This document shows, in pieces, positions 1 to 64,000 of a stretch of DNA of 64,000 nt (positions within the stretch are counted from its first letter, which is position 1; each line of letters begins with the position of its first letter). The notes under the pieces are model-generated. The model worked only from the letters and a program-made list of their open reading frames with translations. It was not told the DNA's origin and did not search any database. The position numbers were made by a program, and so were the translations under genes. The stretch comes from Ascidiella aspersa (taxonomy: Eukaryota). The DNA lies in contig OZ004613.1 of assembly GCA_963924565.1 (NCBI GenBank), positions 6,572,001-6,636,000 of the forward strand, given 5' to 3'.

Positions 1-226
1 GGACAAAATAATTTTGTGGGACGTTGTGGTGAACTAAAATAAAAAAAGTCGTTGAATTCCTGGTGATTTGATACTTTGTTATTTTTAATTAAATCCACAA
101 TTTACATAGAGTTAACATACATGTGAAATAGACAAGGCTGAAGTAAACCAGGCAGTGGTTCAGTTACCAAATCTTACACGCAATGCTGTTGCCAACACAA
201 CCTTCACTCCAACAACACACACTTAC

Positions 227-388
227 AGGTCGATCTATTGGTGAAATGGCGTCAATTAGAGGTTTTAGATCGGAACCAGCGAATTCGCAATACGTTAATT
301 CCAGCTGGTTGATGTTGTGTACACTTGTTGCCAGGCAACTCAAACCACGCGAATCCAGCTTGTTGCCACTTAAGTTCAGTTTCTCCAA
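227..388 (-). CDS. NLR1 LRR exon (162 nt, type C)
   Basis: LEKLNLSGNKLDSRGLSCLA...NQLELTYC, ribonuclease-inhibitor-like LRR; AG acceptor and GTAAGT donor; phase 0-0. Confidence 0.85.
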
Positions 389-3300
389 CTGTTACAATAA
401 AAGGCGGTTAATTGGTAGATTTGCCTACTTTATAAGACCACACAACTTCTGCAAATATCCGTCCAGTAACTCGAACTGCAAAACGATTGACAATCGCCTA
501 CAACGCAAATTATTAGGATGTATTTTTTCAATCATACCGGTAGAAGAAAAATGAAATTTCAGACACCTAATTTACGTACATTAAAGTTAAAGCAGCAATT
601 TATTCTTAGAATATAAGAGCGAGATCAGTATTTCGCTTTAACCAACTTATAGTGGTAAATATTCCTCCTAACTCTCGTATAAATAACTATCTGTCTGTTT
701 TGCTTTTTTACAAAGCAATTTAAAATGCCAAATTCAAAAACCCAAAACTTGTGCACAGCGTAATTGTACAAGGAAGATAAGTTTAAACCAGACCTGCACA
801 ACTTAAAATGGTGCGAGGCTCGCAACAGGCAAAAAAATGAACTTATCAGGCCGCACATGAAGTTGTACAGTAGGCCAGGTAACAACTACTAACGGTTGCG
901 TTGTTACTTTGAAATGTTATTGCATCAATTTTGGGCAAAAACATTGTACTGCAGTCTAAGTTGGATGCACTGAATGCACAAAACAAATATCTTCGCGACC
1001 GAGGCCTACCGGCTGAAAAAACAACTACCGTCAAATGTTATTTATTGAGAAGGTCTAAACAAATTCAGTTAGACTTGTAAGGATTTCCGTGCAAGCCATG
1101 CAAGTAAAAATTACCTGCGGTTAGATGCGAATTAATGACCTAGGCCATACCGGGACAGTCACTCTAGCAAATGAGCTATGCAAGAACAGCACGAAGCGAA
1201 AAAAACAACACTAAATGTCAATAACAAATTTCAGAAATATTGTTGACGCTAAAGTATGAGGGAACGTAGGCGCTTTTTCAAGAAACAATTGCGTTACCTA
1301 AATAAATATTGGCAAATAAAATATATATATATATTTTTTTTTTCGGGGTGCAATTACTTCAACAGGAAAAAAGATTGTCCATTCAGAAGAGTGTTTTCAG
1401 ATTAAATGTACCCAGGTGATGGCCATTTGGTCCATTAATTACATAGTAATGGTGAAATATAAAGTTTAATTTCCTGGAAAATAATCTTTTGTACACCAGA
1501 TAGTGATTCAGTTACTAAATCTTACACACAATGCAGTTACCTGGTTTATCCACGTTAATTTTATTCAAATAATCAACGATACCCTTTATTCCAACAACAC
1601 TAACTTACAGGTCGATCCATTCGTGATATGGCGTTAGTTAGGGGTTGTAGATCGGAACCAGCGATTTCACAATCTTCTAATTCCAGCTTGTTGATGTTGT
1701 GTACACTTGTTGCCAGGCAACTCAAACCACGTGAATCCATATTGTTGTTACTTAGGTCCAGTTTCTCCAACTGTGGCAATTAAAAACGGTTAATTGGTAA
1801 ATTTGCCTACTCCCTAAAGGTCGGCAACCTTTTTCTCGTCGCGGGCCAAACCAACCTTTTCCGCACAGAATGTTAACTAAGAATTGTATTATTAAAATAC
1901 TAGAATAACTGTGAATCAGGCGGGCCTCCGATGTTTTATTGCACTAAACTTGTTTAATTACATTTAAGGAGGCAGTAAAGTTTTGGCACAACGCGCGAAT
2001 AAAAGCGTTTGTTTGGTTTAAAATTCAGGTTCACATGTCGTCATTCAAACTTCTAATAAAAAGTTTAATAAAATTACTTTACAAGAAACGCGATAACTTT
2101 AACAGTTAATCTAGTTCAGTGTTTGTTACATTTGCCGAAAAGAAAAAAAATGGTATATAAAATATATGTGGAATTTGTTGAATAGGTTTCCGTTTGTTCG
2201 TGATGCACTTCGCAGCCTTTCACCGCGCAACGGTAAAGAAGCTCTGATCTATAGTTTAAAAGACAGAATCAAATGAAACAGACCGGACGTAGAAAAAACA
2301 TTCGCGCCAAGCGCAAAAAATTTTCTCACAGATGTAATTAAAATAGTCAAAAAATATTTATAATGGACTCGTGTCTAGTTTGTCAAAGAGGCGGCGGGCC
2401 GGATGATTTACATTGGGGGCCGGATCCGGCCGACCACTGCTCTAAACCCACACGACATCTACGCATATAGAACCACTAACTCGAACTGCATCAATTTAAT
2501 ATTCTTTGACTGTGCAAGGAACGACCATCGCCTATAATGCACATTATCAGGAGTGTTTCCTAAAATCACTGTAGAAAAAGAATGACATTTCAGACTGAAT
2601 AATTTAACGAAAATTAAGTTTGGAGCTGTGAACTACTTTAAAAATATAAGAGCTAAACTAATATTTCGCTTTAACCAACCTATAGTGTTAAATATTCCGT
2701 TTAACTCTCGCATGACTAACGATCTAGCTTTTTACTTTTTTACACAGCAACTCGTTTAAAATGCAAATCCACAAACTCAAAACTTGATGTGCTCAGCGTA
2801 ATTGCATAAGACAAATAACTTTAAATCGGATCTGCACAACTAAAAATGGCGCGAGGGCCGCAACAAGCAAACAAACAATTTCACAGGCTGCATAGTGAAG
2901 TTAAATGACTCTTTGTTTGGGATGACGTTACAAAGCTACGTCATAACATGACGTCATGAAACAATTAATCTTAAAATAAAAAATGCAGCTGGATTCCAGT
3001 CTAATCGCACGAAAGCACGAAAAAATGCGTGTATTTGGTTAAAATGGAAAAGTTTGTTTTTATCCACCTCAATGTTATTCCAATATTCATCACAACCTTT
3101 ATTCCAACATAACACACTTACAGGTCGATCCATTCGTGATATGGCGTCTGTTAGAGGTTGTAGATCGGAATCAGCAATTTTGCAATTCCATAATTCCAGC
3201 TGGTTGATGTTGTGCACACTTGTTGCCAGGCAACCCAAACCACGTGAATCCAGCTTGCTGTTATAGAGTTCCAACAATTCCATCTACAATGACAAGAAGT

Positions 3301-6300
3301 TTCAGTTGTTATGTATCTCCCCGCTATGAGCGTGTCTGCTAATCCAGGACCATGAGTGCCTGCAAAGGGGAGCATTTGCCCCTCAACATCCGTCGTAGCA
3401 TTTTACACCTGGTGCATTATGCGATAACAAGAAACTGTTGTGTCTTTGACGCAAAATTTATTTTCCCGGGTAGTATATTAATTGCGAGAAATTTGCATCA
3501 TATGCTTAACACTGAAGTACTTAAATAAGTCAACATTGATCGTTTAAGTTAATTTAGTCAGTAATTGCCTGAAAATAAGTCACTACCGAATGTTAGCAAT
3601 GATAACGCGTCTATCCTATGGTCTAGGTTAAAGCAAAAGTTGCTGTCGTAAATGAATGCACTCATTTGTCATTTCTACAAACGTTTGCACAAATAACTCG
3701 AAACGTGGTGTAAAATAGCCAAATAGTGACTACTGAGCGCGCAAAATATAAAGGGTTTCAATTCCCTCTTTGGCTCACATGTTTGAGTATTTAATTGTAG
3801 ACGTTTTTAAACATCTATCAATATGCACAAGGCTATAAGTCAGCACAGTTGGAATTATTAACGAAACAAAACCAGAGTAGATAATTTTTGCAAACAAGTG
3901 CCGACTTTATGCTTCTAAGACGCTTTTTAAGTTAACAAAAACGTCCAGCCATGTAACTTTTTACGAAAGTATGTAATTTGCGAGTGGCATGGAAGCGTGT
4001 ATTATATTTTCACTGATGTATTTGAAATACACCTATACAGACCTCGGTATATTTAATATAAACGGTCCGTATAAAATATTTCTTTTTTTTTCTTCTTCAA
4101 TTTATGCTGGTGCCGATGCATGTGCGGTTTATGCTAACTTATTTACTCATAACCACTAGCACAAACATACAGGATGATTTCTGCGTGAGATGGCGTCAGT
4201 TAGAGGTTGCAGATTTGACCCAGCAGTGTCGCATTCCCACAACTTCAACTTGCTGATGTTGTGTACACTTGTTGCCAGGCAACTTATCTCACTTGACTCC
4301 AAATTGTCCACAGAGAATTCTTCCATCTACACAAAATAGAGTTTGGTTTGTTAACGAAAGTTTTAAACTTACTGATAAAACATGTTTAAACAGCTAAATA
4401 CGGACAGAGGTAAAGTTGATGGTAACTGTGAAAGTGATAAAAAATTGTAGATTCTACTCGATAAATATTTGCGCGACCAATTGCTATAACGAAATCACAC
4501 CAAACGTACACGACACGTGATTCATCATTAATAAATTGGAGTTAACTCACCAAAAAATGTCATAAATCAGTTTAGTCATTTTTCAAAAAGTGATTTTTCA
4601 GATTTTTAACTATTTTTGAACAACAGCAAAATAATCTAGCAAAGCTAGGAATTCAGGTCAGACACATTAACCAGATCTTAAAATATATATATATATATTT
4701 CGCCAACTAAGGCATCGTCAGTATATCTTATTCAAGTAGAATCTTCTATACTGATCAGAAATTAAGGTCGACATTTATCTTCCAAAGGTCAAGGTGATTC
4801 CTATTATTCACATATTCAGTGCAACATTTTTAATAGAATATTATGACACGAAATTTGAAATCTGACTAAAAAGTCACAAATTGTCTGTTGAAAAATGTCG
4901 TTTGAATTCGATTAAATTGACAATTCGTAAATGTGTATGCATATTTCATTGGTTCGTAAACTCTCTTGATATAAATCATCACATTTGCTGAATGACGCAG
5001 AAACAAAGTTAAAAGTCAAAAGACGTACAAACTAGGCTAATTACTATGGCTACAATGACAAAACCATGTAAATTTCAATTTGTGTACGTAAGTTAACTTA
5101 CAGTTGTTTCTCTACGTGCGATTGCTTCAATAAGAACTTCGAAACCGGAAAGATCGCTCGTCTTTTCCAACCACAGGCGGTTTATCTTACGGACGCAGGT
5201 GGACAAGGTAGAGAGGTCACATGATCCAGTTGTTCCCACATGTACAAGTTCCATCTACAAAATAACAACAATATATGTTGGACTGTATGCTATCCCAAAT
5301 AGATGAGATGTTCTTAAACTTCTGCGCAGATCAGTTTCCTCGCCGCCATTGTTGGCTACCTTTAGTCAAAGACTTGTTTAAAAAAGTCTAAGCAAAGTCG
5401 CTGAAGAAAAAAATGTTTGGTCAATATAACGTTTTATTTCAAACTCTAATTAATTTAGTTGTTTGTAAAGATAAAATGCCATGTATTTATGCGCTTAAAA
5501 CAATTTTACTAACCTAGTTACTCAGCTTTAGAGTATACGCACATTGTTAAGGCGTGATTTGCGAATAGTTTTAAACACAAACTGTGGTTTATTAATAGAG
5601 TTAGCTCCACCAGGCAACATATCAATAGATAAAATTCGCTCTTTCGGTGTAAACGAAGTATAAACCTTCTCAGTATATATGATGGCTCATACACTCTGGT
5701 TTTAATTATTAACCCTGATGAGGTCAGCTGATATCTGCTGCCGAAACGTCGGTTTATACTTCGTTTACACCAGAAGAGCGAATTTTATCTATTGTGGTTT
5801 ATTGAACCTGACATTCGCTTGCTTAAACTGTATTTTATTAAATATTTGCTTTTTTATTTGTACGTTAATTATCCCCCCATTAAACACGAAACTCGCGTTA
5901 AAACTTTTTCAGTTAGTATCATCAATCAAATAATAATATCTAGATAATATGTTGAAAAAATTATCCACTTGCTAAAAGATCCAAATATTGGTGGAAAAGT
6001 TTAACGCTTTAGGGGAGACAGTCCACTACGTAGGAGTCGGGGAATTCGGAGTACAGCATTAAAGCTAAATAATCTCAACTAAAGTCGCGCTTTTGCTACG
6101 CAACAAAGTTGTACAAACCACGTTGGGTATTGTCCTAATTTTTGCCTAGTAAATCTCAGAGGCGAGCAATGACGGTCTGTGTTTTAGAGGGGGATAACAA
6201 CGCCATTTATACTTTTTTTTTGTCAAATGTTGTGTGGCGTTAAAACGGCGCGGGTTTTGTTTATTATTTCCCGCTGCTTTGTTGCATATAATTTGAAATA

Positions 6301-9300
6301 GTGTATAAAAAATAAAACGACAAGCAATCGTAAAACGTTAACAAACCTTGTGTTTTGTTTTCGCCATTGTCTCCATAAACATTTCTAAACCGTTGCCGGT
6401 AAATGTGAGTTGCCTGTAAGATTCCCCGATGCTGATGACCAACTCCCTTTGTGTTGCTCGAAGCACGTGACAGAGACTTGACACTTCACTGGGAAGAATC
6501 GTTCCACCCTTTAAACGAAGCTCTTCTGGGAGGGAATCGGCTACTTTTGCGGTGATTTCTTCATCGTTTGATTCCTGCGCCAAACTGCAAAGCTTAAACA
6601 AATCAGAGTCAAAGCTCTCGTCATCGTTTGATAAAAGTTGAGATCCAAGTGAATCAATCAGACCATTCAGCAAATCTTTCTTGCTGGCAACATCGGTTGA
6701 AGAGATTTTAAAAATAGGCTTTAGCTTACGGTGGAGTCCCGTGTTTAGCAACCCGAAAAGAAACCGAAGAACCATTTCCCACGTATTACTTTCCATGCTT
6801 TTCAGCAGCCCAGAAAATGTAGCCAGGTCAGTATCGAACAACAGCTTAAGTGATGTAAAAAATTCTTGCCAAAGAACATGAATGAAGAAGAATACATTTT
6901 CCCCTTCCAGTATACGAAGGTTGAGGTCGCTGGAGAAAACTTGCATGCTGAGAAAGTCCTCCATTCCTTCAGCATCAAGTCCGACTTCATCAAAGTCTTC
7001 TTCATCGAACGTGATCTTGTCGTTGAGCATTCCGTATAAAGCCAGGTCAGAAAGTTTGCGCAAAATCCTAGGGTGATCCCTAAACTTAGGAGAGCGAATA
7101 CAATCAGACACAAAAGCCGCAAACACATCTGCGAGCATAAAAGTGCCATCTTTAGTGCTATGCTTTATGATGTAAGGTGCGACGGTTTTCGCAAATATAG
7201 GAAGAAAGCACAAAGCCTTTGCGTGTGGGTTTTTACCAAGTGACTTGGTGACCTTCTCGTAATCTTCTTTCTCTGGGCAAACTTGTCGGAAATACAAATC
7301 TTGAGAGCTTTCGTTGAAACCGATTACCTTGACTACAAAGTGGGGCTTGCAATTAGGATGTAGCTTAAGAAAGGCTCCTGGTCGTGAAGTAAGGAGCTTG
7401 TGAGCATTAGCAAGAATGTCGCCACGGAGTAGGTTTTGTAGAATGACAACCGGCGTTGCGCGATCGTACAATCCGATCACTGGAGCATCCAAGTCCAGAT
7501 CTTTGAACCTAGGTTCGTCCAAACCATCCAGGAAGATAAACAGCTCGTTGGATTTGGAAAGCCTTTCCAGTATTTGATCATCTATTTCCTTTTTGTGTTT
7601 CCAGTTTGGGTCGGATGACAGGAATTCCAAAACCCCCATTTGTTTATTAAGATTTAAAGGCTTCAAGTATTTAAAAAGCCAATATCCCTTTTCCCCGGCA
7701 AATAATCCATCTACAAACTCCTTTAGTATTTGTAAGGTAGCTGTAGTTTTTCCAATTCCAGCTATTCCAGTCATGCCGACCACGTTGCCATGTCTCTCGA
7801 CGTAATCGTCATTTGCTGCTTTATTGCTATAGTTCTTTCTTTTAGCTTCATTGATTGCTTCTTCTTTTGCAGCAGTAAATAGTTGGTTGAGTTTAAGCGT
7901 GGTTGAGTTGACCTGGTTCTCTCTGAGTCGTTTCAACCCCTTTAAACCAAACTCCTCCAATGGTGCTTGCGAATCCCGAATGATGTCAAGAGGAACTGGG
8001 TTGCTTGGTAGAGTTCCGATGACCTTATTAGCTGCTTCCTGAGACTTTTCTTGCCATGATGCTGCTGAAAAAGTAAGAATTATTCTTTAAAGCTGAACGC
8101 CAACAAGGCAAAATAAATCGAATAAAATTGAAATGTTTTCCGCAATGTTAATGCACCCAATTTGTTCACCATTTTGTTTTATTATGTGAACCAGCACATA
8201 TGAATGTTTAACGTTCTTGTTATAAAAAATAGCAAACATTTTTTCTCTGCACCCTTAGCTTAACCCAGCCACCGAAGAGTGAGTAAATGCTTAACTTTAT
8301 TTTGCTTTAAAGCGAAACGCGAGCGAACGATAAGCTACAAATGCCTCCTGTAACCGTAGGAGCTGGGTTTGCACAATTTTATTCATAAACGTTTTTATTT
8401 ATTGCCAAACCATTCTTTGTGTTTTGGTTGTCTGAAAGTGATTTTGCTTTAAACAAAAGTTTCGCCGTTTATTTATTGTTACTGGTGATTACTTGTTATG
8501 TATCTCCCACTTAAAAACTCCTTAACAAGCAAAAAGCTGATAAACGAATTCACAGAAAATAGTAAAAGAGTGTTGTATTAATATTTTTAATTGGGATCAG
8601 CAATATCGGAAATCGTTCTAGCAAACGACATTACCATATTTGTAGTATCAATTTAGCGCCGTCGTATAACAATTTAAATAAAACGAAGACATGCCCCTTC
8701 CTTATGACCTACACAGGTTTATATTGTTTAAAATGGGGATACTATTGTATATTTAAAATGGGGGCTGATATTATATTGATTAAAATGGGGATACTTTTTA
8801 TTTTTTAACTTTTTGTTTTCTAAACAACGCAACCATTTCTGTACAGCTGCTACGGCGACTTAGGCGACTTAGGCGACTTAGGCGACTTAGGCAACTTAGG
8901 CGACTTAGGCGACTTAGGCGACTTAGGCGACATACGAGTCATAATTTTAGGCCCAACGACGGTTATATGATGCTTGTGTTTTATCAATTTGAATTCATGA
9001 TAAGTCGGTTCATTGCACGGAATGATGTAACTATTGTGGTGCAACCCACACTTGGTCATTCGTTTTACATCAAAGGTATCACCAACCGTTGACAAGTGAG
9101 GTCGCTGTTGAGTCGGAAGCCACTCCAGGTCCCGGTTGCTGGCCATATATATGAACGTCGCCATGGAGGTTTTGTATGGGACCTTGATGACCGTAAACAT
9201 CACCAATGTTTACAGGTAGGATATTGATTGGCTGGTTGTTTGCTGGCGGAAGCTGAGGTGAATTTTCATCCTGTATAAATACGTTCATGTGTAAATTTAA

Positions 9301-9881
9301 TTTAATTTCGACATATTCGGCTCATTTGACTATTTAAAATGTGTTTTACGTAAAACAGCTTTCAAAAAAATATCAAGTAAATAATGTGATTAAACAGAGA
9401 TATATAATGTGTAAAATTAACAGCCAATTTAATATGGTTTGAAGTGCAAATATTTCTCCATTATTTTTATTTAATAATGTTTGATTGAAAAATTGTTTCT
9501 TTATTTCTATATTACCATTCGCACTAAAATTAAGCCTTATGTTAAGAAATGTAAAAATCGTTGGTGGCTCTAACGGATGTTAAAGTATTTTAGCGTATAG
9601 TATCCACTACACAGCCTTGCAAATAAAATGTTTGAATTAAGTTAAATTTATCTGAACACAATTTTTCAAATTTTAAACTAAAAATTTTTTTTTTGACAAA
9701 ATTTTGACCTATTAGAAAACCATTGATTTGTTATGTTTTCGGGTTTATACAAAACAAAACCAAATGCTTATTTGATATTTATGAGATCGGTGACATGTAA
9801 CTAAAATTACAAATCAGCAAAGATTTATATTATTTTATTCCACCAAAAACTTACTTGATTTTGGTTTCGAGTATCGGCCAT
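227..9881 (-). CDS. NLR1: RHIM-like/NACHT/LRR receptor, multi-exon, 3' end runs off the window start
   Basis: Phase-compatible exons with AG/GT boundaries: 9881-9855 (MADTRNQNQ), 9270-9087 (RHIM-like), 8064-6347 (NACHT), then LRR exons 5254-5102, 4326-4171, 3283-3122, 1770-1609, 388-227. The same layout occurs in two paralogs. Confidence 0.85.
1609..1770 (-). CDS. NLR1 LRR exon (162 nt, type C; not in ORF track)
   Basis: LEKLDLSNNNMDSRGLSCLATSVHNINKLELEDC; CAG acceptor and GTAAGT donor. Confidence 0.85.
3122..3283 (-). CDS. NLR1 LRR exon (162 nt, type C)
   Basis: MELLELYNSKLDSRGLGCLA...; TAG acceptor and GTAAGT donor. Confidence 0.85.
4171..4326 (-). CDS. NLR1 LRR exon (156 nt, type B; not in ORF track)
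   Basis: MEEFSVDNLESSEISCLATSVHNISKLKLWEC; TAG acceptor and GTATGT donor. Confidence 0.8.
5102..5254 (-). CDS. NLR1 degenerate LRR exon (153 nt, type A; not in ORF track)
   Basis: MELVHVGTTGSCDLSTLSTCVRKINRLWLEKT...; homologous to 16556-16708, 17208-17360 and 56739-56891. Confidence 0.8.
5623..5794 (+). mobile_element. Short Penelope-like 3'-end remnant with 44-bp inverted arms
   Basis: 5623-5666 is the near-perfect reverse complement of 5751-5794; the arms enclose a hammerhead motif. Confidence 0.6.
5711..5754 (+). ncRNA. Minimal type I hammerhead ribozyme
   Basis: AACC-CTGATGA-GG(T)CAGC-loop-GCTGCC-GAAA-CG-TC-GGTT: full catalytic core, stem I AACC/GGTT, stem II, palindromic ACGT in place of stem III; predicted cleavage after GUC at 5750. 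Confidence 0.8.
6347..8064 (-). CDS. NLR1 NACHT exon
   Basis: Walker A GIAGIGKT, Walker B LFIFLDGLDE, sensor-1 LLTSRP, CFLP, winged-helix FIHVLWQEFF, LRFLFGLL. The ORF-track start at 7960 is an internal TTG; the exon starts at the CAG acceptor. Confidence 0.92.
8854..8931. repeat. 9-bp tandem repeat (GGCGACTTA) x ~8.5 in NLR1 intron 2
   Basis: Directly visible; one variant unit. Confidence 0.95.
9087..9270 (-). CDS. NLR1 exon 2, RHIM-like/His-Gly heptad motif
   Basis: PINILPVNIGDVYGHQGPIQNLHGDVHIYGQQ; phase 0 acceptor, phase 1 donor matching the NACHT exon. Confidence 0.8.
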
Positions 9882-11029
9882 GTTATTTTCCTTGTGCTTG
9901 ATTGGTTGATACAGTTTTTTACTAAATATAACTTCTGTAAAATGTAATTTTTTTTTTTTTTTTTTTTTTTTTTTAGTTAAATGACAGTATGGGTATATAC
10001 TGTGATATCTGTGATCTAGCCCTGTTGAAAGCACTGACCAACGATTGGCATACACATAATATTTTACCAGGTGCAGAGGTGCACAGGCTCGATGGGAACA
10101 AGTCGTGAGACGACAATTATAACAGCATTTGCCAGTCAAAACACCTGAGCTTACTACTGCTACACACCGTGGGTATTGTGCTGGCAGTTTGTAATTAACA
10201 ACTTTCACGCGATTTCAATTCCATACCGAATAATAGCGAGCGACGTAGAAACAGCAAATACTTTGCAATAAGGTTCGAAATAATGTAATTAACTGGAATT
10301 ATACAGGTAATTTTTACAAGCTTCTAAGTCCATTGCGAGTATTAGGCATTCCTTGATGAATTTTACAAAAATAAAACAACACAACAAATAGCGATGTTGT
10401 AGGAATGTAATATAAAAGCTAATCACAAATCGTTATCCAGTAAAAAAACGACGTTAACACAAAGCTGCTCAAACAAGGATTGGTTTATTTATTTATATCA
10501 GTAATTCTTAACCACCTTGTTTTAATTCATCTTTGGCTTGATCAAATCTAAGTAAACTTAAGTAAAATTGTTTCTATTAAAACCAGGTGGTTCGAAGTGA
10601 TAGAAAAACACAACAAATTGGTGTGTAGTAAAAAAAAGTTGAGATCCACCGGTTTAATGTTTTGGGAAAAGGTTGAGGTCTACTGATTTAAGTTTTCTAT
10701 TACGTTCCAGTTCTTCCCCATCGCGTTTACCTCCGTACAGAAATAAGGCGCATGCATTAAACCGCAGGCGACAGCCAAAGCTAAGCTTTTTGTTGAAGGC
10801 AGATTGCAAAGTATTTCTTTGTTCTAAAGGAAATGACGTATTTATTTAGTTTGGCCTTCAACGCCTTTTACTCATTTCCCGTCTGGAAATCACGCGAGCT
10901 ATAGTAAAGGTAAAAAAAAACCTCAGCTTCAAGTAAGTTACATAGAAATGCGTATTCTTATTGTTCTATAATTGTTTAGTTGCTTCAGTGGCACATATAA
11001 CTCGATTGGACTGATTTATTACTTGCATT

Positions 11030-11388
11030 TAGGAATGTCCGATAGTTGACATTTTATACTGATACCCCGATATATTGTATAAAATTACCGCGATCCGATC
11101 CGATACCAAATGACGTCATTACTTTGTCCAGAACAAGCATATATAAAACATAAGATAAATTTTCCAGGTTATTAGGTTAAATTTGCTTCGTGCGTTAAAA
11201 AGTTTAGTTTTTTAAATTCACCTTACAAGGCAGAAAGGCTGCGTTAAATCACAAGTCTTGGCTGAAATTCCCATATTAATGTGGTTTAAGGATCGGCACC
11301 GATTCAACCTTAGTATCGGACGAGTATCAACGATACCACTATTTGCTATCGTGTATCGGCTTTGATCCGATATTATCGGACATCCCTA
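11030..11388. mobile_element. MITE with TAGG(G/A)ATGTCCGATA termini (hAT/Ac-like ends)
   Basis: Inverted termini; internal CCGATAC/GTATCGG motifs; flanked by direct repeat TACTTGCATT; related copy at ~60370-60750. Confidence 0.7.
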
Positions 11389-12179
11389 TACTTGCATTGT
11401 ACAGCGTTCGCAACAGATGATTTACCTCAACATGACAACAATTTTCATAAAATTCGCGCTAAACTTGACACTAGTAATGAAATAGGTGTTGGTTGAGATG
11501 CAGGTAATTTCTCACTTGTACGTTAAGAAGGTAACTCACATTAAATCTGAAATACTAAAGCGCTAGGCAAACACGCACAACCAACTAAGTTGATTCACTT
11601 TAAATCGACATACTGAAGCTGCGCAAACACGCATAATCACCTAACTTTTAATAAGAACAGGTTAATGGATTTGTAATCATTATTTAATGAGTGTTGATGA
11701 CACTAACGGTAATGAGACTGATTAAACTGAAGGATGTGTCCAGGGGCGAAATCAGGGGGGAGGGACACGATATTATGACCCCAACCATATATTTGCCTCT
11801 GTTAACCGCTACTAAGCGAAATAAATGGGGGATTGTTAAACCAGGGGCGTCCAACACACGGCCAGCGGAATATCTATATTGCCCGTTCAACTTAGTCAAG
11901 TAGTCCGTTTACCCTTTATATCTTAGGATGTTGTCGCTTTTAACTCGATCGTGATTATTTCTGACTTCGTTTTACGTCACAATGCAGTTAAATTTGGTCT
12001 CATGAAGCTATATTTAAAACTGTTGCGTCATGCATTATGTCTTTGTTTATTATGAAATGCGACGCGCGAGGTGAATTACGCGCAAGACGCGATGCTTTGT
12101 TATTTGTTATAATAATTATTACAACGAAAATGACGTATTTCGGACAGCAGCTTTGAAACCCAAAGATTTTCAGCATTCT

Positions 12180-12605
12180 ACATTATTGTCGCCTGCTTTG
12201 ACCCCTATGCTGAACCAGGTGTTGACCCCTGTGTTGACCCGTGCTTTGTCGCCTGTGTTGACCACTATGTTGAAACACGTGTTGATCCCTGCGTTGACCC
12301 GTGTGTTGTCCCGTGCTTTGACTTCAGTGTTTACCTCATGTTGATCCCGACCCTTAAGTTGAGCTTTGCTTTTACCATTGTGGTGTTTTATCGGACTTTG
12401 ACCTCCTAATATTCGAGGCACTGTTTGTTGACCTTTGTGGTGTCCCAAGATATGACATTGAACTCATAGCATTCGTCGCACTGTGTGTTGACCTTTGTGG
12501 TGTCCCAAGATATGACATTGAACTCATAGCATTCGTCGCACTGTGTGTTGACCTTTGTGGTGTCCCAAGATATGACATTGAACTCATAGCATTCGTCGCA
12601 CTGTG
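12180..12605. repeat. 60-bp tandem repeat x ~3 (12417-12605) next to a degenerate 12-bp (GTGTTGACCCCT-like) array
   Basis: Lines 12421, 12481 and 12541 are near identical; 12-bp periodicity at 12190-12345. Confidence 0.9.
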
Positions 12606-15600
12606 TCTTGTACTCTGCATTGACCTCTGTGATGACCCCTGTTGAAGTAAATATATATAGGCTTCCCGTTAACAGGTATAATAATTATCTATTTATGATA
12701 ATTTGCTTATTGATCTGGTTAATAATGTACATCTAAACCGGTGGTAGGATGTGGGCCATGGCCCAGTAGTTTGCGACGAGACCATTTCCAGTCGGTAAAT
12801 CGAGCTTTTTGGAATTATTGCAACTAAATATGTTTGTTTTACTAAAATAAATCTAAGCATATCAAAACGATAGGCCCGAGGTCATTTACCATGTTTTTTG
12901 CTATTTTTAAATTACATAAAGGCAAAAAAGAGCTTCGCACGAATTTTTGTTTTTCCATCATAAGCGTTTAAAGGAAACTACTCAGACTAAGGGCGCCATG
13001 CTTCTTACTCTGGAACTATGAAAATTATTTTGTTACACAGTTTTTCTGGTGATCGTAGATGAAATGTCACTGCCTAAAAATGGACCATGTTCGACGTTTA
13101 TATGAAGTCTATAAACAAATAGACTTAAGAAACCTTAATTTTCGGTTAAACTGATAATTTCGGTTAAACTGATCAGCAAATATCAAACAAAATTGGACTT
13201 GAAATACATTCAAGAAAAAGGTGGAAAAGCGAGCTTTTATTGTAGTAAAAACTCGTTTTTTCACCTTCTTTTAAACGTTAAACAAAGCGAAATCATGCAT
13301 TGCAAAAAGGTCAGAACTTGAATCCTTATTTAAGACAAGTTCGCTTTAACGCCACCGACTACTATTAAACTTTGATCTGCTTATTTCGCAAATAGCTGCT
13401 TGGTTGCCATTGCGGTTGCACATTCGATATAGTAGCACTGTGACGTCACACGTCTAAACACTGACGTCAATAGTGTCGCAACGTTGCCCTGGCAACATAT
13501 TCTTACGTTTTGAGTGCCTACCTTGCGCAGAGAATCCACGTCAGCTTCATCGATGCCGCAATTATCCAACACCAGCTCTTTTACATTGTGGGCACAAGTT
13601 CGGAGGAAAGCGAGTCCTTGCGATCCCAACTTGTTGTAGCTTAGGTCCAACCTCGTCATCTATATAATCACAGCATGATATAAGATACAATCAGGTGTTG
13701 GGCTACATATAGCTTGCTAAGTTTGAAACCAGTGCATGCAATTTTACCCGGAGAAAAACAATTCAGTTAAATAACCTTTGGCAAAATAGCTTTATATGAT
13801 GTTTTTACCTATTTATGAGCCTAAATGGATTAAATAACACGTAATTAACTATGCGTTTTGCAACTATTTGAAAAAAATCTTTGAAATCAACCTGAAAGTT
13901 CATTAAAATAACATTTCCAAAGGTGACATAGAAAAGTTAGATCGGATATTTTGTATTAAAGATGAATAAATGTGCATGACTGCCCAAATTTACTTTAGAA
14001 GTGCTGTATGTTGTTTATTTTAAGACTGTTTTTTTTACAGTCATAAAGCGTGGTTAATGTTATTCGTTACTATATGTAAGACTTTTTTTCATGGATGTTT
14101 TTTAAATCGTAACTTTTATTTTAATGTATAGAAGGATGTATCTTTATTGAATCCAAAGACATTGACAGCAGGTTTCTGCTTGTCATTCACTGTTCCGCAA
14201 ACGCCTATTTTGAAACCCCCAAAATTTTAGAGACCGTGCTGGGTGTTTTGGGATAGCATGTTTCCTCACCAGGAAGATATTGTTATCAGTTAATCTTAGC
14301 CATTCGAATTTTGTTTGATAAATTACTGTTTGACAGATCCATCGCGTTGTATAGGCTATAGCGTTACCAGGTTAAAGGAAAGCGCTTTAGAGTTATTCAG
14401 TAAATATATCAGTGTGAGTCAATGGTGTTAATAAAGTAATTTTTTAGAAACTTGTTTAAACGTGAACAATACTTATATTTTTTCGTATGGTTTTTTCACC
14501 TGATTATCATTTTAATATTCAACACATCCTTCAGTCAAATAACACACACTTACAGGTCGATCCATTCGTGATATGGCGTCAGTTAGAGGTTGCAGATCGG
14601 AACCAGCGATTTCGCAATAGGTTAATTCCAGCTGGTTGATGTTGTGTAAACTTGTTGCCAGGCAACTCAAACCACGTGAAGTCAGCTTTTTCCAACACAG
14701 GTCTAACAATTCCATCTACATCAAGCAGGGTTTCTTAAACTTTTTTTAATACGGTCCCAAAAAATTCTGGATCGTATGAACCATGTTGGGCATAAAGTTT
14801 TTTCCGAGATGACGTTTTTATGGGTTTAAAAAAAGAAGTTTCGATCAAACTGGTCAGCAAGTGCCAAACAAAATTCGAGTCTAAATACACTTGACGAGAA
14901 GGTGGAAAAGCGAGTTTTGTTAAAGTCTGACCATAATCATTACACCTCAGCAGTATGGTGCTACCTGCAGCACAGGTTAAACAACACTATTTCTGAAGAT
15001 ATAATGAACTATGGTAAAACAGTGCTAAAATTCAAATAAATCTAAATCCAGAAAGCTCTTGGAGGACCGTGGAACATTTTAACTGGCAAAATTGTTGTTA
15101 AAACGTGTAGTTTTAAAGAATTTAACAGCGACAATTATAGGTCGGACTTTCGCGCGAAGTGCAAAAGTAATTGTGTTTGTTTGATTTAAAATTTACGTCT
15201 TTATTCATGATTACAATGAAACGGTGTAATCAAATATCTAAAAACATGATAAATTTAATTGCCAATTAATAGCTTCTGACGTAGGCAATTCGAATATGGC
15301 CGTTAAAAACTTTCGATGTTAATATTTAAAAACGATTTATAACCGAAAATCAATACGATAAGTTACTTATATTGATGATATTCCCAAAATAAACGAATCA
15401 AGTTGCATTTACGTAACGAGCCAGTTTGGAAAAGAGCTGACACACGATTTCTGTATTCGCTTATACATGTGCGTTTATTTGCTAATATAACCACTAACAC
15501 AAACATACAGGCATATTTCGTTGTGAGATGGCGTCGGCTAGAGGTTGTAGATTTGACTCAGCAGTGTCGCAGTTCCACAACTTCAGCTTGTTGATGTTGC

Positions 15601-18600
15601 TTGCACTTGTTGCCAGGCAACTCAACTCACGTGACCCCAAGTTGACCACTCTGAGTTCTTCCATCTACTCAAAATAGAGTTAGGTTATCTTACGGATAAA
15701 AACTATAATTTAAAAAACAGAACAGAAACAGCGTATCGTGGATATAAACCAAAAAAGTGGATAAGGTTTGATTTAGATTTTACTCGATAAATATGTTCGC
15801 TAATATATTTAATTTCTATTAAAACAAAAACAGGAAACGGAAATGCTACGACAAAAAGTATATATGCAAGAATTAACATACGTTAGATTTGATAACATTA
15901 TTTAATAAATAACTTTTCAATAATAGATGCATACATACATGTACAACACGAACAACATACATGTACAACAACAACTGTCATATAGCCCTTCTGAAGTCAT
16001 TTTTGATCAAGGTTTACGCTTTACATGTCATAGTACTCCGAAAGTCGTCACCAGACATTTCGACAATCACCGCAGGCAAGTTGTTTTCTAAAGCAGGGGT
16101 TCTTAAACCATGGACCCCTTAGGGGTATGTCAACTAGTTTCAGGGGTTCATGAAGCCTTAATTAATTGAAATATAAGTGTATATTTAAAAAGCAATAATT
16201 TTTTTCCGAAAAAGTGTTTAACTAAACGTAAAATGATTTTGCACAGAATGTATATTAAGACTTCACTGAGCATGCTTTCACATTTTTGGACCGGAAACAT
16301 CAGATTTTTAAAGTTTATTTGTATTGTGACATCAATTTATGACGTCATCTTTAAACTTCCGTGCCTATATACACTGGTCTACGCAAAGCAAAAATAGTTT
16401 TTAAGTGTCCGTGGTAAATAAAGTTTAAGAACCCCTCTTCTAAAGCAAACTGGTCTTGCTTGTATGAAAATGCGTAATTGATGGACTGATTCGGTTGATG
16501 ACTCACGGCATAATAACTATTATGATAAAACATTGTTAGCTGTTGGATAACTTACAGGTGTTTCTCTGCGTCCAATTGCTTCAGTAAGAACCTCGAAACC
16601 GGACAGATCACCCGTGTTGTTCAACCACAGGCGGTTTATCTTATGGACGCAGGTAGACAAGGAATTTAGGTCACGTGATCCAGTTGACGTCACACGAATA
16701 TATTCCATCTACAAAATACAGCAAGATATGCCAGGGGAGGGCGACAACTTATGCGCCTATCAGTTTGTCTCGCCGCTTCCATTCTTGACCTACCTCTTGT
16801 CTATGACGTAGTCCATTGGTTCTCAACCCTTTTTATGACTGGGAACCCTTAAACGTTTTAAAACTGAATCCTCCAGACGAAACTTAGTTGTGAAGAGGGC
16901 ATTTACATCTGTACACTATACTAAGGAAATATAACCTCGCAAGATTGTCGCGTTTAAGCCTCTAAATGAGTACTCTATGTTTAGTATCTGAGTAATAATT
17001 ACCCTTGCTGAAGGATAGTTTAGCGGAAGGGTCTGCAATCTGGCTTACAAGCCACAAGTGACTTTTCATCTAGTTTTATACGGCTCTCATTTTCAGGTTT
17101 TAATTGAGCCCTGTCAGATTTTCTGTGCTTATAGGATTACGCCCGCCCAACGGCCATGACCATTTTGACAAACCATCATGTCGATAATAGCTAGTGAGTT
17201 GACTTACCGGTTTTTCTCTGCGTGCAATCGCTTTAGTAAGAACCTCGAAACCGGACGGATCGCTCGTATTCTTGAACTCCAGGCGGTTTATCTTATGAAC
17301 GCAGGTGGACAAGTCAGTGACCTCAGGTAGTCCAGTTATCTCGACACGTACATAATCCATCTATAAAATGAAAACAGGATATGTTTGACTTCGGTAACTA
17401 ATATATAAAGGTTCTCAAGCAAATGCAAAAAAAATAAATGGCGTGGTCCTAAGCACAAGTCCAAGCTACTCGCTGTTTAATCAGAAAATCAAATAAAACA
17501 AAAGCAGAGCATAAAGTTAAAAAAACGCATTTCGCGTTTTTAGATAAATACACAAAGTCAATAAAAGACACGTAATTCTTTACTGAACAAAGTTATACAA
17601 ATCCCGTTGGTTATTTGTCTTTATTTCTAGCGGTTCAATTTCCGCGTCCTGGGGCGAAGTATTTACCGGTTTTGTGGCAGTTTCATTCCCAATGGGTCCA
17701 CTGACTCCACTGTACTTCGAAAATGTTTTGCTATGAATATAAATGTGCCTTTTGGGGGAAAATGTACCGTGGCTGTGAAAAGGTGCAGCGTTTGTTTAGC
17801 ATTTCCCGATGCTGGGTTGTGCTTGTTTTGTGATGTGACCACAATCCTTTTCGATTAACCCGTGCAGAAAAGCGGAATATATGAGAACGCCCTTTTAATA
17901 ACCGAGCGTCTTAATATGAGCTACCAGGGTCGTTGGTGAATGAGACGTCACCTCCTTGTTAAGGACGTAGGTGCACTTAAACCAGTGTTGTAATGACCTG
18001 TTAAATAAGTCACTATATATAAATGACTCGACTTAAGTCTAAGTAATGACTTATGTTTTTAAATGACTTCAAGTGGACTGAAGTAATTTAAAAATCACTA
18101 AATAAAACTACTTATAAACGCCACGGAAAACGACCATAGGATTAGCCTATTGTTATATTTTGCACCACACAAAGGCCCGATGTTTAGACCAGTCTGAGAT
18201 TGCACCATTTTACATGAAGTCGTAAACCCAAGCTGTTTGCGACAAACATTTAAGAAATGTTACATCAACTTGATACTACTTATTTATATTTTTAAAAACG
18301 ACAAGGAATCGTAAAACTTCACAAACCTGGTGTTTTGTTTTCGCTATTGTCTCCATCAACATTCCTAAGCAGTCGCCAGTAAACTTAACGGGATAGAAAT
18401 CACCGATGCTGATGACGAGCTGCCTGTCGGGTGTTTGAAGCACGTGACAGAGACTTGACACTTCACTTGGAAGGATCGTTCCACTCTTTATGCAAAGCGT
18501 TCTAGGTAGGTAATCAGCAACTTTTGCGGCGATTTCTTCATCATTTGATTCCTGCGCCAAACTGCAAAGCTCAAACAATTTGGAGTTAAAGCTTTTGCCA

Positions 18601-21600
18601 GCGTTTGATAAAAGTTGAGATCCAAGCGAATCAATCAGACCTTTAAGCAAACTTTTTTTGCTGGCAATATCGGTGGAAGAGATTTTGAAAATAGGCTTTA
18701 GCTTACGGTGGAGTTTTGTATTTAGCAACCCAAAAAGAAACCGAAGAATCATTTCCCAAGTATTACTTTCCATGCTTCGTAACAGATCAGAAAATGTAGC
18801 TACGTCCGTATCGAACAACAGCTTTAGTGATGTAAAAAATTCTTGCCAAAGAACATGAATAAAAAGGAACACTTTATCCCCTTCCAGTATACGAAGGTTG
18901 AGGTCGCTAGAGAAAACTTGCATGTTGAGAAAGTCCTCCATTCCTTCAGTATCAAGTCCAACTTTATCAAAGTCTTCTTCTTCGAATGTGATCTTGTCAT
19001 TGAGCATTCCATTTAAAGCCAGGTCAGAAAGTTTGCGCAGAATTCTGGGGTGTTCCTTAAACTTAGGTGAGCGAATACAATCGGACACAAAAGCCGCAAA
19101 CACATCTGTCAGTGTGAAAGTGTCATGTTCAGTGCCATGTTTTTTTATGTAGGGGACGATGGTTTTGGCAAACATAGGAAGAAAACACATAGCCTTGGCT
19201 GCTGGACATTTACCAAGTGAGTTGATAACTTTCTCATAATCTTCTTTCTCCGGGCAAATTTGTCGGAAATACAAATCTTGAGAGCTCACATTGAAGCCGA
19301 TTACCCTGACAACAAAGCAGGGCTTGCAACTTGGGTGCAGCTTGAGAAATGCTCCCGGTCTTGAAGTAAGCAGCTTGTGAGCATTGGGAAGAATGTCGCC
19401 ACGGAGTAGGTTTTGTAGAATGACAACCGGCGTTGCGCGATCGTACAATCCGATCACTGGAGCATCCAAGTCAAAATCTTTGAACCTTAATTCGTCCAAA
19501 CCATCCAGGAAGATAAACAGGTTGTTGGACTTGGAAAGCCTTTCCAGTATTTGATCATCCATTTCTTTTGTGTGTTTCCAGTTAGGGTTGGATGACAGGA
19601 ATTCCAGAACACCTGTTTGTTTATTAAGATCTAAATCCTTCAAGTATTTGAACAGCAAATGGTCCCTTTCGTTCGCAGGTAGTCTATCTGCAACGTCCTT
19701 TAGAGTCTGTAAGACAGCTGTAGTCTTGCCAATTCCAGCTATTCCAGTCATACCGACCACGTTGCCATGTCTCTCGACGTAATCGTCATTTGCTGCTTTA
19801 TTGCTAAATCCCAACATTTCCGATTCATTGATTGCTTCTTCTTTAGCCGCAGAAAACAGTTGGTTGAGCTTGAGCATGGTTGAGTTGTCCTGGTTGCCTC
19901 CAAGTCGCAGCAATCCTCTTGAACCAAATTCCTCCAATACTGCTTGGAAATCCCGAATGACATCAAGAGGAACTGAGTTTATTGGTAGAGTCCCGATGAT
20001 CTTTTCAGCTGTTTCCCAAGACTTCTCCTCCCATGATGCCGCTAATGATGTAAAAAGGATTTCGTTTCTCCAGTTTGTATTTAAGTAAGTTTAAAAGCAC
20101 ATTTGAATAAATTACTTCCTTGGCTATGTTTAAGTGATATGCCGTCATATTAACTAACATTTTGCTGTTGTGCGCCATTATTCTCTTTTGGTCACGGAAC
20201 AGTTAATAAAAAAATACACTTATAGAAGCTATAAATGCAATGCTTTTTATTCCATGTTAATAAAGCATTATATATGTTGTGAGTCGCGTTCAGGTAATAA
20301 AAGTATTGTCGAGTGGCGGGATTTGTAGTTACCATTTTTGGTAAATATAACCTGGTGAACAGTTACACACTGCTCTAGATCAGTGGTTATTAACATTTTG
20401 ACACTGGCGGCCAAATAAAAATACTAAAAGCGTTTTTTCGGAGGGTAACGAGAAATCTAAAGCAGATAGCTCACTGAGACAACTAGGAAACGTTATTAAT
20501 AAACAACTATACTGTAGTATTATACAGGGTTGCTAGAAGTTGCGGGATTCGATCTGGTTAACAACTTGTTCGCAAACTTACTCATGTTAAAAGCTTGACG
20601 TATATCCTTTGTACAGGTTTAAAAATACAAATGGTTTTAAGAGCTGCATCTTTGTTGTGCGCATGCGAGTTACCTGTGATTGGGTGCATCTTTCACTAAT
20701 TTGGGATATAATTTTATTATCCTTTGGTTTGCGCGAACCGTCAAAACCGATTTATTCTCACAACAGGTTAATGTAGGTAATCTGGAAATTTTAGCAGGAA
20801 ATTTAGACATTTTAGGATAATTACTTATTTTAGCGTTATGTTTGTGCGAGGCACCACAATTAAGGTAACATTCGAAGCTCGACAGCCAATTTTTCACACA
20901 AATTTGCTAAATTTTCGGGATTAATCTTTTATTTTTGTCGAACAGGCAAAAATTATATCGTACCGGTACCGATCCGCAGACCGAACAACTGTTCTAGAGT
21001 GCCTAGTTTGTGTCGTAAACGTTTAAAATCTCACAAGAATAAAAATACAACCGTTTCAAAGGGCCAGGTTAATTGTCAAAAACGTTTATTGATGTTCTAC
21101 ATCAAAACTATCACTTACCATAAGAGGTCGCTGTTGAGTCGTGTACAGTTTCCGGTCCGAGTTGGTTGCCATGGAAATGATAGACGTTGCCATGAACGTT
21201 ATGAATAGGACCTTCATGCTGTTGAATGTCTCCAATTTGCATATTTAATTGGTCAACATTGATTTGCTGGCTGCTGATTTTTTGTAAATTTTGAGCTGCT
21301 TGTTCATCCTATCAAAACCATTTTTAATTTAGTTTTACTTTTTTAACTGCAAACGGTTTATCTATGAATATTGTTTAAATAACATACAGGCACACAAAAA
21401 TATATACTGTATACATACATATATATATATGTGTGTTTAAGTATTTTTTGATATGTTTTTTGATATCACTTTAAAAGTGTCGGCCTGGAAAAAAAGAGAA
21501 TTGCTTGCACTAAGCCTTACCTCCAAATTACCATATACCAACTATTCGATAAACTCTATACTGGCTTAAAATATTATATTTTTGTTTTTAATTTGTACAT

Positions 21601-21663
21601 TGTAATTACCATATTCGATTTAGGTTGATTTGCTTCTTTGTTTCCGTTTCGAATGTCGGCCAT
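12372..21663 (-). CDS. NLR2: RHIM-like/NACHT/LRR receptor, apparently complete and intact
   Basis: Exons 21663-21610 (MADIRNGNKEANQPKSNM), 21308-21119 (RHIM-like), 20041-18327 (NACHT), LRR exons 17360-17208, 16708-16556, 15664-15509, 14715-14554, 13659-13522, and a candidate terminal exon 12638-12372 (less certain). All phases are compatible. Confidence 0.85.
18327..20041 (-). CDS. NLR2 NACHT exon
   Basis: GIAGIGKT, LFIFLDGLDE, LLTSRP, FIHVLWQEFF; uninterrupted frame. Confidence 0.92.
21119..21308 (-). CDS. NLR2 exon 2, RHIM-like/His-Gly heptad motif (not in ORF track)
   Basis: Hand translation: DEQAAQNLQKISSQQINVDQLNMQIGDIQQHEGPIHNVHGNVYHFHGNQLGPETVHDSTATSY; TAG acceptor and GTAAGT donor. 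Confidence 0.85.
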
Positions 21664-23317
21664 TTTGGTTTGTACTTTAACAGGTTTCAAACGATGTCAA
21701 TTGTCCTTTCAGTGGAAAATATAATATTCTGAAATTTAGAAATATGGAATGTTTAGCAGAAGGAATTAACAGAACAAACAATACAAGAAAATTACAAAAA
21801 AACATCTTCTCTGATAATCTGATCTAACTGACAACAAAACCTACAGCAATTTACATTTTATTTAAATGAAAGGAAAGTTACTTTTCAGGCAATAGTTTTT
21901 CAATATTAAAAAAAATTATTGCCGGAAGAACAATTTTACAATTAAACACTTTTATGTGTACTTAACCGCCGACCTAAACACAGGTATTTGCAGGTGTTTT
22001 CTACAGCTTTAGAATTGCAGCGTTTTAAGCTCAACGCCACTCACATAACAAGCCAAACTAAGCGCCTTTCACTTGAGCATTTTTGCATCGCCAGAACCTC
22101 CAGCCTAAAAGCTGAGTACTGAATAAAACAAATAATATTGCAGTCCCCAATCTGCAGGTTCAAACTGTATTATACTTATGAAAAGACTGTTCAAGTTGCC
22201 ACTTAAATTTAATCCGCTACGAAAACCGTAAATAACGATAAGCCAATTTAGTTACACAATTATAATAAATCTAGCTAATTGTTTTCAATGTTTTAACTTT
22301 GACTTTGAAAAGTCGCCCCGGCCAACGCAAATATACGACAAAGCAATAAGTAAATACCTTTCTAGTTCTTTCAGTCTTTTTAGTTTACCATTTCTATTTA
22401 TTTCACCGCAAATCAATAAGGTAATACCTTTCTAGTTCGTTCAGTAGATCTTCGAGATTCGCATTAAGTGATACCTATATAGTCTACAAATTAACTATAT
22501 GGAACCACACCTTGTTTATTATTTGTGCCAGAGCACCGAACCATATCTAATATACTAAACAAGATCCGATGCTGACTGCTTCGAAACACCTTAGCCTTTG
22601 TCTTACTCACTACAATGGCGGCAACTTCCTGGTATTAGTGGCTGAGTACAATACCGTGAATGATTCAACTGCTTGTGACTGGATACAGGGTTATACAGAG
22701 ACAGGCGTCAACAGAGTGTAAATCGTAATCAAACGATTTACGCATATTATAATGTTAGAATGATATCTTGTCGACAGGGTGACACTATTTTACTGAGTTT
22801 TATAAAAGTAAGCAACAATACTTCTGAATGCTTCGCTCAGTGTTAGGCAGGAATTTGTTTTAAACGCCGCTCACCTTTGCTTTTAAAAGTACCGCTAATG
22901 AACACAGTCGCCACTCACTCTGTCTGGAGTTGTTGTTTTCCCAAAACGGAATGATTAAATCGTAATGAATTACAATGAAAACAATAAAACGTAGTAAAAA
23001 CAGCAAAGCCTATACATAAGCCAGTTTGACCGTTTCGAATACTCTTTATTCATTATCAACATTGTTCAAAATGCCATATACCTACGTCTGTATGGGCTTT
23101 GATATTCATACTACGTCTTACTACAACCACCAACCATTATGCCCCCCAAAAATAACATTGAGTCACTTTGTGTCAATCACTTTGTGGTTAATTGGGGTAT
23201 TCAACCTGCAAAGTACACGTTTTATATGTTATTTGTGCAAATACGGCCTACTTTTCTTTGAAAGTGTATTTATAAGCCATTGAAGTGCTGGTATAGTTTA
23301 GTTTTGAACGTTTAGAA

Positions 23318-23695
23318 CAGCGGTTCCCAAACTTTTCAAAGAATTTTGCCTGGCGGACCCTTGGCAATTATTTTAATTTTTTGCGGCCTTATAAAAATTC
23401 AAGGGTCAGTTGACCCATGTTTCATTTAGTCCACTTTCTAAAGTAACAACTATCTAATGAATGCGAACGATTCGCTAATAGCAGGTAGTAGTACAGCATA
23501 AGCCATAATAGATGCTTAATGATGTCACAAGAGACATCAACAAACACGCTATATTATCGAATAATAAAGCATAAATAAAGACTAATAATGATGACAGATA
23601 ATGTTTCCCTAAAGCCCAATGTTGAAAACTTAAAGATTATTCCCTCTGCGGACCCTCTGAAACTGTTGTACGGACCCCAGTTTTGGGAACCGCTG
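23318..23695. mobile_element. hAT-type MITE
   Basis: TIR CAGCGGTTCCCAAA; perfect 8-bp TSD GTTTAGAA. Confidence 0.9.
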
Positions 23696-24484
23696 GTTTA
23701 GAAACCTAGGTTGCTTTGGGAGGGGTCATTTAAACTGGCTAATATGTTGAGCACAACGAATTAAAGGCGCCGAAGCAAATGCAATTAGTTTGGTGCAGAA
23801 TGAGCCGTCAGCAATAACACGAGAAAACCTTTCGTTCCACACTCGATTATAAGCTGTGGACCTGTGGTAGTTGTGTTCTGTTATGGTTGACCACTGTGAT
23901 AAAATGCGAGAAATATGATTTTGTATGATTTTGAAAAAATCTATACAATGACGAACGTTATTGGGTTTGTTATTTTTTATTAGCTATATATTGTGCATAA
24001 AGAAAATAAATCAACCAGCAGTCAAAAAACTGAACTCAATTAGCTTTGTATAAATGTAAAAGACAAAAAAAAAATTGGCGCCTGGCGTGTTTGTCTTCAA
24101 TAAGCCTTTAAATTCGCTTAAATCGATCGTGCCAATTAATTATGTTTCCACCTTTAGAGAATACCCAGCCTCTTCTCCAATCGCCAAATTGGCAAGATTT
24201 GAATTACACATCCAACCCGTCAGAAATTAGTGCAGTTTTAAGCAAAAAGGTCTATGACAATTAGTGCATTGAAAGCATCAAAGCGTTCCGACAATTATTA
24301 AATTAACGCACATTATTAGGGTTAGGATTCGGGTTAGCGTTTAGGTTCAGGTGGGTCAAGTGTTAGTAATCGTATCTTACATATTTTTTTTTTCTTTTGT
24401 GAATTTTCAACGAATATTTTTAATTTATCTACGCTGGAAGTTCGCCGCTTAAAAAAGTGGCGTTTTAAGTTAATACCTTTCTTT

Positions 24485-25871
24485 GGAGCATAATGGTTGG
24501 AGGTTGTAGTAAGACGTAATAAGAATATCAAAGCCCATACAGAAGCAGGTATCATTTTGAACGTTTCGAATAACTCTTTATTAATTTAAATTTTACACAC
24601 AGATCGACGGCGTCGCAATGGGTTCCCCGATCGCCCCTCTGCTTGCTGATGTTTTCATGAACTGGTTAATTGATCAAACCGCGGAAAACCCAGCACAACC
24701 CCATCTTTTATGCCGCTATGTAGATGACATTTTTGCCGTATTCTACAACAGTGATGAAATTGAGGCTTTTCTCTGCACTCTAAATGGCATCCATCCAAAT
24801 ATCCAGTTTACCTGTGAGTGGGAAAAGGAAAATAATCTGCCCTTTCTGGATGTACTGGTTAAGAAAATGCCTTATGGACACAGCACTCACGTACATCGCA
24901 AGCCTACCCATACAGGCCTCCTAACAAGATGGTCAAGTTTTGTTCCATTTAAATACAAGCGCAACCTGATAAATAGCCTATTACACCGGGCTTACAGAAT
25001 TTGTAGCACTTACATGGGAATGCACCACGAATTCCGCAACATTTCTAAAATGTTGATGATGAATGGTTACCCCAAGCAGTTTATTGATACTGCCATTTAC
25101 AGGTTTCTTGACCAAAAACACAAGGACGTGCAAAACAAAACGGTTGAACATGAAGAAAACAAAACGTTGTATACCATCACAATGAAGCTCCCGTTTATTG
25201 GAAAAACATCGATGAATATATGCAAAGAACTTACTACCTTCGTAGCGCGCAACACCGAAAATAAAGTCAAATTTATTTTCAGCCACGAAACCACACCTAT
25301 CAGTTCGTTTTTTATACACAAGGACCACCAGCATGTGTTACGTCGTTCAGGAGTTATATACAAAGTGCAATGTTCGTGCGGATCGACTTATATTGGACAA
25401 ACCAAGCGTAACCTACAAGTGCGTATGGACAATCACGACCCTTCATCACGGTCCACGCAGGACACAGACGTGGCAAGACATTTGCATCAAAATTCTGGTC
25501 ACAAAATCGATTTTAAAAACCCCAAGATTCTTGCGACAAGTCGGTGTTGGCGTCGTCTTTTGATTAAGGAAACCGTAGAAATAACACGGCACAACCCGGA
25601 AATTAACGCAGACCAAGCTTCTATACCACTCTATCTTTTCAACATCTGATCACGTGGATTGCCTTATCTGCTATCGGCGACCTACCTTCTAATCGCCGCA
25701 CACCCGGTTTAGATTATGTATCTATCCACGTTTCCTTCTTTCTGATGTCTGTCTTAGCACTATATATACACTTACCATCAGTGACTTCTCTCTATGTTGA
25801 AAATGAATAAAGAGTTATTCGAAACGTTCAAAATGATACCTGCTTCTGTATGGGCTTTGATATTCTTATTA
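24485..25871 (+). mobile_element. Penelope-like retroelement, 5'-truncated, with an inverted copy of its 3' end
   Basis: RT + GIY-YIG ORF; perfect 66-bp inverted repeat 24517-24582 / 25806-25871; flanking direct repeat TTAATACCTTTCT (24470-24482, 25869-25881). Confidence 0.92.
24591..25649 (+). CDS. Penelope-like reverse transcriptase C-terminal half + GIY-YIG endonuclease (partial)
   Basis: YTQIDGVAMGSP, RYVDD, LPFLDV, HRKPTHT, NGYP, GVIYKVQCSCGSTYIGQT...H...H; the N-terminal RT motifs are missing. Confidence 0.92.
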   Translation, partial: FYTQIDGVAMGSPIAPLLADVFMNWLIDQTAENPAQPHLLCRYVDDIFAVFYNSDEIEAFLCTLNGIHPNIQFTCEWEKENNLPFLDVLVKKMPYGHSTHVHRKPTHTGLLTRWSSFVPFKYKRNLINSLLHRAYRICSTYMGMHHEFRNISKMLMMNGYPKQFIDTAIYRFLDQKHKDVQNKTVEHEENKTLYTITMKLPFIGKTSMNICKELTTFVARNTENKVKFIFSHETTPISSFFIHKDHQHVLRRSGVIYKVQCSCGSTYIGQTKRNLQVRMDNHDPSSRSTQDTDVARHLHQNSGHKIDFKNPKILATSRCWRRLLIKETVEITRHNPEINADQASIPLYLFNI

Positions 25872-26995
25872 ATACCTTTCTATTTATTTTAGTCTTTTTA
25901 TTTTACCATTTCTATTTCTTTTACCCCTAAGCAATAAGTTAATACCAGTCTAATTTTTTCAGTCGATCTCCTTGAGATTCACATTAACAATTCAAAAGTG
26001 GTACCTGTATGTCAACAATTTACTAAATCGGACCACAACCTTGTTTATTATTTGTGCGAGAGCACCGAACCATATCTAATATACTAAACAAGATCCGATG
26101 CTGACTGCTTCGAAGCACCTTTGCCTTTGTCTTACTCACTACAATGGCGGCAACTTCCTGGTATTAGTGGCTGAGTACAATACCGTGAATGATTCAACTG
26201 CATGTGACTGAATACAGGGTTATACAGAGGTAGGCGTCAACAGAGTGTAAATTGTAATCAAACGATTTACGCATACAATAATGTTACAATGATATCTTGT
26301 CGGCTTGTGGACACCACATTATAAAATGCGTTGTATAATGCGCAAAATATAATGTAATGAATTCCGCCGCTTACTGAGTAGATAACGTTAATGGATAAAA
26401 CCGCCACACACCCTGTCAGGATCTGCTAATATATGTTTGTCTAAAGTAGTTGATTAAAACTAGAGTTAGAGCGATTTAGAAAAGTAATCTACGGTTTTAT
26501 AAAAGTAAGCAACAATACTTCTGAATGCTTCGCTCAGTGTTAAGCAGGAACTTGTTATAAACGCCGCTCACCTTTGCTTTTAAAAGTACCGCTGATGAAC
26601 ACAGTCGCCACTCACCCTGTCTGGAGTTGTTGTTTTCCAAAAACGGAATGATGAAATCGTAATGAATTGCAATGAAAACAATAAAACGTAGTAACAATAT
26701 TAAAGTCCATACAGAAGTTAGTTTCATCGATAGTCTTTATTCATTTTGCTCAATCTTCAAAATGCTATACCTACGTCGGTATGGGCTTTGATATTCATAC
26801 TACGTCTTACTACAACCACCAACCATTATGCCCCCCAAAAATAACATTGAGCAATCACTTTGTGGTTAATTGGGGTATTCAACCTGCAAAGTACAAGTTT
26901 TATATGTTATTTGTGCAAATACGGCCTACTTTTCTTTGAAAGTGTATTTAGAAGCCATTGAAGTGCTGGTATAGTTTAGTTTTGAACGTTTAGAA

Positions 26996-27390
26996 CAGCG
27001 GTTCCCAAACTTTTCAAAGAATTTTGCCTGGCGGACCCTTAGCAATTATTTTAATTTTTTGCGGCCCTATAAAAATCAAGGGTCAGTTGACCCATGTTTC
27101 ATTTAGTCCACTTTCTAAAGTAACAACTATCTAATGAATGCGAACGATTCGCTAATAGCAGGTAGTAGTACAGCATAAGCCATAATAGATGCTTAATGAT
27201 GTCACAAGAGACATCAACAAACACGCTATATTATCGAATAATAAAGCATAAATAAAGACTAATAATGATGACAGATAATGTTTCCCTAAAGCCCAATGTT
27301 GAAAACTTAAAGATTATTCTCTCTGCGGACCCTCTGAAACTGTTGTACGGACCCCAGTTGGTCCGCGGACCCCAGTTTTGGGAACCGCTG
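26996..27390. mobile_element. hAT-type MITE, duplicated copy of 23318-23695
   Basis: Same TIRs and left TSD; the right TSD is lost. Confidence 0.88.
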
Positions 27391-28405
27391 AACGCACATT
27401 ATTAGGGTTAGGATTCGGGTTAGCGTTTAGGTTCAGGTGGGTCAAGTGATAGTAATCCTATCTTACATATTTTGTTATCTTTTGTGAATTTTCAACGAAT
27501 ATTTTTAATTTATCTACGCTGGAAGTTTAACTAAAGGTCTAAATTAGTGGATTGTCGCGACCTCAAAGTTTATAAGTCAAACGTTTCTGCCTTTGGATGC
27601 CCTTATTGTCGTAGTCCTTTTTTTTTAGAAATGCACTAATTTCCTGTAGATCTGATGAGTTACAACTAGAAATTACCTGATTCAAATTTAATCAGACAAG
27701 GCGAACATGTACAATAAAGGCGACAGTAATTTATTTACATCAGAATTAAACAAACACGTTACTGCCCTTTTAATGTTAATACTCAAAACGCCGCTTAAAA
27801 AAGTGGCGTTTTTTGTCCAAACATGAAGTACAGAAAACAATTCATAGACTATATAGATTAAAATTAGAACAAGTATAAATCGTTCTAATTTGTCGAATTT
27901 GTCAACTAGAACTATCGACTTTTCGAAGTATGTCCACCTTAGTCTGAAGAGATAAACAAAATTACCTGGAGAAAACAATAGTTTTGCAAACAGGCAGGAA
28001 TTGAGGTAAACATCGAAGGATTCTATACTATCCCGAATGTCACTAACAATAGTATTGCGTTTATACTTTTTGCCTTGCCATCTGAACTATGTTCCTATAT
28101 GTCATAGTATCAGTATTACGTAAATGTATAAGCGAGATAGGCAATTAAAAGGATTGCCGTAGGACAGCATAAAACTAAATATTGCCTTTAAAATATCTGA
28201 TTATTATGCTTTTTATTTAAAAACTAAACAATTTTGCAGTAAAACCAGAAACACTTACGCGGAAAGAACACAATGTAGATATAACATTATTTTCGTTGCA
28301 CATTAACGATATTAATATAGAGAATAGTTGTGCGAGTTTATTAAAATAATGGTGATGTATCAAGATAGGAATGTGTTTGTAAAGCTTTCTTAGCCGTCGT
28401 AACTT

Positions 28406-29179
28406 TCAAGCCGAGTATCCACCAGCCACTTCCAATGTCGCTCCATTGATGTAAGAGCTTTCATCGCTTGCCAGAAACAAACAAGCATTAGCAACTTCAA
28501 CTGGTTTTCCCATTCGTCCCATTGGAACCATTTTCCTCAAGGCGTCAAGTAGCACCTTATTTGCACTTGGCAACATTGGGGTATCAATTGGACCTGGCAG
28601 GACAGCATTGCACCTTACACCAAACTTTCCAACCTCAATGCACGTCGTCTTTGTAAACGCGATCAGTCCAGCTTTAGAAGCAGCGTAGGCCGAAGCATTT
28701 TGATATCCGATTTTAGCCGCCAAACTTGAGATGTTAACGATACTTGCACCTGTTAAATCCTTGTTCTCACAAAGGTCAAGTTGCTTAAGAAATTCTCTCG
28801 TAAAAAGGAAGGCGCCAATTAGATTAACGTCCAAAAAACTGTTGAATGAAGCCAGGGTTGTTTCTACGATTGGGCACAATTGAAAAATACCAGCGCAGTT
28901 GACCAGAATATTGCATTTCTGTCCAAACTGAGAGTGTGCACTTGAGAAAGCTTCTGATGCCGAACTTTCTTTAGATACATTGCATTGAATCATAGCTACA
29001 TTGTCTTTAAACTTTGCATAAAACCTTTCATAGATTTCTTTAAGATTATCTTTATTGCAATCCACCATCATAACTTTGGAACCTTCGGCTAAAAAGCGTT
29101 CGCAAATAGCTTCCCCGATGCCCCCTGCGGCTCCAGTAACAACGGCCACTTTACCGTTTAACCTACCAACTTGCGACAT
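28406..29179 (-). CDS. HSD17B8-like: Classical short-chain dehydrogenase/reductase (HSD17B8/FabG-like), copy A, intact, intronless CDS
   Basis: TGAAGGIG, Asp after beta-2 (NAD-type), NCAG, NISS, YAASK, PG, FLASD..YING; start MSQVG chosen by alignment of the copies. Confidence 0.9.
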   Translation of the reverse strand: MSQVGRLNGKVAVVTGAAGGIGEAICERFLAEGSKVMMVDCNKDNLKEIYERFYAKFKDNVAMIQCNVSKESSASEAFSSAHSQFGQKCNILVNCAGIFQLCPIVETTLASFNSFLDVNLIGAFLFTREFLKQLDLCENKDLTGASIVNISSLAAKIGYQNASAYAASKAGLIAFTKTTCIEVGKFGVRCNAVLPGPIDTPMLPSANKVLLDALRKMVPMGRMGKPVEVANACLFLASDESSYINGATLEVAGGYSA

Positions 29180-32119
29180 TATTACAGCCTGAAACACAAA
29201 ACACGTAAAAAAGAATGACAATCTGAATAAGTGTCTTTCCATTAAGTCTATATAACATGCTGCTGCAGTTGTAATACGAATCCCATCAAGCATTAACTAA
29301 AATCGCATTGCCTCAAAACCATCGCAGAAAAACTGGTTATATCGCCTAAGGCAAAACCACAGCCAAACACAGAGCAAAACTTGCTGATGCCTTTATCTGT
29401 TATGTATGAGTGATTTAAGTTTAGAATAATTTGTATTTCAAAAGAGAATCCGACCATTGCAAAATGGTGACGTTATGACGTTTTTGCTAGGCGCAGTTCA
29501 TTGATATATATTTAAGTGTTTTCAAAGATATATCATTTTACGGGTATTTCCAGAACTGTGAATTTTGCCTGGAATTGTTATGTAATGCTTACAACCTTGC
29601 CGCTGTTTATGGAATTAATGCGACGCATTTTATCGTATTTGTTTCTAGACTATAAAAATATTTATGCCCGGGTTTAACTGTTACTTGGATATTTGAATCT
29701 TCGTGCAACAAAGGAGAAGGGCTCAAAATAAATCGTGTTTTCTGACTAGGTAAGAATTCCACTTAACGAGTGAAGGAGTTTGCAACTAGATTTCATAAAT
29801 TATCAAAACTTTAATCATTCTTCAAAAACGCTGTTCCTATTGCTGTAACTGTTGCAACTGATATAGCCTTTTTAGTGTATATTAGGCTAAATTTCCTAAA
29901 CTGCTGAATACTGCGTTGCTTTTTGCATCTGCACGAATACTTATCAGTTCGTGTGGCGTCATTGTGCATTTGAATAATTGTCGTCAAACGAAGTCGTGAA
30001 AGACATTACGTCAAAACGTGGACGACTGTTAAGTTGCCATAAATCTTCTGACTGAAAAAGTTTCATCACAACAAAATGTGTACTTTGCAAGGAAATGACG
30101 GGCTAAATCAGGGTGGTCCAAACCCAGGCCCGCTGGCCACATATGGCCTGTAACAGCATTGTTCGTGGACAGTGAAGCACTGTTGAATTAATATACCGTG
30201 TACCATTAATGGTTTGATGTTTGATCAACGAAATATAAGGGACCAACAAACAGATGGTCAAATTGTGTATTTTTTAAAACATTCTTCGGGTTACGCTATT
30301 AAATAAACCGGTAGCCTGTCGCTTATCAAGTTCGGATCCAGATAGCAGCAGGCGTATATTATTTGCCAAGTGATAGGTCTGTTTGAGGGTCTTTTTAATA
30401 TCAACACAAAAAAGAAAATACGACGAATTGGATTTACTATTTTTGTCACTTCAAAACAACTTATCGGCACAATTTATAGAGCTTCTGAAAAGTACATTTT
30501 TAGGCTTTCTCTGTGACTGTATTTAGGCCAGTGGTCGGCAAATTTTTTTGTTGCGGCCCATAATGTTTTTTCAAGAAATTTGAAGGCCTACTACGTGAAA
30601 CAAATGACGTTACAAAGTTACGATATAAAACACTTTAATCGTAAAAAATCTGCGTTTAGTACGAAAAGTTATAGTCTCATTTAATAAAAATTTACGACTA
30701 TAAGTAACACAGCGAAACATGCCATAGTATGCATATTGTATTTGGGTTTGAACGATTTAATAAAGTAGGCCTATAGGTTTTTGCGTGGTGCGTAGCAAGG
30801 TTGCCCTATGATACAACACTGACACAAAAGGAAAAAAAAACACACACTATAGCCAGACCATTTTAAAAATACAGTACAGTAAATGTACTGCTATCACGCG
30901 TCCCATAACTACATGAAAAAACAGAAATATTAGAAAACAGCCCATGGCCCACTAAACTTGCTCAAAAACCCACATTTCCGTGGCCCACAGTTTGCCGACA
31001 ATGCTGTGGGTTAATGCCCTTTCAGTCAAATTCTATAGCTAACACATTTTTTGCGCAAGACGATAACACCTTTGTAATTTGTCGATAGTGTAGATATGCA
31101 ACAAACACTACCGCTGGAAAACAATATTACAAATGGACATGAATTCCTCTCTGCCTTGCCAATTACTAACGATCCCAATAGATAGGCACACCCACTTGTA
31201 TGAAAACTTCACTGTAGAGAACTTGGTAGCCAAAGCTTTGCTGCTATACCATCGAAAAAAGTTAAGAAACACTGTTAAGTCCTTACTACCAATGGTTTCG
31301 TCTCTCTGCCTTGCCAATTACTAACGATCCCAATAGATAGGCACACCTATCGCTCAATAGAGTTTGAGAAAACAAACACATTCAGACGCGGAAATATGTT
31401 AGACAGTTAAGCGATTAAAAAAGCTGGCCTCAGGACAGTTCAAGCAGCTTAGAACAAAATATGACCCCCCCCAAAAAAAAACTAATCTACATTTTGATTT
31501 AAGCTAAAGAAATTTGAAGTAAAACCCCCCCGAAAAATACTAAACGTGCAAAGAATGCAATGCAAATTTACCATTGTATTTTTGCATTTATTGTCGTAAG
31601 ACCCCAAACATACCATTTAAATTAGATGCAGTTTTTTGAAAAATATCATTCTATTTACAATCGTTACCTTGGTTGGACACGTACAAGTCGGTTCAATAAC
31701 CTTAATGATCTTGGGTGTTATTACAATAATTATCCTATCTAAACCGTTGTGATACAATACTTTTATATCGTATCTCAACGATTTTAATAGGCCTATATAT
31801 TAACATATATACAGTATAGTTATAGCATACTTAGCTATATACTTTTAAACCTGTAATTTTTTTATATTTGTCATTCGTATAGCGAATAATACAAGCAAGT
31901 ATATTACATCAATTTAACTTGTTACATGACCGCCGAAACAAAGTTACTTGATCGCCGAAACAGGGGTAACAGCATACATGTTTATTGGTACTAACGAGAT
32001 AACTGGTTCACATTTTCCACGCGGCCAACAATCAGACAAGCGAGTATAGTAAAATAATGGTGATAGATTAATATAGGAACTTGTTTGTAAAACTTCCTTA
32101 ACCGTTGTAATTCTTAAGT

Positions 32120-32887
32120 CTAGCATCCACCAGCCACTTCCAATGTCGCTCCATTGATGTAAGAGCTTTCATCACTTGCCAGGAACAAACAAGTATTAGC
32201 AACTTCAACTGGCTTTCCAAAGCGCCCCATCGTAATATTTTCCCTCCAAGCTTCACGCAACACCTTATCTCTAATTAACAGCATTGGAGTATCAATTACC
32301 CCCGGCATAACCGCATTGCACCTAACACCGTATTTTCCAACTTCAATGCACGCCGTCTTTGTGAATGCGATCAATCCAGCTTTCGAAGCAGCGTAGGCAG
32401 AAACACTTGAATATTCCGTTCTAGCCGCTACACTTGAGATGTTAACGATACTTGCTCCTGTTGAATCCTTGTTCTCATAAAGATCAAGCTGCTTAAGAAA
32501 TTCTCTTGTTAAAAGGAAGGGGCCTATTAAGTTAACGCCCAAAATATTATTGAATGAAGCCAGGGTTGTTTCTACGATTGGGCTCACATGACAAATACCA
32601 GCGCAGTTGACCAGAACATTGCATTTCTGTCCAAACTGAGAGTGTGCAGTTGAGAAAGCTTCTGATGCCGAATCCTCTTTAGCTACATCACATTGAATCA
32701 TCCCAACGTTGCTTTTAAACTTTTCATAAAACCGTGCATAGATTTTTTTGAGATTTTCCAAATTGCAATCCACCATCATGACTTTGGAACCTTCGGCCAG
32801 AAAGCGTTCGCAAATAGCTTCCCCCATGCCCCCTGCAGCTCCAGTAACAATGGCCACTTTACCGTTTAACCTCCCAACTTTCGCCAT
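32120..32887 (-). CDS. HSD17B8-like: SDR copy B, intact
   Basis: Same motifs (TGAAGGMG, NCAG, YAASK); start MAKVG. Confidence 0.9.
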   Translation of the reverse strand: MAKVGRLNGKVAIVTGAAGGMGEAICERFLAEGSKVMMVDCNLENLKKIYARFYEKFKSNVGMIQCDVAKEDSASEAFSTAHSQFGQKCNVLVNCAGICHVSPIVETTLASFNNILGVNLIGPFLLTREFLKQLDLYENKDSTGASIVNISSVAARTEYSSVSAYAASKAGLIAFTKTACIEVGKYGVRCNAVMPGVIDTPMLLIRDKVLREAWRENITMGRFGKPVEVANTCLFLASDESSYINGATLEVAGGC

Positions 32888-33574
32888 TATTAAAGCCTGA
32901 AACACTAAACACTTGAAAAAACTGAAAATTGTACAATGGTACATTATGGCGTTTTTGCTTTAGGCGCAGTAAATTGATATATATTTAAGTGTTTTTAAAG
33001 ATATATCATTTTACGGGTATTTCCAGAACTGTAAATTGTTACGTAATGTTTACAACCTTGCCGCTGTTTATGGAATTAATGCGATTCATTTTATCGTATT
33101 GATTTCTCGACTAGACTATAAAAATATTTTATGCCCGGGCTTAACTGTTACTGGGATATTTGAATCTTCGTGCAACAAAGGAGAAGGGCTTGAAAGAAAT
33201 CGTGTTTTCTGACTAGGTAAGAATTCCACTTAACGAGTGAAGGAATTTGCAACTAGATTTCATAAATTATCAAAACTTTAGTCATCCTTCAAAAACGCTG
33301 TCCCTATTGCTGTAACTGTTTGCAACTGTTGCAACTGATATAGCCTTTTTAGTGTACATTAGGCTAAATTTTCTAAACTGCTGAATACAGCGTTGCTTTT
33401 TGCATCTGCACGAATACTGATCAGTTCGTGTGGCGTCATTGTGCATTTGAATAATTGTCGTCAAACGAAGTCGTGAAAAACATTACGTCAAAACGTGAAC
33501 GACTGTTAAGTTGCCATAAATCTTCTGACTGAAAAAGTTTCATCACAACAAAATGTTTACTCTGTCAAGGACCA

Positions 33575-33862
33575 TCGCAGTTGATCAGAACATTGCATTT
33601 CTGTCCAAACTGAGAGTGTGCAGTTGAGAAAGCTACTGATGCCGAATCCTCTTTAGCTACATCACATTGAATCATCCCAACGTTGCTTTTAAACTTTTCA
33701 TGAAAACCGTGCATAGATTTTTTTGAGATTTTCCAAATTGCAATCCACCATCATGGCTTTGCAACCTTCGGCCAGAAAGCGTTCGCAAATAGCTTCCCCA
33801 ATGCCCCTTGCCGCTCCAGTGACAATGGCCACTCTACCATTTAACCTACTACCTTGCGACAT
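33575..33862 (-). pseudogene. SDR copy C, 5' fragment only
   Basis: Homology from the ATG to the NC motif and then lost; +1 insertion relative to copy B near 33702. Confidence 0.85.
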
Positions 33863-34001
33863 TCTAAACCTGAATCACAAAACACTTGAAAAAACTACAA
33901 TAAATAAGTGCCTTTCCATTTCTATATAATATGTTGTTGCAGTTGTAATACAGCTAACATGAAGTGCTGAGACCCTCGTTGAGCATAAGTATAGGCTAAA
34001 T

Positions 34002-35108
34002 CAGAGGTTCCCAACGTGGGCGGTACCGCCCCCTTGTGGGCGTCGGCGACTTAGAAGGGGGCGTTCTGTTTCATTTTCAAATTTGGGGGGCGCTGAACGC
34101 ACATAAGGGGGCGTTACATGAAAGTACTGATTGCAAAATTTTGTAAAAGGTTCATATAAAAATAGTAAAAAAAACAGCATTTGTAGGCAACTTCCGGATT
34201 GCGAACTTGTAGTAGTTTCCCGACCATTGATACGTATAATTGGCTTTCTTATGTTAAGTTGTTCGATGTTGTTGCGTTTCACCGTTTTATACGCAGCAAA
34301 ATGTTTGTCTATTTAAAGCAGGGGTCGCCGCCGGATTCGGCCAGCCGCGACCCTTTGACAACTATAGACATGAGTTCATTTCAAATACTTTTTGACGATT
34401 TTGCGTTTAGTACGGTCGAAAAATTTTCGCGCTTCGTGCGAATGATCTTTTTACGTCCAGTTTGTTTACACATTTAAAAGCTGTTTCTGGACTAGATCAG
34501 CGCTTCTTCACCGTTGCGCCGTGGAAGGCTACCAAGTGCGTCACGGAAAAACGGAAAACGGATTAAAAATATTACACATATATTTTAACATTTTTTGGCA
34601 ATGTAATAATAAAAACTAGCAGGAAATTTGAAAGAAATGCCGGTATACCCCAAAAAATCGCGCTCGCTTCGCTCGCCAGGTGCGCCCGCACTTAAAAACA
34701 TTAACAAACACTACACCATCTATTAAGGTCAACGCGTTTCCTCAAAGTAGCTTTATACACTTTTCATTAGTAGTATGGATGAAAAAATGCGGTCAACGGA
34801 GAACCATCTGAGTTTGTTTGGCGACTAGAAAAGGTTACCGACCCCTGATTTAAATTCTTGGTACAGAAAGTTCAAATTTTCCTGGAAATGACATAACCTG
34901 GTGAAATAATGTATATATAAATTCCCATAGTGAATGTATGTTAGACAACCTAAAATAAGACTGACAGCTTATCGAAACGAAAGTGAAGACAATATGATGT
35001 TAGACAACGATTATTATAATACTTTACTGTAAAGTAAGATGAGGGGGGCGATATGAAATAATATTGAGCCCAAGGGGGCACTAGTGTAAAAAAGGTTGGG
35101 AAACACTG
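34002..35108. mobile_element. hAT-type non-autonomous element with a second one nested at 34319-34847
   Basis: Outer TIRs CAGAGGTTCCCAAC / GTTGGGAAACACTG with TSD GGCTAAAT; inner CAGGGGTCG / CGACCCCTG with TSD ATTTAAA(G/T). Confidence 0.85.
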
Positions 35109-36318
35109 GGCTAAATGAATTGTACAAAATAACTTGCTACGTTTTTAAAACCTGCCCTTTGAATCCTGAAATCCAAAATCGTATTGCCGAAAAGCATTTG
35201 CATAGTAACTGGTTTTGTTGACCTTGTATATAGTTTCAAAACCACAGAGCAAACTTGCTGATGCCCATGATTGTCATGGACGAGTGATTTAACTTAAGTG
35301 TTTTCAAAGATACATGATTTTACGGCTACTTACAGAACGGTTAATTTCGGCTGGAGTTCTATGTTTTTTACAAAGTTGCCGTTTTTTATAGAATTTTAAT
35401 GCAACTCACGTTATCGATCGTATTGTGTTTTAGACTAAACTGATAAATATTTGATGCCCAGGTTTATTTGTTCCTGTGATATTTGACTCTTCTTGCAACA
35501 AAGTTTCCAAGAAGCGCGGAAATCGTGTTTTCTAAGCAGATAGGAATTCTACTTCGCGAGGGATGTAGTTTGTAACTAGATTTCATAAATTAAAACCACG
35601 TTAGTCATACTTAATGACAACGCTGTTTCTATTGCTATAACTGTTGCAATTTCCATCCTTTTTAGTGCATATTAGGCTAAAATTCCTCAACTGCTGCATG
35701 CTGCATTGCTTTTTTCATCTGGCCTTTGACTTAACAGTTCGTACGGCGTCATTGTGCATTTAAAAAATTGTCGTCAAAACAAAGTCGTGAACGACATTAA
35801 ACAAAAACATGAACGTTTTGTTAGTAAGTTATGTAACTGCCATTGCCCTTGCATTGTAACGTCGGGTTGCTGCTGGACTTGAAGCTGTTGTTTTGTTTTA
35901 GAAAATGATTTATGAGGAATTTAAAATCGATTTGCAGTAGTGCAGTATATCACATATCGACAAGAACCCTTGCAGTACGCTACCCCACATTAACTAGTGG
36001 AGTGGTTTTTAATCTGAGGGCCACGAAGTGCTTTCAGGTCTACCGTGTTAGTTTGAGCAAGCATTTTCAAATTTGACCATTGAGGCTATGTCACAACCTG
36101 TTCGAAAATATAAACAGATTCTGTGACCCAGCTATTCTGAGGTTATGTTTTGATCCACCATAACGGCTTACATATCACAGTACACGGCAAGCCTTATAAA
36201 CTAACCGAAAATAGTTCGAACCTCACCACAGGCTAGTTGGTTATCAAGCTTGTTCGTTTTCATTTTCTCTTGACTTAAGTCTGTAAAACTGCAAATTAGT
36301 TTTCTCCACTTTATAACC

Positions 36319-36634
36319 TGGTGGTTCTCAACCTTTTATGGCTTGCGGCACCCCTGAGAAATAATAAATAGATTGCAGCACCCCTACAATATTTTCCCTA
36401 GGTAATTCACTAAAATGTCACGATAAACGGCAATAAATGGAACTGGAGCAGCACACATAAACTCTACACAACGTAGGAAGTTAAAATTGGATTTATTCCA
36501 CTCTAATCTTACACAAAAAGTTGTAAGAGTTGAGCAAAAATCAGATTCTTAAAACTTCTCAAATACTTCGCGGCACCCTTGAGCATTAGAAATGGCACCT
36601 TAGGGTGCCGCGGCACCCCGGTTGAGAACCACTG
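36319..36634. mobile_element. hAT-type MITE
   Basis: GTGGTTCTCAACC / GGTTGAGAACCAC termini; internal GCGGCACCC motifs; imperfect TSD. Confidence 0.75.
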
Positions 36635-38015
36635 TACTAACCTGATACGTTGACTTAAAGGGTAGCTCGGAGTAATAAGAGGTGACGTTACATTATGAGT
36701 TGTCCACCAATTAATAATTTTCCATATATTCCCATCTAAAACGCTAAGTAGATTTTAAAGCCAACCAGAATAGGTGGGCTGAAATGGTTTGTGGCAAATG
36801 CAAGGTGGTTATCTGTAGAAAGTATGGCTTCCGAAGTAGATGATTCTAATTTACAAACATTCGTATGCGTTAATCACTTAACGTATACGAAACGCTTTTT
36901 ACTGTCCAGTTTAGCATTCAAAATGTTCAAGGGTTCCTCATACTTCTCAAAAACACTACAATGCTAAAATTGGCAACAGTAGCCTTATATCATAGGCAGG
37001 CCTGATATTTAGTCTCACTAACTGTTTTGTATGCTTGCCACATATTTGTAACGATGTGTATCTTTTGCACGGCACCGGTTGCAATGATGTAGTTAATTTA
37101 CCATATTTAAAGTGCACACTGCACATGGAGCCATGGAGCGCGTGACATCCGTTCAACGAAACTGCCGCAAGCCATTAATAAGCTGAAAATCAACCATGAC
37201 GCTGTTTGAACTTAATTTGTTGAGGAAATCGAACCATGTATTGCACTTTGACCGTTTGTTAGGACGTTTTTATATTAGCGCAAAAGCTATTTTCGGATGG
37301 TGAAAGTTCAAAGTTATACCAACGTTTGTGTGGGCTTTTATATAAGTTTACTAGTTCGTGAAGAGGTTTTAGTACATTTCTGTGAGCTAACATAGGTATT
37401 GTTAACTGGCACGAAGGGTGTGAATACAAATAAATACTTTTGAAGCCAATATATATATGTCAGAGAAATCTATGCACAATTGTCATCCTTTCTTAGCTTT
37501 TAATTGTATTTCAAACTACCGACCAATGTACCGTAGGGTTATCATACGACCTTAAATATGGCTTTTTCTGAATTGTGCGTTTATCTCCTTCAGTCGTGGT
37601 ATATGTCAGTGTTGTAATGACTTAAATCAATGAGAGTTAACTTAAATGTTGTTTTGAAATGACTCGATTTTACTTAAGTATTTCACACAATATTTGACCT
37701 GGACAATAAAGATTTTGTTTTTAAACTATAAATAGTTTGTCCCAAATGCTGTTCGTAAAACAGTATGCTCTCTATGCTACGTTGTTGTTGTTTACAAATT
37801 GAAATATCGCTCAGGTAATGATAAGTTTACCCACTTAATTTTACAATATTTTTTTGATCCAAATTACTTGACTTGGATGTTGCGACAATCGCACATTTGT
37901 GTAAATTGTCGTTTTGTAAATAACTTAATTCGAACTTGTTATTTCAAATTAGCTTGTTTACAAAAATGGCGACTATAACTAAGGAAAACACCTAGCGACT
38001 TTCCTCCCAAACTCC

Positions 38016-38282
38016 CAAACACTGACTGACGAGGTTCTACTGACATTTCTTGTCGAAGTAGAGGCGTTCATCAATTCTAGGACCCTTGTTCCCATAACGT
38101 TTGATTTTTGAAATGATGAACCCTTGACACCTAACCATTCATTGTTGCTGCGCGCAAGCCCAAACCTTGCACCCGCAGTGACACAAAGACTAGATTGCTA
38201 CACTCGAAAATCTTCTCTCTAATTTTTTTTTCAAATTTAGTTTCTATTTGATGAGTTTGGAAGACATTGGCAAAAAGAATAC
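38016..38282 (+). mobile_element. Decayed BEL/Pao LTR-retrotransposon fragment (end of integrase and downstream region)
   Basis: Hand translation QTLTDEVLLTFLVEVEAFINSRTLVPITFDF*NDEPLTPNHSLL... then a frameshifted ...WQKEY, resembling the BEL/Pao EVEAxxNSRPL..PLTPxHFL..WxxEY motif. Confidence 0.75.
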
Positions 38283-39623
38283 AATGTATAGAATTAATAT
38301 CGCATTATTCATTTTTTTTCGTTGCACGTAAACTGTTGGGGTAGTATTATTATACAGAATGGTTTTTAGCGAGCTCAATAAAATAATAGTGATATATCAA
38401 ATATCACTTAGATTAGAGCAGATCATTGTGAAATAAATAAGTGCTTTATGTGCTTTAAGCAATACATAAATGGTATTCATTTACGAACAGCATTTAATCG
38501 ATGACAAGACGTTTTATATTATAAGATTTTTGTTAGCAAAAAACAACCTTGAAATGCCTTTTTCAGGGGTGGTCAACACGTTTATCACGATCGACCGGTC
38601 GATCACCACATTTCACCTCGTCGATCGCGTCGAATATGTGTAACGTCACTGTATAGCTGTCGCACACAAGCGGAACATTATATTGATCAATGTTGTCTGG
38701 ACAATCCTAATAAAGCGTATTTTGACGCAACAAATTAACCTCCATCGCTGACTGGAAATGCAATTAACGCTCATAATGTTTTTTTAAGTATTTTTGTGAG
38801 TTTTTTACCGAACCAGTCGTCAAACATAATCAAACATAAGTTGGCTACACCTGGCCTATTTGAAGTAACGCTTAATATTTCTAACTAAAATCTAAAAAAA
38901 ACATTTACAGTAGTATATCTTTGGTGTCAACAGCAACATAAAATTTAAAACTTTTTTCTTAACTATTCGAATTTATTGTAGTTTTTGTGGCGGTTACACC
39001 TTAAAACGGTACTGGCCAACGTTTTCTCACATCAAATTATTCTCGCTGTGCTTCTGTGACGTCATACACTTGTCGCGTGACATTCAGTTTATGTCGCGTG
39101 TCGCGACATTCAGTTTGTGTCGCGTGCCTATTGACAAATTCTACTTAATTGTCTAGAAGATCAATTTAAAATGTAAAGTTAGACCCATTTTCAATTGTCA
39201 AAAATGCCTATACGTGTACCCCTGCTGAACAATAGTTACAGTTGGTATATCGCAAATTCTTTAAGAATACAAATTGTAACAAATATTCAGCGGTTAAAAT
39301 TTGGTTACGACTAAACACGCTTACCCACCCTGCTCTATATTATAGAATCTATGTTATAATCTTATATTTGAGACCACACAGAGGAGTGAGATAACGTAAC
39401 TCATGAGTGTATTTAAACAATTGGTTGCATTTATTCAAAACTTGTGAGTATGTTAAATAAACGTGCACTACAATTGTGACATTCAAAATGGGCTATAGGT
39501 GTTGGGGACTATAGGTGAATTATTGTATTACTTGGTTGTTAGTTGTATGTCAACACATATACACAAGGTTTGTACCAATAAACGGACGATCAGCCAGAAA
39601 ACAATCCTTCCCATTTGAAATAT

Positions 39624-40397
39624 TTAAGCCATGAAACCACCAGTTATTTCAAGTGTCGCTCCATTAATGTAAGAGCTTTCATCGCTTGCCAGGAACAAAC
39701 AAGCATTAGCAACTTCAACTGGCTTTCCAAAGCGCCTCATTGGAACCATTTCCTTCAAGAATTTCAGTCGGGATTCGTCAGCTTTACGTAGGAGTGGTGT
39801 GTCAATTAAACCAGGAGAGACAGAATTGCACCTTACACCGTATTTACCCACTTCAATGCACGTCGTCTTTGTAAATGCAACAACCCCGGCTTTACTAGAA
39901 GTGTAAGCCGCGCCATTTTCAAATCCCACCTTTGCCGCTATGCTGGCGATGTTAACGATACTTGCTCCTGCTACGGACTTGTTCTCAGCAAGCTTAAGTC
40001 GCCGGAGAAACGCCTTCGTAAAATTGAAGACGCCATTCAGGTTGACGTTCATTATTTGGTTAAACTGAGCCGTGGTCGTTTCGACGATCGGGGACATACG
40101 ATCAATACCAGCGCAGTTAACTAAAACGTTGCAATTCACTCCGAAATGAGAGTTTGTCATTGACAAGGCATCTGACACAGAATTCTCTTCAATTACATTG
40201 CATTGCGCCATCGCCACTTTGCCTTGATATTTAGCATTCAGCTTCTCGTAGCTATCTTTGAGAGTTTCCTGGTTGCAATCCACCATCATTACTTTGGAAC
40301 CTTCGTTCAGAAAGCGTTCGCAAATAGCTTCCCCGATGACCCCTGCGGCTCCAGTCACAATGGCCACTTTACCGTCTAACTTACCAATTTGCGCCAT
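39624..40397 (-). CDS. HSD17B8-like: SDR copy D, intact, most divergent
   Basis: TGAAGVIG, NCAG, NIAS, YTSSK; start MAQIG. Confidence 0.9.
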   Translation of the reverse strand: MAQIGKLDGKVAIVTGAAGVIGEAICERFLNEGSKVMMVDCNQETLKDSYEKLNAKYQGKVAMAQCNVIEENSVSDALSMTNSHFGVNCNVLVNCAGIDRMSPIVETTTAQFNQIMNVNLNGVFNFTKAFLRRLKLAENKSVAGASIVNIASIAAKVGFENGAAYTSSKAGVVAFTKTTCIEVGKYGVRCNSVSPGLIDTPLLRKADESRLKFLKEMVPMRRFGKPVEVANACLFLASDESSYINGATLEITGGFMA

Positions 40398-43300
40398 TTT
40401 AAACCTAAAATAAAAAACACTTAAAAAAATACAATCGAAAAAATGCCTTTCCATTTCTCTATAATACGTTGCTACAGTTGTAATACAGCTAATATCAACC
40501 ACTAAGTGCTGAGACCTTGTTGACCATAAGTTGATCATAAGTAAATGAATTGTACAAACCATAAGTAAATGAATTGTACAAAATAACTCACATTTAAACC
40601 TGCCCTTAAAATCCTAAAAGCCAAAATCATCGTATTGCCGAAAAGCTGTGTAGTTTTAAAACCACAGCCTAAAAAGAGAAAAACTTGCTGATGCCCTTGA
40701 CCATCATGGACGAGTGATTTAAGTTGAAAATGCACTATCTTCAATAAAAGCTTGGAGAGAGAGTCCGACCATTGCAAAAGGTGACGTTGCTATTTTATTC
40801 TGGCATTAAAATTCTATCCATCATTTTATAGAATTTTAATGTAACTCACCTTATCGTAATTCGTTTTAGACTAAACTGCTAAATATTTTATGGACAGGTT
40901 TATTTGTTCCTGTGATATTTGACTCTTCTTGCAACAAAGTTCCCAAGAAGTGCTAAACAGAAATCATGTTTTCTAAGCAGATAGGAATCCTACTTTGCGA
41001 GTGATGTAATTTGTAACTAGATTTCATAAATTGAAAACACTTTAGTCATACTTAATAATAACGCTGCTTCGATTGCTGTAACTGTTGCAACTTCCATCCT
41101 TATTTTTTGGTGCATATTAGGCGAAAATTCCTCAACTGCTGAATGCAGTGTTGCTTCGTGCATATGGCCTTGAGCTTGTGAGTTCGTGCATATGGCCTTA
41201 TACTTGACAGTTCGTGCATCATTTGAATAACTGTCAACACACGAAGTCGTGAACGGTATTACGTCAAAACCAGAACATTTTTGTGAGTAAGTTATCGTGT
41301 CCAAAGGTCTTGCATCTCATTGCAGTTTTGACTATTAAGTTGCCATGAATCTTTGACCGAAAAAGTTTTAGTACAACAAAATGTGTATTCTGTCAAGGAA
41401 ATGATAGGCTAAATCAGGGTGCTCCAATCCCAGGCCCGCAGGCCTCATGTTGGCTAGTGGTCGGTAATTTTTTTGAAAAAGTTAAAATTGTAACTAAAAT
41501 CTTGATTTTTTGGCTTAAATACACAGGCCGCTTAAACAGTTTTGAACGACAGTTTAGAACTACAATAAATATGCTGTTGCTACCAGGCATAGTATATTTA
41601 AAACAGGGTCCTCTGGCAATATATATATATTGCCAGAGGAACCTGTTTTAAATAGTTTAGAACTACGCTTGAATATTGATTTTTCCCACATGTTGAATTT
41701 TATTTTAAAATGAATTCTTTAATTGTTATTTGTTTACACAGAATATTTATTTTGGTTTAATGATTTTGTAATGGCGACTTTCAACGCAATCGGCCACTTT
41801 ATATGGCATCTTCTAAATTGGCCGGCTCCATTATTACGACCGTATTTTCGTGTCTTATATGAAGCGGCAAGGCGTGACGAAAAAGGGAGCCGGCAGCTTT
41901 ACCATTTTAACTGGCCGATTTATGTTGAGCAAAACGAATTAAAGGCGCCGAAGCAAACGCAATCAGTTTGGTGCAGAATGAGCCGTAAGCAAACTAGAAA
42001 ACCTTTTGTTCCAAACCTGTACTAGTTGTGTTTTGGCACAGATTTTATCTCTGTGATAAGTATGCTGCTTTTAAGGCTGCAAGTCATCTGTGAAGCTGCA
42101 AATTGAGGGAGTTTGTTTATTTATTGGCAAGGATTAGTGGCTAGAATGACATTAAAACAATAATGTATTCTTTATTTTAAAATTATTAACGAACATATCT
42201 TAGATACTTCTCTGTATATAAGTTTTTTTATGAACGACAGAATAATCAACCGGCGATGTCAAGACTAAATTCCGTGTTCACCTAATTTACAAGAAAAACA
42301 ATTGCTGTTGGTACAGGATTTTTTGAGATAACATTTAGCGAACCTTTCCTTAAAAGTGTTTTTGGGGCCAGACCAAAATGTTGTGCAATTCATGAGGCCG
42401 CAGTTCAAGTCGGTTCTATCATTTCCAAACTTGAACAACTAGATTTTTTCCAGCTATTTTAAATTAGACCTGGAACTACCGAAATCTTTGAAACTAGAAA
42501 TTATAGTAAAATCTCCACTTAATATATTATTTTTATTCAACTTACAATAATTTCAAGAAAATTGCATTTTCCTAAAAAAAAATAAAAAAAATTGTACACC
42601 AAGATTGACACAGATTTTAAAATGAAAATTCCACCTGGGTGTCGCTGATTGTGAAACAGAAAACGCCGCTGAACAAAGTGGCGTTTTGTTTCAAACAGGA
42701 AGTAGATTAAACCTACAATTAGAGAACACAAGCAATTCACAAATTAGAGTAGAATAGGATACTAGACAACTCGAATTATCTAAGTCGGACCAGCCTGTTG
42801 GCTGAAGAGATAAATAAGACCGGGAGAGAACAACTTATTTTTAATAGAAAGGGACATCAATTAAGCAAGCATGTGATACTTTTACACTATATTCCCCAAA
42901 GTAATTAAAGTTACTATATTTACCTTTATTTTCTTGCCGTTAACTTTCTTAATATATAGGCACACCCATCGCTTTAAATTTTGAAAAACTGTAGCATTTA
43001 GCCTACTTTTACGGCACTATACACGTGACCATTGTCCATTGACGTGTGACCGCCGCACCTAGCGAATTGCCTTTCCGCATTTGACAATTCATTCTACTTT
43101 ATACGTCTTACTGATTAGCGGCTTGAATCACCGCTCTGTTTATCGCTGTATTTCTGAGATTTGTGAATATACTCTAAGAGCAACTATCTACTGAGTGGAT
43201 TGTCTTTGCTTAGAGTACAAGAAGTTAAGGACAGGTATTCTAGCGGCCTGCTCCTTTGGAGTCGGATTAAGAACTTGTAAGAGACTTAGGCAGCCGTCGG

Positions 43301-43725
43301 CCCTCGTCTATAGGGTCAGCAGCCTTCTTATAGCTCCCTACAACCCCTCTACGCTTCAAAACCAATAGCTAAAAATAGTTTGAGGTAAAACACCACATTC
43401 ATACGCAAACATAGGTTAGAAAGCCAAGCGATTAAAAAAGCTTGCCTTAGGACAGTTCAAGCAGCTTAGAACAAAATATGACCCTCAAAATATCTAATCT
43501 ACTTTTTAATATAAACTACTAACAAATTCGCTTTATAGCCGGAAAAACAAAACGCGGAAAGAATACAATGTATATTTAACATCGTGTTTTTGCATTTATT
43601 TTCATTAAACATTAAATGTTAGGATCATATTAATATACAAAATAGTTTTTAGCGAATATAACAAAGTAGTAGTTATATATCAAATATAGCAAGTTGTTTG
43701 TAAACTTTCTTAACCGTCGTAACTT

Positions 43726-44901
<1,176 letters not shown>

Positions 44902-47126
44902 TTACTGCCCTTTGGGCAAAACCGCAGCCGAACCACAGCCAAACACAGATTAAAACTTGCTGATGCCTTTATCTGTTATGCATGAGTGATTTAAGTTTAG
45001 AATAATTTGTATTTCAAAAGAGAATCCGACCTTTGCAAAATGGTGACGTTATGACGTTTTTGCTAGGCGCAGTTCATTGATATATAAGTGTTTTCAAAGA
45101 TATATCATTTTACGGGTATTTCCAAAACTGTGAATTTTTACGTAATGTTTACAACCTTGCCGCTGTTTATGGAATTTTAATGTGACTCATTTTATCGTAT
45201 TTGTTTCTAGACTATAAAAATATTTTATGCCCGGGTTTAAGAGTTACTGGGATATTTCAATCTTCGAGCAACAAAGGAGAAGCGCTTTAGAGTAATCGTT
45301 TTTCTAACTAGGTAAGAATTCTACTTAACGAGTGAAGGAGTTTGCAAGTGGAACCCATAGATTAACAAAATTTTAGTCATTCTTGATAAACGCTGTTGCT
45401 GTAACTGTTGCAACTGTTGCAACTGCTATAGCCTTTTTAGTGTATATCAGGCTAAATTTCCTAAACTTCTGAATACTGCGTTGCTTTTTGCATCTGCACT
45501 AAAACTGATCAGTTCGTGCGGCGTCATTGTGCATTTGAATAATTGTCGTCAAACCAAGTTGTGAAGGACATTACGCTAAAAAGTAAATATTTTGCAAGTA
45601 AGTTATCATTTCAAAGCTTCACTGCCCCTTGATCTCATTGCAGTTTTGACTATTAAGCTGCCGTGAATCTTCTGACTGGAAAAGTCTCATTACGACAAAA
45701 TGTCTACTTTGTCAGGGAAATGATAGGCTAAATCAAGATGGTCCAAACCCAGGCCCGCTAGCTACATATGGCCTGCAACAGCATTGTTTGTGGCCCGCGA
45801 AGCACTGTTGAATTATTGTACGGCGTACCGTTAATGGTTTGATGTTTAATCAACGAAATATAAGGGACCAACGAACAGAAAGCATGTTCAAATTGTGTTT
45901 TTTTGATAACATTTTTCGGGGTGCACTATTAAATAAACCGATTGTCTGTCGCTTATCAAGTTCAGATCCAGGTGGCAGAAAGACGTGTCGTATACTATTT
46001 ACAATGTGCTTGGCCTGTTTATGGGAATTGGTATGGTGCGTCTTTTTATTGTCAACACAACAGAGATAGTACGACCAATAAATTTAACTAACTTTTTTCC
46101 ACACTTCAAAATAACTTGTTGGCAAAATTTATCCAGCTGCTGAAAAATATTTTTTCAGGCTTTCTTTGTGACTGTATAGGCCAGTGGTGGGTAATTTTTT
46201 TTTGTCGCGGCCAAAACTGCTTTTTCAAGAGCTATTGCAGGCCCACTACGTGAAACGAAAGACGTCACAAAAGTTACGTCATAAAACACTTAAATCGTAA
46301 AAAATCTGCGTTTAGTGCGAAAAGTTATAGTCTCATTTAATGAAATTTTACGACTAGAAGTCACACGGCAAAACATGCCATAGTATGCATATTGTCTTTA
46401 GGCTCACTTAAACGATTTAATAAAGTAGGCCTATAAGTCTTTGCGTGCTGCATAGCAAGGTTGCCCTATGATACAACACTGACAAAAATGAGAAAAAACA
46501 CTATATCCAGGCCATTTAAAAAAATACAGTACAGTAAATGTACTGCTATCACGCGTTCCACAACTACATGAAAAAACAGAAATATTAGAAAATAGCTCAT
46601 GGCCCACTAAACTTGCTCAAAACCTACATTTCCGCGGCCCACAGTTTGCCGACAATGCTGTGGGTTAATGCCCTTTCAGTCACATCCTACAGCTAACACA
46701 TTTTATGCGCAAAACGATAGCACCTTTGTGATTTGACGACGGCGTAGATATCCAACACATCGTTAACTAAAATTTTAACAAGCGCTGCTGGCTGAAAAGA
46801 TAAACGTTACTGCTAGAAACAAAACAATATTACAAAATGAAAAAGCTTGCCGTATAGGACAGCTTAAGCTGTTTAAAACAAAATATTACCCTCAAAGTAT
46901 CTGATCTACGATTAACCTAAACAAATTTGCAGTAAAACCGGAAAAAAACTTAACGCGGAAATAATACAATGTATATTTAACATCGTATTTTTGTATTTAT
47001 TTTCGTTGCACATAATTGTTGGCATGATATTAATATACAGAATAATTTTTAGCATTTATTAAAATAATAGTGATATATCAAAGATAGGAACGTGTTTGTA
47101 GAACTTAACCGTCGTAACCTTTAAGT

Positions 47127-47884
47127 TTAGCATCCACCAGCCACTTCCAATGTCGCTCCATTGATGTAAGAGCTTTCATCACTTGCCAGGAACAAACAAG
47201 CATTAGCAACTTCAACTGGCTTTCCAAAGCGCCCCATCGGAATCATTTGCCTTAAGGCTTCATGCTGATATCCGCCTTGAAGCATTGGAGTATCAATTAC
47301 CCCTGGCATTACCGCATTGCACCTGACACCAAACTTTCCCACCTCAATGCACGTCGTCTTTGTGAATGCGACCAGTCCACCTTTAGAAGCAGCGTAAGCA
47401 GAAACACTTGGATATCCCGTTTTAGCCGCTAAACTTGAGATGTTAACGATACTTGCTCCTGTTGTATCCTTCTTCTCACAAAGATCAAGGTGCTGTAGAA
47501 ACTCTCTTGTTAAAAGGAAGGGGCCAATTAAGTTGACGTCCAACACATGATCGAATAAAGCCAGGGTTGTTTCTATGATTGGGCTCACATGACAAATACC
47601 AGCGCAGTTGACCAGAATGTTGCATTTCTGTCCAAATTGAGAGTGTGCAGTTGAGAAAGCTTCTGGTGCCGCATTCTCTTTAGATACATCGCCTTCAATC
47701 ATAGCAACGCTGTCTTTAAACTTTGCATGAAACCTTTCATAGATTTTTTTGAGATTTTCCAAATTGCAATCCACCATCATGACTTTGGAACCTTCGGTCA
47801 GAAAGCGTTCGCAAATAGCTTCCCCGATGCCACCTGCGGCTCCAGTGACAATCGCCACTTTACCGTTTAACCAACTTGCGCCAT
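47127..47884 (-). pseudogene. SDR copy F (B-like), frameshifted after codon ~5, remainder open
   Basis: 4-bp deletion near 47871 relative to copy A puts the homologous ATG (47884) out of frame; the ORF-track start at 47858 is a GTG. Confidence 0.75.
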
Positions 47885-48279
47885 TCTAAATCTGAAACAC
47901 AATACACGTGTTGTATGAAAAGAATGACAATACAAATATTTTACAGGTACTTCCAGAACGGTGAATTTTGCCTGGAATTCTATGTTTCGTTTAGAACGTT
48001 GCCGTTTTTCATAGCATTTTAATGCCACTAACCTTATCGTATTGCGTTTTAGACTAAACTTCTAAATATTTTAGGCCCAGGTTTATTTGTTCCTGTGATA
48101 TTTGACTCTTCTTACAACAAAGTTTCCAAGAAGCGCAAAAATTTTTTTTTCAATGCAGATTTCATAATTTAAAAACACTTTAGTCATACTTTATGACAAA
48201 GCTGTTTCTATTGCTGTAATTGTTGTAACTTTTATACCTTTCAATTGCATATTAGGCTAAAATTCCAACTTCTGATTAA

Positions 48280-48307
48280 CCTACTTTAACCTACCAATTT
48301 GCGCCAT
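48280..48307 (-). pseudogene. SDR copy G, remnant of the first codons (MAQIGRLK) with D-type upstream region
   Basis: 48294-48900 is homologous to 40384-41000. Confidence 0.75.
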
Positions 48308-50757
48308 TTTAAATCTAAAATAAAAAACACTTGGAAAGAACTACAATCAAAAGTGCATTTCCACTTCTCCAGTTGTAATACAGCTAACATCAATCATTAA
48401 ATGCTGAGACCTTGTTGATCATAAGTTGACCATAAGTAAATGAATTGTACAAACCATAAGTAAATGAATTGTACAAAATAACTTGCGACATTTAAACTTG
48501 CCCTTAAAGTCCTAAAATCCAAAATCGTTTTGCCGAAAAGTTATGTAGTTTTGAAACCACAGCCAAAAAAGAGAAAAACTTGCTGATGCCCTTGAATATG
48601 ATGGACGGGTGACTTAAGTTGAAAATGCACTGTTTCAAAAAAAGCTTAGAGAGAGATTCCGACCATTGCAAAATGTGACGTTGCCATTTTATTCTGGCAT
48701 TAAAATTCTATACATCATTTTATAGAATTTGAATGCAACTTACCTTATCGTATTACGTTTTAGACTAAACTTCTAAATATTTTAGGCCCAGGTTTATTTG
48801 TTCCTGTGATATTTGACTTTCTTACAACAAAGTTTCCAAGAAGCGAAAAAATTGTGTTTTCTAAGCAGATTTCACAAATGAAAACCATTTAGTCATACTT
48901 AATGACAACGCTGTTTCTATTGCTGTAACTATTGCAAGTCCCTTTTTAGTGCATATTATAGGCTAAAATTCCTTAACTGCTGCATGCTGCATTGCTTTTT
49001 ACATCTTGCCTTAGACTAAACAGTTCGTACGGCGTCATTGTGCATTTCAATAATTGTCATCAAACAAAGTCGTGAACGACATTAAGCAAAAACGTGAACG
49101 CTTTGTCAACAAGTTATCATGTTAAAACGTAACTGCCATTGCCCTTGCATTGTAACGTCGGGTTGCTGCTGGACTTGAAGCTGTTGTTTTGTTTTAGAAA
49201 ATGATTTATGAGGAATTTTAAATCGATTTGCAGTAGTGCAGTATATCACATATCGACAAGAACCCTTGCAGTACGCTACCCCACATTAACTAGTGGAGTG
49301 GTTTTTAATGTGAGGGCCACGAAGTCCTTCAGGTCAATCGTATTCGTTTGAGCAAGCATTTTCAAATTTCACCGTGGAGGCTATGTCACAACCTGTTCGA
49401 CAATATATACAGATTTTTCTCTTGACTTAAGTCTGTAAAACTTCAAATTAGTTTTGTCTTTAGGCCTACTTCCTAACCCGATACGTTGACCTAAAGCAGG
49501 GCCGCATGCGGCCCTTCTCCATTTTTTGTGCGGCCCTTCACCTTCTTCCAGCTATTTTTCCCTAAATAAAGCTACGGGTGTGCACTATGTTGGGACTTTT
49601 GCTCTAACAGTTTCTTGTTTGAAGTGCGACGTAACCCATTGGCTATACGTCGCCACACTAATGCAGTTGAACTCAAATAGAAGCTTCTATTACAAAACAA
49701 TTTTTATTCATAAAATTTTAATTATGCCTCGTTGTTAAGATAATGAATTATTTTGCAACAATGACACTTGTCTATTACAATCAAGGTATAACAGACTTTT
49801 GCCACGCATATTGAGTGAGATGTTACTTTAACAGCTGGTTTTGAATATAGCAGTTAAATAAATTGTACTGAGCTGATCCGTACGAGGACAGCTTCATTGG
49901 AATTGTAGGAAAAGTTATTTCCGAATCCACAAGTAGACAACACTGACAAACTGCCGTAGTTGCAGCCAAGTTTTGTCCAGTAAAAGCCGAAAATATAAAT
50001 TAGTGTTTTTAGGATGTGCGGCCCTCCTGTAAGCATCACATTTCCTAATTGGCCCTTGTGGTGAAAAGGTTGCCCACCCCTGACTAAAAGGGTAGGTCGG
50101 AGTAATATTACGTCACATTATGAGTTAGATATACCCACCAACTACCAATTTTCCGGATATTTCCATCTGAAACGCTAAGTAGCCTTTTAAAGCCAATGCC
50201 AAGTAGGTGGGCTAAAACGGTCGGTGGCAAGTTCAAAGTGGTTATCTGTAGAAAGTATGGCTTCCGAAGTAGATGATTCTATTTACCAAAATTAACATGC
50301 GTAAATCACGTTAACGTATCTATACGAAACGGCTTTTTAATGTCCACCTTAAAATTCAAAATGTTCAATGGTTTCCCATACTTCTAAAAAACACTAAAAT
50401 GCTAAAAGTGGAAACATTTTGGACTTATATCATGGACTAGCCTGATATTTAGTCTCACTAATTGTATTGTCTGCTTACCACATATTCGTAACGATGTGTA
50501 TCTTTTGCACGGCACCGGTTGCAATTATGTAGGTAATTTACCATAATAACCCTACAACATGGAGCCATGCAGCGCATGACATCCGTTCAACGAAACTGCC
50601 GCAAGCCATTAATAAGCAGAAAACCAACCACCACCGCTGATTGAACTTAATTTGTGGAGGAAATCTAACCATGCACTTTGTCGGTTTGTTAGCACGTTTT
50701 TATATATCAGAAAAAACATTTTCACATCGTAAAAATGTTAAAATGAATACAAACCTA

Positions 50758-51049
50758 AGTTGAATCAATTACATTAACAGTTCAATTACAATTACTCCTT
50801 TCAACTCCCTTTCAAGTTTCAAATACATTACAATTACAATTTCATTGAAAACTGTAATTTATTACATGAATCCAATTTTCGGCATTGAAACTTCAATTTT
50901 CTCAATATCAATGTATCGAGCCAAAATTTTAGCAAATTACAATTACAATTTGAACCACACAGAATAAAAATATGTCAATTACATTACAATTACATTAAAA
51001 CTGTAATTAACTACATCGATTACAATTACAAATTACAATTGATTCAACT
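50758..51049. mobile_element. MITE-like element with internal (AATTAC)n motifs
   Basis: AGTTGAATCAATT / AATTGATTCAACT inverted ends; absent from the paralogous segment near 37290. Confidence 0.65.
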
Positions 51050-51354
51050 CTGATACAGAGTTAGTCGAAAGTTCAAAGTGACACCTACTTTTGTAAGGGC
51101 TTTTATATAGGTTTACTAGTTCGAGTTTTTGTTACATTTCGGTCCGCTTACAAGTAGGTATTGTTAACTGGCATGAAGCTTGTGAACACAAATAAATACT
51201 TTTGAAAGCAATAATATAATTGTCAGCGAAATCTATGCACAATTCTCATCCTTTCCCAGCTATTCCTTATTGTATTTAAAACTCCACACTATAATGTAAC
51301 GTAGGGTATTATAAAATCTCAACCAAAACTTTTTCTGAAATTGTGCGTTTTTCT

Positions 51355-51806
51355 GAGGTTGAATTGATATTTTGCAGCAAAGGACTTACCATTTGTGTTT
51401 CAGGTTTTAGTGTTTATAAGTAAATAATGTATTGTGCAAATGTTTTAAATATTGTATATTTAGGTTAATTGACCTGGACTGTCAAAGCGTGCAGCAGAAA
51501 ATCCTACCACATTTCAAACTAGAAATACAGAGACAAAATTTATAAGCAATTAAAACATTTATTGTCTCATCTTAAAGTCAAAAGGTTACCATTTGATCTA
51601 ATTATGTTTTAAAGATTTTATCCTATAGATGGCGCCCTAGAGTTAAATATTTTCAGAAAACATTATTTACTTATAAAAACCAAAACCTGAATCACAAATG
51701 GTAGGTCCTCTACTGCAAAGTTTCAATTCAACCTCTTGTCAGACTGCTACAGCTTTGGTACAGTGACAATTTGAAATGTGGTAGGTTTTTCTGGCGCACC
51801 CTGTGT
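51355..51806. mobile_element. Foldback/MITE remnant, possibly Tc1-mariner type
   Basis: Inverted repeat ~51355-51430 / 51661-51736; right end CACCCTGTGTA. Confidence 0.5.
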
Positions 51807-54800
51807 AATGTATTTCATACATAATAAAAATAGAACGCGTAGTCGAGTCGCATACAAAGTTTGATACTCCTATCAAATCACTTTGTAAGTTTTCCACTAT
51901 TTTTGTTGTTAATGCAACATTGAATAAGTAACATAAATGTGTTCCCGATCTATTTTTAAAACGATTAGAGGAAAAAAGAGTAAACCGGAAAGGGTTTTCT
52001 ACCAATTTTTATAAACTTTCTTGTATAGTCAGGCGTTTTCTTTCCATCCTTATTCCATTTCCAGTGCAATAATCGCAATTCAAAAAGCAAGCCTTTAAGT
52101 ACAAACGTATAGCAATTTTTTTGACAGACACCAATGAGGACAAATATAAGAAACTGGCCAAAGTAGAAATAGACACAATTGCCCCGAACAACAGACAAGA
52201 ACAACCGAAGTAAGGGTAAAAATTCACGTTTCAACCATGATCGTATCAGCTTGAGTTGTACTTATATAAAAATATATTGCATAGACATATCGATATGTTT
52301 CAAAACAATAATGCAAGCTCAAACATGTGCAAAGTGAAATAAATAAATACAGACTTAACATGTATATGTGTGTGCACACAACGCAGGTATGTGGCAACAA
52401 AACGTTAAGTTTAGATATAAAACGAGCAAGAATAGGCGGAATTCAAATACTAAAAAGCGATGAAGATTGTTCGAATGTATCTTAAACGGCTTGACTGCAG
52501 GTCCAGAGTTTTGGCGGGGATAGACTGTTCCTGCAAAAATACAAAAATACGAAGTTATCGGATATCGGAGGTGATGTTTAATGTTTCACAGATGGTTATT
52601 TTATTGCAGGTCGAACATGCAATACATGTCACAAAAACAGTCGAAAAAAATCTTGTCTTATAGGTAATACATTGTTATGTTCTATGCATGGTGCGTAGTC
52701 GGACTTGGGACTTAGATCACGAAAAACAACCCGAGTGCAGAGTCCGACGCGCGCATCAGGATTACCAAATTTTTAAACCGATAAGGCAGAAAATTGTAAA
52801 TTGTAAAGGTGGCATAGTATATAGCAACTAATATATAGAGACGTATTGTGGGTGGATGAATATTATAACACCCCTGTGAGTGGATTGCTGAGTATCCACC
52901 TTATTTCAGTTACGTAAGTGGGTGAAATATAGGCTGTAGGGTCGGAACCGGACCCTGGATCGCACATTTGGCCGGAGTTGGATTCATGATTCGGGTTTAA
53001 TTTGTTGGCCGGTGTCGGACTCGGGAGTTGGACTCGGGTTATTTTTAACCGACTCCGCAGCCCCGGCTCTATTAAGTTCCTACCTTATAAAGCGAATCCA
53101 CATCAGCTTCATCGATGCCACATCCAATCAACTCCAGCTGCCGTACATTGTGGGCACAAGTACGGAGGAAAGCGAGTACTTGCGATCCCAACTCTTTGTT
53201 ACCTCTAAGGTTTAACTTGGTCATCTACAAAGGCAAAAAATAATGTCTAGTACAAAACGACATGACAATTTCATTGTGGGCGATAGATTTTTTTGTGTCC
53301 CTTATTGTTGCTATTTAAAAAGTCGACCCACCCCTTATTCCAGCGGCCGGCATATTTTTTGTCGCCGCCCAAAATTCTTTTTCAAGAGCTCATTGCAGGC
53401 CCACTACGTGAAACGAATGACGTCATAGAGTTACGTCATAAAGCACTTAATCTTAAAAAACCTTGCGAATAGTGCGAAAAGTCTACATAGTCTCATTTAA
53501 TAAGCATTTCACTTTGTAGCGTTTATAAGTCATAAAGTCCCAGCATAAAACACTTAATCTGAAAAGATCTTGCATGTAGTGCAAAAAGTTTATAGTCTTA
53601 TTTAATAGGCATTTACTATTGTAGCGTTTATAAGTCACACGGCGTAACATACCTTATAGTATGCATAAAAAAATATAGTTTTAAGAGTGTACATAGCACG
53701 GTTGATCGGTGACCTTATCATGAAAAAATAAGCAAAAGTAAAAAAAACCTTAGCCACGCCATTTTTAAAATACCCTAAATCGGATGTAATTGTACTGCTA
53801 TCACGCGGCCCACAACTACATGACAAAACTGAAATATTAAAATTTAGCTAGTCAGCCACTAAAAATTACTCAAAGTCCCACATTAGGGGCGCGGCTCACA
53901 GTTTGCCAACCACTGCCTTATTCCAACAACACACACTTACAGGTCGATCCATTCGTGAAATGGCGTCGGTTAGAGGTTGCAGATCGGAACCAGAGATTTC
54001 GCAGTTCACCAATTCCAGATGCTTGATGTTGTGTACACTTGTTGCCAGGCAACTCAGAGCACGTGACTCAAACTTGTTGTGGCTCACGATCAATTTTTCC
54101 ATCTGTGCGATTAATTGAATTTAATTTTCATAATTGACCTTTCCATGGAACCTCAAACAACTACAAATATACGACCAGCCAAATAAGATATATGTATTGT
54201 ACTGTAAGTCTATACAACCAAAACCCGAGTGGGTAACGAGACGGGCTTTTTATAATAAAGTAATTTATGTTTCTAATCAGCCGGTCTTTTGAACTGAACA
54301 AAATATAAAATTAAAATAGTCACTGTTGGTATTCAGCAGGGGTGGTGTCCATGGACCCCTTAGCGGTCCACGAAAGCCTAATTGAAACGTTAGTGTGTAT
54401 TTAAGAAGTAATTCTTTAAAAAAAGACTTTAATTAAAAATTAAACGCCTTTGCACTGAATATAGTTAGACTCGATTTCACTTTCACATTATTTAGACTGA
54501 AATCAGCAGATTTCTGAAGTTTATTTGTATTTTGACCTCAAAGTCATGTATGACGTCATCTCTGAAAATCTCATGCCTCCGGTGGTCCACGCAAAGAAAA
54601 AAAAAAGGGGTTGGCGTTAAATAAAAGAACCCCTGGTATACAGTGACGGGTAAATACACAAAAGCATCAAGCATTAGTTCAGTCACCGACTCTTGCCCCA
54701 AATTCCATCGCATGTGTTTCTATCTCACTGATATTAAAACGTTTAATGCACTCGTTATTCCGACAACACGCACTTACAGGTCGTTCCAGTCGGGATATGG

Positions 54801-55376
54801 CGTCGGTTACAGGTTGCAGATCGGATCCAGCGATTTTGCAGTTGCGCAACTCTAGCTGCTTGATGTTATGTACACTTGCTGCCAGGCAACACAAACCACG
54901 TGACTCCAACTTGTTTCCGTACAGGAGCAGCACTTCCATCTACAATGACAAGAAATGCGAATTGTTATGTGTTCACCGGCTACAAGTTTCCATAACTTAC
55001 AAGGTGCTTTGTTTTAAACGCGAATAACAAGCTGTAGGCCTTTGTTCGTAGAACGAAAACACTGTTGCCTGTTTGACGCAAAATAATCCGTTGGATACTG
55101 CTGGGCTTTCACATGAAAAACGAATCAGGACAGCCAAACGAACATTTAGGCTAAATCTAATGTATTTTTATATAGATCCAACCAGATCTGGAGAAAAAGC
55201 GTTGTCTTTTATGCAATTTAAGAACGGAAACTTTTGGTGTTTTTCTGACTTACAGTGTAGGCTCACGCCATGTTTACACAGAGGAGTAAATTTCCGAAAA
55301 AAATGTTTGCAGCAAAATCAATTGCATCCATTATATATGTATTTATTGCCTTTTCTTCTTTGAATAGGCCCTAAAG

Positions 55377-55908
55377 CAGGGTTTCCCAAACTTATTGGGA
55401 CCACGGACCACTATTCGTGAATCTGTTTTTTCGCGGACCGCAATACAAATAACAAAAATAAAAAAATACTTATTTAAAACACTGACAACATCGGTGGGAC
55501 GGATAGTATTGCTTCTTTCTGCATATTTTTTTAATTCTCGGAGGTGTTTATGAAAGGCAAACTCGTAAGTCAGAGTCCACGGAAAGTCTGGACCTGTATT
55601 TTTCCGAATGGCGATAAGAATATATATTATTACGTCATAGAATACGAGAATTTTTCGTAACCAGCCTTTTGACTACAACGAAGATGCAGCAAGTAAGATT
55701 TGCGATACTGGATAGCAGAAGCTTTCGAAATTATTAGGTTGTAAAAAACTGCTGCAATTATTATTTTTTTTTGCTGCAATTATTTTTTGGGTACGTACTG
55801 TACAACGTATATGTGTGACTTTTTAATTTCTTGTCATATGGCCACGGACCACCTGTGCAGTCGTCGCGGACCACCGATGGTCCGCGGGCCACAGTTTGGG
55901 AAACCCGG
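55377..55908. mobile_element. hAT-type MITE in an NLR3 intron
   Basis: TIR CAGGGTTTCCCAAACT (one mismatch); perfect TSD CCCTAAAG. Confidence 0.9.
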
Positions 55909-57014
55909 CCCTAAAGTTTAGGAAAATAAAGCCGCAAGGTAAACAATAGATCACAAAACGAATTTTGAAAGTAAACTTACAGGTCGATCTATTTGTGATA
56001 TGGCATCGGTTAACGGTTCAAGATTTGATCCAGAAATGTCGCAGAATCTTAAAACCAGCTGGTTGATGCTGCGTACACTTGTTGCCAGGCAACTCACCTC
56101 ACGTGACCCCAACTTGTCTACTCTAAGTTTTTCCATCTAAAGCATAAATAGGTGTTGGTAGGTTAACTTTACCTAAAAAACCTAATGAAAAAGTCAAATG
56201 GCGCGGTGTAAGATTCAAACGGAAACAAATGATTTACACCGAAAAATTCTTATCGGCAATTTTTCAGTTTAATAATTTCATTGAGCTTTATTTTATTTTT
56301 TTTTTAGTTTCAATATTATTTTTAGCTTAAAAATTTAATTCGGACTTTTAAAAGTATGGATCATCGTTGTCCTGGTGAACAAAAGGATGGCTGGTTTAGC
56401 TAATACGGATTAGCTATCGCCTTGAGTTTATGTTTGTTACTTTAGGTGTAAGAGGTGGTAATTTGCAATCGAATTTTAACATTAAGGATTTGTAAAATTT
56501 CATTTTAAAACAAAAAATTAATCAAAAGCTTTCTGAGTTTACAGTCAAAGAACAATCCAAATACAGTTACCTATTTGTTATAATTCTGATATGTAAATCA
56601 ATTTCTAATGGAAAATGTGAAATAGTAAACACGATATTAACCGAAACGGCTTTAAATAATAGCAAGCATAAAAAACTAGTAAGGGTTAGTGATCATAACG
56701 ATACGTTCATGTTAATTGTTGCACGAAAGTTAACTTACAGGTGTTTCTCTGCGTGCGATTGCTTCAGTAAGAACTTCGAAACCGGATAGGTCACCCGTGT
56801 TGTCTAACCCTAGGCGGTTTATCTTATGAACGCAGGTGGACAAGGCAGTGAAGTCACGTGATCCAGTTGTCTTCAAGCACGCTTCATCCATCTACAAACC
56901 AAGAACAAGGCTTTATAATACAGGGGTGCGAATTGATCTATTTTTCGTCGTTTGATTAGATTAAGTGGTATATTAAAGCCGAAAAAATAAAAGTTTGATA
57001 AAAAGTTTACAAAC

Positions 57015-58715
57015 CTTATTGCAGGTTTTCGCAACTGTTCCCATCAGCACTTCTAAACCATTGCCTGTAAATGTAACTGAGGAGGCATTAATGACCATTT
57101 TTCTGTCAGTTCCGTGAAGCACATGGCAGAGACTTGACACTTCACTGGGAAGAAGTGTTCCACTTTTCATTTGAATCTCTTCAGGAAGGAACTCGGCAAC
57201 TGACGCTTTATATCTTTATCATTTAGTTCCTGTGCCAAACTGCAGAGCCTAAACATTTTGGAGGTGAAACTCTTACCATCGTTTAACAAAAGTTGAGATC
57301 CAAGCAAATCAAACAGACCTTTTAGCAAATGTTTTTTGCTGGCAACATCAGTGGTAGAGATTTTAAAAATAGGCTTTAGCTTACGGTGGAGTTTTGTATT
57401 TAGCAACCCGAAAAGAAACCGAAGAACCATTTCCCAAGTAGAGCTTTCCATTTTTTGTAGCAGCCCAGAAAACAAGCTTAAGTCTGTTTCGAAAAAGAGT
57501 TTAAGTGCTGTGAAAAACTCTTGCCATAGAAGATGAATAAAGAAGAATACTTTTCCCCCTCCAGTATACGAAGGTTGAGGTCGCTGGATAAAACTTGCAT
57601 GTTGAGAAAGTCCTCCAATCCTTCAGCATCAAGTCCGACTTCATCAAAGTCTTCTTCGTCGAATGTGATCTGATCATTGAGCATTCCGCTTAAAGCCAAG
57701 CCTGAAAGTTTGCTCAAAATGCCGAGATCTTCTTTGAACTTAGGCGAGTGAATACAGTCAGACAAAAAAGAGGCAAACACATCTGTCAGTGTGAAAGTGC
57801 CATCGTTAGTGCCATGCTTTATGATGTAAGGTGCGACGGTTTTGGCAAATATAGGAAGAAAGCACATCGCTTTAGCGGCTGGGTTTTGACTAAGTGATTT
57901 TGTGACCTTCTCATAATCTTCTTGCTTTGGGCAAATTTGTCGGAAATACAAATTTTGAGAGTTTTCGTTAAAACCGATTACCTTGACTACAAAGTGGGGC
58001 TTGCAATTAGGATGTAGCTTAAGAAATGCTCCCGGTCGTGAAGTAAGCAGCTTGTGAGCATTGGCAAGAATGTCGCCACGGAGTAGGTTTTGTAGAATGA
58101 CAACCGGCGTTGCGCGATCGTACAATCCGATCACTGGAGCATCCAAGTCAAGATCCTTGAACCTAGGTTCGTCCAAACCATCCAGGAAGATAAACAGCTT
58201 GTTGGATTTGGAAAGCCTTTCCAGAATTTGATTATCTATTTCCTTTGTGTGTTTCCAGTTTGGGTCGGATGACAGAAATTCCAGTACACCTATTTGTTTG
58301 TTAAGATCCATTTTCTTCAAGTATTTGAAAAGTAAATAGCCTCTTTCATCTGCTGGTAGTCTTTTTGCAACCTCCTTTAGTGTCTGTAAACTAGCTGTAG
58401 TTTTCCCAATTCCAGCTATTCCAGTCATACCGACCACGTTGCCATGTCTCTCCACGTAATCGTCACATGCTGCCTTATTGCTAAATTCCCTGCTTTCGGC
58501 TTCATTGATTGCTTCGTGTTTTGCAGCAGTAAATAATTGTTGAACTTCGAGCATGATGAGGTTCACTTCGTTGTAAAGGCGAGTAAGTCCTTCGACACCA
58601 AACTCCTCCAATGGTGCTTGCGAATCCCGAACGATGTCAAGGGGAACTGAGTTTCTTGGTAGAGTCCCGACGACCTTATCAGCTGTTGTCTGAACCTTTT
58701 CCTGCCATGAGACCG
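57015..58715 (-). CDS. NLR3 NACHT exon (split over three ORFs by frameshifts)
   Basis: GIAGIGKT, LFIFLDGLDE, LLTSRP; ORFs 57478-58806, 57167-57475 and 56973-57170 are consecutive pieces. Confidence 0.88.
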
Positions 58716-59600
58716 CTGAAAACGTAAAGGATTTTGCGTTTAAGTTGAATACTGCTGCTGAATAGTACGTATTTGTCTTAAGTCGACTGTTTCTTTTAAC
58801 ACACATATCGGATTTAAAGAACAGTTAGTATTTGATTTGCTATTAAAACAGTAAAGTTTGTATGTGTTGATGGAGCCCTACAAAGGAAGAAATATTATAT
58901 AAAGTGGAGCGCGGTAAATTTCACAGACTCTCTGCGAATACCAAAGAAATGCCTGCAGCAAAACTCTTGATTTCCATAACTGTTTGTATTCTTTTTAGTT
59001 AATATGTTTGAGAGTGGCATAGAAAACCAACATATATGGCGTTGCAAAGTGACGTCAAAGCGTGACGTTCTGATACAAGTAAATTTTAGAAAATCCTGTT
59101 TCCAGTCGAACACATGCGCAAATTAACAACTGAACTTGAAAAGATATAGATTTTAAGTAAAGGTAAAAATAGATTCTAAATACAAGTAAATGGTAACATA
59201 TAGCGTTTGCAAGAAGCTCGAAACAATTTTTTTTTGTAGCAAAACGTTGAATTGTGAAGGAGACGGGACGCATTGACCACACCATCTATATCATTACCAT
59301 ACTAGATAATAGCATATTTGACGTAGATGAGGAAAAATAAGTTGTGAATGACATTAACGCCCCATCTGTAGGTTACAGAAACACGCAAATAGTTCGAACT
59401 TTCGCCATAGAGGTGGTGCGTACAATATAATGGCCGTGAAGCGCGAAAAATATATATTATGGCCGTAAAGCTCGTAAAGCGCGAAAAAAGTATTACCGTA
59501 GCTTAAATTTAATAAAGAGTTTTGTGAGAGCAAACCAAAAGCCATCACAGACTCATCGCATCTGTCGATCAATAATGCAAGCAAGGCAGGCTAGAAAACA

Positions 59601-59980
59601 ACTAGCCTGTATAGTGAGGTTCGAACCCACGACCTCTGGCCATGTCGCTCTATAGCAGTGATTCCCAATTTTTTTAGCTAGCGGCACACTAAAAAATCTT
59701 AACTATTTCGCGGCACACTTTTAACAGAACAACAATAGAGTCATTATGCAATCGCCCTTAACACACGACAAACTACATGTAAATGTCTCAAAATTATTAA
59801 TTTGTAATGCATATTTATGTCTGAAATGCTTGCTTGTATGACTATTTGTAACAGAGATAACTTATTTTCTAAAATTGCCAGAAATTTCGCGGCACAATTG
59901 ACAATCTATCGAGGCACACTAGTGCGCCGCGGCACACAGTTTGGGAATCACTGAACTATAGTATACCAACTGAACTTAAA
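59601..59980 (-). mobile_element. tRNA-derived SINE-like head interrupted by a hAT MITE (59656-59953)
   Basis: Minus strand A-box-like AGTTCAGTTGGTA and B-box GGTTCGAACC separated by an element with CAGTGATTCCCAA TIRs; related fragment GTTCGAACCTCAC..CAGGCTAGTTG at ~36214. Confidence 0.6.
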
Positions 59981-60126
59981 GCAGCTTCAAAAGGGCTAGC
60001 TCACAGTTGATAACGCACATATGTGTGTGACATGTTTTTATTAGGCGACTTAGTTTAACTTTGCGTTCTACCCAGGTCTATTTGTGTAAACGATCCAGCG
60101 GTTATCATATAAAAAATTCTACCAAC

Positions 60127-60316
60127 CACTATCAGATGTGGGAACGGTTGAATCATGGGCCAACTGTCCCGGTTGGATGGTGTGGGAATTGATAATGTTT
60201 CCGTGAAGGTGATGAATGGGACCGTGGTGCTGTTGTATGTCACCAATCTGCATATTCAAATGCTCAACGTTGATTGGTTGGTTGATTTCTGGTGGATTCT
60301 GAGCTGCATTCTCGCC
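60127..60316 (-). CDS. NLR3 exon 2, RHIM-like/His-Gly heptad motif
   Basis: GENAAQNPPEINQPINVEHLNMQIGDIQQHHGPIHHLHGNIINSHTIQPG; phase 0 to phase 1. Confidence 0.82.
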
Positions 60317-63300
60317 CTGTGGTAACAAAACGTGCATTTGGTAAATTAAAGTACATTCGGGATTATGGATTTCCGATACTTGATCTTCTATTCCGATACC
60401 GATACCCGATATTTTCGACAAAAATTATCGTAATCCGATACCTAATGACGTCATTTCTATGGCCCACTAAGCAAAATAGATGAATTGGAAACATTCAAAA
60501 GCCCTTTTGTAGGTTATTATTTTTTAGGTTATGAGGGCTAAAGAGTTTAGTTACCTCGATTTATTAGCTTACTATAATTTTTGATAAATTTATCTTTCAA
60601 GGTTAAATCGCCGCGTTGAAAGGTAAATCATGGCTAAAGTACATGCATTAATTTGGTTTCGGATCGCCATCGAGTATCGGACGAGTACCGATTCCATCAC
60701 TTGGGGGTTATAGGTATCGGCTCCGGTCCGATATGTATCGGACATATCTATACTCGTGATATTGCATTTACAAAAAGACGAAATACATAGAAATGAGTAA
60801 GCTAGTTACGGTCAGTGATAATGCTGTGTTAGCATGTTAAAGCCAGCCACATTTTGTTTAGCCGAAAGGAATTCAATGAACTGTTTGTGGACACGGCATT
60901 TGCCGCCCAAGACTATCCTGTGGTGAAATTCGAGCTGACGACCTCGTCCGTTCTGTTTTCGTCGTTACATGGAGTGAGCTACGTATGCTCATTGATACAA
61001 CAAAAGTCGCCTGTAACTACTACATCCTTATCTAGTTTTAAAACATTTTAACGATTCGAGCAACACTAAATTATAGCCTTGATATCTACTTTAGTGTTAA
61101 AATATTATTATTGCAAGTTTTACTAAAACTTCGTTGATTTACAGATTTATAATATAACCAGGGCGTCATGGACCCACAGCCATTAGAAAATAAAGGCTTT
61201 TGTCGGAATGGCGTTCTATCGTAGTTCAAAGGGCTTTTCAGCAGCATAACTAACTAAAAAACTTGTTAGAATCAAATGTGTAATAGCAATAAAACTAAAA
61301 AACTTCCAAAAATACCCATTTGTAACATAACAGTGCATGACTATCGAGCGAGTGAATTAAAGAGGAGAAAAGCATTATTTACATTCCCCGATGGACGTTG
61401 CCTATGCTACCTTACACCGTTTAATAATAAGCAAGGTTTACCCCAAAATTATATTTTTGTGCCAAATTTTGCTGCCCAAACTGAATATGTTTCGAATCCT
61501 TCTTAAATTAATGTATGTTTAGCCACTCCTTACAAAATGCCAGCTATACCTGAATTATCTCCCAACTTCCAGCTGCTTTCACACATCTATAACATTTTTG
61601 GGTACACTATGCACCGAACTGTAATGTAACTTGATAATGAATTTCAAAGCCACAAAAGGTCGAGTAGATCGACAAAGCTTGATCAAGACATTTGGATACG
61701 AACTTGTATCATACGAACTACGAACTTGACATTAATTAAACGTGATGCAAGTTCTTATCGCCATGTCTTAATCGAAATCAAATTTTGAATGAGATATTTA
61801 GGTGGCACTATATAAAGACAAATTGTTGTGTGTTCTCGATATTGTTCTACTTGATTTTCTACTTTGATCTGATGAAGCATGGTTGTGCGAAAGCTTGTCG
61901 AGAATTCAATAAAATTTGTCTTTATATAGCGCCACCTGATTATCCTATTATCAAGATATAACGTCTTTGCAATGTGTTTTTTTACATCGAGCAACACCTA
62001 CAGTCTCCCAAAAAGACTTACTTGATGTCGGTTTAAGGGGTCGGCCATTTCGTTGTTGCTGCTTTGCTGGCAATTCGATAAACAGTTATAACAAGCTTTA
62101 ACTTTTCTGTAAAATGAAATACACTATCAGGTTAGATGAGAAACGTTACTTAATTAAAAATTTGCTCAAAAACTATTGCTGAAAAGCCATGTTCGCGGCC
62201 TAAAGTATAAAGCACGGATAGGTCGAAAAGAACTGTGGACCAAACTCAGGTCAACGTGAGCACTTACTGCCGACCAGAATGACGCTTTATACGGATCGGC
62301 GCCAATACTTATATCAGCCATTCATTTAAACTAAAGTTCCGTCGTTATATGAACACGATGACTTTTGTTGTATGTTAATTATGTTCTTTTTAATATTTTT
62401 GATATCGTGGACTATTTTTGGCAAGGGCTGAACATCTGGGCACAAAGGCGCCACGTTGTCTCTTTTGCAACCTGAAACGAATCAAAGGTTGCTGCTATGT
62501 TACGGGTTACAAAAAGCTCAATCTGTTTTCTTCAGCTTTAATAACATAGGGTTGGTTCGGAAAACGCATGGGCGACTAATTTTGCACTTGGATAAACTGC
62601 TATTTGGTTTGTAATACTAGAAATTTATCGAAGTGCATATTGTGGGAAAAAATGAATTTAAACGCCATTAATTGTAAGAACTGGGATATGTTATTTTTTT
62701 AAACCATCCAATCCAGTTTTTATTCAAAGCCGTTTTTCCGATGATATGAAGTTTTTTGAGTGAAGTAGCTACCATAAAGCAGTCAGGTTTTTAGGAATAA
62801 AGATTTTTTCTTTCGGTGTTTTAAAGAATATAACAGTTTTGTAAAAAATAATAGGATTTTTGACAAAGTTTGGGTATAAGAAACATTGTTAAATTTAAAT
62901 TTAGATTTTGTAAACCTCTACAAAAGCTAACCACTAAATACTTATATTTCACAACATGTAAAGGGTAAATTTAATCGATCATTGCTTAAAATGCTTGTTC
63001 CTGTTTTGACCAACACAGTAAACACAGCGACTGTGTTTTTTCAATCAACAACTAGAAAGTGTTGGACAAGGAACGAGCTGGAACGTGACTCTTCACAATG
63101 ACTGGGGCTAAATATACGACACGCTGTCTCGGCGTCCTTGGAACCCGAAACTATTCAACGGCGGTTGTTTTTATTTTGAAGGTTTTTGTTGTTGGATACG
63201 CAACCGTATGTCCCCAGCAGTTCTCTTTATTTTGGCTGAATCGCTATTGAGAAGCTGTTTTAATGCCCTTGCTAAATTTGTGCACCGCAGCCGACGATAT

Positions 63301-63337
63301 CGCCCGAAAAAACCGAAATAATTTTTAATTAGGTATA

Positions 63338-63489
63338 GTAAGAATATCAAAGCCCATACAGAAGTAGGTATAATTTTGATGTTAAAATTTAACAACAAAA
63401 TGTTTAAAACATTCAAAATGATACCCACTTCTGTATGGGCTTTGATATTGTTATTACGCTTTACTACAACCTCCAACCAATATGCTCCA
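63338..63489. mobile_element. Hairpin remnant of the same Penelope-like family
   Basis: AATATCAAAGCCCATACAGAAGT and its reverse complement; matches the termini of 24485-25871; similar remnants at ~23000-23145 and ~26695-26835. Confidence 0.8.
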
Positions 63490-64000
63490 AACTTTTGAAT
63501 TACATTATTCACTGTTGTAAACGTTTCAAACACGAAACTGTTGTTAATGAAATCATATTTTTGTTTTTTTAAATGAGCTAAAATTACTTACTGCCTACCT
63601 CCGGACGCGGTTCAGTGTCCCCTTTTGGCATTAGTTGCTGAATATTTAAAAAAACAATGTTCTGAGTTGCTTTTCCCGTAATCCAATCGTAAGACAGGAT
63701 GCTAAGCAGGGCCCAAGATTTTCGGCGTAACAGTCATACGAATTACAAATACACTAATAGATTTCGCGTGAGCAAGGAACATCACAAGCATTTTGCTATT
63801 CGACTACCTTTTCGCATAATGTCGGCCACTATAGTATAAATATATTTAAATAATTCTTAGTTGTCGTAATTGCCGTGTTTTATATTGCGAATAAACAATG
63901 GAAATTGGCTGTACAACAAATTTTTGACAATTGGCTAAATAACAAATTTAGTGTTTTTGTGAGGCTTATGTGCCATTTCTTATTAGGTCACTTGCCACAT

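What the first reader, a model, noticed from the sequence alone, without database searches (positions are those of the whole stretch)
9087..60316. NLR family whose N-terminal effector domain is replaced by a RHIM-like, His/Gly-heptad (candidate amyloid) signalling exon
Seen: all three NACHT-LRR genes have only a 9-18 aa first exon and a ~62 aa second exon (9087-9270, 21119-21308, 60127-60316) before the NACHT exon, with no CARD, PYD, DD or TIR-like sequence. The exon flanks diverge, but the core IN[IV]..[VM][NQ]IGD[IV]xxHxGPIxx[LV]HG[ND][VI] is conserved. Known: RHIM cores ([IV]Q[IV]G in RIPK1/RIPK3/ZBP1/TRIF, cryptic RHIMs in Drosophila Imd/PGRP-LC) signal by amyloid templating, and fungal and bacterial NLRs use short N-terminal amyloid motifs to activate cell-death effectors. 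Inference: an expanded animal NLR family that signals by prion-like nucleation to an effector carrying the same motif elsewhere in the genome.
Basis: partly seen in the sequence, partly recalled or inferred. Interest (0 to 1): 0.9.

Follow-up and report, generated by a model that had tools for sequence, protein, structure and literature searches.

The report
Conserved glycine-spaced leader of sea-squirt NLRs
Three immune-receptor (NACHT-LRR) genes of a probable sea squirt start with a short conserved peptide instead of the usual death-fold domain. The peptide is real and under selection, but it is not a RHIM, no other gene carries it, and nothing here shows that it forms amyloid.

Summary
Three minus-strand NACHT-LRR genes each have a 9-18 aa ATG exon, a 61-63 aa second exon and a NACHT exon, all joined in frame. 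No death-fold sequence was found.

The second exon belongs to a family of 62 copies in this genome. At least 60 of them lie 1-4 kb upstream of a NACHT exon. A second NLR subfamily (17 copies) carries a shorter, single-unit version.

The motif core is under purifying selection while its flanks are not. Its Gly spacing of seven residues is real.

- The Q of "QIG" sits in a two-residue insertion seen in only 2 of the 26 copies read. Most of the rest read V-N-I-G.
- The Pfam RHIM model and all other Pfam and PDB profiles do not match.
- Six-frame profile and pattern searches of the genome, and a profile search of 1.84 billion proteins, found no non-NLR carrier.
- The peptide folds as disordered.

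My reading is a lineage-specific, proximity-activated interaction tail. An amyloid-like mode is possible but unshown.

The scan reached the same verdict before on other windows of this genome (s1-790889, s1-801712).

The parts
9855..9881 (-). Gene 1, candidate exon 1 (M-A-D-T-R-N-Q-N-Q, 9 aa, donor GTAAGT)
   Evidence: inferred from sequence, no RNA evidence
9087..9270 (-). Gene 1, exon 2 (61 aa + 1 base), main-type motif exon
9142..9228 (-). Gene 1, conserved motif core (I-N-I ... V-N-I-G-D-V ... H-x-G-P-I ... H-G-D-V)
6338..8064 (-). Gene 1, NACHT exon (NACHT, NOD2_WH, NLRC4_HD2); acceptor at 8064, 3' boundary not determined
167..4326 (-). Gene 1, LRR exons of about 57 aa each; the gene may run off the window start
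21610..21663 (-). Gene 2, candidate exon 1 (18 aa, starts M-A-D-I-R-N, donor GTAATT); conserved upstream of paralogues L008 and L025
21119..21308 (-). Gene 2, exon 2 (63 aa + 1 base), divergent motif exon with M-Q-I-G-D
21177..21263 (-). Gene 2, conserved motif core
18276..20041 (-). Gene 2, NACHT exon; acceptor at 20041
13384..17360 (-). Gene 2, LRR exons
62022..62048 (-). Gene 3, candidate exon 1 (M-A-D-P-L-N-R-H-Q, donor GTAAGT); an alternative ATG lies at 62321
60127..60316 (-). Gene 3, exon 2 (63 aa + 1 base), divergent motif exon with M-Q-I-G-D and seven His
60188..60274 (-). Gene 3, conserved motif core
57170..58715 (-). Gene 3, NACHT exon with a frameshift near 57,500-57,620 (two overlapping open frames); probable pseudogene or assembly error
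53899..56136 (-). Gene 3, LRR exons

Best explanation
Exon 2 is a real coding exon. It encodes a lineage-specific, intrinsically disordered N-terminal tail shared by about 60 tandemly duplicated NACHT-LRR receptors of a probable tunicate. A second subfamily carries it in shortened form. Its roughly 30-residue core has three to four glycine-spaced heptads, G-[D/P]-[V/I]-x4, preceded by I-N-[V/I] and N-[I/V]. It occupies the position of the missing death-fold domain. I therefore read it as the signalling end of the receptor. When ligand-driven NACHT oligomerisation brings several tails together, they become a multivalent interaction surface. That surface could form by folding on each other into a small beta-arch assembly, by jointly binding a downstream factor that does not carry the motif, or both. 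Shown here: the exon structure in frame, the copy number, the exclusive NLR linkage, purifying selection on the core, the heptad periodicity, the lack of any known domain and the lack of a same-motif partner. Inferred: that the tail signals, and that it acts by induced proximity. It is not a RHIM.
For: Splice sites are in phase in all three genes. There are 62 copies at E<=2e-11 with no stop inside in 61, and a 17-copy short form. At least 60 of 62 long-form and 16 of 17 short-form exons lie 1-4 kb upstream of a NACHT exon on the same strand. Core dN/dS is 0.08-0.71 against 0.24-2.5 in the flanks. The lag-7 periodicity has z=5.6, with 23 Gly-Gly pairs against 6.2 expected. AF2 gives pLDDT 47 and no stable fold. 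No Pfam, PDB or Atlas relative was found. No Death or CARD hit lies in the NLR arrays. Ascidian NLRs are reported to lack an N-terminal effector domain (PMC11508797). Short non-globular N-terminal motifs do signal in fungal and bacterial NLRs, and an amphioxus RHIM-NACHT protein exists (PMC4262963).
Against: There is no transcript, protein or functional evidence. The mechanism rests on position and analogy. A tail with no detectable homotypic partner differs from every characterised NLR effector module. The ESMFold2 four-copy job gave no answer. The paralogues are young (many are near-identical at the DNA level), so part of the conservation reflects recent duplication. Flank dN/dS near or above 1 shows that much of the exon is unconstrained.
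Confidence: 0.5

Rival explanations
1. The motif is an amyloid signalling motif that, once nucleated on the activated NLR, templates the same motif on a separate cell-death effector encoded elsewhere.
For: The motif sits at the N-terminus of an NLR. Its core is rich in G, N, Q and H, with short hydrophobic runs separated by Gly, Pro or Asp turns. It is disordered as a monomer. Fungal, bacterial and amphioxus precedents exist (PMC4262963, PMC12261475).
Against: No non-NLR carrier was found. The six-frame profile search gave 62 strong hits and one chance-level hit. The core DNA pattern gave 39 NLR exons and one hit with a stop, against 3 control hits. The 1.84-billion-protein profile search gave only repeat artefacts. 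The genes flanking the NLRs here are SDR dehydrogenases and a reverse-transcriptase fragment, not effectors with the motif. A motif split across exons or strongly diverged would have been missed.
Confidence: 0.1
2. The tail is regulatory rather than an output module. It could be an auto-inhibitory segment, a degron, or a leader removed by proteolysis at the conserved V-A-x-D|S-T-A site at the end of exon 2.
For: An Asp followed by S-T-A is nearly invariant (D57), with V or L at P4 in most copies. Most of the exon outside the core is unconstrained, as in linkers.
Against: A 30-residue periodic core under purifying selection is longer than a cleavage site or degron needs. P3 is Ala, Val or Thr rather than the Glu preferred by most caspases (my own knowledge, not tested).
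Confidence: 0.2
3. The motif is a true, divergent RHIM, homologous to the RHIM of amphioxus RHIM-NACHT proteins and retained in tunicates.
For: Genes 2 and 3 read M-Q-I-G-D, close to the RIPK3-type V-Q-V-G core (PMC9444067). Amphioxus has an NLR-like protein with an N-terminal RHIM (PMC4262963).
Against: The tetrad (V/I)-Q-(V/I/L/C)-G is not met in any copy read. M-Q is a lineage-specific two-residue insertion. Most of the other copies read have V-N-I-G and the rest vary. Pfam RHIM gives no match to the peptides at E<=10, and its 14 weak genome hits avoid the NLR arrays. The PDB profile search finds no RIPK or HET-s chain at E<=10. Kajava et al. found no RHIM in tunicates.
Confidence: 0.05
4. 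The motif is a degenerate single TPR-like helix-turn-helix.
For: The only sequence similarities found are to TPR repeats of the N-[LI]-G-[ND]-[VI]-Y-x-x-Q-G-D type.
Against: Per-repeat scores are about 5 bits, and significance comes only from summing repeats in the targets. There is no Pfam TPR hit. Pro and Gly interrupt both putative helices. AF2 predicts no helix hairpin.
Confidence: 0.03
5. The exon is a neutral leader with no specific function, conserved only because the array is young.
For: Many copies are nearly identical in DNA. Flank dN/dS is about 1.
Against: Between the divergent copies dS is 0.7-2, yet seven core residues stay invariant and core dN/dS is 0.08-0.3. A related unit persists in a subfamily whose NACHT is only 62% identical.
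Confidence: 0.07

Closest known systems
NLR-associated amyloid signalling motifs of fungi and bacteria (HET-s/HRAM, sigma, PP; BASS1-10)
   Same: A short, non-globular motif rich in G, N and Q at the extreme N-terminus of a NACHT receptor, in place of a folded effector domain. It is predicted to be unstructured as a monomer.
   Different: Those motifs are defined by a matching copy on an effector protein, usually encoded by the neighbouring gene. No such copy exists here at the sensitivity reached. There is no sequence match to the Pfam models of these motifs, and amyloid formation is untested.
RHIM (RIPK1, RIPK3, ZBP1, TRIF; insect cRHIM; amphioxus RHIM-NACHT protein BF82280, PMC4262963)
   Same: It stands where a death-fold domain is expected on an animal NLR. 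Two copies have a Q-I-G-D string.
   Different: The core tetrad is not conserved: most copies read have V-N-I-G, and the Q lies in an insertion. The flanks do not fit, the RHIM profile does not match, and no partner proteins were found.
Ascidian NACHT-LRR receptors described as lacking an N-terminal domain (PMC11508797)
   Same: The same architecture: NACHT plus RI-type LRRs with no CARD, PYD or DD.
   Different: Here the 'missing' N-terminus is a conserved motif exon shared by about 80 paralogues. That paper does not mention it, and I found no paper that does.
Consensus TPR repeat (for example CTPR, PDB 7obi)
   Same: A local string similarity of the N-[IL]-G-[DN]-[VI]-Y-x-x-Q-G type.
   Different: There is no helix-B pattern, Pro and Gly occur throughout, Pfam TPR does not hit, and no helical hairpin is predicted.

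Membership tests
RHIM (Pfam PF12721) | Core tetrad (V/I)-Q-(V/I/L/C)-G (PMC9444067) | tested here: not met
   Genes 2 and 3 read M-Q-I-G. Gene 1 and most other copies read have V-N-I-G; others read A-N-F-G, V-N-V-G or L-L-V-G. M-Q is a two-residue insertion in the alignment.
RHIM (Pfam PF12721) | Match to the RHIM sequence profile | tested here: not met
   No hit for the three peptides at E<=10. The genome-wide search with PF12721 gave 14 weak hits (best E 0.235), none at an NLR exon.
RHIM (Pfam PF12721) | The motif is shared by interacting partner proteins (homotypic pairing) | tested here: not met
   All verifiable copies are NLR 5' exons.
RHIM (Pfam PF12721) | Forms amyloid fibrils | not testable with these tools
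   This needs ThT, EM or solid-state NMR.
NLR-associated amyloid signalling motif (ASM) | Short motif at the N-terminus of an NLR in place of an effector domain | tested here: met
   The motif starts about 25-35 residues from the inferred Met and lies upstream of the NACHT exon. The exon joins are inferred, not seen in RNA.
NLR-associated amyloid signalling motif (ASM) | The same motif at a terminus of an effector protein, typically the adjacent gene | tested here: not met
   Searches found none. The neighbouring genes in the window are SDRs and a reverse-transcriptase fragment.
NLR-associated amyloid signalling motif (ASM) | Match to known ASM models (HET-s_218-289, Ses_B, NACHT_sigma in Pfam) | tested here: not met
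   No Pfam-A family of any kind at E<=10 except a chance pyruvate-kinase hit at E 0.16. No HET-s chain in the PDB search.
NLR-associated amyloid signalling motif (ASM) | Unstructured monomer with short beta-prone segments separated by Gly, Asn or Pro turns | tested here: inconclusive
   pLDDT is 47 and the heptad Gly periodicity is real. These fit, but no dedicated predictor (ArchCandy, ASMscan) was available.
NLR (NACHT-LRR) | NACHT NTPase with winged-helix and helical domains | tested here: met
   NACHT E 2e-13 to 2e-15, NOD2_WH E 3e-10 to 4e-9, NLRC4_HD2 in genes 1 and 2 only, below Pfam's cut-off.
NLR (NACHT-LRR) | C-terminal leucine-rich repeats | tested here: met
   LRR_6 and LRR_1 hits on single-repeat exons, one above the cut-off, plus the repeat pattern visible.
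Death-fold NLR effector domains (CARD, DD) | A CARD or Death domain encoded upstream of NACHT | tested here: not met
   No hit in exon 2 or in ten upstream ORFs. Genome-wide Death and CARD hits all lie outside the NLR arrays on contig 7 at 0.3-6.65 Mb. PYD, DED and TIR were covered only by the all-Pfam scans of the ORFs, not genome-wide.
TPR | A 34-residue helix-turn-helix matching TPR profiles | tested here: not met
   No Pfam TPR hit. About 5 bits per repeat against CTPR. No helix pair in the AF2 model.

The most novel reading that the evidence does not exclude
The glycine-heptad tail is a new class of animal amyloid-like (beta-arch) signalling motif. On receptor oligomerisation it nucleates a cross-beta assembly that recruits the tails of sister NLRs, or an effector whose motif is too diverged or too split by introns for these searches. 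That would give tunicates, which are thought to lack RHIMs, their own prion-like immune signalling system.
Probability: 0.15. Interest if true: 0.85.

Novelty: new variant of a known kind. Interest (0 to 1): 0.45.

Why it matters
Ascidian NLRs are usually described as having simply lost their N-terminal effector domain, which leaves open how they signal. This work shows that about 80 of them share a selected, periodic, non-globular N-terminal motif. That gives a concrete handle: a peptide of about 30 residues that can be synthesised, mutated and used as bait. If it self-assembles, it would extend motif-based (amyloid-like) NLR signalling from fungi, bacteria and amphioxus to tunicates. If it docks a folded adaptor, it would identify a new NLR output pathway in the closest invertebrate relatives of vertebrates. 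As it stands, it is a well-delimited lineage-specific motif of unknown function, not a RHIM.

Tried and rejected
Splicing therefore rests on sequence alone.
Two long-form copies (contig 7 at 6,456,915 and contig 6 at 31,280,324) and one short-form copy (contig 7 at 573,425) could not be checked for a downstream NACHT exon.
Every search was done exon by exon, by reference.
- Complex prediction with four copies of the exon-2 peptide gave no answer (score 0.02). It is not evidence either way.
- The ESM Atlas search gave nothing usable (best score 0.79).
- The six hits of the 1.84-billion-protein profile search were read and rejected as repeat-driven artefacts: adhesin heptads, TPR proteins and low-complexity repeats.
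- The NACHT exon search returned only distant relatives, 31% identity or less. Full-length NLRs longer than 968 aa were outside that tool's length range, so that blank says little.
- Rfam at the gathering threshold found nothing in the window.
- A regex scan for a polybasic CaaX last exon, a lead from earlier notes, found none in this window.
- TRAF-type P-x-Q-x-x-D and plant 'MADA' resemblances were considered by eye and dropped as too weak.
Full report
**What is there.**

They translate into open peptides of 61, 63 and 63 residues.
- Each is bounded by a pyrimidine-rich AG acceptor and a GT donor.
- Each ends with one extra G. That G, with the first two bases after a clean acceptor in the downstream open frame, makes an Ala codon and continues into "(A/V)-S-W-(Q/E)-E-K...".

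The downstream frames (6338-8064, 18276-20041, 57170-58715) match Pfam NACHT and NOD2_WH; those of genes 1 and 2 also match NLRC4_HD2, below Pfam's cut-off. The exons of about 57 aa that follow are RI-type leucine-rich repeats.

Upstream of each exon 2 is a short ATG exon starting M-A-D, of 9, 18 and 9 aa, with a GTAAGT or GTAATT donor in phase 0. The 18-aa form recurs upstream of three paralogues, and a 15-aa variant upstream of a fourth.

Gene 3 carries a frameshift in its NACHT exon.

No RNA evidence could be obtained. All searches were made exon by exon, by reference.

**No death-fold domain.**

- The three peptides hit no Pfam-A family at E<=10, apart from a chance pyruvate-kinase match at E 0.16.
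- Ten minus-strand ORFs upstream of the three genes hit nothing at E<=1.
- Genome-wide six-frame searches with the Death and CARD models find such domains elsewhere, but none in the NLR arrays on contig 7 at 0.3-6.65 Mb.
- This agrees with a survey reporting that ascidian NLRs have only NACHT-LRR (PMC11508797).

The organism is probably a tunicate. An intronless SDR gene in the window has its best hits in Ciona savignyi, C. intestinalis and Phallusia mammillata at 43-45% identity.

**The family.**

The window is contig 7, 6,572,001-6,636,000, of a 308-Mb assembly.
- A single exon-2 peptide finds 53 copies in the genome. A profile of 12 diverse copies (A1) finds 62 at E<=2e-11 and one chance-level hit at E 6.25.
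- I cross-matched their coordinates with the 78 scored NACHT exons, out of 290 candidates, and with three loci I read directly. At least 60 of the 62 lie 1-4 kb upstream of a NACHT exon on the same strand.

A second NLR subfamily has a NACHT exon 62% identical to gene 2's and lies on contig 7 at 0.3-1.7 Mb.
- At the same position it has a 21-22 aa exon (consensus in A2). Its "N-D-V-H-I-x-N-Q" resembles the second half of the long motif, "G-D-V-H-I-Y-G-Q".
- It has 17 copies, 16 of them next to a listed NACHT exon.

**Is the motif selected and periodic?**

- Among 12 diverse copies, seven columns are invariant: N, G, D, H, G, I and G.
- Nei-Gojobori estimates give core dN/dS of 0.08-0.71 against 0.24-2.5 in the flanks. 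The core is lower in every computable pair, at dS up to about 2. The number of sites is small, so the values are rough.
- Residue self-similarity peaks at lags 7 and 14 (z 5.6 and 4.2). Gly-Gly pairs at lag 7 number 23 against 6.2 expected, a value reached by 0 of 500 shuffles. The rows are paralogues, so the z-scores are inflated, but each sequence shows the pattern G-[D/P]-[V/I]-x4 three times.
- AF2 with the paralogue alignment gives mean pLDDT 47 and no stable secondary structure. That fits a non-globular segment.

**Is it a RHIM?**

RHIMs are defined by the tetrad (V/I)-Q-(V/I/L/C)-G (PMC9444067).
- Only genes 2 and 3 of this window contain Q-I-G, and both have M at position 1.
- In the alignment their M-Q is a two-residue insertion relative to the rest of the family. 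Most other copies read V-N-I-G, and a few read A-N-F-G, V-N-V-G or L-L-V-G.
- The Pfam RHIM model does not match the peptides. Its 14 weak hits in the genome (best E 0.235) are all elsewhere.
- A profile search of all PDB sequences at E<=10 returns no RIPK or HET-s chain. It returns only a designed consensus TPR at about 5 bits per repeat.

I conclude that the RHIM resemblance is a four-letter coincidence in two derived copies. Kajava et al. (PMC4262963) did describe an amphioxus NLR-like protein with an N-terminal RHIM, and found none in tunicates. So the architecture has a precedent, but this motif is not that one.

**Is there a partner?**

I found none.
- The profile search of the genome found no carrier outside the NLR arrays.
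- A degenerate DNA pattern for N-[IV]-G-D-[IVM]-x2-H-x-G gave 39 NLR exons plus one hit with an in-frame stop. The reversed control pattern gave 3 hits.
- The short-form profile found no non-NLR carrier either.
- A full HMMER pass over 1.84 billion representative proteins gave six hits, all repeat artefacts.
- The genes between the NLRs in this window are HSD17B8-like dehydrogenases and a reverse-transcriptase fragment.

There are limits. Six-frame searches miss a motif split by an intron, the first-look filters are heuristic, and this species' own proteome appears to be absent from the protein library.

**Reading.**

The exon is a real, selected, NLR-specific N-terminal tail at the place where NLRs carry their output module. 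The most economical mechanism is induced proximity. Oligomerisation of the NACHT domains clusters the tails. The clustered tails then either fold on each other (a small beta-arch or amyloid-like nucleus remains possible) or jointly bind a factor that lacks the motif.

I give this general reading 0.5. Within it, I slightly favour heterotypic recruitment over homotypic cross-beta assembly, because no same-motif partner exists.
- Templating to a same-motif effector: about 0.1.
- A regulatory or processed leader: 0.2. An Asp followed by S-T-A is nearly invariant at the exon's end, in a V-A-x-D|S context.
- A true RHIM: 0.05.
- A TPR-like hairpin: 0.03.
- A neutral leader: 0.07.

The four-copy complex prediction gave no answer and is not used as evidence.

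**Earlier notes of this scan.**

Follow-ups on other windows of this genome (s1-790889, s1-801712, s1-790932, s1-801705, s1-790821) reached the same verdict: a conserved heptad motif on about 60-100 sister NLRs, not a RHIM, and no partner. I reproduced those points independently. This report adds:
- the core-versus-flank selection contrast;
- the insertion argument against the Q-I-G core;
- the pattern-level exclusion of other carriers;
- the link to the short single-unit form of the second subfamily;
- the amphioxus precedent from the literature.

Noticed in passing
window 28406-29293, 32120-32944, 39624-40562, 47127-47858 (minus strand); fragments at 33568-33874 and 43729-44901: A tandem cluster of four intact, intronless short-chain dehydrogenase genes, plus two broken copies, lies between NLR genes 2 and 3. 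They are HSD17B8 / (3R)-3-hydroxyacyl-CoA dehydrogenase-like, with best hits in Ciona and Phallusia at 43-45% identity. The copy at 43729-44901 is split over three frames.
   Followed up: partly
window 24618-25649 (+): A 343-aa ORF has a weak reverse-transcriptase (RVT_1) match. It is a retroelement fragment in the NLR-SDR intergenic region.
   Followed up: no
window 57500-57620 (-): Gene 3's NACHT exon changes reading frame, giving two overlapping open frames (57481-58824 and 57170-57622). It is a probable pseudogene or an assembly indel, although its motif exon is intact.
   Followed up: partly
L044:2310-2375 (-) and 16 further places on contig 7 at 0.32-1.65 Mb: A second NLR subfamily (NACHT 62% identical) has a 21-22 aa N-terminal exon, D-N-T-N-I-N-K-S-I-F-A-N-D-V-H-I-x-N-Q-P-N-G. 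It looks like a single unit of the long motif and also ends in phase 1 with a G.
   Followed up: partly
end of exon 2 in all three genes (about 9090-9125, 21122-21160, 60135-60170, minus strand): A nearly invariant Asp is followed by S-T-A-T-S and preceded by [EG]-V-A-x. This could be a caspase-type cleavage or phosphorylation site. It was only noted by eye.
   Followed up: no
window 12375-12684 (-) and 8853-8960 (-): Short tandem coding-like repeats lie in the intergenic or 3' regions. One is a roughly 22-aa unit repeated three times near 12.4-12.7 kb. The other is a 'SPK' 9-base repeat near 8.9 kb.
   Followed up: no
genome contig 4 at 7.85-7.93 Mb (not in the window): Four Death-domain hits about 15-40 kb apart suggest a separate tandem family of DD-containing genes. 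They could not be fetched.
   Followed up: no

Follow-up and report, generated by a model that had tools for sequence, protein, structure and literature searches.

The NLR genes in this stretch of the Ascidiella aspersa genome carry, just ahead of the NACHT exon, a short exon with a glycine-turn motif that is real, constrained and well placed for signalling. In our judgement the case is evenly balanced for this being a RHIM-like amyloid signalling motif of a 61-gene NACHT clade, in which it would replace a death-fold domain. This reading is favoured by the spliced exon, its effector position, conserved Gly, Asp and Ile columns, purifying selection and the failure to find a folded head domain; it is weakened by a proline in the core, failed RHIM tests and the failure to find an effector. 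The question addressed is how the expanded NLR sets of invertebrates relay their signal when they lack CARD, PYD and DEATH domains.

The window, by which we mean the whole analysed stretch of 64,000 nucleotides, holds three such genes, NLR1, NLR2 and NLR3. The three peptides quoted in the earlier note are all present on its minus strand, with first glycines at 9204 (NLR1), 21233 (NLR2) and 60244 (NLR3), and each lies on a spliced coding exon just ahead of the NACHT exon. The features are as follows.

21610..21663, minus strand: first coding exon of NLR2, with 18 codons and a phase-0 donor; the ATG is preceded by an in-frame stop, and the exon is conserved in paralogs
21119..21308, minus strand: NLR2 motif exon, 190 nt, AG/GT ends, phase 0 to 1, 63 codons plus 1 nt in an open frame
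21171..21242, minus strand: NLR2 core, an M-Q-I-G tetrad and three Gly-led heptads, Gly codons starting at 21233, 21212 and 21191
18276..20041, minus strand: NLR2 NACHT-WH-HD2 exon, acceptor at 20041; the 3' limit given is the ORF end, the donor not being fixed
14515..17360, minus strand: four NLR2 LRR-like exons (about 17181-17360, 16532-16708, 15497-15664 and 14515-14715), repeated units of about 170 nt with a leucine pattern
9855..9881, minus strand: NLR1 first coding exon, 9 codons
9087..9270, minus strand: NLR1 motif exon, commonest 7+7 type, V-N-I-G tetrad
6338..8064, minus strand: NLR1 NACHT-WH-HD2 exon, followed by five LRR-like exons between 167 and 5254
62022..62048, minus strand: NLR3 first coding exon, 9 codons
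60127..60316, minus strand: NLR3 motif exon, QIG, His-rich
56982..58715, minus strand: NLR3 NACHT-WH-HD2 exon, split across two frames near 57480-57620, by either a frameshift or an assembly error

In all three genes the motif exon lies 1.0-1.4 kb upstream of the long NACHT-WH-HD2 exon, and in NLR2 it consists of a low-complexity flank, the Gly-turn core and a Ser/Thr-rich flank. About 180 residues precede the P-loop of NLR2, 98 of them within the NACHT exon, and the motif sits 35-70 residues from the protein start. When the genes were scored as animal NLRs, PF05729 and PF17779 were above cutoff and PF17776 just below it (E 2e-7 to 4e-6); the NLR2 exon matched PF05729 at E 2e-15, together with PF17779 and PF17776. 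The putative C-terminal LRRs appear as leucine-patterned repeated exons, for which Pfam gave one sub-cutoff LRR match (on an NLR1 exon) and no match on the two window exons tested. The window further contains tandem intronless short-chain dehydrogenase genes between NLR2 and NLR3 (28406-47885, minus strand; four intact ORFs and fragments), as well as a truncated reverse-transcriptase ORF with inverted ends (24585-25649, plus strand; PF00078, E 8e-6), which we take from its layout to be Penelope-like. Tandem repeats of 12/60 bp and 9 bp, with no coding role established, lie upstream of and inside NLR1 (12186-12610 and 8854-8931).

Transcript evidence comes from about 6% of one RNA run (X3). Three reads span the NLR1 splice joint 9087-8064, from motif exon to NACHT exon, with GT..AG ends, and eight further reads connect the motif exon with the first coding exon of a paralog type. 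Most reads come from paralogs, being only 85-95% alike to the window exons, and the zero reads for NLR2's own motif exon are uninformative at that depth. Nine reads with loose ends at 9920 suggest that NLR1 has an upstream non-coding exon. Across the clade, the first coding exon was located in 24 of the 61 genes and is only 9-18 codons long in every one of them, so the motif occupies the usual position of a death-fold or effector domain. The same 24 genes all have an architecture of the amyloid-motif type, that is, a short N-terminal motif on a NACHT receptor without a folded effector domain. For another 16 genes, about 10 kb of upstream sequence contained no recognisable first exon, and none of the 69 ORFs there (at least 82 codons) had a death-fold match; for the remaining 21, upstream sequence was covered over at most 1.5 kb.

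The search covered a genome of 308 Mb in 75 contigs, which also contains a GH6 domain scoring above the Pfam cutoff, a domain that among animals marks tunicates. With the NLR2 motif exon as query it returned 53 genomic copies, and eight more were recovered upstream of clade NACHT exons that had lacked an initial match, giving 61 NLR-linked copies with 54 distinct exons. Motif and NACHT exons correspond one to one, with NACHT 1.0-4.5 kb downstream, in 58/58 genes on C7, and they are also paired in all three on C5 and C6. A degenerate pattern spanning the first heptad and a half, G-D-[VI]-x4-G-[PT]-I, exceeds chance: it matches the genome 56 times and its reversed control 11 times. Clade motif exons account for 41 of these matches, and nine of the 15 others were inspected, none being a motif exon. 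The NLR repertoire as a whole amounts to at least 150 genes, since 150 of 266 NACHT candidates were scored.

Within the 61 copies, the near-invariant core columns are an Asn, a Gly-Asp, a Gly-x-Ile and a third Gly. The core is rich in Gly, Ile, Asn, His, Val, Tyr, Asp and Gln and devoid of Lys and Cys, and the invariant G-P-I of most copies places a proline inside it. The tetrad is VNIG in 48 copies, MQIG in two and something else in 11. The QIG core, which the earlier note had treated as general, is thus confined to two copies, and NLR1 itself has V-N-I-G. Spacing between glycines is 7+7 in 47 copies (one with Arg replacing the first Gly) and 6+9 in 14. Between 2.4 and 6.65 Mb on C7, exons of the two spacings are intermingled in the NACHT tree, where one group containing both has support of 95/86 (146 columns only); this suggests that they have been swapped between paralogs.

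Selection was estimated over 27 disjoint pairs of the 54 distinct exons by a simple count of codons, uncorrected for transitions or recombination, and for this reason the signal counts as modest evidence. On these estimates, the core appears to be under purifying selection and more constrained than its flanks: dN/dS was 0.43 for the core, compared with 0.60 for the N-flank and 1.02 for the C-flank, and core pN/pS was 0.44 against 0.82 in the pooled flanks (z=-2.45, p=0.014). These values bear on the idea that the exon is a weakly constrained spacer, whose copies are alike through gene conversion and recent duplication within an array of 4 Mb and whose heptads are remnants of a 21-nt internal duplication. 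Such an origin would fit the youth of the clade's copies, which are recent and probably recombine, the one tetrad common to 48 of them, a C-flank dN/dS of about 1, and neighbouring NLR2 heptads that match at 9-10 of 21 bases; it would also fit the damage seen in some genes (a stop in exon 1 of two copies, and the frameshift in NLR3, if genuine). It does not sit well, however, with Gly, Asp, Ile and Asn columns that are invariant across 54 distinct exons with synonymously varying codons, with a core more constrained than the flanks of the same exon, or with a Gly-Asp turn retained between clades that share only 50-60% identity in NACHT, and we regard the spacer explanation as quite improbable.

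The earlier note had drawn attention to a 7-residue Gly periodicity with stacked histidines, and had proposed a distinct heptad class whose His ladders would make assembly dependent on pH or Zn/Cu and set partner specificity. The periodicity is real in the 47 copies with 7+7 spacing, where offset-7 self-similarity exceeded all 2000 shuffles in eight distinct types (related to each other, hence not independent). It is absent, on the other hand, from the 14 copies with 6+9 spacing, whose three distinct types have no period 7 (p=0.61) and peaks at offsets 16 and 9; a HET-s style reading of these as two pseudo-repeats was considered, for which three related types are not decisive. The 7+7 spacing is therefore one clade's strand length, the majority variant, and not a defining register. 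The pattern that the note had written as G-[DNP]-[IV]-x-x-x-[HEQ] likewise stood in part: among the 47 copies, [HEQ] fills position 7 of both first heptads in 38, but of all three in only two. Residues at that position are Gln 38, Arg 6, His 2 and Glu 1 in the first heptad, His 26, Gln 12, Tyr 8 and Val 1 in the second, and Gly 38 and His 2 in the third.

Stacked histidines do not generalise either. Heptad position 7 is His at least twice in only two of the 61 copies, NLR2 and NLR3, which branch outside an 18-row tree group (93/88) containing the other sampled clade members, and stacking is therefore a paralog-specific, two-gene feature. Conservation of the heptad register across genome-wide paralogs had been set as a check beforehand; as 14 of the 61 copies depart from the register and stacked His is found in two, the conserved pH or metal switch fails the note's own test. 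In its favour one can still cite the period of 7 in the majority of copies, one well-kept His, and His-rich heads that recur in other clades (e.g., L105 and L058); yet the heptad-end residue is mostly Gln, Arg, Tyr or Gly, and seven copies have a single His across the whole core. We consider the ladder proposal very improbable and, being limited to two genes, of little weight. A weaker role for histidine is conceivable, given that His makes up 11% of core residues and that the best-kept one, two residues ahead of the second Gly, is present in 50 copies (Asn or Ser in the other 11). The note's more general remark that the motif differs among paralogs holds for spacing, tetrads and His content alike.

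Its remark that the motif is distinct from canonical RHIMs was also borne out. The RHIM core tetrad is defined as (V/I)-Q-(V/I/L/C)-G in the accessible part of 10.64898/2026.02.19.706818, and none of the 61 copies has it in strict form. The Pfam RHIM, PP and HET-s models gave no match for 20 core variants, and the RHIM profile PF12721 matched neither these 20 cores nor eight sister-clade motifs at E 10; run genome-wide, the RHIM model had 14 matches, none at motif exons. A PDB sequence search returned no match at E 10, and the ESM Atlas offered no lead (best score 0.79). Searches for NACHT homologs returned exon-only gene calls and vertebrate NLRPs, none carrying the motif. A profile search of 1.84 billion representatives had two matches, both repeat artefacts, and one of longer proteins had three, which were TPR-repeat artefacts. 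In a literature search that took in a minority of subscription papers, with published motif logos in figures and supplements outside the comparison, we found no account of such a motif in tunicate NLRs.

A further important aspect is the search for a partner. We scanned 1.0 Mb of sequence from 143 non-NLR loci with the motif profiles. Among them were parts of 40 of the 74 RIPK-like loci, covered largely on the downstream side of the kinase exon, of 20 caspase loci, covered over 6 kb upstream, and of 20 death-domain loci and one MLKL locus. No motif-bearing effector in these 143 loci survived inspection, in an exon-wise search that misses intron-split motifs, and no sampled RIPK-like locus had the motif downstream of the kinase. 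Since these loci were read mostly on that side, a motif ahead of the kinase was covered by the genome-wide searches alone. Single matches were rejected beside MLKL (wrong phase for the MLKL donor) and beside a RIPK-like gene (acceptor not seen), as were two on C1, which were non-coding. The genome has at least 74 RIPK-like kinase exons (on C2, C3 and others), and in those sampled the C-terminal regions are TPR-like or Kelch-like, with a death domain at the end of one gene; the MLKL gene lies at C1:6.21 Mb.

Searches with a short core revealed a 62nd motif copy at C6:31280369-31280461 (plus strand), in an 81-codon frame and 70% identical over 27 residues to the copy at C6:21.83 Mb. It sits inside a cluster of eight caspase genes, with no adjoining NACHT among the 150 scored of 266 candidates and no RIPK-like kinase exon on C6 among the at least 74 listed. 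This copy could belong to a partner or to a distant NLR, or be a stray exon.

Related exons occur in other NLR clades of this genome. A sister clade has eight exons with one motif unit, three of them with L-Q-I-G-D, followed by a hydrophobic helix (hhalign against the window clade, E 8e-7). These exons (L193-L200, C7:29.85-31.40 Mb) mostly lie ahead of a NACHT exon, L198 having none within the 20 kb examined; with 19-residue hydropathy of 1.9-2.7 in the four measured, the single-unit genes are likely membrane-anchored NLRs. In another group, sister on the NACHT tree (L090-L093 and L261, C7:0.3-1.7 Mb), an intron splits the motif at the Gly/Asp turn, the first exon ending in Q-A-G (or R/E) and the next starting with D-N-A/T and ending in V-H-I. 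In further clades such exons are rich in Val, Ile, Asn and His and contain a turn of the Gly-Asp or Gly-Asn kind. The head exon of L102, L103 and L255 (C3:6.47 Mb; C8:0.3-1.7 Mb) combines a 9-residue Thr/Glu/Val/Gln/Asn repeat with a 6-residue repeat, in variable copy numbers and a beta-solenoid-like pattern, and that of L105 (C3:8.36 Mb) has a very His-rich tract ahead of a V-G-D-V-H core, which makes it a stronger metal-binding candidate than the genes of the window. Several sampled NLR loci had no such beta/Gly-turn exon. A fixed exon filter, designed after examples had been seen, retained 4/24 NLR sense strands, 0/24 antisense and 0/138 control strands. With a profile built without the window clade, the NLR3 exon ranks first of 2918 window peptides at E 0.36, and because of this E-value homology with the motifs of the distant clades is only suggestive.

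This diversity helps to weigh another explanation, namely that the core docks as a short linear motif onto a folded partner, or folds back as an inhibitory strand on the receptor's own NACHT or LRR region, in either case without amyloid. Several observations suit it: a conserved island amid disordered flanks, the core proline, the lack of a motif-bearing partner in our searches, and an AlphaFold2 monomer with no stable structure predicted (pLDDT 49), which is uninformative and compatible with the amyloid reading too. Strand lengths and repeat numbers, by contrast, vary freely between clades (7+7, 6+9, a single unit, 9- and 6-residue repeats) with the Gly-Asp turn kept, a combination that would better suit a self-stacking fold than a fixed pocket. 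We therefore think docking unlikely.

Returning to the amyloid reading, the motif-NACHT architecture itself is known for fungal NWD2 and for amphioxus BF82280, according to the accessible portion of PMC4262963. The amphioxus protein (Branchiostoma), a RHIM-NACHT-repeat receptor, is as described there likewise an animal NLR with a short non-globular motif at the usual CARD-family position; the motif reported here differs in escaping Pfam RHIM, in having Asn for Gln in most tetrads and in having two further Gly-led segments. The fungal and bacterial motifs NWD2/HET-S (HRAM), PP, sigma and BASS1-10 share with it, in the available sections of PMC7889193, PMC9815663 and 10.1101/2020.01.06.895854, a short N-terminus with a 20-25 residue Gly-turn motif and several motif variants within one genome. 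What defines those systems, however, is an effector that bears the matching motif and is usually the product of a neighbouring gene; we found no such effector here, and in the same sections their repeats are WD, TPR or ANK, whereas those here are LRR-like. Against the HRAM, PP, sigma and BASS families there was no match to Pfam models, the BASS and PUASM logos lying outside the comparison. The mammalian RIPK1/RIPK3 RHIM, in the accessible part of 10.64898/2026.02.19.706818, has a similar hydrophobic-x-hydrophobic-Gly tetrad followed by Asp and glycines flanking short strands, but differs in its strict tetrad, and the core here holds a proline. By analogy, we rate at about even the prospect that the motif is a functional parallel of the amphioxus RHIM-NACHT and fungal motif-NACHT receptors, without being a Pfam RHIM.

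How such a motif could work can be pictured from these systems. A ligand sensed by the LRR-like tail would cause the NACHT domain to oligomerise, and the NACHT ring would gather several motif copies and nucleate their assembly, by analogy with NWD2, in which NACHT oligomerisation nucleates the motif (PMC9815663, PMC7889193, in the parts available). The short Val/Ile/Tyr/His strands between the conserved glycines would adopt a beta-arch or serpentine fold, with successive copies stacked in register; the motif is plausibly a self-assembling beta-arch. In the S-shaped folds of RIPK amyloids, glycines flank short strands and form turns, and prolines reduce RHIM nucleation (both from the accessible part of 10.64898/2026.02.19.706818). 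The resulting stack would serve as a template for a partner whose motif is compatible, or draw in further receptors.

A broader proposal, which we offer as a tentative and somewhat doubtful possibility, is that sea squirts have swapped death-fold signalling, across much of a repertoire of at least 150 NLRs, for diversified exon-encoded amyloid motifs, in clade-specific variants that could be exchanged between NACHT backbones, each templating its own effector. If true, the fungal NWD2/HET-S system would have a counterpart among animals, in a lineage for which the absence of RHIMs has been reported (tunicates appear to lack them in the accessible part of Kajava et al. 2014, PMC4262963), and the copy at C6:31.28 Mb would mark the clade's effector. 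Because the conserved 25-residue motif comes in natural variants (7+7, 6+9, His-rich, single-unit and intron-split), short peptides could be used to test amyloid signalling and seeding specificity in the sister group of vertebrates.
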